Below, one piece after another: positions 1 to 40,409 of a DNA stretch of 40,409 nt. The stretch is from an uncultured Deinococcales bacterium. Lineage in GTDB: Bacteria; Deinococcota; Deinococci; Deinococcales; JAAFIG01. Below the pieces are notes generated by a model, which had not been told where the DNA came from, did not search any database, and saw only the letters and a list, made by a program, of their open reading frames with translations. The stretch covers positions 1-40,409 of the forward strand of contig CAXTTL010000014.1 in the NCBI GenBank assembly GCA_964247135.1, written 5' to 3'. The position numbers and the translations under genes were made by a program. How positions within the stretch are numbered: position 1 is the first letter of the stretch; every line of letters begins with the position of its first letter.

Positions 1-378
1 TAAACCGTTGGTCATGCCGACGGCTCGAGAGGCGGTCGGTTGCCCAAGTTTGGCTGCCACCTCGCCGTAAGAACGGGTTTGACCCGTCGGGATTTCTCGC
101 AGTTCAAGCCAGACTTTTTGCTGGAATTCTGTGCCGCCAGTGGAAACTGGAATGTCGTCCAGGGCGTCCAAATCGCCTGCAAAATACGCCTCGAGTTTTG
201 CACTGTAACCGAACGGATTTTTGGTATTCTCGAGTTGATAACTTCCAAATCGTTTCTCGAGGAGTTGCTTCATGCGGTGTTCATTGCCTTCAAAATCGAC
301 AAAGCATAAGTTTTGATTCTCGACCACCAAGATGACTTGCCCAATCGGGGTTTGGATCGTGTCAAACAAGAGTTTCAT
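1..378 (-). CDS. ogt: Methylated-DNA--protein-cysteine methyltransferase (partial, runs off the window start)
   Basis: Not in the ORF track. Manual translation from ATG at 378 (ATGA overlap with the adaA stop) gives MKLLFDTIQTPIGQVILVV...GTEFQQKVWLELREIPTGQTRSYGEVAAKLGQPTASRAVGMTNGL, carrying the classic Ogt GTxFQ/IPxG/SYGE/SRAVG motifs. Confidence 0.92.
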   Translation of the reverse strand, partial: MKLLFDTIQTPIGQVILVVENQNLCFVDFEGNEHRMKQLLEKRFGSYQLENTKNPFGYSAKLEAYFAGDLDALDDIPVSTGGTEFQQKVWLELREIPTGQTRSYGEVAAKLGQPTASRAVGMTNGL

Positions 379-953
379 GCTGCCCTCAATTCTGCACTGA
401 CTCGCGCCCGACGGTACTCGAGTGGTGATGTTCCCATAAAACGTTTGAAATTGGCGTTAAACGTGCTTAAAGATTGAAATCCAACCTCGAGCGCAATTTC
501 GCTGATGCTCGCGCCTTGATTGTCCAGGCGTTTGCAAGCATTTTGCACCCGAATGCGGTTGAGCATTTCGAGCGGGGTGATGCCACGGTGCGTTTTGAAG
601 AGTTTGTACAACCTCGAGACGCTGACGTTCGCGGCGTTTGCCATGTCGGTCACGTCCTCGAACATGTTGGGGTCATTGATTGCGTTTTGGGTTAAAGCCT
701 TCACGATGCGCTCTTCAATCTCGAGATTTGAAATTCCGTCGGGACGGCAGAGTTTGCAGGCTCTAAAACCAGCGTGTTTTGCCTCGAGTGGCGTGTTGAA
801 AAATTGCACGTTTTCGGCTTTGGGTTTGCGCGGTGGGCGGCACGATGGACGGCAGTAAATGCCCGTGGTTTTGACCGCCACCGTGAACAGATCGTCCAAA
901 CTCGAGTCACCCGAAAACATGGTTTGCAGCATTTGTATGCGGGAGAAGATCAT
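375..953 (-). CDS. adaA: Ada metal-binding domain + AraC HTH (methylphosphotriester alkyltransferase/activator, AdaA-like)
   Basis: AVKTTGIYCRPSC...GFRACKLCRP four-Cys Ada Zn site; C-terminal AraC motif SISEIALEVGFQSLSTFNANFKRFMGTSPLEYR; translationally coupled to ogt. Confidence 0.9.
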   Translation of the reverse strand: MIFSRIQMLQTMFSGDSSLDDLFTVAVKTTGIYCRPSCRPPRKPKAENVQFFNTPLEAKHAGFRACKLCRPDGISNLEIEERIVKALTQNAINDPNMFEDVTDMANAANVSVSRLYKLFKTHRGITPLEMLNRIRVQNACKRLDNQGASISEIALEVGFQSLSTFNANFKRFMGTSPLEYRRARVSAELRAA

Positions 954-1014
954 GGCTGTATTTTGAAGCTTTTTGCCTGGGAATGCTACCTGAATTTTGT
1001 TTGCTTATTCGGGT

Positions 1015-2109
1015 TTATTTCAGTCGCAACTCGAGCCAGTCTGCCACGTCCTGAATCGGTTGCGCGTCCATCGGGCGGAAGCGGTCATCGATCAGGCTGC
1101 GGGCTTCACCGAGCGAATGTCCAAGGTTTGGGTACAACTTGAGTGTATGAGCATTTTTCAAAGCCTTGTCCAAAGCCCGAGCACCGTCGGCGCTGGTGTT
1201 CGCATCGTTCTCGCCTTGCAATATCAGGGTTGGCGTCTCGAGTTTTGGGGCGAGTTGAATCAGTCCTGGCAGCGCAATTTCGCTGGCGTAAATGCCCAGA
1301 AAACTGTTGGGGTCATCACGAAACAATTCGTTAATAACGGGTTTGGCTTCGAGTTCGAGGTCAATGAAGCCATCATTATTTTTGTCCATAAAGCGATTGA
1401 GTTTGGGTTTGGCAACGGTCGATGTTTGATCGAGCAAATAATAGGCTTGTGATACCGCCACCAATCCACCGCCACCAAGCAGTGCCTTGACCACGCCTTG
1501 AATGTCGATCAAGCCATTTTTGGCAAATTGGGACAGGTACGGAATACCGACGCGTGGAAATTGTTGCTGGAAGGTTTGAGCATACGAATACGTCACCGTA
1601 CCCTGAACCATCAAGCCTTTGATGCTGGGATTCTCGAGCGCGAGTTGTGCGGCAATCGGTGAGCCTTCGCTCCAACCGTAAACAAAAATTTTGTTTGGGT
1701 CAATCAGTGCATTGCTTTGCAGGGCGTGCAATGCCACCCGAGCGTCCTCGAGAAAATCTTGAAGTTTCAAACCGTAATAGCGTGTCGCATCGAATTGCCC
1801 GGCGCCTGTTACATAGCGTTTGTTGTAGCGCAGAACCGCAAATCCACGTTGGCTCAAACCGTCAGAGAGTTGTTTGAAAATGCTCGAGACGCTTGCGCCT
1901 TGCCATTGCACGCTGGCGTTCATGTCCATCGGGGTTGAGCCGTGAATCAGGAGTACCCCAGGCAACGGAGCTTTTGGATTGCTGGGATAGGTCAGTTGGG
2001 CTTTGGACTGGAAATCTCCGAGTTGCAAGGTCAAATCTTGACTCGAGGCGCTTTGGGCGGCGGCAAAACTTTGAACAAAAATCAGGATGGCGAGCAGAAA
2101 TCGTTTCAT
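1015..2109 (-). CDS. Secreted alpha/beta-fold hydrolase
   Basis: Signal peptide MKRFLLAILIFVQSFAAA; HGS oxyanion motif, GWSEG nucleophile elbow, QGEND and LGH triad residues. Confidence 0.8.
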   Translation of the reverse strand: MKRFLLAILIFVQSFAAAQSASSQDLTLQLGDFQSKAQLTYPSNPKAPLPGVLLIHGSTPMDMNASVQWQGASVSSIFKQLSDGLSQRGFAVLRYNKRYVTGAGQFDATRYYGLKLQDFLEDARVALHALQSNALIDPNKIFVYGWSEGSPIAAQLALENPSIKGLMVQGTVTYSYAQTFQQQFPRVGIPYLSQFAKNGLIDIQGVVKALLGGGGLVAVSQAYYLLDQTSTVAKPKLNRFMDKNNDGFIDLELEAKPVINELFRDDPNSFLGIYASEIALPGLIQLAPKLETPTLILQGENDANTSADGARALDKALKNAHTLKLYPNLGHSLGEARSLIDDRFRPMDAQPIQDVADWLELRLK

Positions 2110-2139
2110 GCTGGTAGTTTGCGCTAGACTCTACTTCCA

Positions 2140-2793
2140 ATGATAGCCACTTCTGGAAGCAGCATCGTCAGCAGGCTCGAGAACTTTGAGGCGTGTACCG
2201 TTTTGGCAGACCGTGAGCAATTGCGTTTGCTTGGCGCGTTTCTGGGGCGTGAAAACACGATCTCGAGCGCGGCACAAGAACTCGAGGTAAACCCGACCAA
2301 GCTTTACAAGCAGGTGCAACGTTTCCTGGCACTGGGTTTGGTCAACATCAGTTGGCTCGAGAAGCGCGCTGGGCGTGCCATCAAACATTACCGCTCGAGC
2401 AGTGACAGGTTTTTCATTCCATTTCGCACTTACCCGCCAGAACGGATCGGGCAGCAAAATCGGGAATACCACACGCACTTGTTTGCGCTGGGACTCGAGC
2501 GGGTGTACCGTCAGGAACGGTTTACCGAACAAGATTGGGGGGCGATCACGGCGCGGATGCCTGGAGGCGGCGTGTATTTGTCGATTGCCAATCGCTTTGG
2601 GCAGCAATGGAATTATCTGGACGCGGACACGCCTGCGGTGGTGTCGGGCTGGAACAGAATCATGCTCGATTTTGAGGACGCCAAGGCTTTGCAACGCGAA
2701 ATGTCGGAATTACTGACCAGATATTTAAAAAAAGCTGGCAACCACGGGTATTTGCTGGGTTTGTTTTTAACCGACATTGAGGATTGCGAATGA
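2140..2793 (+). CDS. Winged-helix (ArsR-like) transcriptional regulator
   Basis: N-terminal HTH (TISSAAQELEVNPTKLYKQVQRFLALGLV...GRAIKHYR); divergent from the hydrolase with a 30-bp gap. Confidence 0.7.
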   Translation: MIATSGSSIVSRLENFEACTVLADREQLRLLGAFLGRENTISSAAQELEVNPTKLYKQVQRFLALGLVNISWLEKRAGRAIKHYRSSSDRFFIPFRTYPPERIGQQNREYHTHLFALGLERVYRQERFTEQDWGAITARMPGGGVYLSIANRFGQQWNYLDADTPAVVSGWNRIMLDFEDAKALQREMSELLTRYLKKAGNHGYLLGLFLTDIEDCE

Positions 2794-2806
2794 ACCACGC
2801 CTCGGG

Positions 2807-2835
2807 TTGACAATTAATGACTTTTCAGTTATTAT
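2807..2835 (+). promoter_or_regulatory. Sigma70-type promoter of tetR (leaderless), overlapped by a putative operator
   Basis: TTGACA (2807-2812), 17 bp, TATTAT (2830-2835), then 6 nt to the GTG start at 2842. Imperfect palindrome AATGACT-TTTC-AGTTATT lies in the spacer. Confidence 0.75.
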
Positions 2836-2841
2836 TTTTTT

Positions 2842-3441
2842 GTGGCAAGAACCACCACCATCACCAACGAGCAAATCCTGAGCGCCGCCCGCGAAATCTT
2901 TCTCGAGCAGGGTGTGGCGGCGACGGCTGTCGATGTCGCCGCCCGAGCGGGCATCTCGAGCGGCAGCATTTTTAAGCGTTACCCAACCAAAGAGGCGCTA
3001 TTTTTTGCCGCTATGTTGGAGCCGCCCAAACCGATCTGGAATGCCGACCTCGAGGCAAGACTTGGACACAGCGACACTCGAGCGGATTTATTGTTGATTG
3101 CCGAGCGAATTGTGGCGTTCACCAAAGAGGTTCTGCCCCGTTTGATGCTGGTCCGTTCGATGGGGCAAACGCCAGAACTGCCCACACCGCCACGCATCGA
3201 AAACGATTTTGTTCAAATCGTGGCATACTTTGGGCGCGAGATGGCGCTGGGACGGATTGCTCGAGGTGATCCAACTGTTCCAGCACTGACTTTATTGCAC
3301 ACCTGCACCGGTTTTGCCATGAGTTTGGGACTCGAGTCGGCAGCAAAGTTGTTCAGTGCAAATACTTTTCTTGAAGATTTTATTGCGGTGTTGTGGCGTG
3401 GGCTTGATCCGAAAACGAAATCGAGCAGAACGGAGGTCTAA
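2842..3441 (+). CDS. TetR/AcrR family transcriptional regulator
   Basis: ILSAAREIFLEQG..TAVDVAARAGISSGSIFKRYPTKEALF TetR HTH. Confidence 0.92.
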   Translation: MARTTTITNEQILSAAREIFLEQGVAATAVDVAARAGISSGSIFKRYPTKEALFFAAMLEPPKPIWNADLEARLGHSDTRADLLLIAERIVAFTKEVLPRLMLVRSMGQTPELPTPPRIENDFVQIVAYFGREMALGRIARGDPTVPALTLLHTCTGFAMSLGLESAAKLFSANTFLEDFIAVLWRGLDPKTKSSRTEV

Positions 3442-3541
3442 TTTTTTTTGGTAAATTAATAACTGATTGGTTAATTTTAAATGTCAGCACATTCCAAACA
3501 TTTTGAACACGACTGAAACCGCCCAATTTAAAAGGAGCACC

Positions 3542-4762
3542 ATGACCCAAAACATCACCCTCGAGCCTGTAGACGTGGCATCGCCCGCGTTTAAAGCCAA
3601 TCCTTTTCCAAGCTACAAACGCTGGCGCGAAACCAGACCCGTTGTGCCATTCAAAGCCATGTTCGGTCAACGCGCCTGGTTGATTACCCGTTACGATGAT
3701 GTGGGTGACGCCTTAAAAGACGAGCGCTTGGTCAAAAACAAACGCAACGCCCAAGACCCCAACAAACCATCTCGAGACATTCCGCTGCCAGGATTTGTCA
3801 AAATATTGCAAACCAACATGCTGGATACCGACATTCCAGACCACACGCGCCTTCGCGCTTTGGTGCATCAGGCGTTCATGCCAAGGTTGATCGCGCAGAT
3901 GCAAACTCGAGTTGAGGCGCTGGCACACAAACTGATTGACCAGGCGCAAGCAAGCGGGGAAATGGATTTGATGACCGATTATGCCCTGCAAATTCCGTTG
4001 ATCGTGATTGCCGACATGTTTGGCGTTAAAGACCGTGACCGCAACAATTTTCGCAAATGGTCACATGCGCTTTTAAGCATCAACTCCCCGATGGACGGCA
4101 TTCGGGCATTGCCAAGCACCTATTTGCTGGTCAATTACTTGCGACGACTGTTCCAAGATCACCGCATCCATCCAGAGGACGACCTCAGCAGCGCCTTGCT
4201 TCAAGCCCAGACCGAAGGTTCGAGCCTGTCTGACGATGAATTGATTGGCATGGCGGGATTGCTGCTCTCAGCGGGACACGAAACCACTACGGGTTTGATC
4301 GGCAATGGGATGCTCGCGTTGCTCGAGCATCCAGATCAACTGCTGCGGCTTAAAACCGAACCGAACCTGATGAAAAGCGCCGTTGAAGAACTTGTGCGTT
4401 TCACGCCTCCTGTGTTGATTGCAACGCCACGTTTCGCCCGTGAAGACCTCGAGATTGCGGGACAGTTGATTCCCAGGGGTGAAATGGTGTACGCGGGTTT
4501 GGGGTCGGCAAACCATGACGAAAGCCAGTTCGAGAATCCAGAACGTTTACTGCTTGACCGTGCCGACAACAAACACCTCGGTTTTGGCATGGGTTTGCAC
4601 TACTGCGTCGGTGCGCCGCTGGCTCGGCTCGAGGCGAGCATTGCGTTTCGGGTCTTGTTTGAACGATTGCCAAATTTGCGGCTTGCCGTTCAGCCTAAAA
4701 CCCTGCGTTGGAATACCGGAATGGTGACACGCAACCTGAAGTCACTGCCCATGAAGTTCTGA
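3542..4762 (+). CDS. Cytochrome P450 (CYP107-like)
   Basis: AGHETT I-helix, EELVR ExxR motif, HLGFGMGLHYCVG heme Cys. Start moved to ATG 3542 behind RBS AAGGAG. Confidence 0.95.
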   Translation: MTQNITLEPVDVASPAFKANPFPSYKRWRETRPVVPFKAMFGQRAWLITRYDDVGDALKDERLVKNKRNAQDPNKPSRDIPLPGFVKILQTNMLDTDIPDHTRLRALVHQAFMPRLIAQMQTRVEALAHKLIDQAQASGEMDLMTDYALQIPLIVIADMFGVKDRDRNNFRKWSHALLSINSPMDGIRALPSTYLLVNYLRRLFQDHRIHPEDDLSSALLQAQTEGSSLSDDELIGMAGLLLSAGHETTTGLIGNGMLALLEHPDQLLRLKTEPNLMKSAVEELVRFTPPVLIATPRFAREDLEIAGQLIPRGEMVYAGLGSANHDESQFENPERLLLDRADNKHLGFGMGLHYCVGAPLARLEASIAFRVLFERLPNLRLAVQPKTLRWNTGMVTRNLKSLPMKF

Positions 4763-5053
4763 CCGAGTCTCGAGCGCCAGCACCTCGGTTTTGATTTGGT
4801 TTCTTCATTGGGCTTGTAAGACTTGATACAGTAAAAGTCGGAGGATTCGAACTATAATTCTAGATGTGGTAGGTCGATGTGAAAAATACACATCATTTGG
4901 CATGACGGTCTGCTAGAATTTTCTCAACTCGAAAGAGTCTCGAGCATCAGAATCAAAGTTTAAAAAAGTATAGCGATATCTGAACGCAGTCTAAAAACCG
5001 TAATTTGCCAGAATCTTGACAAATGATTCTGTATAAGGCGTAAGATAGGATTT

Positions 5054-5284
5054 ATGTTAAACACAGAAAACATCTTCCAACCTACGCGGAAACCCGCTTT
5101 TGTGATCTCACAAACCAAGCCGCGCCCAATCCGTGTTGAACAACCAAAAACAGACATCATCAAAAACACCCTGCAAAAACTTCGTGCGGCGGGCAGCTTG
5201 CGCTCCTGGTTGATTCTGGCGCTGCTGACGCAAGTGATTGTTCTGGCGGTCCGCAACTACGCGATTTACGGCTTTGACAGATAA
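5054..5284 (+). CDS. Small hypothetical membrane protein
   Basis: 76-aa ORF with one C-terminal hydrophobic helix (WLILALLTQVIVLAV), followed by a terminator. Confidence 0.55.
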   Translation: MLNTENIFQPTRKPAFVISQTKPRPIRVEQPKTDIIKNTLQKLRAAGSLRSWLILALLTQVIVLAVRNYAIYGFDR

Positions 5285-5309
5285 GCTCGAGACACCAAAA
5301 ATACTTTCG

Positions 5310-5333
5310 CCCCGCCATCAGTGCGGGGTTTTT
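5310..5333 (+). terminator. Intrinsic terminator
   Basis: CCCCGC-catcagt-GCGGGG followed by TTTTT. Confidence 0.7.
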
Positions 5334-5389
5334 CATACCTCCACCATGTTGCCAAACCATGCGGTGCCAAAACAACGTAAACTCGAGAC

Positions 5390-6397
5390 ATGCGAATTGT
5401 AGACATGCGTTCAGACACCGTCACCAAACCCACCCCAGAGATGCTCGAATTCATGCTGCACGCGCAGGTTGGCGATGATGTTTACGGCGAAGACCCCACC
5501 GTAAACGCCCTGCAACTCGAGGCGGCGGAACTTTTGGGGTTTGAGGCAGGGCTGTTCACGCCCTCCGGCACGATGGCAAACCAAATGGCAATCGCGGCGC
5601 ACACCAGCAGGGGTCAAGAAGTCATCTGCCCGCAAGACGCCCATATTTACGAATACGAACTGGGCATGATGGCAACTTTCTCGAGCGTTGTGCCCAGGTT
5701 TGTTCCCGCGCCCTTGGGCGTTCCAGACCCAGAAATAGTTTGCAAAGCTGTCAGACACAGCATTCACCAAAGTCCAACGGGTTTGATCGCCCTCGAGAAC
5801 ACGCACAACAAAGCGGGTGGCACGGTCGTCAACCTCGAGACGATCAAAGCCATTCGTGCCGTGGCAGATGCGGAAGGTTTGCCATTTCACCTCGACGGCG
5901 CTCGAGCCTTCAATGCCGCCACCGCGCTGGGCGTTCACATCCGCGAAATCGCCCAATATTTTGACAGCGTCAGCATTTGCCTTTCCAAAGGACTCGGCGC
6001 ACCCGTCGGCAGCGTGTTGCTGGGCAAAAAAGACTTTTTAAAAACTGCCCACCGCTACCGCAAAATGATGGGCGGTGGAATGCGTCAAGCAGGAATCCTG
6101 GCGGCAGGCGGTTTGTACGCGCTGCGTCACGGACCCTCACGACTGGAACATGACCACGCTCGAGCCAAAACGTTAGCCACAGGCTTAAAAAATGCTGGCT
6201 TTGACATCAACCTCGAGACAGTCCAAACCAACATGGTTTTTATTACCGTGCCTGATGCCGCAACAACCGTGCAGGAATGGACAGACAAAGGCGTTTGGTG
6301 CGGACAGATGGACGTGGACAAAGTGCGCCTCGTGACGCATTTTCAACAGTCCGACGATGACATTCAGTACGTGCTCGAGCGGATTGGACAGGCTTGA
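5390..6397 (+). CDS. ltaE: Low-specificity L-threonine aldolase
   Basis: [53 protein letters not shown] (PLP lysine). Confidence 0.93.
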
Positions 6398-6454
6398 AGC
6401 TCGAGCCGTGTCTTTTCGGGCTGGAAATCCTGTGATACACTACGCTCCGCCTCT

Positions 6455-6529
6455 GGGAGCGTAGCTCAGCGGTAGAGCGTTGCACTTACACTGCAATGGT
6501 CGGCGGTTCGATCCCGTCCGCTCTCACCA
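6455..6529 (+). tRNA. tRNA-Val (TAC)
   Basis: GGGAGCG/CGCTCTC acceptor stem, TTGCA-CTTACAC-TGCAA anticodon arm, GTTCGAT T-loop, encoded CCA. Confidence 0.95.
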
Positions 6530-6541
6530 AAAGCAGTACCT

Positions 6542-6578
6542 AAGACGTGAGATACGCTCTCACGTCTTCCTTTGTTTT
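6542..6578 (+). terminator. Intrinsic terminator after tRNA-Val
   Basis: 11-bp stem AAGACGTGAGA/TCTCACGTCTT followed by a T-rich tail. Confidence 0.75.
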
Positions 6579-6588
6579 AGGCAATCCA

Positions 6589-6853
6589 TGAGGCAATTTC
6601 AAGAGTTTGTGGACACTCAGAACAGAGTTTGATGCCGCTCCTCGAACACTGCTGGTGCCAAGAAGCCAAGACTCGAATGCCGACGTTCACGGTTCTTGCT
6701 CGTAAGAAAGCATCTGACGGGCTACTCGCGCTTGTACCAAACTTCAATCCATTCAAATACCACCCCTCGAGTTTCAGCTATTGATCCAATCGGTTTATTT
6801 CAATCCAATTCGCATTTCATTGTTCCAAAAAGGCTTTCAGCCACAGCATTGTT
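6589..6853 (-). mobile_element. IS3-family transposase C-terminal remnant with right inverted repeat
   Basis: Minus strand reads NNAVAESLFGTMKCELD*NKPIGSIAETRGVVFEWIEVWY-[39 bp]-NRERRHSSLGFLAPAVFEERHQTLF*, matching the IS3 NAxAES / WYNxxRxHSSLG motifs. The end TGAGGCAATTTCAAGAGTTTGTGGACAC resembles an IS3 TG...GGACAC inverted repeat. Confidence 0.85.
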
Positions 6854-6870
6854 TTGACCATAAAACTCAC

Positions 6871-6981
6871 CTTTTTGATCCCAAGACGCACCTCACGGGC
6901 GGGATCGCTTTTTGATCCCAAGACGCACCTCACGGGCGGGATCGCTTCTTGGTTTCAAGATGCACCTCACGGGCGAAACCG
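6871..6981. repeat. 37-bp tandem repeat, 3 copies (2 identical, 1 diverged)
   Basis: CTTTTTGATCCCAAGACGCACCTCACGGGCGGGATCG at 6871 and 6908; CTTCTTGGTTTCAAGATGCACCTCACGGGCGAAACCG at 6945. Confidence 0.9.
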
Positions 6982-7098
6982 CTGTCGGGCATGATCGCTG
7001 TCCCAACAATTCTCCTTCCTGCTTATCCTTGAGATAACCCCGAACTTCTCGAGATTCCAAACTTGCCCCGCATCAACCCCTCCCCGTAGAATCCAACC

Positions 7099-8184
7099 GT
7101 GAACGAACACTCCCCCCTCGAGACTGAATTTATCGAACTGCTGCGCGGCGCGGTCAACATTGCCAGCCTGAGTACCCAGGAAGCCGATGTCTCGAGGTAC
7201 TTGGTGCGTTGGATGCACCGTCACGGGTTTCAATCCGAGATGGACGGCGCGGGCAGTGCGGTGGGCGCTCGAGGCACGGGCAAGCTCGAGATTGTGCTGC
7301 TCGGGCATATTGACACCGTGCCTGGCGAAATTCCGGTGCGCATCGAAGATGGCGTGCTCTGGGGTCGCGGCAGCGTGGACGCCAAAGGACCATTTTGTAC
7401 TTTTGTCGCTGCCGTCGCTAGCCTGCCAGACCATGTGCTCGAGAAAGCGCGGTTTATTTGCGTGGGTGCAGTCGAAGAGGAAGCCGCCTCGAGCAAGGGC
7501 GCACACCATGCCCTGGCGCGGTACACCCCTGCGTATTGCATCATCGGTGAGCCTTCGGGTTGGGACACGATCACGCTGGGCTATAAAGGGCGTTTGGTGG
7601 TCAAAGCCAAACTCGAGAAGGACAATTTTCACAGCGCGGGTGAAGGCAGCACTGCGAACGAGGACATGGTGCGACTTTGGAACGCGCTCGAGGTTTGGGG
7701 ACGTGAATTTAACGCCGACCACCGCGTGTTTGACAGCGTTCAAGTCAGTTTGCAAGCCATGCACTCCGAGAACGACGGGATGCGACAAAAGTGCGAAGCC
7801 ACCATTGGTTTGCGTCTGCCGCCACGCCTCAGCCCAGACGATGCGTTTGACCACCTCGAGCAAGTCAAACAAAAACTCGAGATGCCACACTTGCGCCTTG
7901 CCTACACTGGACGCGAAGAACCGCACCGTGGTCCAAAAGACACGGCTTTAACTCGAGCCTTCAGAATTGCGATTCGGGCGGCGGGAGTCCAACCGCAACT
8001 GACCCTGAAAACGGGTACAAGCGACATGAACGTGGTTGCGCCGCTTTGGGGTTGCCCGATTGTCGCTTATGGTCCTGGAGACAGCACGCTTGACCACACA
8101 CCAACCGAACGCCTCGAGATCAAAGAATACTTGGCTGCCGTAAAAGTTTTACGCGATGCGCTCGAGCGACTGGTGATGACTTAA
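7099..8184 (+). CDS. lysK: [LysW]-lysine/[LysW]-ornithine hydrolase (M20 family)
   Basis: [67 protein letters not shown], as in Thermus/Deinococcus LysK. Confidence 0.9.
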
Positions 8185-8206
8185 AAACGTGTGCTAAAAT
8201 CGTGGC

Positions 8207-8485
8207 ATGAAAAGTGTGCTCGAGAAAGAAACAGCCACCCGAATCAATGTCACCATCCCACCACGGCTTGCACGGTTTTTAGACGAATACCAAACATGGC
8301 ACGGACTCGAGTCACGCAGTGCTGTGGTTGCACTCGCAATTCAGACCTTAAAAGATTTGGACATGGAACGCGGTTATGCCGAACAAGCCGAGTATCAACG
8401 CAAGCACCCCGAGACATTCATCGGATTGGATATAACCGATGGACTTGAACTCGAGGAGAGCAAAAAGTGGACCCGTTCGGCATGA
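8207..8485 (+). CDS. Ribbon-helix-helix antitoxin (MazE/CopG-like)
   Basis: RINVTIP...LDEY...SRSAVV RHH pattern; acidic C-terminus; ATGA overlap with the toxin. Confidence 0.75.
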   Translation: MKSVLEKETATRINVTIPPRLARFLDEYQTWHGLESRSAVVALAIQTLKDLDMERGYAEQAEYQRKHPETFIGLDITDGLELEESKKWTRSA

Positions 8486-8826
8486 AATTACTGCGCCGAG
8501 GCGACATTTATCTCGTGAATTTCAAACCTGATGGACGCGAAGGTGAAGCCGCACAAATTCATCCCGCCATTGTTGTGAGCAACAACCACGTGAACGCCCA
8601 AGCGGTATTGATTCAAGTGATGCCAGTCTCGAGCAATTTAGACCGCGTTTTTCGCAGCGATGTGCTTTTACCAAATCAACGTACAGGACTGGAATTTGAC
8701 AGTCGCGCTCAGGTTGAAATGACCAGGGAGGTTCATGTCAGCCGACTGATCAAATCGCTTGGATTCGTTCCCAACGATTTAATGCGAACCATAGATGACC
8801 GAATCCGCGATCATTTTAACGTCTAA
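8482..8826 (+). CDS. PemK/MazF-family endoribonuclease toxin
   Basis: RRGDIYLVNF.P..GE...HPAIVVSNN...GLEFDSRAQVE; start at ATG 8482. Confidence 0.88.
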   Translation: MKLLRRGDIYLVNFKPDGREGEAAQIHPAIVVSNNHVNAQAVLIQVMPVSSNLDRVFRSDVLLPNQRTGLEFDSRAQVEMTREVHVSRLIKSLGFVPNDLMRTIDDRIRDHFNV

Positions 8827-8850
8827 AACTCGAGAATCTTTACCCAATCT

Positions 8851-8901
8851 TTACTGTGTGACTTCATAATTCGCCAGACTCACGCCAACATCGAACGTCC
8901 A
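8851..8901 (-). pseudogene. Displaced duplicate of the spoIID-like gene 3' end
   Basis: Reads WTFD-VGVSLANYEVTQ*, versus WTFDQILGYYYVGVSLANYEVTQ* at the end of the intact gene (stop at 9230). All substitutions are synonymous, plus a 21-bp deletion. Confidence 0.85.
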
Positions 8902-9169
8902 AGTTGAAGGTAGATTTTTGTTTTGGAAACGCAATTATTCACTTTTTAATATTGCTAAAGTTGATTTTCAGAAAGGTTTAGGCGATTTTGGTTTCGCATA
9001 TAATCTTAAATTTATTTATAAAGACGAAAATATAACGGCTGAATATCTTCCTGCTGGTTTTTTTGGAAACCATTACGATTTAAATAATTTTGTGGTTAAC
9101 CAGATTATTAAACTTAATCCTGGAGTTCAAATAGACCCACAAATTTTAAAAAGATACAATATCAAGTAG
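8902..9169 (+). pseudogene. AT-rich, 5'-truncated foreign gene fragment
   Basis: Markedly AT-rich and without CTCGAG. The frame is open back into the displaced spoIID tail, with no ATG or RBS. Confidence 0.55.
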
Positions 9170-9229
9170 TAAATTGTTTACGATACACCAAGGTTATCAA
9201 AAAATATTATTCAATGTCTCGAGTTTTTA

Positions 9230-10477
9230 TTACTGCGTCACTTCGTAATTCGCAAGGCTCACGCCAACGTAGTAATACCCAAGAATCTGATCAAACGTCC
9301 ACCCAGAAGCCGCCAAACCTCGAGCACCATACTGCGACAAACCCACGCCATGCCCGTTGCCGTAGCCCTCGAGCACGAGCGGGTTGTTTGAGGAAATCCC
9401 AATCAGCGAACTTTTCGCGCCCAACGCCCGAATGAAGGCATAAACGTTCGTTCCAGTCACGCGCACGCTGCCGCTCGAGCCTGTGATGTCCAAGGCGCTC
9501 GGGCGACCTGATTCGGTACGGGCAGGAATCGAGATTGAACGGAAACTGCCAGCTTTACCCGCAAAACGGTTCACCACACTTTGAATCGTGCCGCTCGAGA
9601 TTTGCAAGCTCCAAGGGTTGTTGGGGGCGGTTGAAAGCGGGTCTGGACGGGCTTGAAGGTAGGGCAAATTCGTACCCCAAATCTCGTAACCCGATGCGGT
9701 GTAACCACCACTGTCCGAACTGAAGTACGTGGTCGCAGGACGGTCTTGCCAGGACACAATCAATCCTCGAGTGGCATCGGCAGCGGCATTGCCTCGAATG
9801 GTTTCGGCGTTTGCACCACCGTAGACTTGGCAGGCGGCGGTTGGGCAGACATCGTAATCGCCGGATTGGTTGAGTTTGGCAATGGCGTATGTTCTGGCGA
9901 TGATGGTCTGGGCTTTCAGGGCTTCATCTGGCCACGAACTGGGCATTTCGGAAGGGGTCACGCCACGCACGTAATCTTCGACATCCAGCGCGTTGACGAT
10001 GTTTAAGCTGCCGCCACGAACGGTAACAATTGCCGCGCCACGGTAAACACGACCAGCGAATTGAAAATACCCGCCAGCATCGGTTTGAAACACCAAACGG
10101 TTGTGACCCGTGTCGAACAAGCCCGCCTCGGTGACAATGGCGATCTTGCCGTTTTGAATCGATAAATTCCACTCGAGGGGCGTGCTGGACTGACTCAAGA
10201 GCGTGCCATCGGTGTAGGTGGCATTGTGAGGGGTCGGAAAGATCAGGTTGGCTTTGGATTGCTGTCCGATCAACACCCGCAAAATCAAGGGTTTGGGCGG
10301 TTCTTGCAAGCTCGAGAGCAAGACATTTTTGGCATCAACTCGAGCCTCCAAGAACGGCTCGGCGTTGCGAACCAAGATGTTCGCGCCGCGCTCAAGGGAG
10401 GTTGAGGTCGAAACCGCCTGAACTGACATCAAGGCGGAGGCAATAAGCAATGTGGTGAGGGCAGTCCAAAAACGCAT
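9230..10477 (-). CDS. SpoIID/LytB domain lytic transglycosylase-like protein
   Basis: VNALDVEDYVRGVTPSEMPSSWPDEALKAQTIIARTYA, CQVYGG, GYGNGHGVGLSQYGA; signal peptide from ATG 10477. Confidence 0.92.
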   Translation of the reverse strand: MRFWTALTTLLIASALMSVQAVSTSTSLERGANILVRNAEPFLEARVDAKNVLLSSLQEPPKPLILRVLIGQQSKANLIFPTPHNATYTDGTLLSQSSTPLEWNLSIQNGKIAIVTEAGLFDTGHNRLVFQTDAGGYFQFAGRVYRGAAIVTVRGGSLNIVNALDVEDYVRGVTPSEMPSSWPDEALKAQTIIARTYAIAKLNQSGDYDVCPTAACQVYGGANAETIRGNAAADATRGLIVSWQDRPATTYFSSDSGGYTASGYEIWGTNLPYLQARPDPLSTAPNNPWSLQISSGTIQSVVNRFAGKAGSFRSISIPARTESGRPSALDITGSSGSVRVTGTNVYAFIRALGAKSSLIGISSNNPLVLEGYGNGHGVGLSQYGARGLAASGWTFDQILGYYYVGVSLANYEVTQ

Positions 10478-10519
10478 CAATCCCAAGATAACCGATTTTA
10501 AGGGCTGAGGTTGGGTATT

Positions 10520-11455
10520 TCACGCACCAAGAGCGGTCAATACGGCTCGAGCCGCGAACAAATCTTCGACCGCCAAGCCAACCGATTTGAACAAAGTGAT
10601 CTCCTGACTCGAGTTTCTGCCTTGCACCACGCCAGAAACCAGGCTCGAGAGTTCCTGGGCGTCGTGCCAATTCCAACCCTCGAGGGCGGCTTGAATCAAT
10701 TCGCCCGCACCGTTTTGAGCGGCGCTCAGGTTGTCCACAACCACCGTGGACGACTTCACCGCGCTCGGGTCTGCCTCAGACATTTTTGGGGTGAACGCCC
10801 CGACCAGATCGAGGTGCTGACCTGAACGCAACCAACTGCCCAAAATCAAAGGTGTTTCGCTTCGGGTGGCACTCGAGATCACGTCCGATTCGCGGACCAA
10901 TTGCTCGAGACTCGAGGCGAGTTTGACCGAAACGCCGTTTGGTTCGAGTTCGGCTTGAAAATCTTGGGCGGCATGGCTTGAACGGTTCCACAACAAGACC
11001 TGCTCAAACGCTCGAACCTCGAGCAGAGCCTCGACTTGCGCCCTGGCTTGTGGTCCCGCGCCGATGATGCCCAACACTCGAGCATCGTCTCGAGCCAAAT
11101 AACTTGCTGCCAACGCCGAAACGGCTGCGGTGCGTCGTTCGGTCAATGCTCTGGCTTCAATCACCGCTTCGGGCTGACCCGTGACCGAATTTTGCAGCAC
11201 ATAACTCGAGTGAATGGTGGTCAAGCCTCGGGCGGCATTGTTCGGGTGTACCGTGACGAGTTTCGTTCCCAAGCCCACCGTGGGGGCGGTGCAGGGCATC
11301 ACCAGGTAAACACCGATTTCATCGGCAGGCAAAGACAAACGCTGTGGCATGGTGACGCTGCCCGCCGCCAATGCCAGAAACGCATCTCGAGCCACCTCAA
11401 GCGCCAAACCAGGGGTGAAAACACTTTGGACATCGGCTTCGGTGATGAATTTCAT
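10520..11455 (-). CDS. Ornithine cyclodeaminase/mu-crystallin family protein
   Basis: GTKLVTVHPNN, LTERRTAAVSALA, IIGAGPQA, FKSVGLAVED. Perfect TATAAT 7 nt before ATG 11455. Confidence 0.9.
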   Translation of the reverse strand: MKFITEADVQSVFTPGLALEVARDAFLALAAGSVTMPQRLSLPADEIGVYLVMPCTAPTVGLGTKLVTVHPNNAARGLTTIHSSYVLQNSVTGQPEAVIEARALTERRTAAVSALAASYLARDDARVLGIIGAGPQARAQVEALLEVRAFEQVLLWNRSSHAAQDFQAELEPNGVSVKLASSLEQLVRESDVISSATRSETPLILGSWLRSGQHLDLVGAFTPKMSEADPSAVKSSTVVVDNLSAAQNGAGELIQAALEGWNWHDAQELSSLVSGVVQGRNSSQEITLFKSVGLAVEDLFAARAVLTALGA

Positions 11456-11509
11456 TGCAGGAATTATAAATCTCGAGCCATAAAAGTGGCATCTGTGCTC
11501 AGACAAAAT

Positions 11510-11584
11510 TGGTTGAAGGTACAGGAATCGAACCTGTATTGCCTGTGTATCAGACAGGTTTCCTAACCGTTGGAAGAACCTTCA
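11510..11584 (-). tRNA. tRNA-Ile (GAT), atypical
   Basis: TGAAGGT/ACCTTCA acceptor, TTCC/GGAA D-stem, CCTGT-CTGATAC-ACAGG anticodon arm, ACAGG-TTCGATT-CCTGT T-arm, A-CCA end. Confidence 0.85.
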
Positions 11585-11588
11585 AAAC

Positions 11589-11664
11589 TGGTGATCTCGA
11601 GGGGAATCGAACACCTATTCTCACGTCGAGAGCGTGAAGTCCTAAACCATTGGACGACAAGACC
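11589..11664 (-). tRNA. tRNA-Glu (CTC), atypical
   Basis: GGTCTTG/CGAGATC acceptor (two G-U pairs), TCACG-CTCTCGA-CGTGA anticodon arm, one T-stem mismatch, A-CCA end. Confidence 0.85.
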
Positions 11665-11665
11665 T

Positions 11666-11740
11666 TGGCGGCTCTGGCGGGAATCGAACCCGCACCACTC
11701 GAGAGACAGTCGAGTATCCTAGCCATTGGAACACAGAGCC
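11666..11740 (-). tRNA. tRNA-Asp (GTC), atypical
   Basis: GGCTCTG/CAGAGCC acceptor, CTCGA-CTGTCTC-TCGAG anticodon arm, GCGGG-TTCGATT-CCCGC T-arm, G73 discriminator and CCA. Confidence 0.88.
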
Positions 11741-11803
11741 AAAAATAAAAAACTCGAGTTTGGTCGTAACCTTACTCGAGCAAAAAATGTACGGAAGGTT
11801 ACG
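11741..11803 (-). promoter_or_regulatory. Terminator/antiterminator (attenuator) directly upstream of the tRNA cluster
   Basis: CTCGAGT-AA-GGT-TACG-ACC-AA-ACTCGAG followed by TTTTTTATTTTT. The competing segment CGTAACCTT (11803-11795) is complementary to AAGGTTACG inside the hairpin. Confidence 0.7.
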
Positions 11804-11908
11804 TCAGGTTTGAATGCGTTCAGAATCTCGAGCCTCTGAATCGTGACGAATTTCAGGCGCAATTGGCTCGAATTCGGGGTTGTGTTCGATTGGCTTTGAA
11901 ATCATCAC
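11804..11908 (-). CDS. Putative 34-aa leader peptide MMISKPIEHNPEFEPIAPEIRHDSEARDSERIQT
   Basis: RBS GAGGTG 6 nt before GTG-ATG; the TGA stop abuts the antiterminator strand; 13 of 34 codons are Ile/Glu/Asp. Confidence 0.6.
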   Translation of the reverse strand: MMISKPIEHNPEFEPIAPEIRHDSEARDSERIQT

Positions 11909-12121
11909 GGGACTCACCTCGAGGGCTACTGTACGGCTTGGCTCGAGACTTGACATTCGCCAAATGGCGTAGGCAAGCCCTGCAAACGTTCGTTATCTTT
12001 TTTTTGGTCTAACACTCATTGTAGCCCAAAAGGGCATGAAATAAAACCGTTGCCCAAGACTGATCTCGAGGGTAGACTTGAGGTTGTGTTGTTTGAAACC
12101 CTCAAGCCTTCAGGAGAAACC

Positions 12122-13600
12122 GTGACCCTAGCCTTTACTGATGACAAGCCGCATGATGAATGCGGCGTTTTCGGCGTGTACGCTCCAGGGCGCGACGTTG
12201 CCCGCCTGACGTTTTTCGGACTGTACGCCCTGCAACACCGTGGGCAGGAGGCGGCTGGAATTGCCACCAGCGACGGCAAAAGCGCGTATCTGCACAAAGA
12301 CGTGGGTTTGGTGTCGCAAGTTTTTAACGAAGCCAACATGAAACCCCTGATCGGTTCGCACGCCATCGGTCACAACCGTTACAGCACCACAGGCTCGAGC
12401 TTATTGCGCAACGCGCAACCGTTTCTGATTGAAACCATCGATGGACCGCTGGGCGTGTCGCACAACGGCAACCTCACCAACACCCTCGAGCTTCGTAAAA
12501 TGCTGCTCGAGCGCGGCGGTGGGCTGCAATCCACCAGCGACAGCGAAATCATGACGCTGATGCTGGCAGCGCCCGTCGATGCCTGGGCGGCACTCAAACC
12601 CAGCGATTCCAACCTCGACCGTTGGCAGCAGCGTATTCTGGGTTTGATGCGCGTTGCCAAAGGCGCGTACTCCCTCGCCATTCTGACCCGTGATGCGGTT
12701 TACGGCGCTCGAGACGCGAACGGTTTGCGCCCGCTCTGCCTTGGAAAGCTCGAGGGTGGTTACATGATCGCCTCCGAAACCAGTGCTTTGTTTACGATTG
12801 GCGCGGAGTTCGTGCGCGAAATCGAACCTGGCGAGATCATCAAAATTGATGCGCACGGCATCACCAGCATCAAACTCGAACACGATGCGCCTCGAGCCTT
12901 GTGCAGCTTCGAGTACGTGTACTTTGCCCGCCCAGATTCGGTCATGGAAGGACAAGTGATTCACGATGTGCGGCAACGCCTTGGGCGGCAACTGGCAAAA
13001 GAAGCGCCCGTGGTTGCCGATGTGGTGATTGCCGTACCCGATTCCGCCACACCGCACGGCATCGGTTTTGCGCTCGAGACAGGCATTCCGTACACCGAAG
13101 GTTTGATCAAAAACCGTTACATCGGACGCACGTTTATTCAACCCGACCAAAGCCTGCGCGAGCTTGGAATGCAACTGAAATACAACCCGCTTCGCGCCAA
13201 TCTCGAGGGCAAACGCATTGTGTTGGTCGATGACAGCATCGTGCGCGGCACAACTTCGGGACCGCTGGTGCAACTCGTGCGCGACGCTGGCGCGATTGAA
13301 GTTCACGTCCGCGTGGCAAGCCCGATGATCAAGCACCCGTGCTTCATGGGCGTGGACATGGCAACCTACGGGCAACTCATCGCGCACAACAAAACGCTCG
13401 AGGAAATTCGGGTTCATATCGGCGCCGACAGCCTCGCGTACCTTTCGGTGGACGGACTGAAAAGCGCCATCGGTGAAGGCTCGAGCATGAATCATGGGCA
13501 TTGCACCGCGTGTTTCTCGGGTGAATACCCCATCGACATTCCCGCCTGGTTGTTCGGTGACACTCGAGATCAAGCGCTGTTTGAGGGGAGCTTGACTTGA
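12122..13600 (+). CDS. purF: Amidophosphoribosyltransferase
   Basis: Propeptide + ECGVFG, LQHRGQEAAG, HNGNL, CSFEYVYFARPDS, VDDSIVRGTT. GTG 12122 follows AGGAG. Confidence 0.96.
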   Translation: MTLAFTDDKPHDECGVFGVYAPGRDVARLTFFGLYALQHRGQEAAGIATSDGKSAYLHKDVGLVSQVFNEANMKPLIGSHAIGHNRYSTTGSSLLRNAQPFLIETIDGPLGVSHNGNLTNTLELRKMLLERGGGLQSTSDSEIMTLMLAAPVDAWAALKPSDSNLDRWQQRILGLMRVAKGAYSLAILTRDAVYGARDANGLRPLCLGKLEGGYMIASETSALFTIGAEFVREIEPGEIIKIDAHGITSIKLEHDAPRALCSFEYVYFARPDSVMEGQVIHDVRQRLGRQLAKEAPVVADVVIAVPDSATPHGIGFALETGIPYTEGLIKNRYIGRTFIQPDQSLRELGMQLKYNPLRANLEGKRIVLVDDSIVRGTTSGPLVQLVRDAGAIEVHVRVASPMIKHPCFMGVDMATYGQLIAHNKTLEEIRVHIGADSLAYLSVDGLKSAIGEGSSMNHGHCTACFSGEYPIDIPAWLFGDTRDQALFEGSLT

Positions 13601-13615
13601 AGGGGAACGTTGCAC

Positions 13616-13643
13616 GTAGGGGCGCATGGCGATGCGCCCCTAC
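13616..13643. repeat. GTAG-family REP palindrome
   Basis: GTAGGGGCGCAT-GGCG-ATGCGCCCCTAC, perfect 12-bp stem between purF and purD. Confidence 0.8.
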
Positions 13644-13664
13644 AAAACACCTCGAGGGTGACGC

Positions 13665-15944
13665 GTGAAGGTGCTGGTCGTTGGTGGCGGCGGACGTGAA
13701 CATGCCATCGCCTGGAAGCTCGAGCAAAGCCCCAAAGTCACTCAGGTTTTTGTTGCCCCTGGAAACGCGGGAACGCATCCGAACAACGTCAATATCGCGG
13801 TGACTGAAATCGGGAAGTTACTCGAGTTTACAATTGAAAACCAGATCGATTTTGTGGTGATCGGTCCTGACGATCCGCTCGCGGCAGGCATCGTGGATGC
13901 GTTTACCTTGCGTGGTATTCGCACCTTTGGTCCAACCCAGAACGCGGCGAAACTCGAGTGGAGCAAGGCGTTTGCCAAAGAGATCATGCGTGAAGTTGGG
14001 GTGAAGAACGCTGAGGCTGGCGTGTTTGAAAACCTCGAGACTGCACTTTCTTTCGTGCGTTCCAACCCGTTCTCGAGTCCTGGTTTTGTGGTCAAAGCCG
14101 ATGGTTTGGCGCTCGGTAAAGGCGTGATCGTTTGTGATGATTTAAACGGTGCTGAACAGGCGCTCGAGCGAATTTTTGCTGGGGAATTTGGCGAGGCTGG
14201 CGGCACGGTGTTGATCGAAGAACGCATGAGAGGACCCGAACTCAGCGTGCTGGCGTTCGTGGATGGCAAGACCGTGAAACTGATGCCTGCCGCTCGAGAT
14301 CACAAACGCATTTTTGATGGTGACATGGGCGCGAACACGGGCGGTATGGGCGCGTTCGCCCCAGTGCCAGAGATTTCTACGGCAACACTCGAGGAGATCA
14401 AAACCACGATCCTCGAGCCTGTGGTGCGCGGCATGAACGCCAGGGGAATTCCGTATAAGGGTGTGCTTTACGCGGGTTTGATGTTGACGCCGAACGGCAT
14501 TCGGGTGATCGAGTTTAATTCCCGTTTTGGTGATCCCGAAACCCAAGTGATCTTGCCATTGCTCGAGACAGATTTGCTCGAGGTTTTTGAAGCTTGCGTT
14601 GATGGAACGCTGTCAAATCTCGAGATCAAATGGAAGTCTGGCGCGTGTGCGACGGTGGTGGCTGCAAGTCCAGGGTATCCAGGGAATTACCCCAAAGGAC
14701 TCGAGATTTCAGGACTCGAGCATCAATCTGAAAACGCGCTGATTTTTCACGCGGGAACAAAACTCGAGGCTGAAAAAACCGTGACCAACGGCGGAAGGGT
14801 TCTCAACGTTACAGGCGTTGGTGAAAACCTCGAACAAGCATTGAAGAACGCCTACACTGCCCTCGAGTTTGTGAAATTTGATGGAATGCAGTTTCGTCGT
14901 GACATTGGAAAAACCGTGCCGACTGTGGGTTCTTACGCCTCGAGCGGCGTGAACATTGCCGAGGGAATTCGAGCCGTGCAACTCATGAAAGACGCGGTGA
15001 AAAGCACGCATGATGCTCGGGTTTTGGCGGGTGTGGGCGCGTTTGGTGGGATGTTTGATGCAAGTGCTTTAAAGAACCTCGAGACGCCTGTTTTGGTCGC
15101 CAGCACGGACGGCGTGGGCACAAAAACCAAAATTGCGGCGAAGCTTAACCTTTGGGACGGTATCGGTGCAGACATTGTCAATCACGGGATCAATGACATT
15201 TTGGTGCAGGGTGCAAAGCCACTGTTTTTCATGGATTACATCGCTGCCAGCAAATTGAGCGCGGAATTGGTGGCACGAATTGTCTCGAGCATGGCACAAG
15301 CGTGCAAAGCCGCGAATTGCGTGCTGCTCGGCGGCGAAACCGCAGAAATGCCGAACGTGTATCTCGAGGGTGAGCTTGATGTCGCGGGAACAATTGTCGG
15401 CGTGGTGGACCTTCAAAACGCGGTTGACGGCTCGAGTATTGCCGTGGGCGATGCAATTCTGGCGTTCCCTTCAAGCGGCTTGCACACGAATGGTTATTCA
15501 CTGGCGCGTAAAGTCCTCGAGCAACAAAATTGGTCTGAAGCCCGTGCCGATTTGAACGGCGCAAGTATCGGGCAGGCGCTCCTCGAGCCGCACAGGTCGT
15601 ATTTGGATCATGTCTCAAGTTTGCAAGCTGTTGGAATTGGTATTCACGGTATGGCGCACATCACGGGTGGAGGTTTGTGGGACAACGTGCCTCGGGTTCT
15701 CCCTGAAACTGTGAGCGCCGTTTTCACTCGAGGTTCGTGGGTTGCCCCACCAATTTTTAAATTGATTGCCACCTTGGGCGCAATTGACGAGCGTGAACTT
15801 TTTCACGCGTTCAACATGGGCATTGGTTTTATTGCCGTTGTTCCTCGAGAAGATGCACAAAGAGCCTTGGAGCTACTGCCAGATGAATGTTATTTGGTGG
15901 GTGAAATTCAAGCTCGAGCGACAGAAGCGGTGGTGTTGGTCTAA
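13665..15944 (+). CDS. purD: Fused phosphoribosylamine-glycine ligase / AIR synthase (PurD-PurM)
   Basis: N-terminal half: MKVLVVGGGGREHA, KADGLALGKGV, EFNSRFGDPETQ. C-terminal half: SYASSGVNI, STDGVGTK, GGETAEMP, SSGLHTNGYSL, AHITGGG. One uninterrupted 759-aa frame. Confidence 0.95.
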   Translation: MKVLVVGGGGREHAIAWKLEQSPKVTQVFVAPGNAGTHPNNVNIAVTEIGKLLEFTIENQIDFVVIGPDDPLAAGIVDAFTLRGIRTFGPTQNAAKLEWSKAFAKEIMREVGVKNAEAGVFENLETALSFVRSNPFSSPGFVVKADGLALGKGVIVCDDLNGAEQALERIFAGEFGEAGGTVLIEERMRGPELSVLAFVDGKTVKLMPAARDHKRIFDGDMGANTGGMGAFAPVPEISTATLEEIKTTILEPVVRGMNARGIPYKGVLYAGLMLTPNGIRVIEFNSRFGDPETQVILPLLETDLLEVFEACVDGTLSNLEIKWKSGACATVVAASPGYPGNYPKGLEISGLEHQSENALIFHAGTKLEAEKTVTNGGRVLNVTGVGENLEQALKNAYTALEFVKFDGMQFRRDIGKTVPTVGSYASSGVNIAEGIRAVQLMKDAVKSTHDARVLAGVGAFGGMFDASALKNLETPVLVASTDGVGTKTKIAAKLNLWDGIGADIVNHGINDILVQGAKPLFFMDYIAASKLSAELVARIVSSMAQACKAANCVLLGGETAEMPNVYLEGELDVAGTIVGVVDLQNAVDGSSIAVGDAILAFPSSGLHTNGYSLARKVLEQQNWSEARADLNGASIGQALLEPHRSYLDHVSSLQAVGIGIHGMAHITGGGLWDNVPRVLPETVSAVFTRGSWVAPPIFKLIATLGAIDERELFHAFNMGIGFIAVVPREDAQRALELLPDECYLVGEIQARATEAVVLV

Positions 15945-15947
15945 ACC

Positions 15948-15976
15948 GTAGGGGATGGTCTGAGACCATCCCCTAC
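15948..15976. repeat. GTAG-family REP palindrome
   Basis: GTAGGGGATGGTC-TGA-GACCATCCCCTAC. Confidence 0.8.
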
Positions 15977-15984
15977 AACAAATA

Positions 15985-16013
15985 TTGCTTAATTGGCTAA
16001 TCTTAGCTAAGAT
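15985..16013 (+). promoter_or_regulatory. vapBC promoter with palindromic operator
   Basis: TTGCTT, 17 bp, TAAGAT; the spacer contains TTGGCTAA-TC-TTAGCTAA. Confidence 0.6.
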
Positions 16014-16031
16014 GATTTTTGAGGTGAGATC

Positions 16032-16331
16032 ATGCCCAGAACACTCGAGAAACCAAAAACCAGAATCGTCAACATGCACGAAGCCAAAACCAACCTCTCC
16101 AAGCTGGTCGAAGCTGTCGAAAACGGCGAGAGTATTGTGATTGCACGAAATGGAAAACCGGCTGTTCAACTTTCCAAGCTCGAGCAGAAAGCTTTTACAT
16201 GGTCAGCCAAGATGCTCAAACATTTGAAAAAACGCAATCCCAATGCGCATCTCGAGCCTGATCCATTTCCAAAGATTCAAGAAAAAGACGACTTCCGTGA
16301 TCCTTTCGCGGAAAAAGAGCCTCATCAATAA
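16032..16331 (+). CDS. Phd/YefM family antitoxin
   Basis: VNMHEAKTNLSKLVEAVENGESIVIARNGKPAVQL; RBS GAGGTG. Confidence 0.9.
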   Translation: MPRTLEKPKTRIVNMHEAKTNLSKLVEAVENGESIVIARNGKPAVQLSKLEQKAFTWSAKMLKHLKKRNPNAHLEPDPFPKIQEKDDFRDPFAEKEPHQ

Positions 16332-16738
16332 TGCGGTATTTACTCGATACAGACATCATCAGTTTGTATGCCCGTGAACATGATGCGGTCAGTGAACGCT
16401 TAACGCAGCAAACGCTGGATTCTTTGGCGGTCAGCAGCCTGAGCTTGATGGAAATAGAGTTTGGTTTTGCCAGAAATCCTGCCAGCCGTCGTAAATTTGG
16501 CACACGGGTTTTTGATTTGATTGCAGAAATCACTGTTGTCCCGTTCGCAGATGTTGAAGCGAGAAGCAGCGCAGTCATTCGCGCAGGGCTTGAACGCACA
16601 GGGCAGATCATTGGGAAATACGATGTCTTGATTGCCGCCACCGCACTGGCAAACGGTCTTGTGATGGTCACAGCGAACACCCGAGAATACTCGAGAGTCC
16701 CTGGTTTGCACGTTGAAGATTGGAGTTCGCCCGAATGA
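16331..16738 (+). CDS. vapC: VapC PIN-domain toxin
   Basis: YLLDTDII, EIEFG, IGKYDVLIAATA, VTANTREYSRVPGLHVEDW. Confidence 0.92.
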   Translation: MRYLLDTDIISLYAREHDAVSERLTQQTLDSLAVSSLSLMEIEFGFARNPASRRKFGTRVFDLIAEITVVPFADVEARSSAVIRAGLERTGQIIGKYDVLIAATALANGLVMVTANTREYSRVPGLHVEDWSSPE

Positions 16739-18105
16739 GTTTAAGCAGTATTTCCCCCATCGATGGTCGTTACGAAAACGCCACCGGCAGCCTGTCCGAA
16801 GTGCTGTCCGAACATGCGCTCATGAAGTACCGCGTCAAAGTCGAACTCGAGTGGTTGCGTTACCTGGCAAATTCCAAACTCGAGGGGATTCGCGCCATCT
16901 CGAGCGAGGAAAATGCGTTTCTTGACGGGTGGTTGGCATCGTATTCGCTCGAGGATTCGGATTGGATCAAGCACATTGAACGCACCACCAAGCACGATGT
17001 CAAAGCCGTCGAGTATTACATCCGCGAGAAATTGCAAGTCTCGAGTTTGATCGAACTGGGCGAGTTTGTGCATTTTGCGTGCACCAGCGAGGACATCAAC
17101 AATTTGGCGTATGCCATGATGCTGCGCGATGCGGTCAAAAACCATTGGTTGCCTGCCGCGCAGAACATGGTGAATGCCGTCTCGGGTTTGGCGGTAAACA
17201 CCCGCAGCCTGCCAATGATGGCGCGAACCCACGGGCAGCCCGCCTCACCGACCACTTTGGGCAAAGAATTGGCGGTCTTTGTCTACCGTTGGCAGCGCCA
17301 ATTAAAGCAAATCGCCAGCCTCGAGTATTTGGGGAAGTTCGCGGGTGCGGTTGGAAATTTTAATGCGCACACCAGCGCGTATCCTGACGCGAATTGGCGT
17401 GAATTGGCTCGGGATTTTGTCGAGAACACATTGGGTTTGACGTTCAATCCGCTGACCACGCAGATCGAATCGCACGATTACATTGCCGAATTGTTTCATG
17501 CCACGGCGCGTTTTAACCAAATCGCGCTGGGTTTCGCCCAAGATGTCTGGCAGTACATTTCTGTGGGTTATTTCAAGCAACGTGTGATCGCTGGCGAGGT
17601 AGGCTCGAGCACCATGCCGCACAAGGTCAATCCAATTGACTTCGAGAATGCCGAAGCCAATTTTGGGCTGGCGAACGCGACCCTCAATCACCTCGCATCA
17701 AAATTGCAAATCTCGAGGTTGCAACGTGATCTTTCAGACTCGAGCGCACTGCGAAACGTGGGTGTTGGCATCGCGCACGGCATGATTGCGCTCTCGAGTT
17801 TGAATCGTGGCATTGGCAAGCTTGAGGTCAATGAACCCGCCATTCATGCCGACCTCGAGCATGAATGGGCGTTGTTGGCTGAACCCGTGCAAACTGTTAT
17901 GCGCAAGTACAACCTCAAAGGCGGGTACGAACGCATGAAAGATTTAACACGCGGCGAAACCGTGACCGAAGCCATCATGCACGAGTTCATTCAAAGCCTC
18001 GAGATACCAGAAAACGACAAAAAACGCTTGCTCGAGTTGCGCCCAGAAACCTATGTTGGTCTGGCGGATGGTCTGGTGGATGTGATTCTCGAGGATAAGG
18101 CATGA
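16735..18105 (+). CDS. purB: Adenylosuccinate lyase (E. coli-like type)
   Basis: SPIDGRY, TKHDVKAVEY, HFACTSEDINN, RTHGQPA, GSSTMPHKVNPIDFEN. ATG 16735 overlaps the vapC stop. Confidence 0.96.
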   Translation: MSLSSISPIDGRYENATGSLSEVLSEHALMKYRVKVELEWLRYLANSKLEGIRAISSEENAFLDGWLASYSLEDSDWIKHIERTTKHDVKAVEYYIREKLQVSSLIELGEFVHFACTSEDINNLAYAMMLRDAVKNHWLPAAQNMVNAVSGLAVNTRSLPMMARTHGQPASPTTLGKELAVFVYRWQRQLKQIASLEYLGKFAGAVGNFNAHTSAYPDANWRELARDFVENTLGLTFNPLTTQIESHDYIAELFHATARFNQIALGFAQDVWQYISVGYFKQRVIAGEVGSSTMPHKVNPIDFENAEANFGLANATLNHLASKLQISRLQRDLSDSSALRNVGVGIAHGMIALSSLNRGIGKLEVNEPAIHADLEHEWALLAEPVQTVMRKYNLKGGYERMKDLTRGETVTEAIMHEFIQSLEIPENDKKRLLELRPETYVGLADGLVDVILEDKA

Positions 18106-18731
18106 GCAAAGCTCGAGTGGCGGTCTTGATTTCGGGTTCTGGCTCGAATTTACAGGCACTCATTGACGCGTCTCGAGAGAACATTTTGAAGGCTGAAATC
18201 GTGCTGGTCGTCTCGAACCGCAAAGCCGCCTTTGGACTCGAGCGAGCCAAAAACGCGGGCATCCAAACCTTGTACTTTCCTTTAAAACCCTACCGCGACA
18301 CAGGTCGAACCCGTGAAGAATACGACGCTGATTTAGCCTCGAGCATCGCCGAATTTAAGCCTGATCTGCTGGTTTGCGCGGGTTGGATGCACATTGATTC
18401 TGGCGCGTTGATCGAAGGTTTTCCTGGTCGGATCATCAATTTGCATCCCGCATTGCCTGGGGAATTTCCTGGCGCTCATGGCATCGAGGATGCGTTTAAG
18501 GCGTGGCAACGCGGTGAAATCTCGAGGAGCGGCTGCATGGTGCATCATGTGATCAAAGATTTGGACGCTGGCGAACCCATCGCCACTCGAGAAGTGCCGT
18601 TTGAAACTGGTGACACGCTCGAGAGTTATGCTGAAAAAATCCATAAAGCAGAACATGAATTGATCGTTGAAAGCACCAATATCGCACTCGAAAATTTAAG
18701 AAAATCCCCTACGTTCCTGCCCACCCAATAA
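18102..18731 (+). CDS. purN: Phosphoribosylglycinamide formyltransferase
   Basis: LISGSGSNLQALID, INLHPALP, GCMVHHV, LDAGEPI. Confidence 0.93.
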   Translation: MSKARVAVLISGSGSNLQALIDASRENILKAEIVLVVSNRKAAFGLERAKNAGIQTLYFPLKPYRDTGRTREEYDADLASSIAEFKPDLLVCAGWMHIDSGALIEGFPGRIINLHPALPGEFPGAHGIEDAFKAWQRGEISRSGCMVHHVIKDLDAGEPIATREVPFETGDTLESYAEKIHKAEHELIVESTNIALENLRKSPTFLPTQ

Positions 18732-18766
18732 AGACGAACTGAGAGTCGTCATTGTTAAGGAGAAAA

Positions 18767-21700
18767 ATGCCAATTTACCGCGTCGAAGTCGAACTGAAAA
18801 CCCCGCCGAACCCGCAAGAAATCCGCTCGAGGTTGTACTTTCTTGAAGGTGCAGATTTAACGCTCGAGGAAGTAGAATTGCTGACCCATGAGGTCTTGTG
18901 CGACCCTGTGACGGAGCAAAGCCGCATTTTCCCAGATGGTGAACGTGTGTTTGACGGCTCGAGTTGCATTGAAGTGACGATGTTGCCTGGAGTCACGGAT
19001 TCGGCGGCGGAGAATTTGGTGCGTGCGGCAATGGTGTTGCGGGTAATTTCGCTCGAGCAGGCGGCAACGGGCGAACGGATTGTTCTGAAAGTGAATTATT
19101 CGCAAATCGAATTGCAAAAACTGGCGAGCAGCGTGTACTCCAATCCTGTGGTGCAGCGTTCCAGCATCAACTCGGGCATCACGCCACCATTTGTTCACAG
19201 CGAAAAAAGCGCAAATACAGCCGTTGAAATGATTGACCTGAGGGACGCAGATGATGCGCGGCTGCTCGAGATTTCCCGCGAGCGACGCTTGGCGCTGGAT
19301 TTGACCGAGATGCAAGCCGTACAAGCCTATTACCAAAAAGAAGCTCGAGCGGCGGCAGATGTCGAGCTTGAGATGATCGCGCAAACCTGGTCTGAACACT
19401 GCGTTCACAAGACCTTCAGGGCGAAGATTGAGGGTTCTGACGGCTCGAGCGTGAATGGTTTGTTGAAGACCTATATTGTCGCAGCGAACGCAAAAATCAA
19501 CAAATCTTGGGTTCGCAGCGCGATCAAGGACAACGCGGGCATGATCGAATTTGACGAGGAATTCGACCTGGCGTTCAAAGTCGAAACGCATAACCACCCC
19601 AGCGCCCTCGAGCCTTTTGGTGGCGCGAACACGGGTGCTGGCGGCGTGATTCGTGACGTGCTGGCGGTGGGGGCGCGACCGATTGCGAACACGGACATTC
19701 TGTGCTTTGGTCCGCTCGAGAAAACAAACGTTCCCGAAGGTGTGCTGCCACCGCAACGCGTGTTTGATGGCGTGGTGCATGGCATCGAAGATTATGGCAA
19801 CAAAATGGGCATTCCAACCGTCAACGGCGCGATTTTTTACCACGAGGGTTACACCGCAAATCCGCTCGTGTTCGCGGGTTGCTTGGGTATTCTTCCCGCC
19901 TCCGAACGCAATGCCAACCCCTTAAAAGCCAAACCAGGCGATTTGATTGTCGCGCTTGGAGGTCGCACCGGACGCGATGGTTTGCGCGGCGCGACCTTCT
20001 CGAGTTTGGAAATGGACACCAGCACTGCCGAAATTGCTGGCGCGAGCGTGCAAATCGGCAATCCGATCACCGAGAAGCAAGTTCAAGAAGTCATTTTAAA
20101 AGCCAAATCCGAAAACCTCTACTCCGCACTCACCGATTGCGGCGCAGGGGGCTTCTCGAGCGCTGTGGGCGAAATGAGCGAGGGTCTTGGCGCACGGGTG
20201 CAACTCGAGCGGGCGTTGTTGAAATACCCTGGCTTGCAACCTTGGGAAATCTGGTTGTCTGAAGCCCAAGAACGAATGGTGCTGGGCGTGCCAAAAGAGA
20301 ACTGGGCAAGACTCGAGCAAATTTGTGAATCCCAAAACGTTGAGGCTTTCGTGCTCGGCGAATTCAACGATTCGGGACGCCTCGAGTTGCGGTACGGCGA
20401 AACCTTGGTTGGGCAGTTGGCGCTCGAGATTTTGCACAATGGCATCCCGCAAAAAACCCTACAAGCCGATGTTCCAAAACGCAACATTACCGTAGGGGCG
20501 AGGGCGCAGCAAGCAGCGCCCCTACAAAATGGCGATTTAACAACATCCTTGCTCGAGCTTCTGGCACACCCAAACATCAAATCCAAAGAACCCGTGATTC
20601 GCCGTTACGACCACGAGGTGAAAGGCGGCACAGCCGTCAAACCCCTCGTCGGCGCCGCCAATCACGGTCCGAGCGATGCCGCAGTCCTTGTACCCAATCC
20701 CTCGAGCCTCAAAACCATCATTCGCGGCGTGTCGCTCTCGAACGGCATCTGCCCGCAATTCGGCGAACTCGAGCCTTACGCGATGGCGTGGGCTGCGGTG
20801 GATGAAGCGGTACGGAACGCGGTGGCGGTTGGCGCTGACCCAGACCGGATTGCGATTCTCGATAATTTTTGTTGGGGCAACCCAACCCTGCCGGATCGTT
20901 TGGGTGGTCTGCTCGAGACCACCCGTGGTTGTTATGACGCGGCACTGGCATATGGCACACCGTTTATTTCGGGTAAGGACAGTTTGTACAACGAGTACAC
21001 CGACGAGTCTGGCGCAAAACACGCGATTCCTGGAACACTCTTGATTAGCGCGTTGGGCATTGTGCCTGACGTAAAGAAGACCGTCACGATGGATTTCAAA
21101 AAAGCGGGGAACTTGATTTACGTGCTTGGTGAAACTCGAAATGAGTTGGGTGCAAGTCATTACGCCAAGATTCGCAATCTCGAGGGTGGCACAGTTCCAC
21201 AGCCCGTCCAGAATCCACTCGAGCGATATCGCAAACTTCATACTGCAATTCAAAATGGTTGGATTCAGTCATGTCACGATCTTTCTGAGGGTGGATTTGC
21301 TGTTGCACTTGCTGAAATGTGTATTGCTGGGCGTCTCGGAGCGACGGTACTCATTGATAAGAAAACCTGTTGGGATCAAGTCGAAGCAGATACTTTCATA
21401 TTTAGCGAATCACTTGCAAGATTGATTCTTGAAGTTGCACCAGAACACAGGGATCACATTGATGATCTATTTGGCGATGGGATTTGTGATGTCGTTGGTG
21501 TAGTGAACGAAAATCCTGATGTGATTTTTGAATATTACGGTGGAATCATGCTTAAAACAAATGTAGCTACTTTGGAATTAGCGTGGCGCGGTGAGGTTGC
21601 ACCGAATCCAGTTTCGAGCCAATCTCGAGCTAAAATTTCGGCGGTTACGGGTTCTAAACCTGTGATGATTTTGCACGCGAACGGCAGCAACCGTGACCGT

Positions 21701-22399
21701 GACGCGGCGTTGGCGGTTCAACTCTCGGGTGGAAAACCCGAAATTGTTCACATCAACCAACTCTTGGACAATGAACGCAAGCTCGAGGATTACGCCATGC
21801 TGATCGTGCCTGGAGGTTTTTCTTACGGCGACGATTTGGGCGCGGGCGTGCTCTGGGCGCTCGATTTGCGGGCGCGTTTTGAAGATCAACTGACGGCGTT
21901 CGTCAAATCTGGTCAACCCGTGCTGGGCATCTGCAACGGCTTTCAAACGCTGGTCAAAGCTGGAATTCTGCCTGGCGACCACCTCGAGACGCGAACCAGC
22001 ACCCTGACTTTCAATCAATCAGGACATTTTGAATGTCGCTGGGTCACGCTCGAGATCAACAAGCACTCGGGCAGTATTTTCTTGCAAGGGCTGGACGATG
22101 TGATTGATTGCCCTGTCGCGCACGGTGAAGGTCGTTTCCTGGTGTCGGATAATGTCACCCTCGAGTATCTAAAATCCAACAACTTGATCGCTTTGACGTA
22201 TGCCGAAAATGCCTACCCTGCCAACCCAAACGGCAGCATCTCGAGCATCGCTGGCATCAGCAACGCCGCAGGCAATGTACTTGGGCTTATGCCGCATCCC
22301 GAAAATCATATTTTTGATTGGCAACACCCTCGAGTTCATCGCAATGAGCGCGGCGCAAGTGGTTTGGTCTTGTTCCAAAACGGTCTTAAAAACGCGTAA
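18767..22399 (+). CDS. purL: FGAM synthase with PurS-like, PurL and PurQ domains in one chain
   Basis: N-terminal LCDPV/PGVTD PurS-like region; WSEHCVHKTF, KVETHNHPSALEPFGGANTG, DCGAGG, SGKDS; C-terminal glutaminase PGGFSYGD, LGICNGFQ, AHGEG, MPHPE. RBS AAGGAG. Confidence 0.95.
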   Translation: MPIYRVEVELKTPPNPQEIRSRLYFLEGADLTLEEVELLTHEVLCDPVTEQSRIFPDGERVFDGSSCIEVTMLPGVTDSAAENLVRAAMVLRVISLEQAATGERIVLKVNYSQIELQKLASSVYSNPVVQRSSINSGITPPFVHSEKSANTAVEMIDLRDADDARLLEISRERRLALDLTEMQAVQAYYQKEARAAADVELEMIAQTWSEHCVHKTFRAKIEGSDGSSVNGLLKTYIVAANAKINKSWVRSAIKDNAGMIEFDEEFDLAFKVETHNHPSALEPFGGANTGAGGVIRDVLAVGARPIANTDILCFGPLEKTNVPEGVLPPQRVFDGVVHGIEDYGNKMGIPTVNGAIFYHEGYTANPLVFAGCLGILPASERNANPLKAKPGDLIVALGGRTGRDGLRGATFSSLEMDTSTAEIAGASVQIGNPITEKQVQEVILKAKSENLYSALTDCGAGGFSSAVGEMSEGLGARVQLERALLKYPGLQPWEIWLSEAQERMVLGVPKENWARLEQICESQNVEAFVLGEFNDSGRLELRYGETLVGQLALEILHNGIPQKTLQADVPKRNITVGARAQQAAPLQNGDLTTSLLELLAHPNIKSKEPVIRRYDHEVKGGTAVKPLVGAANHGPSDAAVLVPNPSSLKTIIRGVSLSNGICPQFGELEPYAMAWAAVDEAVRNAVAVGADPDRIAILDNFCWGNPTLPDRLGGLLETTRGCYDAALAYGTPFISGKDSLYNEYTDESGAKHAIPGTLLISALGIVPDVKKTVTMDFKKAGNLIYVLGETRNELGASHYAKIRNLEGGTVPQPVQNPLERYRKLHTAIQNGWIQSCHDLSEGGFAVALAEMCIAGRLGATVLIDKKTCWDQVEADTFIFSESLARLILEVAPEHRDHIDDLFGDGICDVVGVVNENPDVIFEYYGGIMLKTNVATLELAWRGEVAPNPVSSQSRAKISAVTGSKPVMILHANGSNRDRDAALAVQLSGGKPEIVHINQLLDNERKLEDYAMLIVPGGFSYGDDLGAGVLWALDLRARFEDQLTAFVKSGQPVLGICNGFQTLVKAGILPGDHLETRTSTLTFNQSGHFECRWVTLEINKHSGSIFLQGLDDVIDCPVAHGEGRFLVSDNVTLEYLKSNNLIALTYAENAYPANPNGSISSIAGISNAAGNVLGLMPHPENHIFDWQHPRVHRNERGASGLVLFQNGLKNA
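20492..20525. repeat. GTAG-family REP inside the purL coding sequence
   Basis: GTAGGGGCG-AGGGCGCAGCAAGCAGCGCCCCTAC; 20501-20525 is the exact reverse complement of the 25-mer at 25845 and 39583. Confidence 0.85.
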
Positions 22400-22406
22400 C
22401 GAATTC

Positions 22407-22432
22407 GTAGGGGCGAACCTTGTGTTCGCCCT
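22407..22432 (+). repeat. GTAG-family REP palindrome
   Basis: GTAGGGGCGAAC-CTTGT-GTTCGCCCT between purL and purC. Confidence 0.8.
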
Positions 22433-22476
22433 TTGCACATGTCGATTCATTTCAACACATCCGAAGAGGTCAACCA

Positions 22477-23427
22477 ATGCTCACCGATCAAGAATTATTA
22501 GAAGCCGTCCCAAACGCCCTCGAGCACGTCGATTTAACGGGTTTCGGTGACAAATTCACGGGCAAAGTCCGTGACATGTACCATCACAACGGCTCGAGAA
22601 TTCTGATTACCACCGACCGCGTGAGTGCGTTTGATGTGGTGCTGGGCACGATTCCGTTTAAGGGACAGGCGCTCAATCAACTCTCGGCGTGGTGGTTTGC
22701 GCAAACCAAAGACATCGTGGCAAATCATGTGCTTTCCGTCCCTGACGAGAATGTGACTGTCGCTCGAGAAGCCCTGCCATTGCCCGTGGAGGTGATTGTG
22801 CGCGGTTACATCACGGGGGTGACGAAAACCAGTTTGTGGTCGTTGTACGAATCTGGAATGCGCGAGGCTTATGGCATCAAATTGCCTGATGGTTTGCGCA
22901 AAAATGATGCGCTGCCCGAGCCGATCATCACACCGACCACCAAAGCCGAGGCGGGCGGGCATGACGAGCGTTTAACCCGCACGGAAATTCTCGAGCGTGG
23001 TCTGGTAAGCCTCGAGATTTGGGAGCAGGTCGAACGGGTTGCCGTGGCACTCTTTAAACGTGGTCAAGCCGTGGCTCGAGCGGCTGGTTTGGTTTTGGTG
23101 GACACCAAGTACGAGTTTGGTTTGATCGACGGGCAGCTTGTGCTCATTGACGAAATGCACACGCCCGATTCGAGTCGTTATTGGACGCTCGAGAGTCTGG
23201 AATCAGACCCAAGCAATCCAAAGAATTTTGACAAGGAATTTTTGCGCGAATGGTTTGTGATGCGCGGATATAAGGGTGACGGTGTGCCGCCCGTCATGCC
23301 GCCCGAATTTGTGGCGCAAGTCGCGGCGCGGTACATTGGGGCTTATGAAAAACTGACTGGACTCGAGTTTGTGCCTGGGGTGTTGCCTGCCAATGACCGC
23401 ATTCAAAAGAACCTCGAGCAATCTTAA
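22477..23427 (+). CDS. purC: SAICAR synthetase
   Basis: GKVRD, TTDRVSAFD, IPFKGQALNQ, EVIVRGY, TPTTKA, DTKYEFG, DEMHTPDSSRYW, DKEFLR. ATG 22477 follows GAGG. Confidence 0.95.
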   Translation: MLTDQELLEAVPNALEHVDLTGFGDKFTGKVRDMYHHNGSRILITTDRVSAFDVVLGTIPFKGQALNQLSAWWFAQTKDIVANHVLSVPDENVTVAREALPLPVEVIVRGYITGVTKTSLWSLYESGMREAYGIKLPDGLRKNDALPEPIITPTTKAEAGGHDERLTRTEILERGLVSLEIWEQVERVAVALFKRGQAVARAAGLVLVDTKYEFGLIDGQLVLIDEMHTPDSSRYWTLESLESDPSNPKNFDKEFLREWFVMRGYKGDGVPPVMPPEFVAQVAARYIGAYEKLTGLEFVPGVLPANDRIQKNLEQS

Positions 23428-23519
23428 TTCGGTTCTCGAGGCTCGAGTGGATGTTGAAAAAAACGCTGGCTCAGAGAAATCTAAGCCAGCGTGACATTGA
23501 TATTGTTGAATGTTGCTTC

Positions 23520-24059
23520 TCAGAAGCGGAAGGTCAGCCCCGTACCCAGCCCAAAACTTCCGGCGAATCCAACCACAAATTTGCCGTACAAATTGATGTC
23601 TCTCGAGAGGCGGAAATCGGCACCAAAGTCGAGCGACCCTGAAATGCCAGGCACCACAATCAACGCCAGGTTGGTAAATAAGTTAATGCTGGAGGTCACA
23701 AAATAATGAACCCCGCTGACAAAGCCAAAAATAAAAGCTGTGCCGCCGCCGCTGGCAATGCCGAGGTTAAAGCCAAAAAACACGTCGCCTTTGGGGTCGA
23801 ACTCAATGTTCAAGGTTGGTCCGACGCTGAGTAAAAAACTCACGCCGTTGGTAAACCCGATGATAAAGGTACCGTTTAACCCAAGGCTGAGGCTCGAGGA
23901 AAACCTTGCCAGTTCTTTGCCCTGAACGTTTGCATCGATGGCGAATCCCACGCCTGGGGCGAGGGTCAGTTGTGGACCAAAGCGCACCGTGAAATTTTGG
24001 GCGTTTGCAAAGCTCGAGAAGCCAACGATTGCCAGGAAAACGATTAGGAACTTTCTCAT
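23520..24059 (-). CDS. Small outer-membrane beta-barrel protein
   Basis: Signal peptide, alternating Gly/aromatic strands, terminal TFRF; RBS GGAGGA. Confidence 0.7.
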   Translation of the reverse strand: MRKFLIVFLAIVGFSSFANAQNFTVRFGPQLTLAPGVGFAIDANVQGKELARFSSSLSLGLNGTFIIGFTNGVSFLLSVGPTLNIEFDPKGDVFFGFNLGIASGGGTAFIFGFVSGVHYFVTSSINLFTNLALIVVPGISGSLDFGADFRLSRDINLYGKFVVGFAGSFGLGTGLTFRF

Positions 24060-24241
24060 ATGATCCTCCTTCTTGGATTTATCGCCAACAGAATACCCCA
24101 AGTTTGTGGTTTTGGTTGCAATAACTTCAATTTTGTTGAGCCTCAGCCGTAAAGCCTTGTTTTCAAGCCATAAAACGACGCGTGTTTTGCAACTTGTGTT
24201 ATCCTGCTTTTGCAGTGAATTCCATGACCTGGGAGGTCAAA

Positions 24242-24697
24242 ATGAAGCTTAAGAAATTGCTCATCGGTCTGATCGCGTTTTTGATGTTCGCCTCGCCTTC
24301 TTTCGCGCAGTCTTTCGGTATTCGTCTGGGTTATCCCATTGGTATTCAATACAGCAGTGCAAACCCTGGCAATCAAGGCACTGGTTTCCGTATCGCGCTC
24401 GAATCGTTCTTTTTTGCCAACATTGGCATCCAAGGCGATTTGATGCTTGGTCAAATTGAACTGACCAAAAACGCCCCTCTCACTTTGTTTTATGGTGTGG
24501 GTCTTCACGCGGGTCTTGGTTTCGCGGGCAGTTATTTCTATGTTGGACCTCAAGGTACCATTGGTCTTGAATACCTGTTGCAACCAAGCATTTCCTTGTT
24601 CCTCGATTGGAGTCTTGGTTTGGACCTTCAATTTGGACTTGGTAACCTGATTGGTTTTTATTACGGCGGGGCGTTCGGTATCAGTTTCAAGGTCTAG
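24242..24697 (+). CDS. Small outer-membrane beta-barrel protein
   Basis: Signal peptide ending FA-Q, GIRLGYPIGI, YGVGLHAG, GTIGLEY, GGAFGISFKV; RBS GGAGG. Confidence 0.7.
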   Translation: MKLKKLLIGLIAFLMFASPSFAQSFGIRLGYPIGIQYSSANPGNQGTGFRIALESFFFANIGIQGDLMLGQIELTKNAPLTLFYGVGLHAGLGFAGSYFYVGPQGTIGLEYLLQPSISLFLDWSLGLDLQFGLGNLIGFYYGGAFGISFKV

Positions 24698-24717
24698 GTT
24701 TCAAACCCATCAATCAC

Positions 24718-24745
24718 GGGCGGCTTTGTGCCGCCCTTTTCTTTT
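24718..24745 (+). terminator. Intrinsic terminator
   Basis: GGGCGGC-tttgt-GCCGCCC followed by TTTTCTTTT. Confidence 0.8.
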
Positions 24746-24782
24746 GCGGCAAAGCCGAAATTCTCGAGCTAGAATAAACCCG

Positions 24783-25826
24783 ATGATCTTGCGCAGTTTG
24801 CAAACCTTAAATTACCGTCATCTCGAGGCTGGCAAACTCGAGTTTCCGCTGGGTTTGATCGCGGTGGTGGGTGGGAACGCGCAGGGCAAAACCAATTTGC
24901 TCGAGGCGGCGTTTGTTTGCCTCACGGGGGTGCTCGAGGTGAGCAGGGTCGAAACCGTGATTCGGCTCGGTGAACACGAGGCGTTTGTCGGGGCGGAACT
25001 CGAGCGTGAGGATGGTATCAGCAAGCTCGAGGTGGGCTTGGCGAAGGGCAAGAAGTTGGCGAAGGTTGACGGCGTGCGGGTCAAAACGGCTGATCTGGCG
25101 CGTTATGCCTCGGCGGTGCTGATTCGTCCCGAGGATGCGGATTTGGTGCATGGTTCACCGTCTGGACGGCGGGCGTTTTTGGATGCGCTCGTCTCGAGAA
25201 TGTCGCCACGTTACGCTCAAGCACTTGTTTTATACGAACGGACTTTGGCGCAACGCAACGCGGCGTTAAAAGTTGGCGGCGTGGGTTTGGAAGTCTGGGA
25301 TTCGCGGTTTGCAGAGTTGGGCGCGGAAATCATGCGGTTGCGGCGACGTGCGGTTAACAAACTCAAAACCTTGACCGAAACCGCGCACACCAACTTGGCG
25401 GGCAACAGCAAAAAACTCGAGTTGAACCTTCTCGAAACCGCCCGACTCGAGGATTTTCACGCGCATTTGAATGAAAAACGCCGTGAGGAATTGGCTCGAG
25501 GCTCAAGCGCGATTGGACCGCACCGCGACGACCTCGAGATTCGATTGGGGAACGTGTCTGCGCTCGATTATGCTTCCCGGGGTGAAGCCCGAACCATTGC
25601 CCTGGCGATGCGCAAAGCCGAATTTGATTTGCTCAGCGAAAAATTTGGTGAAGCCCCAGTGCTTTTGATTGACGATTTCAGCGCCGAACTCGACGCGCAC
25701 CGCCGTCAATTCTTGCTCGAGCTTGCCTCAAGCGTGCCGCAGGCGATTGTGACCGGTACGGAAGCGCCCGACCAAGCCAGCAAGTTGTTCAAGATCGAAA
25801 ATGGCAAACTCGAGGTTCAATCATGA
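24783..25826 (+). CDS. recF: DNA replication/repair protein RecF
   Basis: NYRHL, GGNAQGKTNLLEA, GSPSGRRAFLD, GPHRDD, ASRGEART, LLIDDFSAELD. TAGAAT 7 nt before ATG 24783. Confidence 0.95.
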   Translation: MILRSLQTLNYRHLEAGKLEFPLGLIAVVGGNAQGKTNLLEAAFVCLTGVLEVSRVETVIRLGEHEAFVGAELEREDGISKLEVGLAKGKKLAKVDGVRVKTADLARYASAVLIRPEDADLVHGSPSGRRAFLDALVSRMSPRYAQALVLYERTLAQRNAALKVGGVGLEVWDSRFAELGAEIMRLRRRAVNKLKTLTETAHTNLAGNSKKLELNLLETARLEDFHAHLNEKRREELARGSSAIGPHRDDLEIRLGNVSALDYASRGEARTIALAMRKAEFDLLSEKFGEAPVLLIDDFSAELDAHRRQFLLELASSVPQAIVTGTEAPDQASKLFKIENGKLEVQS

Positions 25827-25844
25827 TGCCGTTTCAAAAATTAT

Positions 25845-25869
25845 GTAGGGGCGCTGCTTGCTGCGCCCT
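25845..25869 (+). repeat. GTAG-family REP
   Basis: GTAGGGGCGCTGCTTGCTGCGCCCT in the recF-DUF721 intergenic region. Confidence 0.85.
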
Positions 25870-25883
25870 TTCGAGGTTACCCC

Positions 25884-26831
25884 ATGCCTGAAGCCTTCCG
25901 CAAAAAACGCAAAGGCGCGGTTCGTCCAATTTCGGATGTGCTCACGCGGGTGATGAACAAAACCAACCTCAAGCGCGGCATGACCCGTGCGCGTCCGTTG
26001 GTGGCATGGTCGGAGGTCGTGGGCGTTCAGATGGCGCGGACAACCAGGGCGGTGGCGGTGCGTGAGGGCGTGATGATTGTTGAGACTCAGGATTCGACGG
26101 CAGCCAATTTTTTTACCATGCAGCGCGGAATGTATCTCGAGATGCTGCGTGAAAAATTGGGTGATGAAGCCCCGAAGGATTTGCGTTTTCAGATGGGTGT
26201 GTTTGAGCATAAGGTGATCGGGGCAAAAAAAGTGCGACTTCCAGCACTCTCCAAGCTCGAGAAAGCCAGGGTGAGTGCGCTTTTGGAGGTTGCACCCACG
26301 GACATGCAGCCCTTGGTGCGCAAGACCGCCGAGGCGCTCGAGCGGGCGCGGGCGGAACGGTTGCGGCGCGGGTTTGTGCCGTGTCCCGTGTGCGGCAGTT
26401 TGACCGAACCCGAACCGAACGGCGCGGTTTTGCCGTGTTCGCATTGTAAAAACACGATGGCGAACCCGTTGGTGCAAGCTGCCTGCAAAGCTTTGATTCG
26501 CAATCCCGATTTGGCGCTCGGTTCGCTCGAGAAATTGTTTGTGGGTGCGACGGGCGACGCGCTGGATTGCGCGGTGTTTTTGGCGCTCGAGTATTTTCAG
26601 GGGCAACTTGAAATGCTTTTAATGCAGGTCGTGAAATCTCGAGGGCGCGGTCGTCCAAAAAAGTTGCTCGAGGCTGAAGCACCGCCAGAAATGTTGTTTT
26701 ATCTGGAAGCGACGGCGAAGGCATTCTTGGCACTCAAGTTGGCTAAATCCGTCGCCGTGGTCAGCAGTAAAGACTACTCGGGTTTGCCCGAACGCGTGCG
26801 GCATGTGCTCGAGGCTGGAACGGGGTTTTAA
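25884..26831 (+). CDS. DUF721/DciA-family Zn-ribbon protein
   Basis: WSEVVG..MARTTRAVAVREGVMIV DUF721 core; CPVC...CSHC; position downstream of recF. Confidence 0.8.
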   Translation: MPEAFRKKRKGAVRPISDVLTRVMNKTNLKRGMTRARPLVAWSEVVGVQMARTTRAVAVREGVMIVETQDSTAANFFTMQRGMYLEMLREKLGDEAPKDLRFQMGVFEHKVIGAKKVRLPALSKLEKARVSALLEVAPTDMQPLVRKTAEALERARAERLRRGFVPCPVCGSLTEPEPNGAVLPCSHCKNTMANPLVQAACKALIRNPDLALGSLEKLFVGATGDALDCAVFLALEYFQGQLEMLLMQVVKSRGRGRPKKLLEAEAPPEMLFYLEATAKAFLALKLAKSVAVVSSKDYSGLPERVRHVLEAGTGF

Positions 26832-26872
26832 ATTTTCGGCTCGAGTCTTTCTTGGCGTGATAGCCTAGGCTT

Positions 26873-27559
26873 ATGTCTAACGAAAAAATCTTGGTGATCG
26901 ATGTTGGTGGCACGAACGTGAAGTTGTTGGCGACGGGTCAAACCGAAGCCCGCCGGTTTGATTCTGGTCCAAATTTAACCCCGCAAGACATGGTGAAGGG
27001 TACGCTCGAGACGGTCAAGGGCTGGAGTTTTAACGCCATCACCATTGGTTTTCCGGCGCCGGTCAAAGCTGGCAAAATTGCGCTCGAACCGCACAACTTG
27101 GGCAAAGGTTGGGTTGGGTTTGATTTTGAAACCGCCTTCGGCTGTCCGATCAAATTCATCAACGATGCGTCAATGCAGGCGCTCGGCAGTTACGAGGGCG
27201 GCAAGATGTTGTTCTTGGGTTTGGGCACGGGCTTGGGTTCGACCTTGATTGCGGACGGCGTGGTTTTGCCGATGGAACTTGGGCACTTGCCGTATCGCAA
27301 GAACACGTTTGAAGATTACGTGGGTCAACGCGGCATGGACGAGTACGGCAAGAAAAAATGGCGCGAGTTTGTGCCAGAAGTCATCGCTATTCTCAGTGCG
27401 GCATTGCTGCCCGATTACGTGGTGCTCGGTGGTGGCAACACCAAAAAACTCGAGTCTCTGCCCGAGGGTGTGCATTTGGGCAGCAACGATAACGCCTTTA
27501 AGGGCGGGTTTCGATTGTGGGAAACCCCTGGTGGGGTCAGCCAGAACAAGAAAAAATAA
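26873..27559 (+). CDS. ROK family sugar kinase (polyphosphate glucokinase-like)
   Basis: IDVGGTNVK, INDASMQALG, LGLGTGLGS, ELGHL, VLGGGN. Confidence 0.85.
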   Translation: MSNEKILVIDVGGTNVKLLATGQTEARRFDSGPNLTPQDMVKGTLETVKGWSFNAITIGFPAPVKAGKIALEPHNLGKGWVGFDFETAFGCPIKFINDASMQALGSYEGGKMLFLGLGTGLGSTLIADGVVLPMELGHLPYRKNTFEDYVGQRGMDEYGKKKWREFVPEVIAILSAALLPDYVVLGGGNTKKLESLPEGVHLGSNDNAFKGGFRLWETPGGVSQNKKK

Positions 27560-27562
27560 GTA

Positions 27563-28555
27563 TCAATACTGTTCGAGGTCAAATGCGGCGTTGATCTCGC
27601 CGATTTCAAGCCCCGCATGGTTTTTCAGGGTCGTTCTGCGGTAACCCGAGAGTTCGGCGTTGTCTGGTGCAACAATCCCAAGTTGCTCGAGAATCCGCAG
27701 CGCCCCAATGTCTCGGGCGCGTTCTGTGCCGTCCTCGATTTTTATGGCGATGCCCAAATTGCCGTGTTTGGTGTCGCGCACCGCCAGCACCATGAAGGCT
27801 TCCGCGCCAATTTTAGAAATTAAATTTGGAATCTGCTGCATCAAAGCCGTGTCGATGCGGTGCTCGCCCGCGATCAAGTAAGGGTGCTCCCGCATGGCGC
27901 CAAAAGCCTGCTCGAGCCGCGCTTGATAGGTTTTAGGCGCTGTTTCGGGCGCGGCAAAACGCGCCATGCCCAACGCCACCCGCTCGAGTGGCAGGCGGTA
28001 ACACGGCACGCTGCAACCATCTACGGCAATCTCGAGGGTATGGGTTTCCATTAGAACGCTGATGTCGGTAGCAATCGTTTGTTGGTGCGGGTGTTCGGGC
28101 TGCGCGTAACCTGTCGTTGGCAAACCTTTGGCGAGACACGCCGCCAGCATTCCCGAGTGCTTGCCGCTGCAATTGTGCTGCAAAACGTTGGGTTTTAGAT
28201 TGGCGGCTTTCAACGCCGCCCGAGCGCTGGCAGAAAACGGTTGATGCGTGCCGCAGACCAACCACTCGGGTTTGACGCCCGCCTTGGCTTGAAGATCGCT
28301 CACGGTCTGGACATGAATCGGTTCGCCGTTGTGCGACGCCATGGCGATTGCCAGATGCTCCGAACCCAACCCAAGTTGCTCGAGGTGCGGGATGAACGCC
28401 AGGGCTTGAAATGGTTTGGCGCTCGAGCGTAAGAAGCTTGCGAAGTGGGGGTCACCAACACTGGCAATCAGTTTGCCCTCGCTGTTGACCACGGCGGCAT
28501 GAACTTTGTGTCTGGACTCGAGCAACCCACCGCGTAAAACCTGAACATAAGCCAT
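27563..28555 (-). CDS. Asparaginase II (Rhizobium AnsA-type)
   Basis: RGGLLESRH, RSSAKPFQA, SHNGEP.H, HNCSGKHSGML, VDGCSVP, KIGAE, KIEDG. Confidence 0.9.
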   Translation of the reverse strand: MAYVQVLRGGLLESRHKVHAAVVNSEGKLIASVGDPHFASFLRSSAKPFQALAFIPHLEQLGLGSEHLAIAMASHNGEPIHVQTVSDLQAKAGVKPEWLVCGTHQPFSASARAALKAANLKPNVLQHNCSGKHSGMLAACLAKGLPTTGYAQPEHPHQQTIATDISVLMETHTLEIAVDGCSVPCYRLPLERVALGMARFAAPETAPKTYQARLEQAFGAMREHPYLIAGEHRIDTALMQQIPNLISKIGAEAFMVLAVRDTKHGNLGIAIKIEDGTERARDIGALRILEQLGIVAPDNAELSGYRRTTLKNHAGLEIGEINAAFDLEQY

Positions 28556-28575
28556 GCCCTCAGTTTAACGCGCCA

Positions 28576-29451
28576 TCAGAGCGGCAGTTCGCCTGTCCCA
28601 AGCACCAGTGTCTCGAGTTTTAATTTGGTCAGCAATTTTGGAATGGTGCTCGAGACAAAGTGTTGCGCCTCGGTCGTGAACGGCACGCCGTTGGCTTCCC
28701 AGAGCGCCAGTGCGCCCTCGCGTTTGGGCAGCGCCCTCCAACCCGAGACTTGATTGGGGTCACGCTCGAGCACCGCCAGCCGCTCGAGCGTGACGGCTTG
28801 CCGTTTGACGCCAAGTTGTTCGTAAGGCACAACATATTTGCCGCCGATCATCTCGAGCAACTCAATGTTTTGATGGTGTTGCTTAAAAATCTTGGCGGTG
28901 TCGGGCAAGAGCCGCAAACCACGGTCAAAGCCGTACAACTGCATGGTTTCGGGGATCAACCAGGAAAAATCTTCGGCAACGATCTGCCAACCGGCGATGC
29001 TGGCACGCAGTAGCGTGGTGGTTTTGCCGCGCCCGCTCGGTCCAAGAAAGGCGGTGGCGAGTCCGTTTTTGGCGGCGATGCTGGCGTGCAAGGACACCAG
29101 TCCGCTCAGGCGTAACGCTTCGCAAATGCCAATAAAAAGCGCGTTGAACGGAATCTCGACTCCCCACCACTCGAGTTTTGAAATGGCGGCATCAACAGTA
29201 AAACGCATTCCAGATTCGGCTGTTCCAAACCAAAATTCGCCCTCAAAACGGCGCATCTCGAGCCTTGCATCTGGCAATTCGAGGATCGTGGCGGGAAGCT
29301 CGAGTGGGAAGTCTGTCAACGATTTTTGCTCGAGTTGAATCTGGTAAGGGCTGGCTTGGACCTCGTAAGGAAACCGAAAATACAACTCGAGCCAGCGGTC
29401 CAAGCTTGGGGCTGAATTGATGAGTTGGCGTCCCAGAATCGAAAAACTCAA
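28576..29451 (-). CDS. HPr kinase-like P-loop protein
   Basis: LHAS...FLGPSGRGKTT...VAED; TTG start overlaps the PqqD stop. Confidence 0.75.
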   Translation of the reverse strand: MSFSILGRQLINSAPSLDRWLELYFRFPYEVQASPYQIQLEQKSLTDFPLELPATILELPDARLEMRRFEGEFWFGTAESGMRFTVDAAISKLEWWGVEIPFNALFIGICEALRLSGLVSLHASIAAKNGLATAFLGPSGRGKTTTLLRASIAGWQIVAEDFSWLIPETMQLYGFDRGLRLLPDTAKIFKQHHQNIELLEMIGGKYVVPYEQLGVKRQAVTLERLAVLERDPNQVSGWRALPKREGALALWEANGVPFTTEAQHFVSSTIPKLLTKLKLETLVLGTGELPL

Positions 29452-29705
29452 GAAATAAGCCCAGCTTTCTCGAGTTCGGATATCAAAGCCCTGGTATCGG
29501 TTTGGGCTTGTTCGAGCGTCACCGTGAATTGTTGCTCGAGTTTTTGGGCGATCATGTCAAGGCTTTGGGTGCTTTTGATACCGTGCCAGATCACGCGCCC
29601 TGTGGCGTTGAGGCTGAACATCCCCTGGGTTTTTGGGTCGAGCAGCACCAGTTCATCGTCCAGATCGGTTTCGATCACGCCAGGTTTTAAAGTCCAGGTT
29701 TGCAT
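29448..29705 (-). CDS. PqqD-family protein (RiPP recognition element)
   Basis: DLDDELVLLD....FSLNATGRVIW...LEQQFTVTLEQAQTDTRALISELEKAGLI. TAAACT 7 nt before ATG 29705. Confidence 0.88.
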   Translation of the reverse strand: MQTWTLKPGVIETDLDDELVLLDPKTQGMFSLNATGRVIWHGIKSTQSLDMIAQKLEQQFTVTLEQAQTDTRALISELEKAGLIS

Positions 29706-29735
29706 GAGGTTCAGTTTACAGCATTCAAAAAACAA

Positions 29736-29758
29736 GCCCCTCGAGAATCTCGAGGGGC
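29736..29758 (-). terminator. tmRNA terminator built from two CTCGAG sites
   Basis: GCCCCTCGAG-ATT-CTCGAGGGGC followed by TTGTTTTTT on the minus strand. Confidence 0.8.
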
Positions 29759-29762
29759 ATTC

Positions 29763-30134
29763 TGGTGGAAGCGGAGGGGGTCGAACCCTCGTCCAAAAAC
29801 CCGTCCAACGGGTGTCTACAAGCTTAGCCTTCGTTTTGATGTCGCACCCGAACGCTCCCAAAGGCAGGATTTCTCGAGCACCAACCCCATTTATTTCGCG
29901 TCTCGGTATGGGGTGTTCTGGACGCTAGCAGTCTTTAGTTAAGCGGGTTAAAAACCAACTGCTGGGTTTTTAAGCGGCTTTCGCTGGGATTAAGCAGCGA
30001 GAAGATTTGCTTCAGAGTTGAAGCTAAGAACATTGTTGCCAGTTAAGGCTTTGGTGGAATATTTTCGAGGCCAACCACCATCCTCGGCTTGCAACCACAT
30101 CTTCAATGATCCCTGTCGAAACCAATACGCTCCC
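29763..30134 (-). ncRNA. ssrA: tmRNA
   Basis: 5' GGGAGCG..GGTTTCGACAGGG; 3' GGACGAGGGTTCGACCCCCTCCGCTTCCACCA with G3-U70; tag ORF GNNVLSFNSEANLLAA* follows TAACT. Confidence 0.95.
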
Positions 30135-30386
30135 TTTCCGAAAACCAGTTTACATCCAGAATTCAGTTTTGAACGTTAGCCAAATAACGTATTGTGCTTT
30201 TTGGCGGTTTTCGAGTTGAATAGAGGCAATGATATGACAAGAAATTCGTATTTTGAAAATCTTTGAAAACGAATTTCTCGAGTTAAGGATTGCTTCCATC
30301 GTTCTCATCAGCGTGTTTTCACGCACTTGAACTACAATGGACTTTGGTTTTAACGTTATTTTCCGTCTCTCGGTTTCGGAGCATTC

Positions 30387-31253
30387 ATGTTTTTTACGCC
30401 ACTCGATGCGCTCGATATTGTCCTGGTCGCAGTTTTACTGTACCAGGGTTATAAGCTCGTCGCCAATTCGCGCACGATTAATTTGATGCGCGGTTTGGTG
30501 GTGTTCGGCGCGGCTTGGTACGGCTCGAACCTGCTCGATTTGCGAACCGTTCACTTTATCCTCTCTCAGATTGCCACGGTCGGCTTTTTTGCCCTGATCG
30601 TGGTGTTTCAACCCGAATTGCGGGCGGTCCTCGAGCGCCTCGGGCGTGCGCAAGCCCGTGAGGACGCGCCCGCCAACGTGGCGATTCAAGAAATCATTAG
30701 GGCTTCAGAGCGCCTTGCAGAACGTAAAATTGGCGCATTGATCGCTTTAGAGCGCAAAACCCCTCTGGGCGAGTACGCCGCCACGGGGGTCAAACTCGAC
30801 GCCGAGGTGACAGCCGTCACGCTCGAGACGGTTTTTGCCCGCAACACCCCGCTTCATGACGGCGGTGTGATCGTGCAGCACGGGCGACTCTCGAGCGCGG
30901 GGTGTTTATTTCCCTTGCAAGCGCCGTCTGGGGTGGTGCAACGCCTGTACGGCACGCGCCACCGTGCGGCGCTGGGTTTGTCAGAACTGACCGATGCGAT
31001 GGTGGTGGTGGTTTCCGAAGAGCGCGGTTCGATCCGCATTGCCGAAAATGGACAACTTTCCCCAGATTTGAGCGTCTCCGAATTGCGCGAACGCCTGCGC
31101 GAAGGCATTTATCACACCTCGCAGGGCAACAAAGCCTTCTTGCCCGCCGCCTGGTCGAGCGCTTTGCGTCGTAAACCAGTCACGCTCGAGGTCAAAGAAG
31201 TGCCGCCCGTCAAAGCTGCCGGCGGCGAGGAGGTGAAGGCGCCTGTCAACTGA
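30387..31253 (+). CDS. cdaA: Diadenylate cyclase CdaA
   Basis: Three TM helices, FQPELR, GALIALER, TPLHDGG, GTRHRAALG, VVSEERG. Confidence 0.93.
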   Translation: MFFTPLDALDIVLVAVLLYQGYKLVANSRTINLMRGLVVFGAAWYGSNLLDLRTVHFILSQIATVGFFALIVVFQPELRAVLERLGRAQAREDAPANVAIQEIIRASERLAERKIGALIALERKTPLGEYAATGVKLDAEVTAVTLETVFARNTPLHDGGVIVQHGRLSSAGCLFPLQAPSGVVQRLYGTRHRAALGLSELTDAMVVVVSEERGSIRIAENGQLSPDLSVSELRERLREGIYHTSQGNKAFLPAAWSSALRRKPVTLEVKEVPPVKAAGGEEVKAPVN

Positions 31254-31323
31254 ATCCAGAAAAGTCAAAACCGATGTGGTCAGCACCAGCGATTCACTGC
31301 TCGAAGAAATTGGGCGCAACACC

Positions 31324-31989
31324 ATGCGGCGGCTTTTTTCGCCGCGAAGCTGGCGGGTTTGGCATCATTTTCCGCAAAAAATCGGGGCGTTGATGGTGGC
31401 GGTCTTGTTGTGGTTTGCGGCGACCAGCGACCGCCGTGCCAACATCACCCGCAACCTCGAGGTGCCCATTGAGGTGATCGGGTTGGGCAACGACCGCATC
31501 CTGACCGACCTGCCCAAAACCATCAAACTCGAGCTTCAGGGCGCAAAGGCGCGGGTCGAAACCTTGGAGGGCAAAGATGTTGCCGCCAGTTTGGACGTGA
31601 CCGACCTCGAGAATGGATTTTTTACCCATCCCTTAAAAATCACGCTTCCCGACGGTGTGGTGCGTTCTTCAAACCAAGCCGTCACGGTCAACGGCAGCCT
31701 CAATCAACTGGCTCGAGATGTGGTCACGGTCAGAATTGCGGCGCTCGAGCCGACCCCAACCTTGCCAGGTGGCGTTTTGGAACCCAAACTGCTTCGTGCC
31801 ACGCCCGACGAGGTCACCATGATCGGCTCGCAAGAGGCGTTGGATCGCGTGACTTACGCCTTGGCGTTAACCCCAAAAAATCCTGGCGTTGGGCGCTCAC
31901 TCGAGGTGCGGCTTTTGGCGGTTGACGCGCAGGGGCGAGTTGTTGAAGGCGTCAGACTCGAGCCTGTGAAAGTCAAAGTGGCACGCTAA
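31324..31989 (+). CDS. cdaR: CdaR/YbbR-like protein
   Basis: KIGALMVAVLLW membrane anchor plus YbbR beta-rich domains; downstream of cdaA; start uncertain. Confidence 0.8.
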   Translation: MRRLFSPRSWRVWHHFPQKIGALMVAVLLWFAATSDRRANITRNLEVPIEVIGLGNDRILTDLPKTIKLELQGAKARVETLEGKDVAASLDVTDLENGFFTHPLKITLPDGVVRSSNQAVTVNGSLNQLARDVVTVRIAALEPTPTLPGGVLEPKLLRATPDEVTMIGSQEALDRVTYALALTPKNPGVGRSLEVRLLAVDAQGRVVEGVRLEPVKVKVAR

Positions 31990-32097
31990 CCCCTGCCGTA
32001 AGACAATGAATTCTCGAGCGTCCAGAATTTGCTTTTTGGATGCCATCTTGTTTAGAGTGTAATTTGATATACAAAAGATTCAAGGGAGGAATCAAAG

Positions 32098-32499
32098 ATG
32101 CTCGAAGGATTTAAGAATTTTCTGTTACGCGGTAATGTTGTTGACTTGGCGGTCGGTGTCATTATCGGCGCTGCGTTCGGCGCGGTTGTGGATTCGTTGG
32201 TCAAAGATGTCATCACACCATTGATTGGTATGATTGGCGGTCAACCAGATTTCAGCTCAATTTGCTTGGGCACAGTCAATGTTGTTAAGGGCGTAAATGT
32301 GTGTGCTGGCGTTGGCATCGGTAGTTTCATCAACGCTATTATCGGATTTATCATCAAGGCGGCAGCCGTGTACTTTATCGTGGTTGTTCCTATGAACGCC
32401 GCAATGGCACGCATGAAAAAACCAGAAGCACTCGCCGTTCCAGCCGGTCCTACCCAGGAAGAACTCTTGGTTCAAATCCGCGACCTTTTGAAAAAGTAA
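32098..32499 (+). CDS. mscL: Large-conductance mechanosensitive channel
   Basis: FKNFLLRGNVVDLAVGVIIGAAFG...LLVQIRDLL. Confidence 0.97.
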   Translation: MLEGFKNFLLRGNVVDLAVGVIIGAAFGAVVDSLVKDVITPLIGMIGGQPDFSSICLGTVNVVKGVNVCAGVGIGSFINAIIGFIIKAAAVYFIVVVPMNAAMARMKKPEALAVPAGPTQEELLVQIRDLLKK

Positions 32500-32515
32500 A
32501 CCCGTCGACACATCA

Positions 32516-32542
32516 AACCTCGAGCCTGATCCGCTCGAGGTT
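32516..32542. terminator. Hairpin between convergent mscL and alkA, built from two CTCGAG sites
   Basis: AACCTCGAGC-ctgatcc-GCTCGAGGTT. Confidence 0.6.
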
Positions 32543-33419
32543 ATTTCATGTACTTCGTATGCCAAATCAAATAATAATAAGCCCAACCTCGAGTTGTACC
32601 CAAAGCCTCACCCCAAGCTTCGATGCCCTCGAGAGAACCATAGGCACTCTTAAAAGCGGCGTTTAAACCCGCGTCGCCATACGCCAGAAAGTCCAAGCGT
32701 CCAATGGTGGCGAGCCAGTATCGCGCCGTCCACAAGCCCACGCCGCGCAGTGCGGTCAAATGCTCGAGCACATCGGTCACGTCACCACCCAGCACGCCAT
32801 CAAAATAACCATCCAGCGTTGCCTTCGCCACGGTTTTCAGGTATTCGGTTTTGCGCCTCGAGACTTTACACTCGAGCAACCCTGCCTCATCGGCGGCAAG
32901 AATTTGTTCGGGCGTTGGATGCAGTGGGAATAAATGATTTGTGCCGTCGGGAAGTTGTCCCGCCACCTCACCACCAAAACGCCTTGACACCATGCCAATT
33001 TGCTGCAAGCAAAACGAGAGTGTGATCTGTTGCCCCAGAATGGCTGCCACCCATGCCTCCCAGGGCGTCATGAGTGGGGGTCGCAAGCCCGCCAGCGACT
33101 TCACGGCGCTCGAGAGTGCCGCATCCTTGTTGGCAACCTCCTGAAACGGTAGGGGATCAAGCTCGAGTCCAAACGAGGTGGTCGCCCATTCTCGAGCTTC
33201 AATCGAATCGTCGTCGATTTCCAATCCTTGAGGGTGCGCCCTCGCCGTAATGACTCGAGCGCCGTTGCTGGTTTGAAGGGCGCGTTGATGTACGCCGTTC
33301 ATTTCGTCGAAACGCTCGACTTGATTGTGTTGCGGCAATCGCGCCAAAACGCTGGCGGTCAGGGCGAACGAAAACGGTTGTGCCGTCTCGAGAATCACAC
33401 GCTTAATCAGAACAATCAC
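32541..33419 (-). CDS. alkA: DNA-3-methyladenine glycosylase (AlkA, HhH-GPD family)
   Basis: GLRPP, WEAWVAAILGQQIT, PTPEQI, SRRKTEYL, LTALRGVGLWTA, GDAGL. Start uncertain (GTG 33419). Confidence 0.85.
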   Translation of the reverse strand: MIVLIKRVILETAQPFSFALTASVLARLPQHNQVERFDEMNGVHQRALQTSNGARVITARAHPQGLEIDDDSIEAREWATTSFGLELDPLPFQEVANKDAALSSAVKSLAGLRPPLMTPWEAWVAAILGQQITLSFCLQQIGMVSRRFGGEVAGQLPDGTNHLFPLHPTPEQILAADEAGLLECKVSRRKTEYLKTVAKATLDGYFDGVLGGDVTDVLEHLTALRGVGLWTARYWLATIGRLDFLAYGDAGLNAAFKSAYGSLEGIEAWGEALGTTRGWAYYYLIWHTKYMK

Positions 33420-33588
33420 CCACCGGATACAAATACCCACAACGCGGGCAAGGGTTTTTAATGCCACACACGGCTTTAAATTCTGTAGGCAGTTCGACGC
33501 CGCAACGGTTGCAGACCTTACCTTTGATCTGGTCGTACTCGAGCGCCACATCATTCTGGCTCGAGGTGGAATTTGGATTCGGATTCAT
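33403..33588 (-). CDS. Small Cys-rich zinc-ribbon protein (61 aa)
   Basis: MNPNPNS...VCNRCG...VCGIKNPCPRCGYLYPVGDCSD; GAGG RBS; fills the dinB-alkA gap. Confidence 0.65.
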   Translation of the reverse strand: MNPNPNSTSSQNDVALEYDQIKGKVCNRCGVELPTEFKAVCGIKNPCPRCGYLYPVGDCSD

Positions 33589-33610
33589 ACTTAACCTCGA
33601 GAAAGTGGCG

Positions 33611-34117
33611 TCAATTGCCCAGTGGACGTTTTGTTCGACCAACCCACTTTGGTGCCGAATCTTGATGTTTTCGCAACAACATATTCAGTTGCGCCGTATG
33701 ATGCTGGACGTGGCGCATACTTTGAAACAGATTCTCGAGGATGCTGTAATTCCTGAATTCGCTGATAAAGCGCTCCTTCGCTTTTTCATCGGTCAAACCT
33801 TCGATCAAAACACGACATTTTTCGCGCCCAAACTCGAGGTAGTTTAAAAGCTCAACTTTGGAATAAACCCGTTCTGGTAAAACGCCTGTAGGGTCAAGTT
33901 CGCTTAATGTGAATGGGGCTGGCGGATGGAAGTCAGTGGTTGAATCTGACATGTCATAATCCAAGAAAAAAAGCGTGTGATACGCCAAATACCAGAAATC
34001 AAACTCTTTTGATCCATTGCTCCAAAGTTCATCCGAGCAAGCCTTTATGGCATTCTCGAGCATGTCAATTGACCCCCCGAATTGCCCCCAGAGAATCTCT
34101 CGCAAGGTTTCGTTCAT
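33611..34117 (-). CDS. DinB/YfiT family protein
   Basis: FWYLAYHTLFFLD and RHVQHHTAQL metal-binding His pattern. Confidence 0.85.
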   Translation of the reverse strand: MNETLREILWGQFGGSIDMLENAIKACSDELWSNGSKEFDFWYLAYHTLFFLDYDMSDSTTDFHPPAPFTLSELDPTGVLPERVYSKVELLNYLEFGREKCRVLIEGLTDEKAKERFISEFRNYSILENLFQSMRHVQHHTAQLNMLLRKHQDSAPKWVGRTKRPLGN

Positions 34118-34158
34118 GACATAAAGTTTAGCACATTTTATCTTAGGACAAATTCAAA

Positions 34159-34920
34159 TCAGTAAATCTCGAGCACCTTGTACGGATGCGGGCGAATCAA
34201 ACCATCCTCTTCGCTAAATAACTCGAGCAAATTGTCGCGCCCGACCATGCCCGCGCCGCGCAAGACCAGCATCTCCATGCTCTCGAGGTTCAGGGTCGCA
34301 AAATTACCGCTGAAGACCGCACCCAAATCCATGTACAAATGCTTGTCGACCCAAGTTGGCACGCCCAAAGGCGTGTGCCCATGAACGCTGCCGACAATAT
34401 GAGGCTCGAGTTCAAACGGACCCTCGTTGGGTCGCGCCCAGACCATCGCATCGGCAACGGTTGCATAACGATCCAGCTTGACGGCTGGCGCGGCATGGGA
34501 GCAGAGGTAAAAATTGGGCGTCTCGTAACTGAGCTGGGTTTTGGCAATAAAATCGCTCAAATCGGTGGGCAGGTTTCCAGGTCCAAACAGACCATACTCG
34601 CGGAACAATGTGCTACCACCGTTGCGTTGCCAATTAACAAACTCTTCCCGCGCCAGCCGCAACAAACTCGCATCGCCCGATTCTTGCGCCATGCGGTCGT
34701 ACTGCGCGGCGTTCTCGACCATGACCTCGTGATTGCCGCGAATCAGAACGCAGCGCCCATCGTCGTGAAGCTCGAGAAGCTGCCGAATACAACCCTTGGA
34801 GTCTGGACCTCGGTCAATCGCATCACCCAAAAACACGTAGTTCGTGTCGGGCGGATAGTATTTCACGGTCGCCTCGAGCAAATCGGCACGACCGTGAAGG
34901 TCTGGCAGCACGATCAACAC
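34159..34920 (-). CDS. Metallophosphoesterase (PPP-like Ser/Thr phosphatase family)
   Basis: DLHG, LGDAIDRGPDS, RGNHE, HGHTP, DLGA. Confidence 0.9.
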   Translation of the reverse strand: MLIVLPDLHGRADLLEATVKYYPPDTNYVFLGDAIDRGPDSKGCIRQLLELHDDGRCVLIRGNHEVMVENAAQYDRMAQESGDASLLRLAREEFVNWQRNGGSTLFREYGLFGPGNLPTDLSDFIAKTQLSYETPNFYLCSHAAPAVKLDRYATVADAMVWARPNEGPFELEPHIVGSVHGHTPLGVPTWVDKHLYMDLGAVFSGNFATLNLESMEMLVLRGAGMVGRDNLLELFSEEDGLIRPHPYKVLEIY

Positions 34921-35073
34921 CGCGCAGCCTCAGCTTTTTGCAAAGCCTCAATCCAAAAAATAAACTTGTTTTTCACATCGCCCCGAGACATTCGACTCAG
35001 AGCTTAACAAATCTTACCGAATACGCGAAACCAAAATGAACACCGAGCCAAACTGGGTTAAACTGGGCAAACC

Positions 35074-36003
35074 ATGACCCGCAAAATCATTCTTGACTGC
35101 GACCCAGGACACGACGACGCCATCGCCATTTTACTGGCACTTTCCAGTCCCGAACTCGAGGTGCTGGGCATCACCACCGTTTACGGCAATGTGGGTTTGG
35201 CATACACAAGCCGCAACGCCCGAATCATGGTCGAGTTGGCGGGCAAAAGCACCAAAGTCTTTGCGGGCGCAAGCCGACCATTGCTGCGCGAACGCATCAG
35301 CGCCGAAGACGTTCACGGCAAAAGTGGACTTGAGGGACCCACGTTTGAAGAACCCACACTGCCACTGGAAACCAAACATGCCGTGCAATTCATCATCGAC
35401 AGCATTCTCGAGCATCCAAACCAAGTCACGCTCGTTCCGGTCGGCGCATTCACCAACATTGCGCTCGCCATGAGGCTTGAACCTAAAATCATTCCCTTGA
35501 TTGGGGAAATTGTCGTGATGGGCGGCAGCACGACGCTGGGCAACACCAGCCCCGCCGCCGAATTCAACATTCTCTGCGATCCGCACGCCGCCAGCATCGT
35601 CTTCTCGAGCGGTGTGAAGTTAACCATGTTTGGACTGAACTTAACGCACCAATGCCTCGCCACGCCAGACCGCGTGGAAAAATTTAGAGCGCTCGGAACA
35701 AAAGTTGGCACGGTCACCGCGCAATTGCTCGAGTTTTTCAAACGGGCGTACAACAAGCGTTACGGCTTTGCTGGACCGGCACTCCATGACCCTTGCACCA
35801 TTGCGTACCTGCTCAAACCAGAATTGTTTACCGTGCAAGCCATGCACGTCGAGGTGGATATATTACCAGGACCCAGTTTTGGACGGACGGTGTGCGATGT
35901 TTGGAATGTGACGGGCAAAGCTGCAAACTGTGATGTGGCGATGACCGCCGATGCGGACGGGTTTTTTGATTTGCTGGTCGAAAGACTTGGGACGTTGGGT
36001 TAA
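35074..36003 (+). CDS. Inosine-uridine-preferring nucleoside hydrolase
   Basis: DCDPGHDDA, VHGKSGL, TNIALA, AEFNILCDPHAA, LHDP. Confidence 0.93.
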   Translation: MTRKIILDCDPGHDDAIAILLALSSPELEVLGITTVYGNVGLAYTSRNARIMVELAGKSTKVFAGASRPLLRERISAEDVHGKSGLEGPTFEEPTLPLETKHAVQFIIDSILEHPNQVTLVPVGAFTNIALAMRLEPKIIPLIGEIVVMGGSTTLGNTSPAAEFNILCDPHAASIVFSSGVKLTMFGLNLTHQCLATPDRVEKFRALGTKVGTVTAQLLEFFKRAYNKRYGFAGPALHDPCTIAYLLKPELFTVQAMHVEVDILPGPSFGRTVCDVWNVTGKAANCDVAMTADADGFFDLLVERLGTLG

Positions 36004-36039
36004 TTCAATGCTAAAGCTTCGTAGAATATACTCAACCTC

Positions 36040-36903
36040 ATGAGCAGCAACATTCTCAGAGCGATGGTCAATATTGCGGCTCGAGATCAATTTTTACTCG
36101 CCCACGAAGAACAAAACCAAAATCGTATCAACCGCCTTGGCGAAAAACTCGAGGTGTTTGTTCAGCAGGCGTTTGCAGGTGTTTTTGAAACGCAAACTGA
36201 ACTCGAGTTGGCACAACAAACGCAAAGTATTTTTTCGTATGTTGGAAACAATTCAAATCCACCAGACTTGATTTTAAGCGGCGGTGATGCAATTGAAATT
36301 AAAAAAATGGAATCATTGAAATCTGCCATTAAACTCAACAGTTCGTATCCAAAAAGCCATTTACATAGTGATTCAACCCTTTTAACCCAAGCTTGTCGCA
36401 ATTGCGAATCGGATATTTGGCAAATCAAAGACATGGTATACGTTATCGGTTCGGTAAAGGATAAAGTCTTAAAACAATTGTGGTTTGTTGATGGTGCTTG
36501 TTACGCTGCAAGCCGTGACGTATATGAACAGGTTTTCGCACGAATTTATGGTGCAGTACGTGGAGCAAAACACGTTACATTTACAAAATCTCGAGAATTT
36601 GCACGAGTTGTTAAAATTGACCCACTTGAGCGAACAGTTTTGCGAGTTCGTGCAATGTGGGAAATTCAACATCCAAGCAAAGCTTTTCAAGATTTGCTTG
36701 GTCAAAAACCAACGAAGAACTTTCGGATGTTGGCAATTTTGCGCGAATCAAAGTATCAACAGATTTTGAGTTCTGACCCAAACCTCGAGCCTGAACTTGA
36801 TCGTTTAAGCATCCAGAGAACACCCGCACAGGTGCTCGATCCAAACAACAAAGCCAAGCTCTTGGACGTTCGGTTTGTGGAGTACGAGGCAAATCATGCC
36901 TGA
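36040..36903 (+). CDS. Type II restriction endonuclease, NgoPII family (GGCC)
   Basis: FSYVGNNSNPPDLIL.GGDAIEIKK, LNSSYPKS, IDPL.RT.LRVRAMWEIQHP, motifs I recognise from R.NgoPII. Confidence 0.85.
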   Translation: MSSNILRAMVNIAARDQFLLAHEEQNQNRINRLGEKLEVFVQQAFAGVFETQTELELAQQTQSIFSYVGNNSNPPDLILSGGDAIEIKKMESLKSAIKLNSSYPKSHLHSDSTLLTQACRNCESDIWQIKDMVYVIGSVKDKVLKQLWFVDGACYAASRDVYEQVFARIYGAVRGAKHVTFTKSREFARVVKIDPLERTVLRVRAMWEIQHPSKAFQDLLGQKPTKNFRMLAILRESKYQQILSSDPNLEPELDRLSIQRTPAQVLDPNNKAKLLDVRFVEYEANHA

Positions 36904-37936
36904 GCCATCACTGATATCTTTATTTTCTGGCGCAGGTGGTTTGGATTTGGGTTTCCACCAGGCAGGATTTCAAACCATTTGGGCGAACGAATATGACAAA
37001 CAAATCTGGATAACCTTCCAAAAGAACTTCCCGAATGTCAGATTGGACAAAAGAAGCATTACAGCCATCAACATTGAAGAAATACCCAACGTGGACGGCT
37101 TAATTGGGGGTCCACCGTGCCAAAGTTGGTCTGAGGCGGGTGCGGGGCGCGGCTTTGACGATGCTCGAGGTCAGTTGTTTCATGAGTATATTCGTGTTCT
37201 CAAAGCAAAAAAACCACGTTTTTTCGTTGCCGAAAATGTTTCTGGGATTTTGCATCAAAAGCATAGGAAAAGTGTAGAAGGCTTTATGAATGATTTTCAG
37301 CAAGCTGGCTATCACGTTTCTATTATTGCCGTAAATGCCTGTGATTATGGTGTAGCCCAGGAACGCGAGCGGGTTTTTTTTATTGGCTATCATGTTGATA
37401 CTGGAAAAACATTTCAAATGCCACAAAAACAAAACAATAAACCATTACTTCGAGATGTAATTGAAGATTTACAACACAGCGCCCAACCTGCGCTCGAGAA
37501 GAATTACGCCAATGAAAATCTAGAAATACCCAACCATGAATACTGGATTGGCGATTACTCGAGTCATTACATGTCCCGCAACCGTGTGCGAAGCTGGTCT
37601 GAGCCTTCTTTTACCATTCAAGCCAGTGGGCGACACGCCCCAATGCACCCTCAAGCGCCCCGCATGGAATTTGTCGAACGTGATTTGTTTCGTTTTGTCC
37701 CAGGTCAGGAACACTTGTACCGACGTTTAACGATACGTGAAGCCGCTCGAGTTCAAAGTTTTCCAGATGATTTTGTGTTTTTGTATCGTAACCTTGCCGA
37801 CGGCTACAAAATGGTCGGGAATGCTGTACCACCATTGCTGGCGCAACAAATTGCATTGCAAATTCGTGCCGATTTGTTTGAACCAACCGCAATGATTGCA
37901 CCACAAAGAAATTTGAGCCAAGAGCCATTATTTTGA
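36896..37936 (+). CDS. C5-cytosine DNA methyltransferase, M.HaeIII/M.NgoPII-like (GGCC)
   Basis: SLFSGAGG, GGPPCQSWS, ENV, QERERV, target-recognition region MSRNRVRSW...QASGR...HPQAP, GNAVPP. Confidence 0.92.
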   Translation: MPEPSLISLFSGAGGLDLGFHQAGFQTIWANEYDKQIWITFQKNFPNVRLDKRSITAINIEEIPNVDGLIGGPPCQSWSEAGAGRGFDDARGQLFHEYIRVLKAKKPRFFVAENVSGILHQKHRKSVEGFMNDFQQAGYHVSIIAVNACDYGVAQERERVFFIGYHVDTGKTFQMPQKQNNKPLLRDVIEDLQHSAQPALEKNYANENLEIPNHEYWIGDYSSHYMSRNRVRSWSEPSFTIQASGRHAPMHPQAPRMEFVERDLFRFVPGQEHLYRRLTIREAARVQSFPDDFVFLYRNLADGYKMVGNAVPPLLAQQIALQIRADLFEPTAMIAPQRNLSQEPLF

Positions 37937-37999
37937 GCATTTGCCATAAAGTTTGATCTCGAGATGTGAAAGATTGCTTCAACGCTCGAGATGCGCGTT

Positions 38000-39157
38000 T
38001 TACCCCAGCAAATCACCCTCAGAAGACCGCAGCAGGTCGTCCTCAACGGTCGGTGTCGGCACCGCTTTCCCGGGACGACCGGTCACCATTTCGACCTGGA
38101 CCACCTGCCCTTCGCTGGCGCGGTACAAACGGTCATTGATGGCGCGTCCCAAACCAACATCGGCAAAACCGTGGGTCAAGATCACATCCGCACCCGCACG
38201 GTCGAGCGCCCGCAAGCCCGTAAACAGTTGGGAGGCAATAAACCACTGATTGGAACACGCGCCCAAATTCACGCGCTCGGCGTTGATACCGTCCAAACTG
38301 AGCATTGAAGAATGGCAGAGCAACAAGCCCAAACGTTGCCCCGACGCCACAATTGCATCGGCTTCCTTTTTTAATGCAGCACGAAGCGGCATTCCCACTG
38401 CGCCCATCAAGCAGACCATCTTGGCTCGAGGGGCGTAATGTTTGATTTGCATTCCAGGCGAGGACGCAATCGAATTGGCATCCATCACAACCTCACCAGG
38501 CAATGCCACCTCGCCCAGTACCCGCTCGAGTTCCTCGAGTGGCACACCGCCAGGGCGTAGTAAGGTTGGAATGGAAGTGGTCAAGTCGAGCACCGTGCTT
38601 TCCAAACCAATTTCGGTTGCGCCACCGTCAAGCACAATGTCAACCCGATCTTGTAAATCCTCGAGCACGTCGGCGGCACTGGTCGGGCTGGGACGGCTGA
38701 ACAAATTGGCGCTTGGCGCGGCAATCGGTACGCCAGCCGCACGAATCAATGCCTGAGCCACCTTATGCGATGGCACACGCACCGCCACGGTGTTGCCGCC
38801 ACCCGTCACCTCGAGCGGCACGCCCGAACCACGGGGCAAAACCAGGGTCAACGCTCCGGGCCAGAAACTTTCGGACAGTGCATCAATTTGACGCTCGAGC
38901 ACCCGCATGGCGGAGGCGGTGGTCAGCATTTCGACCTCGAGCGGACTGGCAACATGCAAGATTAAAGGGTCGGTGCTGGGGCGGCGTTTGGCTTCAAAAA
39001 TCCGTCTGACCGCCGTTGCCGATAAGCCATGAGCGCCCAGACCATAAACGGTTTCGGTCGGGAATGCGACCAGACCGCCCGTTTGAATCATGCGTGCCGC
39101 CTCGAGCACGGCATCAAATTCGGGGTTGTCTGGATTGACTTTTAAAACTTTGGTCAT
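38000..39157 (-). CDS. sua5: Threonylcarbamoyl-AMP synthase (Sua5/TsaC2)
   Basis: FPTETVYGLGA, KRRPSTDPLILH, AAPSAN, GLESTVLD, SPGMQIKHYAP plus Sua5 C-terminal domain. Confidence 0.93.
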   Translation of the reverse strand: MTKVLKVNPDNPEFDAVLEAARMIQTGGLVAFPTETVYGLGAHGLSATAVRRIFEAKRRPSTDPLILHVASPLEVEMLTTASAMRVLERQIDALSESFWPGALTLVLPRGSGVPLEVTGGGNTVAVRVPSHKVAQALIRAAGVPIAAPSANLFSRPSPTSAADVLEDLQDRVDIVLDGGATEIGLESTVLDLTTSIPTLLRPGGVPLEELERVLGEVALPGEVVMDANSIASSPGMQIKHYAPRAKMVCLMGAVGMPLRAALKKEADAIVASGQRLGLLLCHSSMLSLDGINAERVNLGACSNQWFIASQLFTGLRALDRAGADVILTHGFADVGLGRAINDRLYRASEGQVVQVEMVTGRPGKAVPTPTVEDDLLRSSEGDLLG

Positions 39158-39175
39158 GACTGTCTTATTTTAACG

Positions 39176-40408
39176 TTACTTTTTGCGCCCTGCGGTCAAA
39201 ACCTTGGTGAGGGTTTCAAAACCAGCCTCGTCACCACTGGCAAGAAGCGCCGCCTGTTCCGCCCAGGTGCTCAAACTGGCGGGTTTTCGCAAGCCTGCCT
39301 CAAGCAAAATTTTCTCCAGTTTGACGGGTTTGGCTTTGCCGAGTTGCGCGAAGGTTTTGATTCCTGCCTCGAGCAAGGCGCTGGCGAATTTCGGTCCGAT
39401 GCCTTCGATACGCTCGAGGTTGTCAAGGGTGTTTTTGGGTTTGGTGGGAGAGGGCGCAGTAAGCGACCCAAGCCCGTCAGGTGCTGTTTTAGGGTCAAGA
39501 AGCAGCGCCCCTACGGTTTTTGTTGTTTTGGGTGTACTCGAGGGTTTTGTTGCGGTCTTTTTTGGTTTGGGTTTGGTGTTTTGTAGGGGCGCTGCTTGCT
39601 GCGCCCTGACAGTTTTGGCGGTTTTCAACGTGGGTGTTGTGGCGGTTTTTTGGGTTTTGGTTTTCACCGTTTTACCAGCAACCGTTTTCGCTCGAGATGC
39701 CTTTTTAACATTCATCAAAAGCTCGAGTTTGTACCCTGTTTTTTTCGCGCCATTTTTGAGGCTGGCGGCAAGTTTGGTAAACGTTTTTTCAGCTTCAAGA
39801 AATGAGGCAATACTGAGCGCATCATCAAGTGTTTTCTCGAGTTGCGCTTGACCCAAATAGGTTGTGCCTTCGTAGGTGTTCAAACCCAGGGCATTGCTCG
39901 CGTCTGAATCGGCAGTCCAGGCACCCAGCAGCGCCTCGAGTGTGCTGGGTTTGGTCAGGCTCTCCTGGGTTGAAACCAAGAATTTCAGGCGTTGCACGGC
40001 ATTCCAGGCTTCGTCGTGACTCGAGCCGAGTTCGCTGAAGGTGCGTTCGATGCTGGCGGCGAGCAAGTATTCGCTAAGCCAGACTCGAGATTGGGCTGGC
40101 GTGCTTGCCAAACCTTTGGTCAGAATCCAAGCGATGGTCATGGGTTGCGGGATTTTGAGTTTCTCCAGGTTTGATCGCACGGTTTTGGCATAGGTTGTGC
40201 CGTCCAAGTCCGATCCCGCAAAAACTTCGATGCCGTCTGTAACAGCTTTAGCTTTCATCTCGAGTTCGCCAAAAAAGAGTTTGGAGGGTTTGTCCATCAA
40301 TGCCTTAAACGTTGCGGCGTTCATCAGGGCGTTCCAGGGCGTCAAAATCGGCTCGAGGTACAATTCGCGCGTGGCTTGTTCAATGCTGTACACGCCGCGC
40401 CCACCGAG
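39176..40408 (-). CDS. C-terminal part of a large protein with a Lys/Thr-rich linker and terminal helix-hairpin-helix domain (partial)
   Basis: Frame open to the window end (LGGRGVYSIEQ...); C-terminal DNLERIEGIGPKFASALLEAGIKTFAQL HhH/DUF4332-like motif. Confidence 0.75.
   Translation of the reverse strand, partial: LGGRGVYSIEQATRELYLEPILTPWNALMNAATFKALMDKPSKLFFGELEMKAKAVTDGIEVFAGSDLDGTTYAKTVRSNLEKLKIPQPMTIAWILTKGLASTPAQSRVWLSEYLLAASIERTFSELGSSHDEAWNAVQRLKFLVSTQESLTKPSTLEALLGAWTADSDASNALGLNTYEGTTYLGQAQLEKTLDDALSIASFLEAEKTFTKLAASLKNGAKKTGYKLELLMNVKKASRAKTVAGKTVKTKTQKTATTPTLKTAKTVRAQQAAPLQNTKPKPKKTATKPSSTPKTTKTVGALLLDPKTAPDGLGSLTAPSPTKPKNTLDNLERIEGIGPKFASALLEAGIKTFAQLGKAKPVKLEKILLEAGLRKPASLSTWAEQAALLASGDEAGFETLTKVLTAGRKK
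39451..39607. repeat. Cluster of GTAG-REP copies inside a CDS linker
   Basis: Exact 25-mer at 39583-39607 (+), degenerate inverted copy at 39491-39514, more degenerate copy at about 39451-39469. Confidence 0.8.
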
Positions 40409-40409
40409 C

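Follow-up and report, generated by a model that had tools for sequence, protein, structure and literature searches.

CTCGAG as a highly iterated palindrome of an uncultured Deinococcales family

The best-described highly iterated palindromes are HIP1 (GCGATCGC) and the alternate HIPs of cyanobacteria, short GC-rich words which, as portrayed in the available text of two papers, are over-represented tens-fold in all reading frames and between genes, are conserved beyond neutral expectation, are lineage-wide but graded in abundance, and occur in genomes where many other palindromes are avoided (PMC4390886; PMC5861425). The leading model for them is, by the accessible part of one account, methylation-linked repair (PMC4390886), while excerpts of other reports have HIP1 improving transformation (bioRxiv 10.1101/2024.09.10.611283) and correlating with DNA-uptake genes (PMC13756078). 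Within the literature searched, palindromes of this type are reported from cyanobacteria only. Quasi-periodic spacing over tens of kb also counts among the traits of the class. To our knowledge, no function of HIP1 has been proven in about thirty years. Another kind of iterated word is represented by the DUS of Neisseria and the USS of Pasteurellaceae, asymmetric words of 9–12 bases occurring about once per kb, often as inverted pairs in terminators, whose preferential uptake has been shown experimentally; all uptake signals known so far are non-palindromic and of this length and density. What, then, should be made of a six-base palindrome that recurs every 150 bases or so in a bacterium of another phylum?

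In an uncultured family of the Deinococcales, CTCGAG is a highly iterated palindrome. The window, by which we mean the whole 40,409-base stretch analysed, holds 320 copies, one per 126 bases, falling in genes, spacers and RNA genes alike, with per-gene densities of 0–13.2 per kb. This is 47 times the expectation from 100 dinucleotide-preserving shuffles (6.85 ± 2.68 copies, maximum 14). The whole assembly (5,091,702 bases in 386 contigs, the longest of 116 kb) carries 33,925 copies, or 6,660 per Mb, which makes CTCGAG the most frequent hexamer of the genome (O/E 24.8 against base composition) and places 4% of all bases inside it. Both ratios lie above the roughly 15-fold excess taken as the lower bound for palindromes of HIP1 type. 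The first-pass annotation of this DNA had proposed an extreme over-representation after counting 21 sites in the first 2.4 kb; exactly 21 begin within bases 1–2,400, and the excess exceeds what was then claimed. One-base variants reach O/E values of just 0.5–1.8, and TCGA outside CTCGAG stands at its expected level. An explanation by constituent 4- and 5-mer frequencies had been named as a possible refutation, but with 88% of CTCGA and 62–65% of CTCG and TCGA falling within CTCGAG, such a test becomes circular; even so, Markov-2 and Markov-3 models predict 2,351 and 9,841 sites, far below the number observed.

Sites were expected in every frame and between genes, and they are found there: 17,884 read CTC-GAG (Leu-Glu), 4,109 xCT-CGA-Gxx and 6,502 xxC-TCG-AGx, with a further 5,463 in non-coding DNA. 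The density is the same in coding sequence (6.66 per kb over the three frames) as outside it (6.67 per kb), and trimmed intergenic DNA, at 46% GC, contains 2,941 copies against 114 expected. When synonymous codons are shuffled within genes, a control suggested at the outset, the excess persists at 5.8-, 15.5- and 11.5-fold in the three frames. A Leu-Glu codon-pair bias, already doubted as a cause, is thus insufficient. The proteome nevertheless bears the imprint: Leu-Glu is the most over-represented dipeptide (O/E 2.36, versus 1.01 for the reversed Glu-Leu), and 77.5% of its occurrences are encoded as CTCGAG, against 4.9% expected. One gene of the window serves as an example:

24651–25823, plus strand: recF, with 14 sites, 11 of them read as Leu-Glu

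Seven of these 11 positions are not Leu-Glu in any of seven orthologues from outside the family, and the protein contains 13 Leu-Glu pairs versus four in the Thermus orthologue. The force that preserves CTCGAG is strong enough to override the choice among synonymous codons and, where the protein tolerates it, the amino acids themselves.

Structured RNAs have not been spared, as the annotation had also remarked of the tRNA and tmRNA genes, and the window includes the following sites, listed with its longest gap:

11596–11601, no strand assigned: site in tRNA-Glu(CTC), spanning the 3′ T-stem and the acceptor stem
11698–11703, no strand assigned: site in tRNA-Asp(GTC), in the anticodon arm
29873–29878, no strand assigned: lone site of the tmRNA gene (29763–30134)
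24019–24762, no strand assigned: longest site-free gap of the window (750 bases), over a 171-aa ORF and within the chance range

Three stretches had been singled out as devoid of sites; all three exist (8829–9218, 24013–24763 and 32013–32519), but chance alone gives gaps as long, with 12 gaps of at least 389 bases observed in the window versus an estimated 15 or so expected at the mean spacing of 126 bases. Across the genome, distances between sites are nearly geometric in distribution, with repulsion at short range (below about 18 bases) and a largest gap of 2.6 kb, although this evenness may be inflated, k-mer binning of metagenome-assembled genomes being liable to drop site-poor islands. 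The longest gaps of the genome are mainly AT-rich stretches. A modest peak of sites lies directly past stop codons. The flanks are weak: G is slightly favoured ahead of the site and C behind it, and there is a faint symmetric pattern (TSA NN CTCGAG NN TSA). No longer motif or hairpin extension was detected around the site, and the eight-base palindromic extension is slightly under-represented. The unit is the bare duplex hexamer, no part of a longer repeat; an origin from repeat elements was rejected because the flanks are random.

How the site is maintained can be read from a sister species, aligned over 236 kb at 85% identity. There, CTCGAG is kept at 691 of 848, 165 of 238 and 273 of 334 sites in the three frames and at 200 of 262 non-coding sites, that is, a positional conservation of 69–82%, compared with 39–45% for other hexamers. 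Synonymous codons are retained in 85–95% of cases within CTCGAG versus 53–71% outside, and non-coding sites have diverged by about 5% at every one of the six positions. What the force acts on is the DNA sequence, and none of the six positions is left unprotected. Gains are also visible, one of them in the window:

17604–17609, plus strand: purB catalytic-loop site (Gly-Ser-Ser codons), with four synonymous changes in the source lineage

The purB gain includes a serine switch from TCC to AGC, and three sister species retain the other codons. Two of the three clean single-lineage gains needed 3–4 changes, versus 3% of control hexamers, in a multi-species alignment of about 15–27 kb that is too small for a firm statement.

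The enrichment is a family trait, found in 19 of the 19 family genomes searched (4.3–6.8 sites per kb), and it is graded across the order. Genera resembling Meiothermus and Calidithermus carry a weaker 1.4–3.4 sites per kb, a Thermus-like genus shows no enrichment and a Deinococcus-like genus avoids the hexamer. At seventeen loci of Thermaceae type O/E is 4–13; together with the Meiothermus-like genera, these lend substance to an enrichment in Meiothermus that the annotation had mentioned.

On the best reading of these data, a weak directional force specific to the hexamer maintains the site, be it selection or a bias of conversion when DNA is exchanged. We infer that an excess of about 15–50-fold over each one-base neighbour, together with a 3–6-fold slower loss, is consistent with a balance of mutation and drift in which each site carries an advantage of about 2–3 Ne*s; an equivalent conversion bias would account for these numbers as well. 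We tentatively favour, while holding it somewhat less than probable, that CTCGAG is the putative recognition site of a dimeric host protein acting genome-wide on DNA exchange or recombinational repair. Such a protein would recognise the hexamer across the genome, alleles or fragments carrying it would be preferentially taken up, recombined or retained, and in a competent, probably polyploid lineage this preference could work as a molecular drive. By analogy, a drive of this kind has been argued for uptake sequences and is now proposed for HIP1. ComEC and DprA, two competence genes, are found here but do not discriminate, most control genomes carrying both. Against exchange, the hexamer is far less specific than the 9–12-base uptake signals, and Thermus and Deinococcus are described as taking up DNA irrespective of its sequence. 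Selection for a structural role would, moreover, produce identical sequence statistics.

Methylation-linked repair after Elhai's model, in which an orphan CTCGAG methyltransferase would mark the site and methyl-directed or very-short-patch repair would favour the methylatable sequence, so that sites arise and are kept as a by-product, seems to us unlikely here. The idea comes naturally, the hexamer being the classical XhoI site, which by analogy suggests a methyltransferase or nuclease; its standing as the leading HIP model counts for it too, and the available portion of one report describes a CTCGAG-specific m5C methyltransferase in Halorubrum (PMC8112702). The annotation had looked to a co-occurring orphan methyltransferase of XhoI/TaqI type. 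Five Pfam families (PF01555, PF00145, PF07669, PF02384 and PF02086) were searched in G000, PF01555 throughout the family and the other four in five chosen genomes, and the expectation was not borne out: no orthologue of these families was shared among the family genomes G000, G005, G009 and the single-contig G011, and PF01555 had no match in G011. The m5C enzymes are only 26–35% identical to one another, and an order-wide protein search shows the C189 methyltransferase to be strain-specific. Restriction-modification otherwise shapes the genome heavily, yet the five G000 methyltransferases with a recognisable nuclease neighbour fit other palindromes, which are missing (GGCC, GAGCTC, CCGCGG, CCSGG and GCGGCCGC/CGGCCG), and an order-wide search has the SacI-family nuclease tracking low GAGCTC rather than high CTCGAG. 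In 6 of the 151 genomes of the order, PF01555 methyltransferases do pair with XhoI-family nucleases (PF04555), but none of these six belongs to the enriched family, where the nuclease occurs in 0 of 19 genomes, and the XhoI-adjacent methyltransferases are only 25–28% identical to the nearest G000 gene. G128, site-rich at 3.4 per kb, is essentially without the four families checked in it: PF00145, PF07669 and PF02086 were unmatched and PF02384 gave only a 21-bit match, PF01555 lying outside this check. Order-wide searches for repair partners placed Vsr in 0 of the 19 family genomes and MutH in two, with no association with enrichment. The slight flanking preference, G ahead of the site and C behind it, agrees with the model, whereas the equal protection of six positions, with no surplus C-to-T decay at one cytosine, does not. 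Every family genome also has methyltransferases without an assigned specificity, and unrecognised families are possible. Judged by gene content, the methylation branch of the earlier proposal has lost support, and nothing there suggests that CTCGAG methylation would be required.

Similarly improbable is that the sites serve an abundant nucleoid or chromosome-organising protein, each binding site conferring a tiny additive benefit comparable to that of codon bias. The inferred 2–3 Ne*s is of weak-selection size, the even spacing with its repulsion below about 18 bases would suit a footprint, and the weak symmetric flanks suggest contacts over about 16 bases. A chromosome-level role has been argued for HIP1 in the accessible part of Xu et al. 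(PMC5861425). A structural role leaves the avoidance of CTCGAG by a sister genus unexplained, however.

More doubtful still is that CTCGAG is actively written, by a sequence-specific, methylation-independent conversion which would replace short patches and turn near-matches, even those with four mismatched bases, into the exact hexamer. The four-change synonymous rewrite in purB and the two gains that needed 3–4 changes are hints of it; if true, polyploid and recombination-prone Deinococcota would harbour a motif drive that spans the genome. We regard as very unlikely a Chi-like self-mark, by which a defence or degradation system would spare CTCGAG-dense DNA and degrade site-poor incoming DNA. 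The 25-fold contrast in density with foreign DNA would permit such discrimination, the longest site-free gaps are chiefly AT-rich and foreign-looking, and the lineage invests heavily in restriction, but known Chi sites are asymmetric and strand-oriented. Viral contigs with three clustered CTCGAG, among the matches listed, are GC-rich with many GGCC, unlike the family. Finally, the controls refute the view that no special force is at work and that the counts come from base composition, biased codon or dipeptide use, dispersed repeats or faulty assembly: Leu-Glu sites are the biggest class and codon use alone gives an O/E of about 4 in GC-rich genomes of other phyla, but coding and non-coding densities are equal, the excess is 6–15-fold over codon shuffles, flanks are random with no repeat family, non-coding sites are conserved, and the enrichment recurs in 18 family relatives and in five named metagenome-assembled genomes whose isolate labels differ.

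CTCGAG thus provides a second, independent case of a highly iterated palindrome beyond cyanobacterial HIP1, in a different phylum, with another, shorter sequence, at the highest density yet and with relatives that range from strongly enriched to avoiding the site. In the literature searched, whose scope stopped short of subscription journals and of supplements, neither a hyper-abundance of CTCGAG nor HIP-like motifs are reported for Deinococcota; among the supplements, those on Meiothermus and Deinococcus methylomes could bear on the point. The graded relatives let methyl-directed repair, an uptake or recombination tag and chromosome structure be tested by comparison, and the cultured enriched relatives Meiothermus and Calidithermus open the way to experiments. 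The case also shows the extent to which a motif acting at the DNA level bends proteins, which bears on codon models, alignments and k-mer metagenome binning.

How does CTCGAG stand among the known systems? A resident restriction system such as XhoI/PaeR7I, which recognises this same hexamer, normally depletes its own site, as the other palindromes of the genome show; CTCGAG is instead enriched, in a family lacking the XhoI-family nuclease in the 19 genomes searched. Like E. coli CCWGG (Dcm/Vsr), it is a palindrome whose frequency a repair bias could raise. The E. coli effect, however, is small and confined to the methylated cytosine; here there is a 25-fold excess with all six positions protected, in a family without detected Vsr. 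With DUS and USS it shares a family-wide and genome-wide accumulation that extends into genes at tolerant positions. Those signals are thought to be kept by a transformation-linked drive, and ComEC and DprA are present in the CTCGAG host too, but CTCGAG differs: it is a palindrome of six bases, occurs 6.7 times per kb and does not extend into a hairpin. The closest likeness is to HIP1, and the analogy drawn by the annotation holds for every testable sequence feature: abundance, presence in all frames and spacers, conservation, lineage spread and an extreme avoidance of other palindromes. The differences lie in the phylum, in the sequence, a hexamer rather than an octamer, and in the density, 6,660 per Mb against the 300–2,700 per Mb given for HIP1 in the available text (PMC4390886). 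HIP1 and the alternate HIPs usually have a cognate orphan methyltransferase, whereas none was found for CTCGAG in the families searched, and for the CTCGAG host the distortion of the proteome has been measured, with Leu-Glu as its top dipeptide.

CTCGAG is the most frequent hexamer of the source genome (5.09 Mb in 386 contigs, 52.7% GC, the window being contig C14), where 33,925 copies, or one per 150 bases, cover about 4% of all bases at an observed/expected ratio (O/E) of 24.8. The window itself holds 320 sites, against 6.85 ± 2.68 (maximum 14) in 100 dinucleotide-preserving shuffles. The extreme over-representation reported in the first-pass annotation is therefore confirmed, down to its 21 sites in the first 2.4 kb. 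The repeated unit is the hexamer exactly: one-base variants have O/E values of 0.5–1.8, TCGA outside the motif is at expectation (20,685 vs. 19,754), no flanking position holds more than 0.07 bits of information, the palindrome extended to eight bases is slightly rarer than flank frequencies predict, and a search of the flanks for a hairpin extension found none. Markov-2 and Markov-3 models expect just 2,351 and 9,841 copies. Explaining the excess by constituent 4- and 5-mers, one of the refutations first proposed, is circular, since 88% of CTCGA and 62–65% of CTCG and of TCGA lie within CTCGAG.

The enrichment is not a coding effect. With 4,392 genes from a simple purpose-made caller (84% coding), density is 6.66 sites/kb in coding and 6.67 in non-coding DNA, despite a non-coding GC content of just 45.8%, and intergenic segments, once 40 bases are cut from both ends, hold 2,941 copies vs. 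114 expected. All frames are used (CTC-GAG 17,884; xCT-CGA-Gxx 4,109; xxC-TCG-AGx 6,502). The codon-shuffled control called for at the outset leaves excesses of 5.8-, 15.5- and 11.5-fold, respectively, when synonymous codons are shuffled within genes, and it is conservative because the inflated CTC, GAG, CGA and TCG usage is retained. Sites inside RNA genes, also noticed at first pass, are present: 10 in 5.1 kb of tRNA genes, below the genome average and above chance, and one in tmRNA.

The motif has altered the proteome. No dipeptide is as strongly over-represented as Leu-Glu (O/E 2.36, vs. 1.01 for Glu-Leu), and 77.5% of Leu-Glu occurrences are encoded by CTCGAG, where context-free codon use predicts 4.9%. 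Of the 14 sites in recF, 11 encode Leu-Glu; compared with seven orthologues from outside the family, seven of these are Leu-Glu in none, one in a single orthologue and two in at least six, the last being unaligned. The protein has 13 Leu-Glu pairs, vs. 4 in the Thermus orthologue.

Spacing is near geometric (mean 148), with distances below 18 bases depleted. Directly adjoining copies are absent, because the junction would make GAGCTC. Long gaps are few (maximum 2,644 bases) and the longest mostly AT-rich. No contig falls below 2.6 sites/kb; k-mer binning could have dropped site-poor contigs. Density is level across genes except directly after stop codons: about 158 of 3,005 genes (about 5%) have a site starting exactly 5 bases past the first stop base, vs. 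about 35 at neighbouring offsets, following TAA or TGA and almost never TAG. This peak is partly due to a general flank preference for TGA, TCA or TAA at −5 to −3, where GAG is depleted; the combined flanks form a weak 16-base palindrome, TSA NN CTCGAG NN TSA. The window also carries, at about 6860–7000, three tandem copies of a unit of about 37 bases. About 20 further copies are scattered over the rest of the genome, and sister genomes have many more, so that the unit resembles a REP or MITE family.

By RecF identity, the nearest named records are "Deinococcales bacterium" metagenome-assembled genomes (89–95%), then Calidithermus and Meiothermus (41–46%). Sites were counted in the 151 genomes of the order, under putative group names.

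CTCGAG density across the order
Own family: 19 of 19 genomes, 4.3–6.8 sites/kb, GAGCTC almost absent
Deinococcus-like genus: 35 of 35 genomes, at most 942 copies, 0.01–0.27/kb, avoidance
Thermus-like genus: 22 genomes, 0.6–1.1/kb, same as the reversed-word control
Meiothermus/Calidithermus-like genera: 1.4–3.4/kb, control low
Several genera of another family: 1.5–2.6/kb

Named loci agree with these counts (O/E 27–30 in the family, 4–13 in 17 Thermaceae-type loci, 1.5 in Thermus); 57 loci from other phyla range from 0 to 4.8. Avoidance in one lineage and enrichment in its sister imply opposite pressures on the same word, and no XhoI-family nuclease was found in the 35 avoiding genomes.

Sites are also conserved. 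In a 236-kb alignment to a species of the same genus (85% identity), 691 of 848 were kept as CTC-GAG, 165 of 238 as xCT-CGA-Gxx, 273 of 334 as xxC-TCG-AGx and 200 of 262 in non-coding DNA, vs. 39–45% for other hexamers of the same classes. Where amino acids are conserved, codon retention is higher within the motif than elsewhere (CTC 91.5 vs. 56.3%, GAG 92.4 vs. 70.5%, CGA 84.7 vs. 52.5%, TCG 95.1 vs. 68.9%), and smaller alignments with five relatives agree. A per-site advantage of about 2–3 Ne·s, or a conversion bias of the same strength, would fit both the 15–50-fold excess over each neighbour and the loss rates of 0.16–0.34 of neutral. Divergence in non-coding DNA is about 5% at every one of the six positions, vs. 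a background of roughly 15% estimated from hexamer conservation; such even protection argues against repair at one methylated base.

Sites also turn over. In 14.9 kb aligned among four near-equidistant species, CTCGAG occupies 161 positions in one or more of the four: 69 in all four, 46 in all but one, 22 in two and 24 in just one. Each species has 113–128 sites, so their number is at equilibrium. In purB (adenylosuccinate lyase), four synonymous changes, including a serine codon switch from TCC to AGC, created CTCGAG at window 17604–17609, in the conserved Gly-Ser-Ser catalytic loop, in the source genome only and with nearly unaltered flanks. Two of only three clean single-lineage gains took 3 and 4 changes, vs. 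at least three changes in 2.9% of 6,206 control hexamers. Some gains thus require several changes, and with n = 3 both stepwise fixation and a concerted event are compatible. The purine-synthesis cluster (window 12050–23424) includes fused PurD-PurM (759 aa) and PurL-PurQ (1,215 aa).

Most other palindromes are avoided: O/E is under 0.1 for 28 of the 64 palindromic hexamers, GGCC has 380 copies (O/E 0.016) and GAGCTC none. Restriction-modification genes explain this avoidance.

Restriction-modification pairs and the words they fit
Window 36040–37933: NgoPII-family nuclease and m5C methyltransferase, GGCC
SacI-family nuclease and D12-class methyltransferase, GAGCTC (0 copies)
Eco29kI-family nuclease and m5C methyltransferase, CCGCGG (11 copies)
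MvaI/BcnI-family nuclease and PF01555 methyltransferase, CCSGG (O/E 0.07)
NotI-like nuclease and PF01555 methyltransferase, GCGGCCGC/CGGCCG (GCGGCCGC 0 copies)

The last four lie among contigs C320, C178, C189 and C207 (loci L173, L090, L084, L086). Across two genera, the two members of the SacI-type pair share 83% and 72% identity; closer relatives of this pair (at least 46% identity) were found in 7 of 19 family genomes. The window pair forms a low-GC island (42–44%); in another family genome (G005), a D12-class methyltransferase about 1.6 kb past the end of the window-aligned stretch would sit at the corresponding place, so this locus may be a hot spot of swapping.

No comparable pair fits CTCGAG, and a methylation-linked origin of its enrichment is unsupported. 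Searches of the 19 family genomes found no XhoI-family nuclease or Vsr, and MutH in just two. No methyltransferase orthologue common to four of them (the source genome G000, G005, G009 and the single-contig G011) was found; G011 gave no PF01555 match, and the m5C enzymes compared share just 26–35% identity. Four methyltransferase families are essentially absent from a genome that is 99% complete and has 3.4 sites/kb. Methylation is still conceivable because the source genome, whose 84% completeness bounds these absences, has further methyltransferases with no specificity assigned (type I, MmeI-like, and enzymes on contigs C36 and C112).

The motif would instead be kept by drive, following a logic advanced for uptake sequences and lately for the highly iterated palindrome of cyanobacteria (HIP1) too (PMC13756078; bioRxiv 10.1101/2024.09.10.611283). 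Uptake-type drive is, tentatively, the likeliest mechanism. The first-pass reading thus holds in part: methylation is unsupported and CTCGAG falls outside the definition of known uptake sequences, whereas it qualifies as HIP1-like on every sequence-level criterion tested of those applied to HIP1 (PMC4390886; PMC5861425). Unlike HIP1, it belongs to another phylum, has a different sequence and length, and reaches a higher density (6,660 per Mb vs. the 300–2,700 quoted in PMC4390886); it also differs in that no cognate methyltransferase was detected. No earlier report appeared in the literature searched, supplements and subscription journals being outside its scope. CTCGAG offers an independent, experimentally approachable second case of the long-standing HIP1 puzzle.

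What the first reader, a model, noticed from the sequence alone, without database searches (positions are those of the whole stretch)
11510..11935. Leader-peptide attenuator apparently controlling a backup tRNA-Asp/Glu/Ile operon
Seen on the minus strand, in order: a possible -10 TACAGT (11933-11928); RBS GAGGTG; a 34-aa ORF with 5 Ile, 6 Glu and 2 Asp (13/34 residues), the amino acids of the three downstream tRNAs; its TGA, followed at once by CGTAACCTT; a terminator hairpin CTCGAGT-AA-GGT-TACG-ACC-AA-ACTCGAG with a U-tract ending at the first tRNA base. CGTAACCTT pairs 9/9 with AAGGTTACG inside that hairpin. Established: this is trp/his-type attenuator geometry. Inference: a ribosome reaching the stop masks the antiterminator strand and the tRNAs stay off, while stalling on Ile/Glu/Asp codons (tRNA cleavage, loss of charging, translation stress) frees it and induces spare tRNAs. 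I know of no described leader-peptide attenuator whose output is tRNA genes.
Basis: partly seen in the sequence, partly recalled or inferred. Interest (0 to 1): 0.92.

Follow-up and report, generated by a model that had tools for sequence, protein, structure and literature searches.

The report
Leader-peptide attenuator guarding spare tRNA genes
A short translated leader followed by a transcription stop signal sits in front of spare tRNA genes in a family of uncultured Deinococcales, which suggests that these bacteria switch on a second tRNA set when their ribosomes slow down.

Summary
On the minus strand of 11956-11510 lie a promoter-like pair, a Shine-Dalgarno site, a 33-codon uORF, a 9-nt strand after its stop that pairs 9/9 with the 5' half of a -13.7 kcal/mol hairpin, a U-tract, and tRNA-Asp/Glu/Ile. 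The locus is conserved in 5 of 5 same-genus genomes. The three tRNAs are a detached piece of a long supernumerary tRNA array. The main 22-tRNA array, on another contig, has the same leader design, as do arrays in four other genera. All 21 leaders examined have a uORF, a 21-25 nt gap, a hairpin and a T-tract. In 16 of 21 the gap complements the terminator's 5' arm at z <= -2, against 3 of 80 control terminators. In this genome the full design occurs at 2 of 66 tRNA genes, the heads of the two array units. Best reading: ribosome-mediated attenuation that turns on spare tRNAs when translation falters (confidence 0.7). Ile/Glu/Asp-specific sensing is only partly supported. Asp+Ile codons are enriched, but Glu does not fit. 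Equilibrium folding gives a clean switch only in this genome. There are no RNA data. Four literature searches found no attenuator with tRNA genes as output. New variant of a known kind.

The parts
11951..11956 (-). -35-like hexamer of the leader promoter
   Evidence: Lies 17 nt upstream of the -10-like hexamer. The flanking bases are invariant in 6 of 6 orthologues. The same -35/17-18 nt/-10 layout scores 8-9 of 12 at 14 of 15 array leaders (in G006 the best site ends 3 nt before the ATG). Promoter activity is inferred.
11928..11933 (-). -10-like hexamer
   Evidence: Four of its six positions are invariant in 6 of 6 orthologues. Inferred, no transcript data.
11915..11920 (-). Shine-Dalgarno site of the uORF
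   Evidence: GAGGTG lies 9 nt before the ATG. Purine-rich equivalents occur in the orthologues and before all 15 array uORFs.
11804..11905 (-). uORF: 33 codons plus TGA (conserved ATG at 11905; a GTG one codon upstream exists only in this genome)
   Evidence: Same length, same start and stop columns in 6 of 6. The other frames hold 1-4 stops in every sequence. The peptide evolves fast (48 synonymous against 229 non-synonymous codon differences). Asp+Ile are 7 of 32 residues.
11795..11803 (-). 5' strand of the antiterminator, directly after the stop codon
   Evidence: Pairs 9/9 with 11765-11773. The whole-leader MFE forms this pairing. Alternative hairpin -13.7 kcal/mol, z -3.29.
11752..11781 (-). 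Intrinsic-terminator hairpin with CTCGAG-based arms; its 5' half (11765-11773) is the 3' strand of the antiterminator
   Evidence: -13.7 kcal/mol, 11 pairs. Nearly invariant in 6 of 6. In one orthologue the internal loop is closed by two extra pairs (-19.7).
11741..11751 (-). T-tract (U-tract in RNA) ending at position -1 of tRNA-Asp
   Evidence: Only 11 nt separate the hairpin from the tRNA, which leaves no room for a separate promoter.
11666..11740 (-). tRNA-Asp(GTC), array type, with U at position 37
   Evidence: ARAGORN. Rfam 59.2 bits. Anticodon loop read. Called in 5 of 6 orthologous loci.
11589..11664 (-). tRNA-Glu(CTC), array type
   Evidence: 49.1 bits. 87% identical over about 80 nt to the Glu(TTC) gene of the main array. 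Called in only 1 of 6 orthologous loci.
11510..11584 (-). tRNA-Ile(GAT), array type
   Evidence: 60.6 bits. Called in 5 of 6 orthologous loci.

Best explanation
This is a ribosome-mediated transcription attenuator whose output is tRNA genes.

Transcription starts at the promoter around 11956-11928. The first ribosome translates the 33-codon uORF. If it reaches the stop codon in step with RNA polymerase, its footprint covers the strand directly after the stop. The terminator hairpin then forms and transcription ends at the U-tract, one base before tRNA-Asp.

If the ribosome is late, stalled inside the uORF, or absent, that strand pairs with the 5' half of the terminator. Polymerase reads through, and RNase P would release the tRNAs.

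The trio is a detached piece of a supernumerary long tRNA array, and the main array carries the same device. The module therefore most likely turns on a second, divergent tRNA set when translation is impaired.

Shown: the sequence elements, their conservation, the spacing and the complementarity. Inferred: promoter use, translation of the uORF, termination and read-through, and the inducing condition.
For: 1. The locus is conserved with its leader in 5 of 5 same-genus genomes at 74-83% identity. The uORF is 33 codons plus stop in 6 of 6, with start and stop in the same columns, while the peptide changes freely.

2. The 22-tRNA array on contig C157 has the same order of parts: promoter-like pair, SD, 56-codon uORF, gap, hairpin, and a T-tract that ends at the first tRNA.

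3. Across 5 genera, 15 of 15 array heads have an SD plus ATG uORF of 48-72 codons. All 21 leaders (6 trio, 15 array) have a hairpin of -11.9 to -24.5 kcal/mol followed by a T-run. The stop-to-hairpin gap is 21-25 nt in 21 of 21.

4. Hairpin sequences differ between genera but keep 10-13 pairs, with 3-5 pair types at each stem position.

5. In nascent RNA lacking the 3' arm, the gap pairs with the terminator's 5' arm and loop (-8.0 to -15.5 kcal/mol). z is <= -2 in 16 of 21, and the shuffle fraction is <= 0.05 in 18 of 21. Among 80 other terminator-like hairpins of the same genome the mean z is -0.05 and 3 (3.7%) reach z <= -2. This strand starts 0-8 nt from the first base of the stop codon, inside the footprint of a terminating ribosome.

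6. Specificity: the full design is found at 2 of 66 tRNA genes of this genome, exactly the heads of the trio and of the array, and at 6 of 600 random positions.

7. The hairpin lies 10-17 nt from the first tRNA in this genus and 24-60 nt in the others. The tRNAs must therefore be made by read-through.

8. In this genome the equilibrium model gives terminator probability 0.00 without a ribosome and 0.97 with a ribosome at the stop.

9. Context: the only long tRNA array studied experimentally, in Anabaena 7120, is induced more than 100-fold by ribosome-targeting antibiotics (PMC8421152, sections 22 and 27 read).
Against: - There are no transcript or ribosome data. No RNA run holding the stretch was listed, and the genomes are metagenome bins.
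- Equilibrium folding of whole leaders keeps the terminator whatever the ribosome position in 3 of 6 trio leaders (0.84-0.97) and 14 of 15 array leaders (>= 0.91). The switch would have to be kinetic, as my recollection is that it is for trp, where the terminator is also the more stable structure.
- Masking a ribosome footprint at the stop lowers upstream pairing of the 5' arm by at least 0.1 in only 13 of 21 leaders.
- Three leaders do not pass the shuffle test at 0.05 (trio G001 0.074, trio G004 0.154, array G011 0.084).
- No conserved first stem was found, so an untranslated leader would read through. This differs from trp and his.
- In one genus group the array uORF shows third-position excess (6/4/18 differences), so the peptide itself may matter in a way the simple model does not use.
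- Terminator-like hairpins with CTCGAG arms are common in this genome (283).
Confidence: 0.7

Rival explanations
1. Amino-acid- or tRNA-specific attenuator. Stalling specifically at Asp, Ile and Glu codons, caused by shortage of those charged tRNAs, induces exactly those spare tRNAs. The main array's leader likewise senses the amino acids its own tRNAs serve.
For: - Asp+Ile make up 40 of 192 residues in the six trio leaders. They make up 7 of 288 in the five array leaders of the same genus, whose arrays lack Asp and Ile genes, and 42 of 523 in the ten array leaders of other genera, whose arrays contain them. Background is 10.1%.
- The contrast holds in 5 of 5 genomes that have both leaders.
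- Ile and Asp positions move between orthologues while their numbers stay at 5-8.
- In this genome the 56-aa array leader lacks exactly Asp and Ile (P = 0.0029 for lacking both).
- Asp-27 and Glu-29, five to seven codons before the stop, are invariant in 6 of 6.
- Precedent: the abstract on the whiB7 uORF says its composition dictates which starvation it senses (10.1101/2023.06.02.543512, abstract only).
Against: - This rests on one evolutionary event in one genus.
- Three same-genus array leaders contain 2 Ile and one contains 1 Asp.
- Leaders contain amino acids that their arrays do not supply: Thr in G014 and G008, Ala and Thr in G007, Ile, Gln and Thr in G005.
- Four leaders lack Val although their arrays encode tRNA-Val.
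- Glu codons are 13 GAA against 6 GAG, whereas the tRNA reads GAG, and the Glu gene is called in 1 of 6 loci.
- There are no tandem regulatory codons.
- The number of amino-acid kinds in the leaders (18-20) is little above random (17-18; P 0.016-0.52).
Confidence: 0.25
2. The uORF is an independent small-protein gene and the hairpin is simply its terminator. The tRNAs are made by constitutive leakage through it, with no regulatory switch.
For: The terminator is thermodynamically dominant in most leaders. One genus group shows some purifying selection on the peptide. A WQGR stretch is shared between genera (alignment).
Against: - The trio peptide is not conserved (48 synonymous against 229 non-synonymous differences).
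- A plain terminator does not explain the gap-to-arm complementarity, which is absent at 80 control terminators.
- It does not explain the fixed 21-25 nt spacing, nor why the module was duplicated along with the relocated tRNAs.
- A strong terminator placed directly in front of genes that have no promoter of their own makes little sense without control.
Confidence: 0.1
3. Antitermination is controlled by a trans-acting factor (a protein, a small RNA or an uncharged tRNA as in T-box leaders) that binds the leader. The uORF is incidental.
For: The promoter region and parts of the leader are conserved beyond the hexamers. The Anabaena array is controlled by a putative repressor at promoter repeats (PMC8421152, section 22).
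Against: - No Rfam family, T-box included, matches the leader. The only hit up to E = 10 is noise at E = 1.
- The uORF frame, SD and stop position are kept in 21 of 21 leaders although the sequences diverge.
- The two kinds of control are not exclusive.
Confidence: 0.07
4. Chance arrangement in a genome saturated with the self-complementary CTCGAG motif, with no function.
For: CTCGAG is about 47 times more frequent than expected. There are 283 T-tailed CTCGAG hairpins in the genome.
Against: The locus is conserved in 6 of 6 genomes. Analogous hairpins without CTCGAG arms occur in 14 of 15 array leaders. The full design occurs at 2 of 66 tRNA genes, both array heads, against 1% of random positions.
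Confidence: 0.02

Closest known systems
Leader-peptide transcription attenuators of amino-acid operons (trpL, hisL, pheL, ilv leaders)
   Same: SD plus short uORF, an intrinsic terminator before the regulated genes, an antiterminator that shares a strand with the terminator, and a terminating ribosome positioned to cover the antiterminator's 5' strand. The mechanism of these operons is recalled textbook knowledge.
   Different: The output is tRNA genes, not biosynthetic enzymes. There is no run of regulatory codons and no conserved first (anti-antiterminator or pause) stem. The uORFs are long (33 and 48-72 codons) and of mixed composition.
whiB7 5' leader uORF of mycobacteria
   Same: A longer uORF followed by a terminator. 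Stalling gives antitermination, and the abstract states that inhibition of amino-acid synthesis, tRNAs and tRNA synthetases activates it and that uORF composition sets what is sensed (10.1101/2023.06.02.543512, abstract only). It is the nearest analogue of a broad translation-stress sensor.
   Different: Its output is a transcription factor. There is no sequence relation, and it lies in a different phylum.
The trn operon (L-array) of Anabaena sp. PCC 7120
   Same: A long, supernumerary, normally silent tRNA array that is switched on by impaired translation (PMC8421152: abstract and sections 18, 22, 27 read).
   Different: - Control there is assigned to direct repeats over the -10 box and start site, a putative repressor. 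The words attenuat-, terminator, leader peptide, uORF and small ORF do not occur in that paper.
- I read its leader on pCC7120delta. It holds only a 4-codon mini-ORF and no hairpin plus T-tract.
- Its tRNAs are no closer to the ones here (64% identity) than housekeeping tRNAs are.
- That survey listed Deinococcus-Thermus among phyla without L-arrays.
Antibiotic-sensing uORF attenuators (vmlR, toiL/topAI and the like)
   Same: Ribosome stalling in a uORF relieves premature termination.
   Different: The outputs are resistance factors or toxin-antitoxin genes, and toiL works through Rho. I saw only the search listings and the starts of the abstracts (PMC9226507, PMC12121999).
T-box leaders
   Same: Antitermination linked to tRNA status.
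   Different: T-box leaders sense uncharged tRNA directly, have no uORF, and regulate synthetase and amino-acid genes. No T-box or any other Rfam match was found in this leader.

Membership tests
Ribosome-mediated (leader-peptide) transcription attenuator | Short ORF with ribosome-binding site in the 5' leader | tested here: met
   SD plus ATG plus an open frame kept in 6 of 6 trio and 15 of 15 array leaders. Translation itself is not shown.
Ribosome-mediated (leader-peptide) transcription attenuator | Intrinsic terminator between the uORF and the regulated genes | tested here: met
   Hairpin of -11.9 to -24.5 kcal/mol plus a T-run in 21 of 21 leaders.
Ribosome-mediated (leader-peptide) transcription attenuator | Mutually exclusive antiterminator sharing a strand with the terminator | tested here: met
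   z <= -2 in 16 of 21 leaders against 3 of 80 control terminators.
Ribosome-mediated (leader-peptide) transcription attenuator | Ribosome position decides which structure forms | tested here: inconclusive
   The antiterminator strand starts 0-8 nt from the stop. A clean modelled switch appears only in G000. A footprint at the stop lowers 5'-arm pairing in 13 of 21 leaders.
Ribosome-mediated (leader-peptide) transcription attenuator | Cluster of codons for the sensed amino acid | tested here: not met
   There are no tandem runs. Asp+Ile are only modestly enriched (5-8 of 32).
Ribosome-mediated (leader-peptide) transcription attenuator | First stem (1:2) that enforces termination on untranslated RNA | tested here: not met
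   The free-RNA MFE forms the antiterminator in G000. No conserved partner for the antiterminator strand was seen in the folds.
Ribosome-mediated (leader-peptide) transcription attenuator | Premature 3' ends and regulated read-through in vivo | not testable with these tools
   No RNA run holding the stretch was listed.
Long supernumerary tRNA array (L-array in the sense of PMC8421152) | Some twenty or more tRNA genes packed on one strand | tested here: met
   22 genes in about 3.7 kb on C157. In the seven loci of other genera not cut by a contig or locus end, 25-30 genes (29 in G009, counting the His-Tyr-Asn-Asp block that an insertion separates). The window's trio is a detached part: Asp and Ile sit inside the array in all other genera.
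Long supernumerary tRNA array (L-array in the sense of PMC8421152) | Adds redundant isoacceptors to a complete housekeeping set | tested here: met
   Housekeeping copies lie on other contigs. Mean identity to them is 66% (n = 18). The assembly is 84% complete, so the housekeeping set is not fully seen.
Long supernumerary tRNA array (L-array in the sense of PMC8421152) | Patchy distribution among relatives | tested here: met
   Matches in 15 of 18 other genomes of the family and in 0 of 22 genomes of four sister families.
Long supernumerary tRNA array (L-array in the sense of PMC8421152) | Silent in normal growth, induced by translational stress | not testable with these tools
   No expression data.
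T-box riboswitch | Match to the T-box covariance model (specifier loop, T-box sequence) | tested here: not met
   No hit at the gathering score or up to E = 10.

The most novel reading that the evidence does not exclude
A self-correcting tRNA-supply loop. Each leader peptide samples the codons whose tRNAs its own operon can supply. When the Asp and Ile genes left the array in this genus, Asp and Ile codons left the array leader and accumulated in the new leader.

Shortage or destruction of housekeeping tRNAs, for example by anticodon nucleases of phages or competitors, would stall the ribosome in the leader. That would switch on a divergent back-up set that may escape whatever disabled the first set. 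The conserved U37 in the spare tRNA-Asp would fit such escape.
Probability: 0.25. Interest if true: 0.92.

Novelty: new variant of a known kind. Interest (0 to 1): 0.8.

Why it matters
How bacteria control individual tRNA genes is largely unknown. The 2021 Anabaena study calls its promoter repeats the first indications of how tRNA genes are regulated (PMC8421152, section 27).

A cis-acting leader that reads translation speed and answers by making more tRNA would be the most direct feedback one could imagine between the ribosome and its own substrates. It would also give long tRNA arrays a testable purpose.

The natural experiment in this family is unusually clean material for reporter work. 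One genus split the array in two and gave each part its own copy of the leader. Five genera have different hairpin sequences but the same spacing.

It also adds tRNA genes to the outputs of leader-peptide attenuation. My four full-text searches of PubMed Central and bioRxiv found no such report. Subscription journals and supplementary files were not searched.

Tried and rejected
- **Rfam:** scan of the window at gathering scores and of the leader up to E = 10 found no known leader, riboswitch or T-box.
- **Simple terminator scan:** missed the hairpin because of its internal loop.
- **RNAalifold:** run on a MAFFT alignment of all 21 attenuators, it predicted no pairs. Stems of different genera were out of register. 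I replaced it with per-leader folds and a count by stem position. No covariance model was built.
- **Metagenome contigs:** a scan with a degenerate pattern of the trio terminator gave 0 hits.
- **Genome contigs:** the same kind of scan gave only the five same-genus bins already known, plus their names.
- **Sequencing runs:** no RNA holder listed. The best DNA holder has 0.26 of the words. I did not lay reads.
- **Pan-amino-acid sampler idea:** leaders hold 18-20 kinds of amino acid against 17-18 expected, P 0.016-0.52. Too weak to use.
- **'Leader senses only what the array supplies':** fails in G014, G007, G008 and G005.
- **Common origin with the Anabaena array:** not supported (64% identity, the same as to housekeeping tRNAs).
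- **ORF inserted in the main array:** Pfam and PADLOC scans gave nothing.
- **Recollection corrected:** I recalled that the 2021 Anabaena paper described an attenuator. That was wrong.
Full report
**1. What is in the window**

Read on the minus strand, the 309-nt intergenic region between a divergent amidophosphoribosyltransferase-like ORF (12050..13600, plus strand) and three tRNA genes holds, in order:
- a -35-like hexamer (11956-11951) and, 17 nt on, a -10-like hexamer (11933-11928);
- a Shine-Dalgarno site (11920-11915);
- an ORF from ATG 11905 to TGA 11806-11804;
- nine bases (11803-11795) that pair 9/9 with 11773-11765;
- a hairpin at 11781-11752 whose arms are the palindrome CTCGAG;
- a T-tract at 11751-11741;
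- tRNA-Asp(GTC), tRNA-Glu(CTC) and tRNA-Ile(GAT), called by both ARAGORN and Rfam.

The whole-leader minimum-energy fold forms the stop-adjacent pairing rather than the terminator (-50.6 kcal/mol, z -3.18). The one correction is that the conserved start is the ATG, giving 33 codons. The GTG one codon upstream exists only in this genome.

**2. A caveat about chance**

CTCGAG occurs 320 times in the window against 6.85 +/- 2.68 expected. It occurs 33,925 times in the 5.09-Mb, 386-contig assembly, about ten times the next palindromic hexamer. Any two nearby copies can pair. Genome-wide, 283 closely spaced pairs are followed by a T-rich tail. So a CTCGAG hairpin with a U-tract is not in itself remarkable here, and the case has to rest on comparison.

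**3. The tRNAs are spares, and part of a long array**

The genome has other Asp(GTC), Glu(CTC) and Ile(GAT) genes on contigs C202, C251 and C8, with ordinary bacterial sequences. The window's three look quite different. They resemble the tRNAs of a 22-gene array on contig C157; the Glu genes are 87% identical.

Array-type tRNAs average 66% identity to the housekeeping isoacceptors (n = 18). The C157 array serves 18 amino acids and lacks exactly Asp and Ile.

In the four other genera of the family the array runs His-Tyr-Asn-Asp-Arg...Val-Ile-Met-Phe, with Asp and Ile inside it. The window's trio is therefore a piece of the array that moved to a new site in this genus.

Relatives carry the titles 'MAG: Deinococcales bacterium'. 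The array-type tRNAs were found in 15 of 18 other genomes of the family and in 0 of 22 genomes of four sister families.

**4. The leader is conserved**

All 5 same-genus genomes hold the leader and tRNAs next to the same upstream block, at 74-83% identity. In the 6-way alignment:
- the ATG, the stop column and the 102-nt length of the uORF are kept without indels;
- the other two frames hold 1-4 stops in every sequence;
- differences are spread evenly over codon positions (107/145/148), with 48 synonymous against 229 non-synonymous codon differences.

The frame is thus kept but the peptide is not, which is what one expects of a leader that only needs to be translated. The terminator is almost invariant.

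ARAGORN calls Asp in 5 of 6 loci, Ile in 5 of 6 and Glu in only 1 of 6.

**5. The main array has the same device, and so do four other genera**

Upstream of tRNA-His on C157 lie a similar -35/17 nt/-10 pair, an SD, a 56-codon uORF, a 24-nt gap, a -16.2 kcal/mol hairpin and a T-tract that ends at the tRNA.

I took the 600 nt upstream of tRNA-His in 15 loci from 5 genera. G004 gave no match, and G010, G015 and G018 gave no tRNA-His match; these assemblies are 57-87% complete. The results:
- All 15 have an SD plus ATG uORF of 48-72 codons.
- All 21 leaders (6 trio, 15 array) have a hairpin of -11.9 to -24.5 kcal/mol followed by a T-run.
- The distance from stop codon to hairpin is 21-25 nt in 21 of 21.
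- Hairpin sequences differ between genera yet keep 10-13 pairs, with 3-5 pair types per stem position.
- The hairpin ends 10-17 nt from the first tRNA in this genus and 24-60 nt in the others. That is too close for a separate promoter, so the tRNAs must come from read-through.

**6. The antiterminator**

I folded only the stretch from the stop codon to the terminator loop, that is, nascent RNA before the 3' arm exists. The gap pairs with the terminator's 5' arm and loop in every leader (-8.0 to -15.5 kcal/mol). Against 500 shuffles of the gap, z is -0.98 to -3.50. It is <= -2 in 16 of 21, and the shuffle fraction is <= 0.05 in 18 of 21.

The same test on 80 other terminator-like hairpins of this genome gave mean z -0.05 (sd 0.94), with 3 (3.7%) at z <= -2. 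The 5' strand of this alternative helix begins 0-8 nt from the first base of the stop codon. A terminating ribosome would cover about the first 12 nt from that base; this footprint figure is recalled knowledge.

**7. Specificity control**

I ran one detector over the 330 nt upstream of all 66 tRNA genes of the genome. It required a hairpin of <= -11 kcal/mol with a T-run within 80 nt, plus an ATG ORF of at least 30 codons ending 15-30 nt before the hairpin. It fired at 2 genes, the first tRNA of the trio and the first tRNA of the array. It also fired at 6 of 600 random positions.

**8. Results that do not fit neatly**

- In equilibrium folds of whole leaders with a 28-nt ribosome mask moved codon by codon, a clean switch appears only in this genome's trio leader. 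Terminator probability is 0.00 without a ribosome and 0.97 with one at the stop. Two orthologues are intermediate (0.11, 0.33), three keep the terminator (0.84-0.97), and 14 of 15 array leaders stay at >= 0.91 whatever the ribosome position.
- A mask at the stop lowers upstream pairing of the 5' arm by at least 0.1 in only 13 of 21 leaders.
- The switch, if real, must therefore be kinetic: the antiterminator forms first and has to be prevented in time.
- No conserved first stem exists, so untranslated RNA should read through.
- One genus group shows third-position excess in the array uORF (6/4/18), and a WQGR stretch is shared between genera. The peptide may have a role that I cannot explain.

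**9. General or amino-acid specific?**

Asp+Ile codon counts by group:

| Leaders | Asp+Ile residues | Share |
|---|---|---|
| Six trio leaders | 40 of 192 | 21% |
| Five array leaders of this genus (arrays lack Asp and Ile genes) | 7 of 288 | 2.4% |
| Ten array leaders of other genera (arrays contain them) | 42 of 523 | 8.0% |
| Background | | 10.1% |

The contrast holds in each of the 5 genomes that have both leaders. This genome's array leader lacks both residues (P = 0.0029).

That is suggestive, but it is a single evolutionary event, and the rule does not generalise:
- Leaders contain Thr, Ala or Gln where the array lacks those tRNAs (G014, G007, G008, G005).
- Four leaders lack Val although the array encodes tRNA-Val.
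- Glu does not fit at all: 13 GAA against 6 GAG for a tRNA that reads GAG, and the gene is intact in 1 of 6 loci.

I therefore favour a general sensor of translation proficiency and keep composition tuning as a minority reading.

**10. Comparison with what is known**

- **Classical attenuators.** The logic is that of leader-peptide attenuation (trp and his; recalled), without the first stem and without regulatory codon runs.
- **whiB7.** The nearest functional analogue I found is the mycobacterial whiB7 leader. There a long uORF senses many kinds of translation trouble, and its composition sets what is sensed (10.1101/2023.06.02.543512, abstract only).
- **Anabaena.** The nearest biological analogue is the Anabaena 7120 long tRNA array, which is induced by ribosome-targeting antibiotics. 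That paper assigns control to promoter repeats and a putative repressor (sections 22 and 27) and never uses the words attenuation, terminator, leader peptide or uORF. I read its leader on the plasmid record and found no comparable uORF or hairpin. The same paper lists Deinococcus-Thermus among phyla without long arrays (section 18).
- **Searches.** Four full-text searches and passages of two further papers turned up no attenuator with tRNA genes as output. Subscription-only papers and supplementary files were not covered.

**11. Verdict**

The attenuator reading is strongly backed by comparison (confidence 0.7). The Ile/Glu/Asp-specific part is weak for Asp and Ile and fails for Glu.
- It is a new variant of a known kind: a familiar mechanism with an undescribed output, conserved across a family and duplicated when the array split.
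- Everything beyond sequence, spacing and complementarity is inference. No expression data exist for these uncultured bacteria.

Noticed in passing
whole window; genome-wide: CTCGAG is a hyper-abundant palindrome: 320 copies in 40.4 kb against about 7 expected, and 33,925 in 5.09 Mb (6.7 per kb), ten times the next palindromic hexamer. It is present on all 297 contigs over 5 kb (minimum 2.6 per kb). Ten loci from all five genera of the family carry 5.2-8.5 per kb. It even lies inside tRNA stems. It resembles the cyanobacterial HIP1 phenomenon (recalled). The cause is unknown.
   Followed up: partly
G000 contig C157 (L016) 1827-5563, minus strand: A 22-gene tRNA array serving 18 amino acids (no Asp, no Ile), with its own uORF-terminator leader at 5564-5850. 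Together with the window's trio it forms a second tRNA set for all 20 amino acids.
   Followed up: yes
L016 2276-3031, minus strand: A 251-aa ORF inserted in the array between tRNA-Leu and tRNA-Cys. It is AT-rich and almost free of CTCGAG, so it was probably acquired recently. There is no Pfam hit above the cut-off and no PADLOC hit.
   Followed up: partly
window 11666-11740 (tRNA-Asp), position 37: The spare tRNA-Asp has U at position 37, where a purine is almost universal. The base is invariant in the 6 orthologues. Of the 25 array-type tRNAs only this one has a pyrimidine there. Two tRNAs on contig C305 also do.
   Followed up: partly
window 11981-11992 and 11957-11970: The block conserved in 6 of 6 genomes upstream of the divergent purF-like gene holds a palindrome resembling the enterobacterial PurR box (recalled motif) and a second palindrome next to the leader's -35. 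They may be operators for purF or for the leader promoter.
   Followed up: no
window 11589-11664 and the orthologous loci (alignment A1, columns about 435-535): The Glu(CTC) gene of the trio is decaying in the genus. It is absent in two genomes, replaced by a short repeat in one, and has a degenerate T-arm in two. In one genome the 5' half of tRNA-Ile is also replaced.
   Followed up: partly
15 array leaders, promoter region: The -35 region and the four bases before it are nearly identical from genus to genus. A CTCGAG follows the -10 in most leaders. This is more conservation than a plain promoter needs and could be a regulator site acting together with the attenuator.
   Followed up: no
window 29763-30134, minus strand: tmRNA gene (Rfam 169 bits), tag peptide ending in LLAA.
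   Followed up: no
window 11463-11492, minus strand: A promoter-like site (10 of 12) directly after tRNA-Ile and before the ornithine-cyclodeaminase-like ORF at 10520-11506. No terminator is evident after the tRNAs, so read-through into that gene is possible.
   Followed up: no

What the first reader, a model, noticed from the sequence alone, without database searches (positions are those of the whole stretch)
11510..11740. Three tightly packed tRNAs with non-canonical anticodon loops
Seen: spacers of only 1 and 4 nt, all with encoded CCA. tRNA-Asp has U37 (loop CU-GUC-UC), where a purine is near-universal. tRNA-Glu(CUC) has G37-A38 and a T-stem mismatch. tRNA-Ile(GAU) has U1-A72 and A37-C38 instead of A37-A38. 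Established: t6A37 formation generally needs U36-A37-A38, and anticodon nucleases read loop sequence. Inference: these are not housekeeping copies but may be nuclease-resistant or modification-independent stress tRNAs, or tRNA-like decoys.
Basis: partly seen in the sequence, partly recalled or inferred. Interest (0 to 1): 0.7.

Follow-up and report, generated by a model that had tools for sequence, protein, structure and literature searches.

The report
Attenuator-switched spare tRNAs with odd loops
These three tRNA genes are the detached part of a second, spare tRNA set in an uncultured relative of Deinococcus; their odd anticodon loops are conserved traits, and a short upstream mini-gene with a terminator looks built to switch them on when ribosomes stall.

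Summary
In detail: three tRNA genes on the minus strand (Asp-GUC, Glu-CUC, Ile-GAU), spacers of 1 and 4 nt, CCA encoded, loops as described.

**Not housekeeping.** Canonical Asp, Glu and Ile copies lie on other contigs. The trio belongs to the family's long accessory tRNA array. That array (22-24 genes, another contig) lacks exactly Asp and Ile.

**Which oddities are conserved.**
- U37 in tRNA-Asp is not decay. It occurs in 6/6 genus genomes, 10/10 called family copies, 114 loci from about nine phyla, Listeria phage A511, and 12/95 sampled viral tRNA-Asp. Pyrimidine-37 in other isotypes: 8/856.
- Non-A38 in tRNA-Ile is family-wide (10/10).
- Glu-CUC is a decaying duplicate, intact only here.

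**New.** Trio and array each follow a short ORF, an antiterminator and a terminator. The stop-to-terminator gap is 21-24 nt in 14/14 cases. Ten of 14 pass an objective test against 0/340 controls. The array's leader lacks only Asp and Ile; the trio's leader is rich in Ile, Asp and Glu. This reads as a leader-peptide attenuator for spare tRNAs.

The scan noted the same logic on other DNA before (e1-2978539).

Expression, charging and nuclease resistance are untested.

The parts
11928..11933 (-). Candidate -10 hexamer of the promoter for the leader (weak, unverified)
   Evidence: Read by eye in the genus alignment: a TAnAnT-type hexamer is kept in 6/6 genomes. The consensus scanner reported no promoter here.
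11915..11920 (-). Shine-Dalgarno-like purine stretch, 9 nt before the leader start codon
   Evidence: One search prints the 18 nt upstream of the start codon. A GAGG-type stretch is present in 5 of 6 genus genomes and is weaker in G005.
11804..11905 (-). Leader ORF: 33 codons plus stop. Ile x5, Glu x6, Asp x2.
   Evidence: One search gives the translation and coordinates. One search shows 33 codons in 6/6 genus genomes, with I+D+E of 13, 8, 10, 11, 8 and 9 out of 33. One search gives a background of 16% and binomial p of 0.001 to 0.14.
11795..11803 (-). Region 2: nine bases directly after the leader stop codon, perfectly complementary to 11765-11773 inside the terminator (antiterminator strand)
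   Evidence: the antiterminator folds at -12.5 to -14.3 kcal/mol when this stretch is free. Only 1-2 of 300 shuffles fold as well.
11752..11781 (-). Terminator hairpin (arms 11781-11774 and 11759-11752, each holding a CTCGAG; region 3 = 11773-11765)
   Evidence: -14.2 kcal/mol, z = -3.35; 11 of 11 pairs formed in 6/6 genus genomes (invariant, so no covariation).
11741..11751 (-). U-tract of the terminator; it ends one base before tRNA-Asp
   Evidence: There are 11 nt between the hairpin and the tRNA, which leaves no room for a separate promoter.
11666..11740 (-). Accessory tRNA-Asp(GUC) with U37 C38, G73 and encoded CCA
   Evidence: U37 is kept in 6/6 genus genomes and 10/10 called family copies. 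The cloverleaf shows covariation in 118 U37 relatives.
11589..11664 (-). tRNA-Glu(CUC) with G37 A38 and a U52-C62 mismatch; a decaying duplicate of the array's Glu(UUC)
   Evidence: 49.1 bits. 87% identical to C157:3863-3945. Degenerate in G003 and G004, absent in G001, G002 and G005.
11510..11584 (-). Accessory tRNA-Ile(GAU) with U1-A72, A73, A37 C38 and encoded CCA
   Evidence: The 3' two-thirds are identical in 6/6 genus genomes. No family copy has A37-A38 (0/10).

Best explanation
The trio is a small operon of spare tRNAs. It split off from the long accessory tRNA array (L-array) that an uncultured Deinococcales family inherited. In this genus the array lacks exactly Asp and Ile, and the trio supplies them, plus a decaying Glu copy. 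Transcription most likely starts upstream of a 33-codon leader ORF rich in Ile, Asp and Glu codons. A ribosome that reaches the leader's stop codon covers the nine bases behind it, so the terminator forms and transcription ends 1-11 nt before tRNA-Asp. A ribosome that stalls earlier, for lack of charged tRNA, leaves those bases free. They then pair with the terminator's 5' half and the polymerase reads into the tRNAs. The main array has the same device, with a leader that uses every amino acid the array serves. The odd loops (U37 in Asp, non-A38 in Ile) are conserved hallmarks of such mobile tRNA sets. I infer that they make the spares poor substrates for loop-reading enzymes: t6A synthase for Ile, and an unidentified nuclease or modifier for Asp. 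Shown here: paralogy, conservation, architecture, folding logic. Inferred: expression, charging, regulation, resistance.
For: (1) Housekeeping copies with canonical loops exist elsewhere and score higher on the Rfam tRNA model: Asp 67.7 against 59.2 bits, Glu 61.5 against 49.1.

(2) The C157 array has 22 ARAGORN-called tRNAs for 18 amino acids and no Asp or Ile. Sister genera keep Asp and Ile inside arrays with the same gene order.

(3) The trio sits next to purF in 6/6 genus genomes.

(4) U37 Asp is widespread. It is present in 6/6 genus genomes and 10/10 called family copies. It was confirmed in 114 of 119 scanned loci from many phyla, 63 of which hold 8 or more tRNAs. It also occurs in Listeria phage A511 and in a Pseudomonas megaplasmid.

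(5) In a viral sample not chosen on position 37, 15 of 95 tRNA-Asp have a pyrimidine at 37, against 8 of 856 for other isotypes.

(6) Across 118 distinct U37 Asp genes, 94.3% of cloverleaf cells are paired (70% in shuffles) and 19 of 21 pairs show double changes.

(7) Family Ile copies: 0/10 have A37-A38 and 10/10 have A73. A38 is a strict determinant for t6A (PMC13276492).

(8) Attenuator evidence: the leader has 33 codons in 6/6 genomes. The stop-to-terminator gap is 21-24 nt in 14/14 clusters. With a ribosome at the stop codon only the terminator can form; with an upstream stall the antiterminator forms. The objective test is passed by 7/8 family arrays and 3/6 trio loci. It is passed by 0/41 other G000 tRNAs, 0/250 random windows and 0/49 arrays of other phyla.

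(9) The G000 array leader has 18 distinct amino acids and lacks only D and I. The null rate is 5/100000 protein windows and 16/8403 small ORFs. All 6 leaders of arrays that contain Asp and Ile hold both D and I.
Against: - No RNA data: no RNA run holds the stretch.
- The consensus scanner found no promoter.
- Within the genus the antiterminator shows no compensatory double changes, and it is not better than shuffles in 3 of 6 trio loci (p 0.07-0.28).
- The I+D+E enrichment of the trio leader is modest in 4 of 6 genomes (p 0.03-0.14).
- The G003 array leader has two Ile codons although its array lacks Ile.
- The link between leader content and array content rests on one evolutionary event.
- Arrays of other phyla do not show the device (0/49).
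- The only L-array whose tRNAs were shown to be charged (Anabaena) has G37, not U37, in its Asp.
- Glu decays, and the G005 Ile carries a roughly 35-nt insertion, so selection at this locus is not uniform.
- No nuclease that targets tRNA-Asp through position 37 is known to me.
Confidence: 0.55

Rival explanations
1. The trio is a decaying relic of the array with no present function. The odd positions are neutral leftovers and the upstream ORF and hairpin are incidental.
For: Glu is intact only in G000 and degenerate or lost in 5/5 sister genomes. The G005 Ile has an insertion in its D loop and ARAGORN does not call it. G000 Asp has a U10-U25 mismatch. There are no expression data.
Against: Asp and Ile are kept in 6/6 genus genomes at the same site, with compensatory stem changes in Asp. 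U37 persists across phyla in genes whose stems covary. The leader length, terminator and spacing are kept in 6/6 genomes.
Confidence: 0.12
2. The tRNAs are ordinary, constitutively expressed extra copies. The 33-codon ORF is a small protein gene with its own terminator, and the tRNAs have a promoter that my scans missed.
For: The promoter scan is crude and Deinococcus-type promoters may differ. The antiterminator lacks covariation. The leader's amino-acid bias is modest.
Against: Only 11 nt separate the hairpin from tRNA-Asp, and 16-32 nt separate it from the first tRNA in 7 of 8 arrays. The bases right after the stop codon pair with the terminator's 5' arm in 14/14 clusters, against 0/340 controls that pass the full test.
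Confidence: 0.15
3. The RNAs act outside translation, as decoys or sponges that soak up tRNA-cleaving toxins, as proposed for the Anabaena array.
For: The sponge idea is raised in PMC8421152 (section 29). RtcB RNA ligase lies within 8 kb of the U37 Asp in 26 of 119 loci. A Ro60 homologue lies right behind the array in G011 and G009.
Against: A loop that departs from the housekeeping one would make a poorer decoy for a loop-reading nuclease. Identity elements are kept: G73 and GUC in Asp, A73 and GAU in Ile. The leader logic fits a supply function.
Confidence: 0.08
4. The odd positions are by-products of the genome-wide drive towards the palindrome CTCGAG.
For: CTCGAG occurs 320 times in the window (about 7 expected). 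It covers positions 38-43 of Asp and 64-69 of Glu. Positions 34-39 of Glu are one base away from it. An array Leu-GAG has C33 inside a CTCGAG. Both terminator arms are CTCGAG.
Against: U37 of Asp lies outside the motif and is found in phyla and phages that I have no reason to think carry the CTCGAG excess; a Deinococcus lacus locus has 0 in 8 kb. C38 of Ile is not in a motif. The density in the 25 accessory tRNAs (3.1 per kb) is below the genome mean of 6.7.
Confidence: 0.05

Closest known systems
[quoted passage not shown] PCC 7120 (PMC8421152); 'tRNA array units' (PMC4758250)
   Same: A supernumerary, tightly packed, same-strand tRNA set beside a full housekeeping set, with a patchy distribution. 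RtcB and HNH genes recur nearby (PMC8421152 passages). The Anabaena array is silent until translation is impaired, and 23 of its 26 tRNAs are charged.
   Different: Here the set is split into a 22-24-gene array and a 3-gene outpost. Control appears to be a leader-peptide attenuator rather than the direct-repeat promoter described for Anabaena. The Anabaena Asp has G37, not U37. The array sits in ordinary chromosomal surroundings and is inherited within the family.
Leader-peptide transcription attenuators of amino-acid operons (trp, his, leu, thr, ilv, pheA) and of pheST (recalled, not from a call)
   Same: A short ORF with codons for the relevant amino acids, a stop codon next to a segment that can pair with the terminator's 5' arm, and an intrinsic terminator.
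   Different: The regulated genes are tRNAs rather than enzymes. There are no tandem runs of regulatory codons. The array's leader samples 18-20 amino acids rather than one. Nothing has been shown experimentally.
Phage tRNAs with anticodon-loop changes that escape host anticodon nucleases (PMC10264068; PARIS and T5 tRNA-Lys, PMC11464382, search listing only)
   Same: Mobile-element tRNAs differ from host tRNAs in the anticodon loop while keeping the anticodon. U37 Asp occurs in phages and in 12 of 95 sampled viral tRNA-Asp.
   Different: No nuclease that reads position 37 of tRNA-Asp is known to me. The eLife paper's main text does not mention Asp or position 37. Resistance was not tested here.
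T-box riboswitches (recalled)
   Same: They also sense a shortage of charged tRNA and answer by antitermination.
   Different: T-boxes bind uncharged tRNA directly and control synthetase and amino-acid genes. Here the ribosome is the sensor and tRNA genes are the output. There is no Rfam T-box match in the window.
Earlier finding of this scan, e1-2978539 (another genome)
   Same: A leader ORF written in the codons of the downstream spare tRNAs, plus a terminator, in front of a tRNA array.
   Different: A different organism and a different tRNA set (Leu, Leu, Tyr, Ser). I did not see its DNA.

Membership tests
L-array / tRNA array unit | At least 20 tRNA genes at two or more per kb (definition in the abstract of PMC4758250, seen in the listing) | tested here: not met
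   The trio alone has 3 genes in 231 nt. Its parent array on C157 meets the definition: 22 ARAGORN calls in 3.7 kb, plus 1-2 Gly-UCC genes found by Rfam and by eye. The trio is a fragment of such a set, not an array itself.
L-array / tRNA array unit | Supernumerary to a complete housekeeping set | tested here: met
   Canonical Asp, Glu-CUC and Ile-GAU lie on C202, C251 and C8.
L-array / tRNA array unit | Homology with array tRNAs and a patchy, transfer-like distribution | tested here: met
   The trio's relatives lie inside arrays in sister genera. The U37 Asp pattern is found in 15/18 genomes of family f1, 7/125 of f3 and 0/220 of the other families of the phylum, and in many other phyla.
Leader-peptide transcription attenuator | A short translatable ORF enriched in codons for the sensed amino acids | tested here: inconclusive
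   The ORF has 33 codons in 6/6 genomes, with an SD-like stretch in 5/6. I+D+E is 8-13 of 33 against a 16% background, p 0.001-0.14. There are no tandem runs.
Leader-peptide transcription attenuator | An intrinsic terminator directly before the regulated genes | tested here: met
   Hairpin of -14.2 kcal/mol plus a U-tract that ends at -1 of tRNA-Asp. It is fully paired in 6/6 genomes.
Leader-peptide transcription attenuator | A mutually exclusive antiterminator whose 5' strand is covered by a ribosome at the leader stop codon | tested here: met
   In G000, nine bases right after the stop pair with the terminator's 5' half. Folds with a masked ribosome footprint switch as expected. The test is passed by 3/6 trio loci and 7/8 arrays against 0/340 controls. 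There are no double compensatory changes within the genus. The footprint size is an assumption.
Leader-peptide transcription attenuator | Read-through rises when the cognate charged tRNA is scarce | not testable with these tools
   No RNA run holds the stretch, and there is no culture.
Nuclease-evading mobile tRNAs | An anticodon loop that differs from the host isoacceptor with the anticodon unchanged | tested here: met
   Asp: U37 C38 against A37 C38. Ile: A37 C38 against A37 A38. Glu: G37 A38 against A37 A38.
Nuclease-evading mobile tRNAs | A cognate tRNA nuclease exists and the variant resists it | not tested
   No candidate nuclease was identified. The MazF/PemK gene at 8467-8826 is not syntenic with the trio in relatives, where only purF is.
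tRNA pseudogene | Loss of the cloverleaf or of conserved loops, and no conservation in relatives | tested here: not met
   Not met for Asp and Ile. Largely met for the Glu orthologues in G003 and G004, which have lost the T loop and are not called by ARAGORN. The G000 Glu still scores 49.1 bits.

The most novel reading that the evidence does not exclude
Two attenuator-controlled operons form a backup translation kit. Leader peptides that spell out the amino acids served by the downstream genes detect any shortfall of charged tRNA, for instance after attack by a tRNA-cleaving toxin or defence system. They then switch on spare tRNAs whose loops (U37 in Asp, often U37 in Glu, non-A38 in Ile) escape the enzyme that disabled the housekeeping set. 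On this reading, U37 tRNA-Asp, spread over about nine phyla, megaplasmids and phages, marks an undiscovered, widespread nuclease or modifier aimed at GAN-decoding tRNAs.
Probability: 0.3. Interest if true: 0.9.

Novelty: new variant of a known kind. Interest (0 to 1): 0.72.

Why it matters
Position 37 of tRNA is treated as a conserved purine; the abstract of PMC7812866, seen in the listing, calls it 'strictly conserved'. Here is a structurally intact tRNA-Asp lineage with U37 in well over a hundred species and in well-known phages. That gives a concrete handle on what mobile tRNA sets are for.

If the attenuator reading holds, it would answer how otherwise silent spare tRNA arrays are switched on. 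It would also add tRNA genes to the targets of leader-peptide attenuation. I could not find either point in print:
- U37 in tRNA-Asp: searches, and term look-ups.
- An attenuator in front of tRNA genes: search, listing only.

Supplementary files of these papers were closed and may hold tRNA tables that bear on the U37 claim.

Tried and rejected
- **Remnants of Asp or Ile at their old places in the C157 array.** Local alignments of the two gaps with family Asp and Ile genes score at chance (about half of 500 shuffles do as well). No remnant was found.
- **A shared upstream sequence between trio and array.** Only chance-level short matches, mostly around CTCGAG.
- **RNA evidence.** No RNA holder was listed for the stretch; read laying was not used.
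- **Promoter.** The consensus scan found none upstream of the trio. The -10 that I name is read by eye.
- **Y RNA next to the Ro60 genes of relatives.** No Rfam match at gathering threshold.
- **The attenuator test on arrays of other phyla.** 0/49 pass. 30/49 have a terminator-like hairpin before the first tRNA (27/250 in random windows), and 18/49 also have an ORF that ends just before it (4/250). The 'first tRNA' of an 8-kb stretch may not be the true first gene.
- **Anabaena array as proof that U37 Asp is charged.** Its Asp has G37, so it says nothing about U37.
- **CTCGAG as the cause of U37.** Rejected (see the rival explanations).
- **Amino-acid diversity of the array leaders as evidence on its own.** 18 distinct residues in 56 is common (P about 0.32). 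Only the specific absence of D and I is unusual.
- The figures were obtained without it; counts were read.
- **The G011 case was meaningless** because my locator string did not match. It was redone without letters.
- **An ORF of 251 codons inside the C157 array** (L256:2276-3031) has no Pfam match and was not pursued.
Full report
**1. Observation**

ARAGORN places three tRNA genes on the minus strand: Asp-GUC at 11740-11666, Glu-CUC at 11664-11589 and Ile-GAU at 11584-11510. Rfam's tRNA model confirms all three at 59.2, 49.1 and 60.6 bits, against a threshold of 29.

The spacers are 1 and 4 nt, and each gene ends in an encoded CCA.
- Asp: U37 C38.
- Glu: G37 A38, plus a U52-C62 mismatch in the T stem.
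- Ile: U1-A72 and A37 C38.

**2. Not the housekeeping copies**

The window is contig C14 of a 5.09-Mb assembly in 386 contigs, 84% complete. ARAGORN finds 66 tRNA genes in it.

Canonical Asp-GUC (A37 C38), Glu-CUC (A37 A38) and Ile-GAU (A37 A38) lie on C202, C251 and C8. The housekeeping Asp and Glu score higher on the Rfam model: 67.7 and 61.5 bits.

Contig C157 carries 22 ARAGORN-called tRNA genes in 3.7 kb on one strand. Rfam and inspection add one or two Gly-UCC genes. These genes serve 18 amino acids and lack exactly Asp and Ile.

The array's Glu-UUC is 87% identical to the trio's Glu-CUC. Trio and array together cover all 20 amino acids.

**3. Relatives**

The trio's DNA matches all 5 other genomes of the genus and 15 of 18 genomes of the family. 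It matches none of 22 genomes sampled from four other families of the order. Record titles of identical loci name the group only as 'Deinococcales bacterium' MAGs.

In other genera of the family the homologous Asp and Ile genes lie inside large arrays with a conserved order: His, Tyr, Asn, Asp, Arg ... Pro, Ala, Val, Ile, Met, Phe, Gln, Glu, Lys .... In the window's genus the arrays lack Asp and Ile. Both genes instead sit beside purF in 6 of 6 genomes.

I found no remnant of either gene at its old place in the array.

The neighbours of both clusters are ordinary chromosomal genes. Beside the trio lie ornithine cyclodeaminase, purF, a purD-purM fusion and purB. Beside the array lie an amidohydrolase, MoeA and an alpha-2-macroglobulin.

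**4. Which oddities are conserved**

In the genus alignment, Asp keeps U37 in 6/6 genomes. Position 38 is C in four and A in two, and the stem changes keep the pairing. The 3' two-thirds of Ile are identical in 6/6.

Glu behaves differently. It is intact only in G000. It has lost its T loop in G003 and G004, where ARAGORN makes no call, and it is missing in G001, G002 and G005. The Glu oddities are best read as decay of a duplicate.

Family-wide, 10 of 10 ARAGORN-called Asp copies have U37. For Ile, 0 of 10 copies have A37-A38 (four AC, four AU, two GC). All 10 have A73, with U1-A72 in six and C1-G72 in four.

**5. U37 tRNA-Asp beyond the family**

My single scan of one genome per species used a pattern that demands the Asp anticodon, U37 and a T loop.
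- ARAGORN confirms an Asp-GUC with U37 in 114 of the 119 loci.
- 63 loci hold 8 or more tRNAs within 8 kb, and 18 hold 20 or more.
- By their titles the records come from Acidobacteriota, Bacteroidota, Gemmatimonadota, Bacillota, Pseudomonadota, Myxococcota, Planctomycetota, Actinomycetota and Deinococcota, plus one archaeal MAG contig. The assignment of families to phyla is from my own knowledge.

In the 63 array loci, which were selected only on Asp, pyrimidine-37 is otherwise nearly confined to Glu:
- Glu-UUC: U37 in 14 and C37 in 3 of 42.
- Glu-CUC: 3 of 11.
- Nearly every other isoacceptor is all-purine.
- Ile-GAU has a non-A38 loop in 15 of 29.

Listeria phage A511 has a U37 A38 Asp, and 53 Listeria phage records matched the query. 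A 910-kb Pseudomonas plasmid repeats a Glu, Asp(U37), Arg unit four times. Two jumbo phages have the canonical loop.

A viral sample not chosen on base 37 (120 loci, 95 distinct Asp-GUC genes) gives A 72, U 12, G 8 and C 3. Among all other isotypes in the same loci, 8 of 856 have a pyrimidine at 37.

Within the phylum the U37 pattern occurs in 15/18 genomes of family f1, 7/125 of f3 and 0/220 of the rest. The reversed control pattern gave one match.

Across 118 distinct U37 Asp genes, 94.3% of cloverleaf cells pair (70% in shuffles, at most 49% when slid). Nineteen of 21 pairs show changes on both sides, and G73 is nearly invariant. One caveat: ARAGORN-called genes fold by construction, so the weight lies on the double changes.

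U37 is therefore a maintained trait of a widespread class of mobile tRNA-Asp genes.

**6. Published context**

PMC8421152 (abstract, sections 21 and 29, passages) defines L-arrays. It shows that the Anabaena array is silent until translation is impaired. Twenty-three of its 26 tRNAs are charged in vivo, and its operonic Ile-GAU migrates aberrantly. It notes HNH and RtcB genes near cyanobacterial arrays and proposes repair or sponge roles.

I find RtcB within 8 kb of the U37 Asp in 26 of 119 loci, an HNH gene in 12, an RNase T-like gene in 11 and an SPFH gene in 17. Clusters were built with BLASTP, and one member of each was scanned against Pfam.

The Anabaena Asp has G37, so no experiment yet speaks to U37.

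PMC13276492 (passages) reports U36-A37-A38 as a strict determinant of t6A. The family's Ile with C38, U38 or G37 is therefore predicted to lack t6A.

PMC10264068 proposes that phage tRNAs escape anticodon nucleases through loop changes. Its main text has no hit for Asp or position 37.

I found no paper on U37 in tRNA-Asp. Supplements were closed.

**7. The control region**

On the minus strand a 33-codon ORF runs from 11905 to 11804. An SD-like stretch lies 9 nt before its start codon.
- The nine bases after its stop (11803-11795) are perfectly complementary to 11773-11765.
- That stretch lies inside a hairpin (11781-11752; -14.2 kcal/mol, z = -3.35).
- The hairpin's U-tract ends one base before tRNA-Asp.

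I folded the nascent RNA with a masked ribosome footprint, from 15 nt behind to 12 nt ahead of the A site. The footprint size is an assumption from general knowledge. With the ribosome at the stop codon, nothing competes with the terminator. With the A site three or more codons upstream, an antiterminator of -12.5 to -14.3 kcal/mol forms before the terminator's 3' arm is made.

The ORF has 33 codons in 6/6 genus genomes. It holds 8-13 Ile, Asp and Glu codons against a 16% background (binomial p 0.001 to 0.14). An Asp and a Glu codon five to seven codons before the stop are kept throughout. The terminator is fully paired and invariant in 6/6. By alignment column the antiterminator is 72% paired (at most 48% when slid) and has no double changes.

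**8. The same device before the arrays**

In G000 a 56-codon ORF ends 24 nt before a -16 kcal/mol terminator, which lies 16 nt before the first array gene, tRNA-His. The bases just after its stop pair with the terminator's 5' arm.

This leader has 18 distinct amino acids and lacks only Asp and Ile, the two the array lacks. That pattern occurs in 5 of 100000 protein windows and 16 of 8403 small genomic ORFs.

The six leaders of arrays that contain Asp and Ile (G011, G007, G009, G014, G013, G017) all hold both residues. G003, of the window's genus, has no Asp codon but two Ile codons. All of this amounts to one evolutionary event, so it is suggestive only.

- a terminator of -10 kcal/mol or better;
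- an ORF of at least 25 codons that ends 10-38 nt before it;
- at least 6 arm bases paired with the post-stop segment;
- a folding energy within the best 5% of shuffles.

| Set tested | Pass |
|---|---|
| Family arrays | 7/8 (G011 at p = 0.06) |
| Trio loci | 3/6 (the other three cross-pair 8-10 of 13 arm bases, p 0.07-0.28) |
| Other G000 tRNA genes | 0/41 |
| Random G000 windows | 0/250 |
| Arrays of other phyla | 0/49 |

The stop-to-arm gap is 21-24 nt in all 14 family cases. The terminator arms differ between genera and the post-stop segments differ with them.

A search for such a device in front of tRNA genes listed nothing relevant (listing only).

**9. Reading**

The trio is a detached, attenuator-controlled outpost of the family's spare tRNA set. 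Paralogy, conservation and architecture are shown. Expression, charging, the switch itself and any resistance are inferred.

The loop changes fit a kit that must still work after the housekeeping tRNAs have been disabled. No enzyme aimed at position 37 of tRNA-Asp is known to me, and the Glu copy shows that not everything here is under selection.

The genome-wide excess of CTCGAG (320 in the window against about 7 expected; already noted by e1-2315110) supplies both terminator arms. It may have shaped the Glu loop, but it does not explain U37.

Noticed in passing
whole window; genome-wide: CTCGAG occurs 320 times in 40.4 kb (about 7 expected) and 33925 times in the genome, where it is the most frequent hexamer. 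Density is 5.8-8.5 per kb in all family loci and 0 in 8 kb of a Deinococcus lacus locus. The scan has already reported this (e1-2315110).
   Followed up: partly
window 8191-8826 (+): A PemK/MazF-type toxin ORF (8467-8826, Pfam E = 2.7e-20) is preceded by a small ORF (8191-8448) that may be its antitoxin. It lies 2.7 kb from the trio and is not syntenic with the trio in relatives.
   Followed up: no
window 13665-15944 (+): One ORF joins the GARS (purD) and AIR synthase (purM) domains. purF lies upstream and purB downstream.
   Followed up: no
window about 11960-12049, between the leader and purF: A conserved palindromic block that resembles a PurR-type operator (recalled consensus) lies in the purF-proximal half of the intergenic region in 6/6 genus genomes.
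   Followed up: no
L257:6714-8309 (G011) and L258:1458-3047 (G009): A Ro60/Rsr homologue (TROVE plus vWA domains) lies directly behind the last gene of the tRNA array in two genera. tblastn found none in the G000 assembly. No Y RNA was found by Rfam.
   Followed up: partly
L013-L131 (119 loci of other species): RtcB RNA ligase lies within 8 kb of the U37 tRNA-Asp in 26 loci from several phyla. An SPFH gene recurs in 17 loci, an HNH endonuclease in 12 and an RNase T-like exonuclease in 11.
   Followed up: partly
G000:C157:3282-3357 (L256): The array's Leu-GAG has C33 instead of the universal U33, inside a CTCGAG. It is the only non-U33 tRNA among the genome's 66.
   Followed up: no
G000:C305:4183-4386 (L259): A Pro-UGG and Thr-UGU pair has a pyrimidine at position 37 (loops read). 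These may be further decaying duplicates of array genes.
   Followed up: no
L006 (G005), the Ile gene of the trio locus: The Ile gene carries a roughly 35-nt insertion in its D loop and ARAGORN does not call it. It could be an intron-like insert or a disruption.
   Followed up: no
L135 (Pseudomonas sp. FeN3W plasmid CP136011, 338796-346869): A unit of Glu-UUC, Asp-GUC(U37) and Arg is repeated four times in tandem on a 910-kb plasmid.
   Followed up: no
L132 (Listeria phage A511, 28344-33392): The tRNA-Asp of this well-studied phage has U37 A38. 53 Listeria phage records matched the query, but only A511 was read.
   Followed up: partly
L077 (Nanoarchaeota MAG contig): A U37 tRNA-Asp of the same type sits on a contig binned as an archaeon. 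This could be a binning error or a transfer.
   Followed up: no
window 29763-30134 (-) and 6455-6529 (+): A tmRNA gene (169 bits) and a tRNA-Val(UAC) of housekeeping type (68.8 bits).
   Followed up: no
L256:3543-3700 (G000:C157): One or two Gly-UCC genes with an unusual T loop are missed by ARAGORN. One is found by Rfam (47.7 bits) and the other was seen only by eye.
   Followed up: partly
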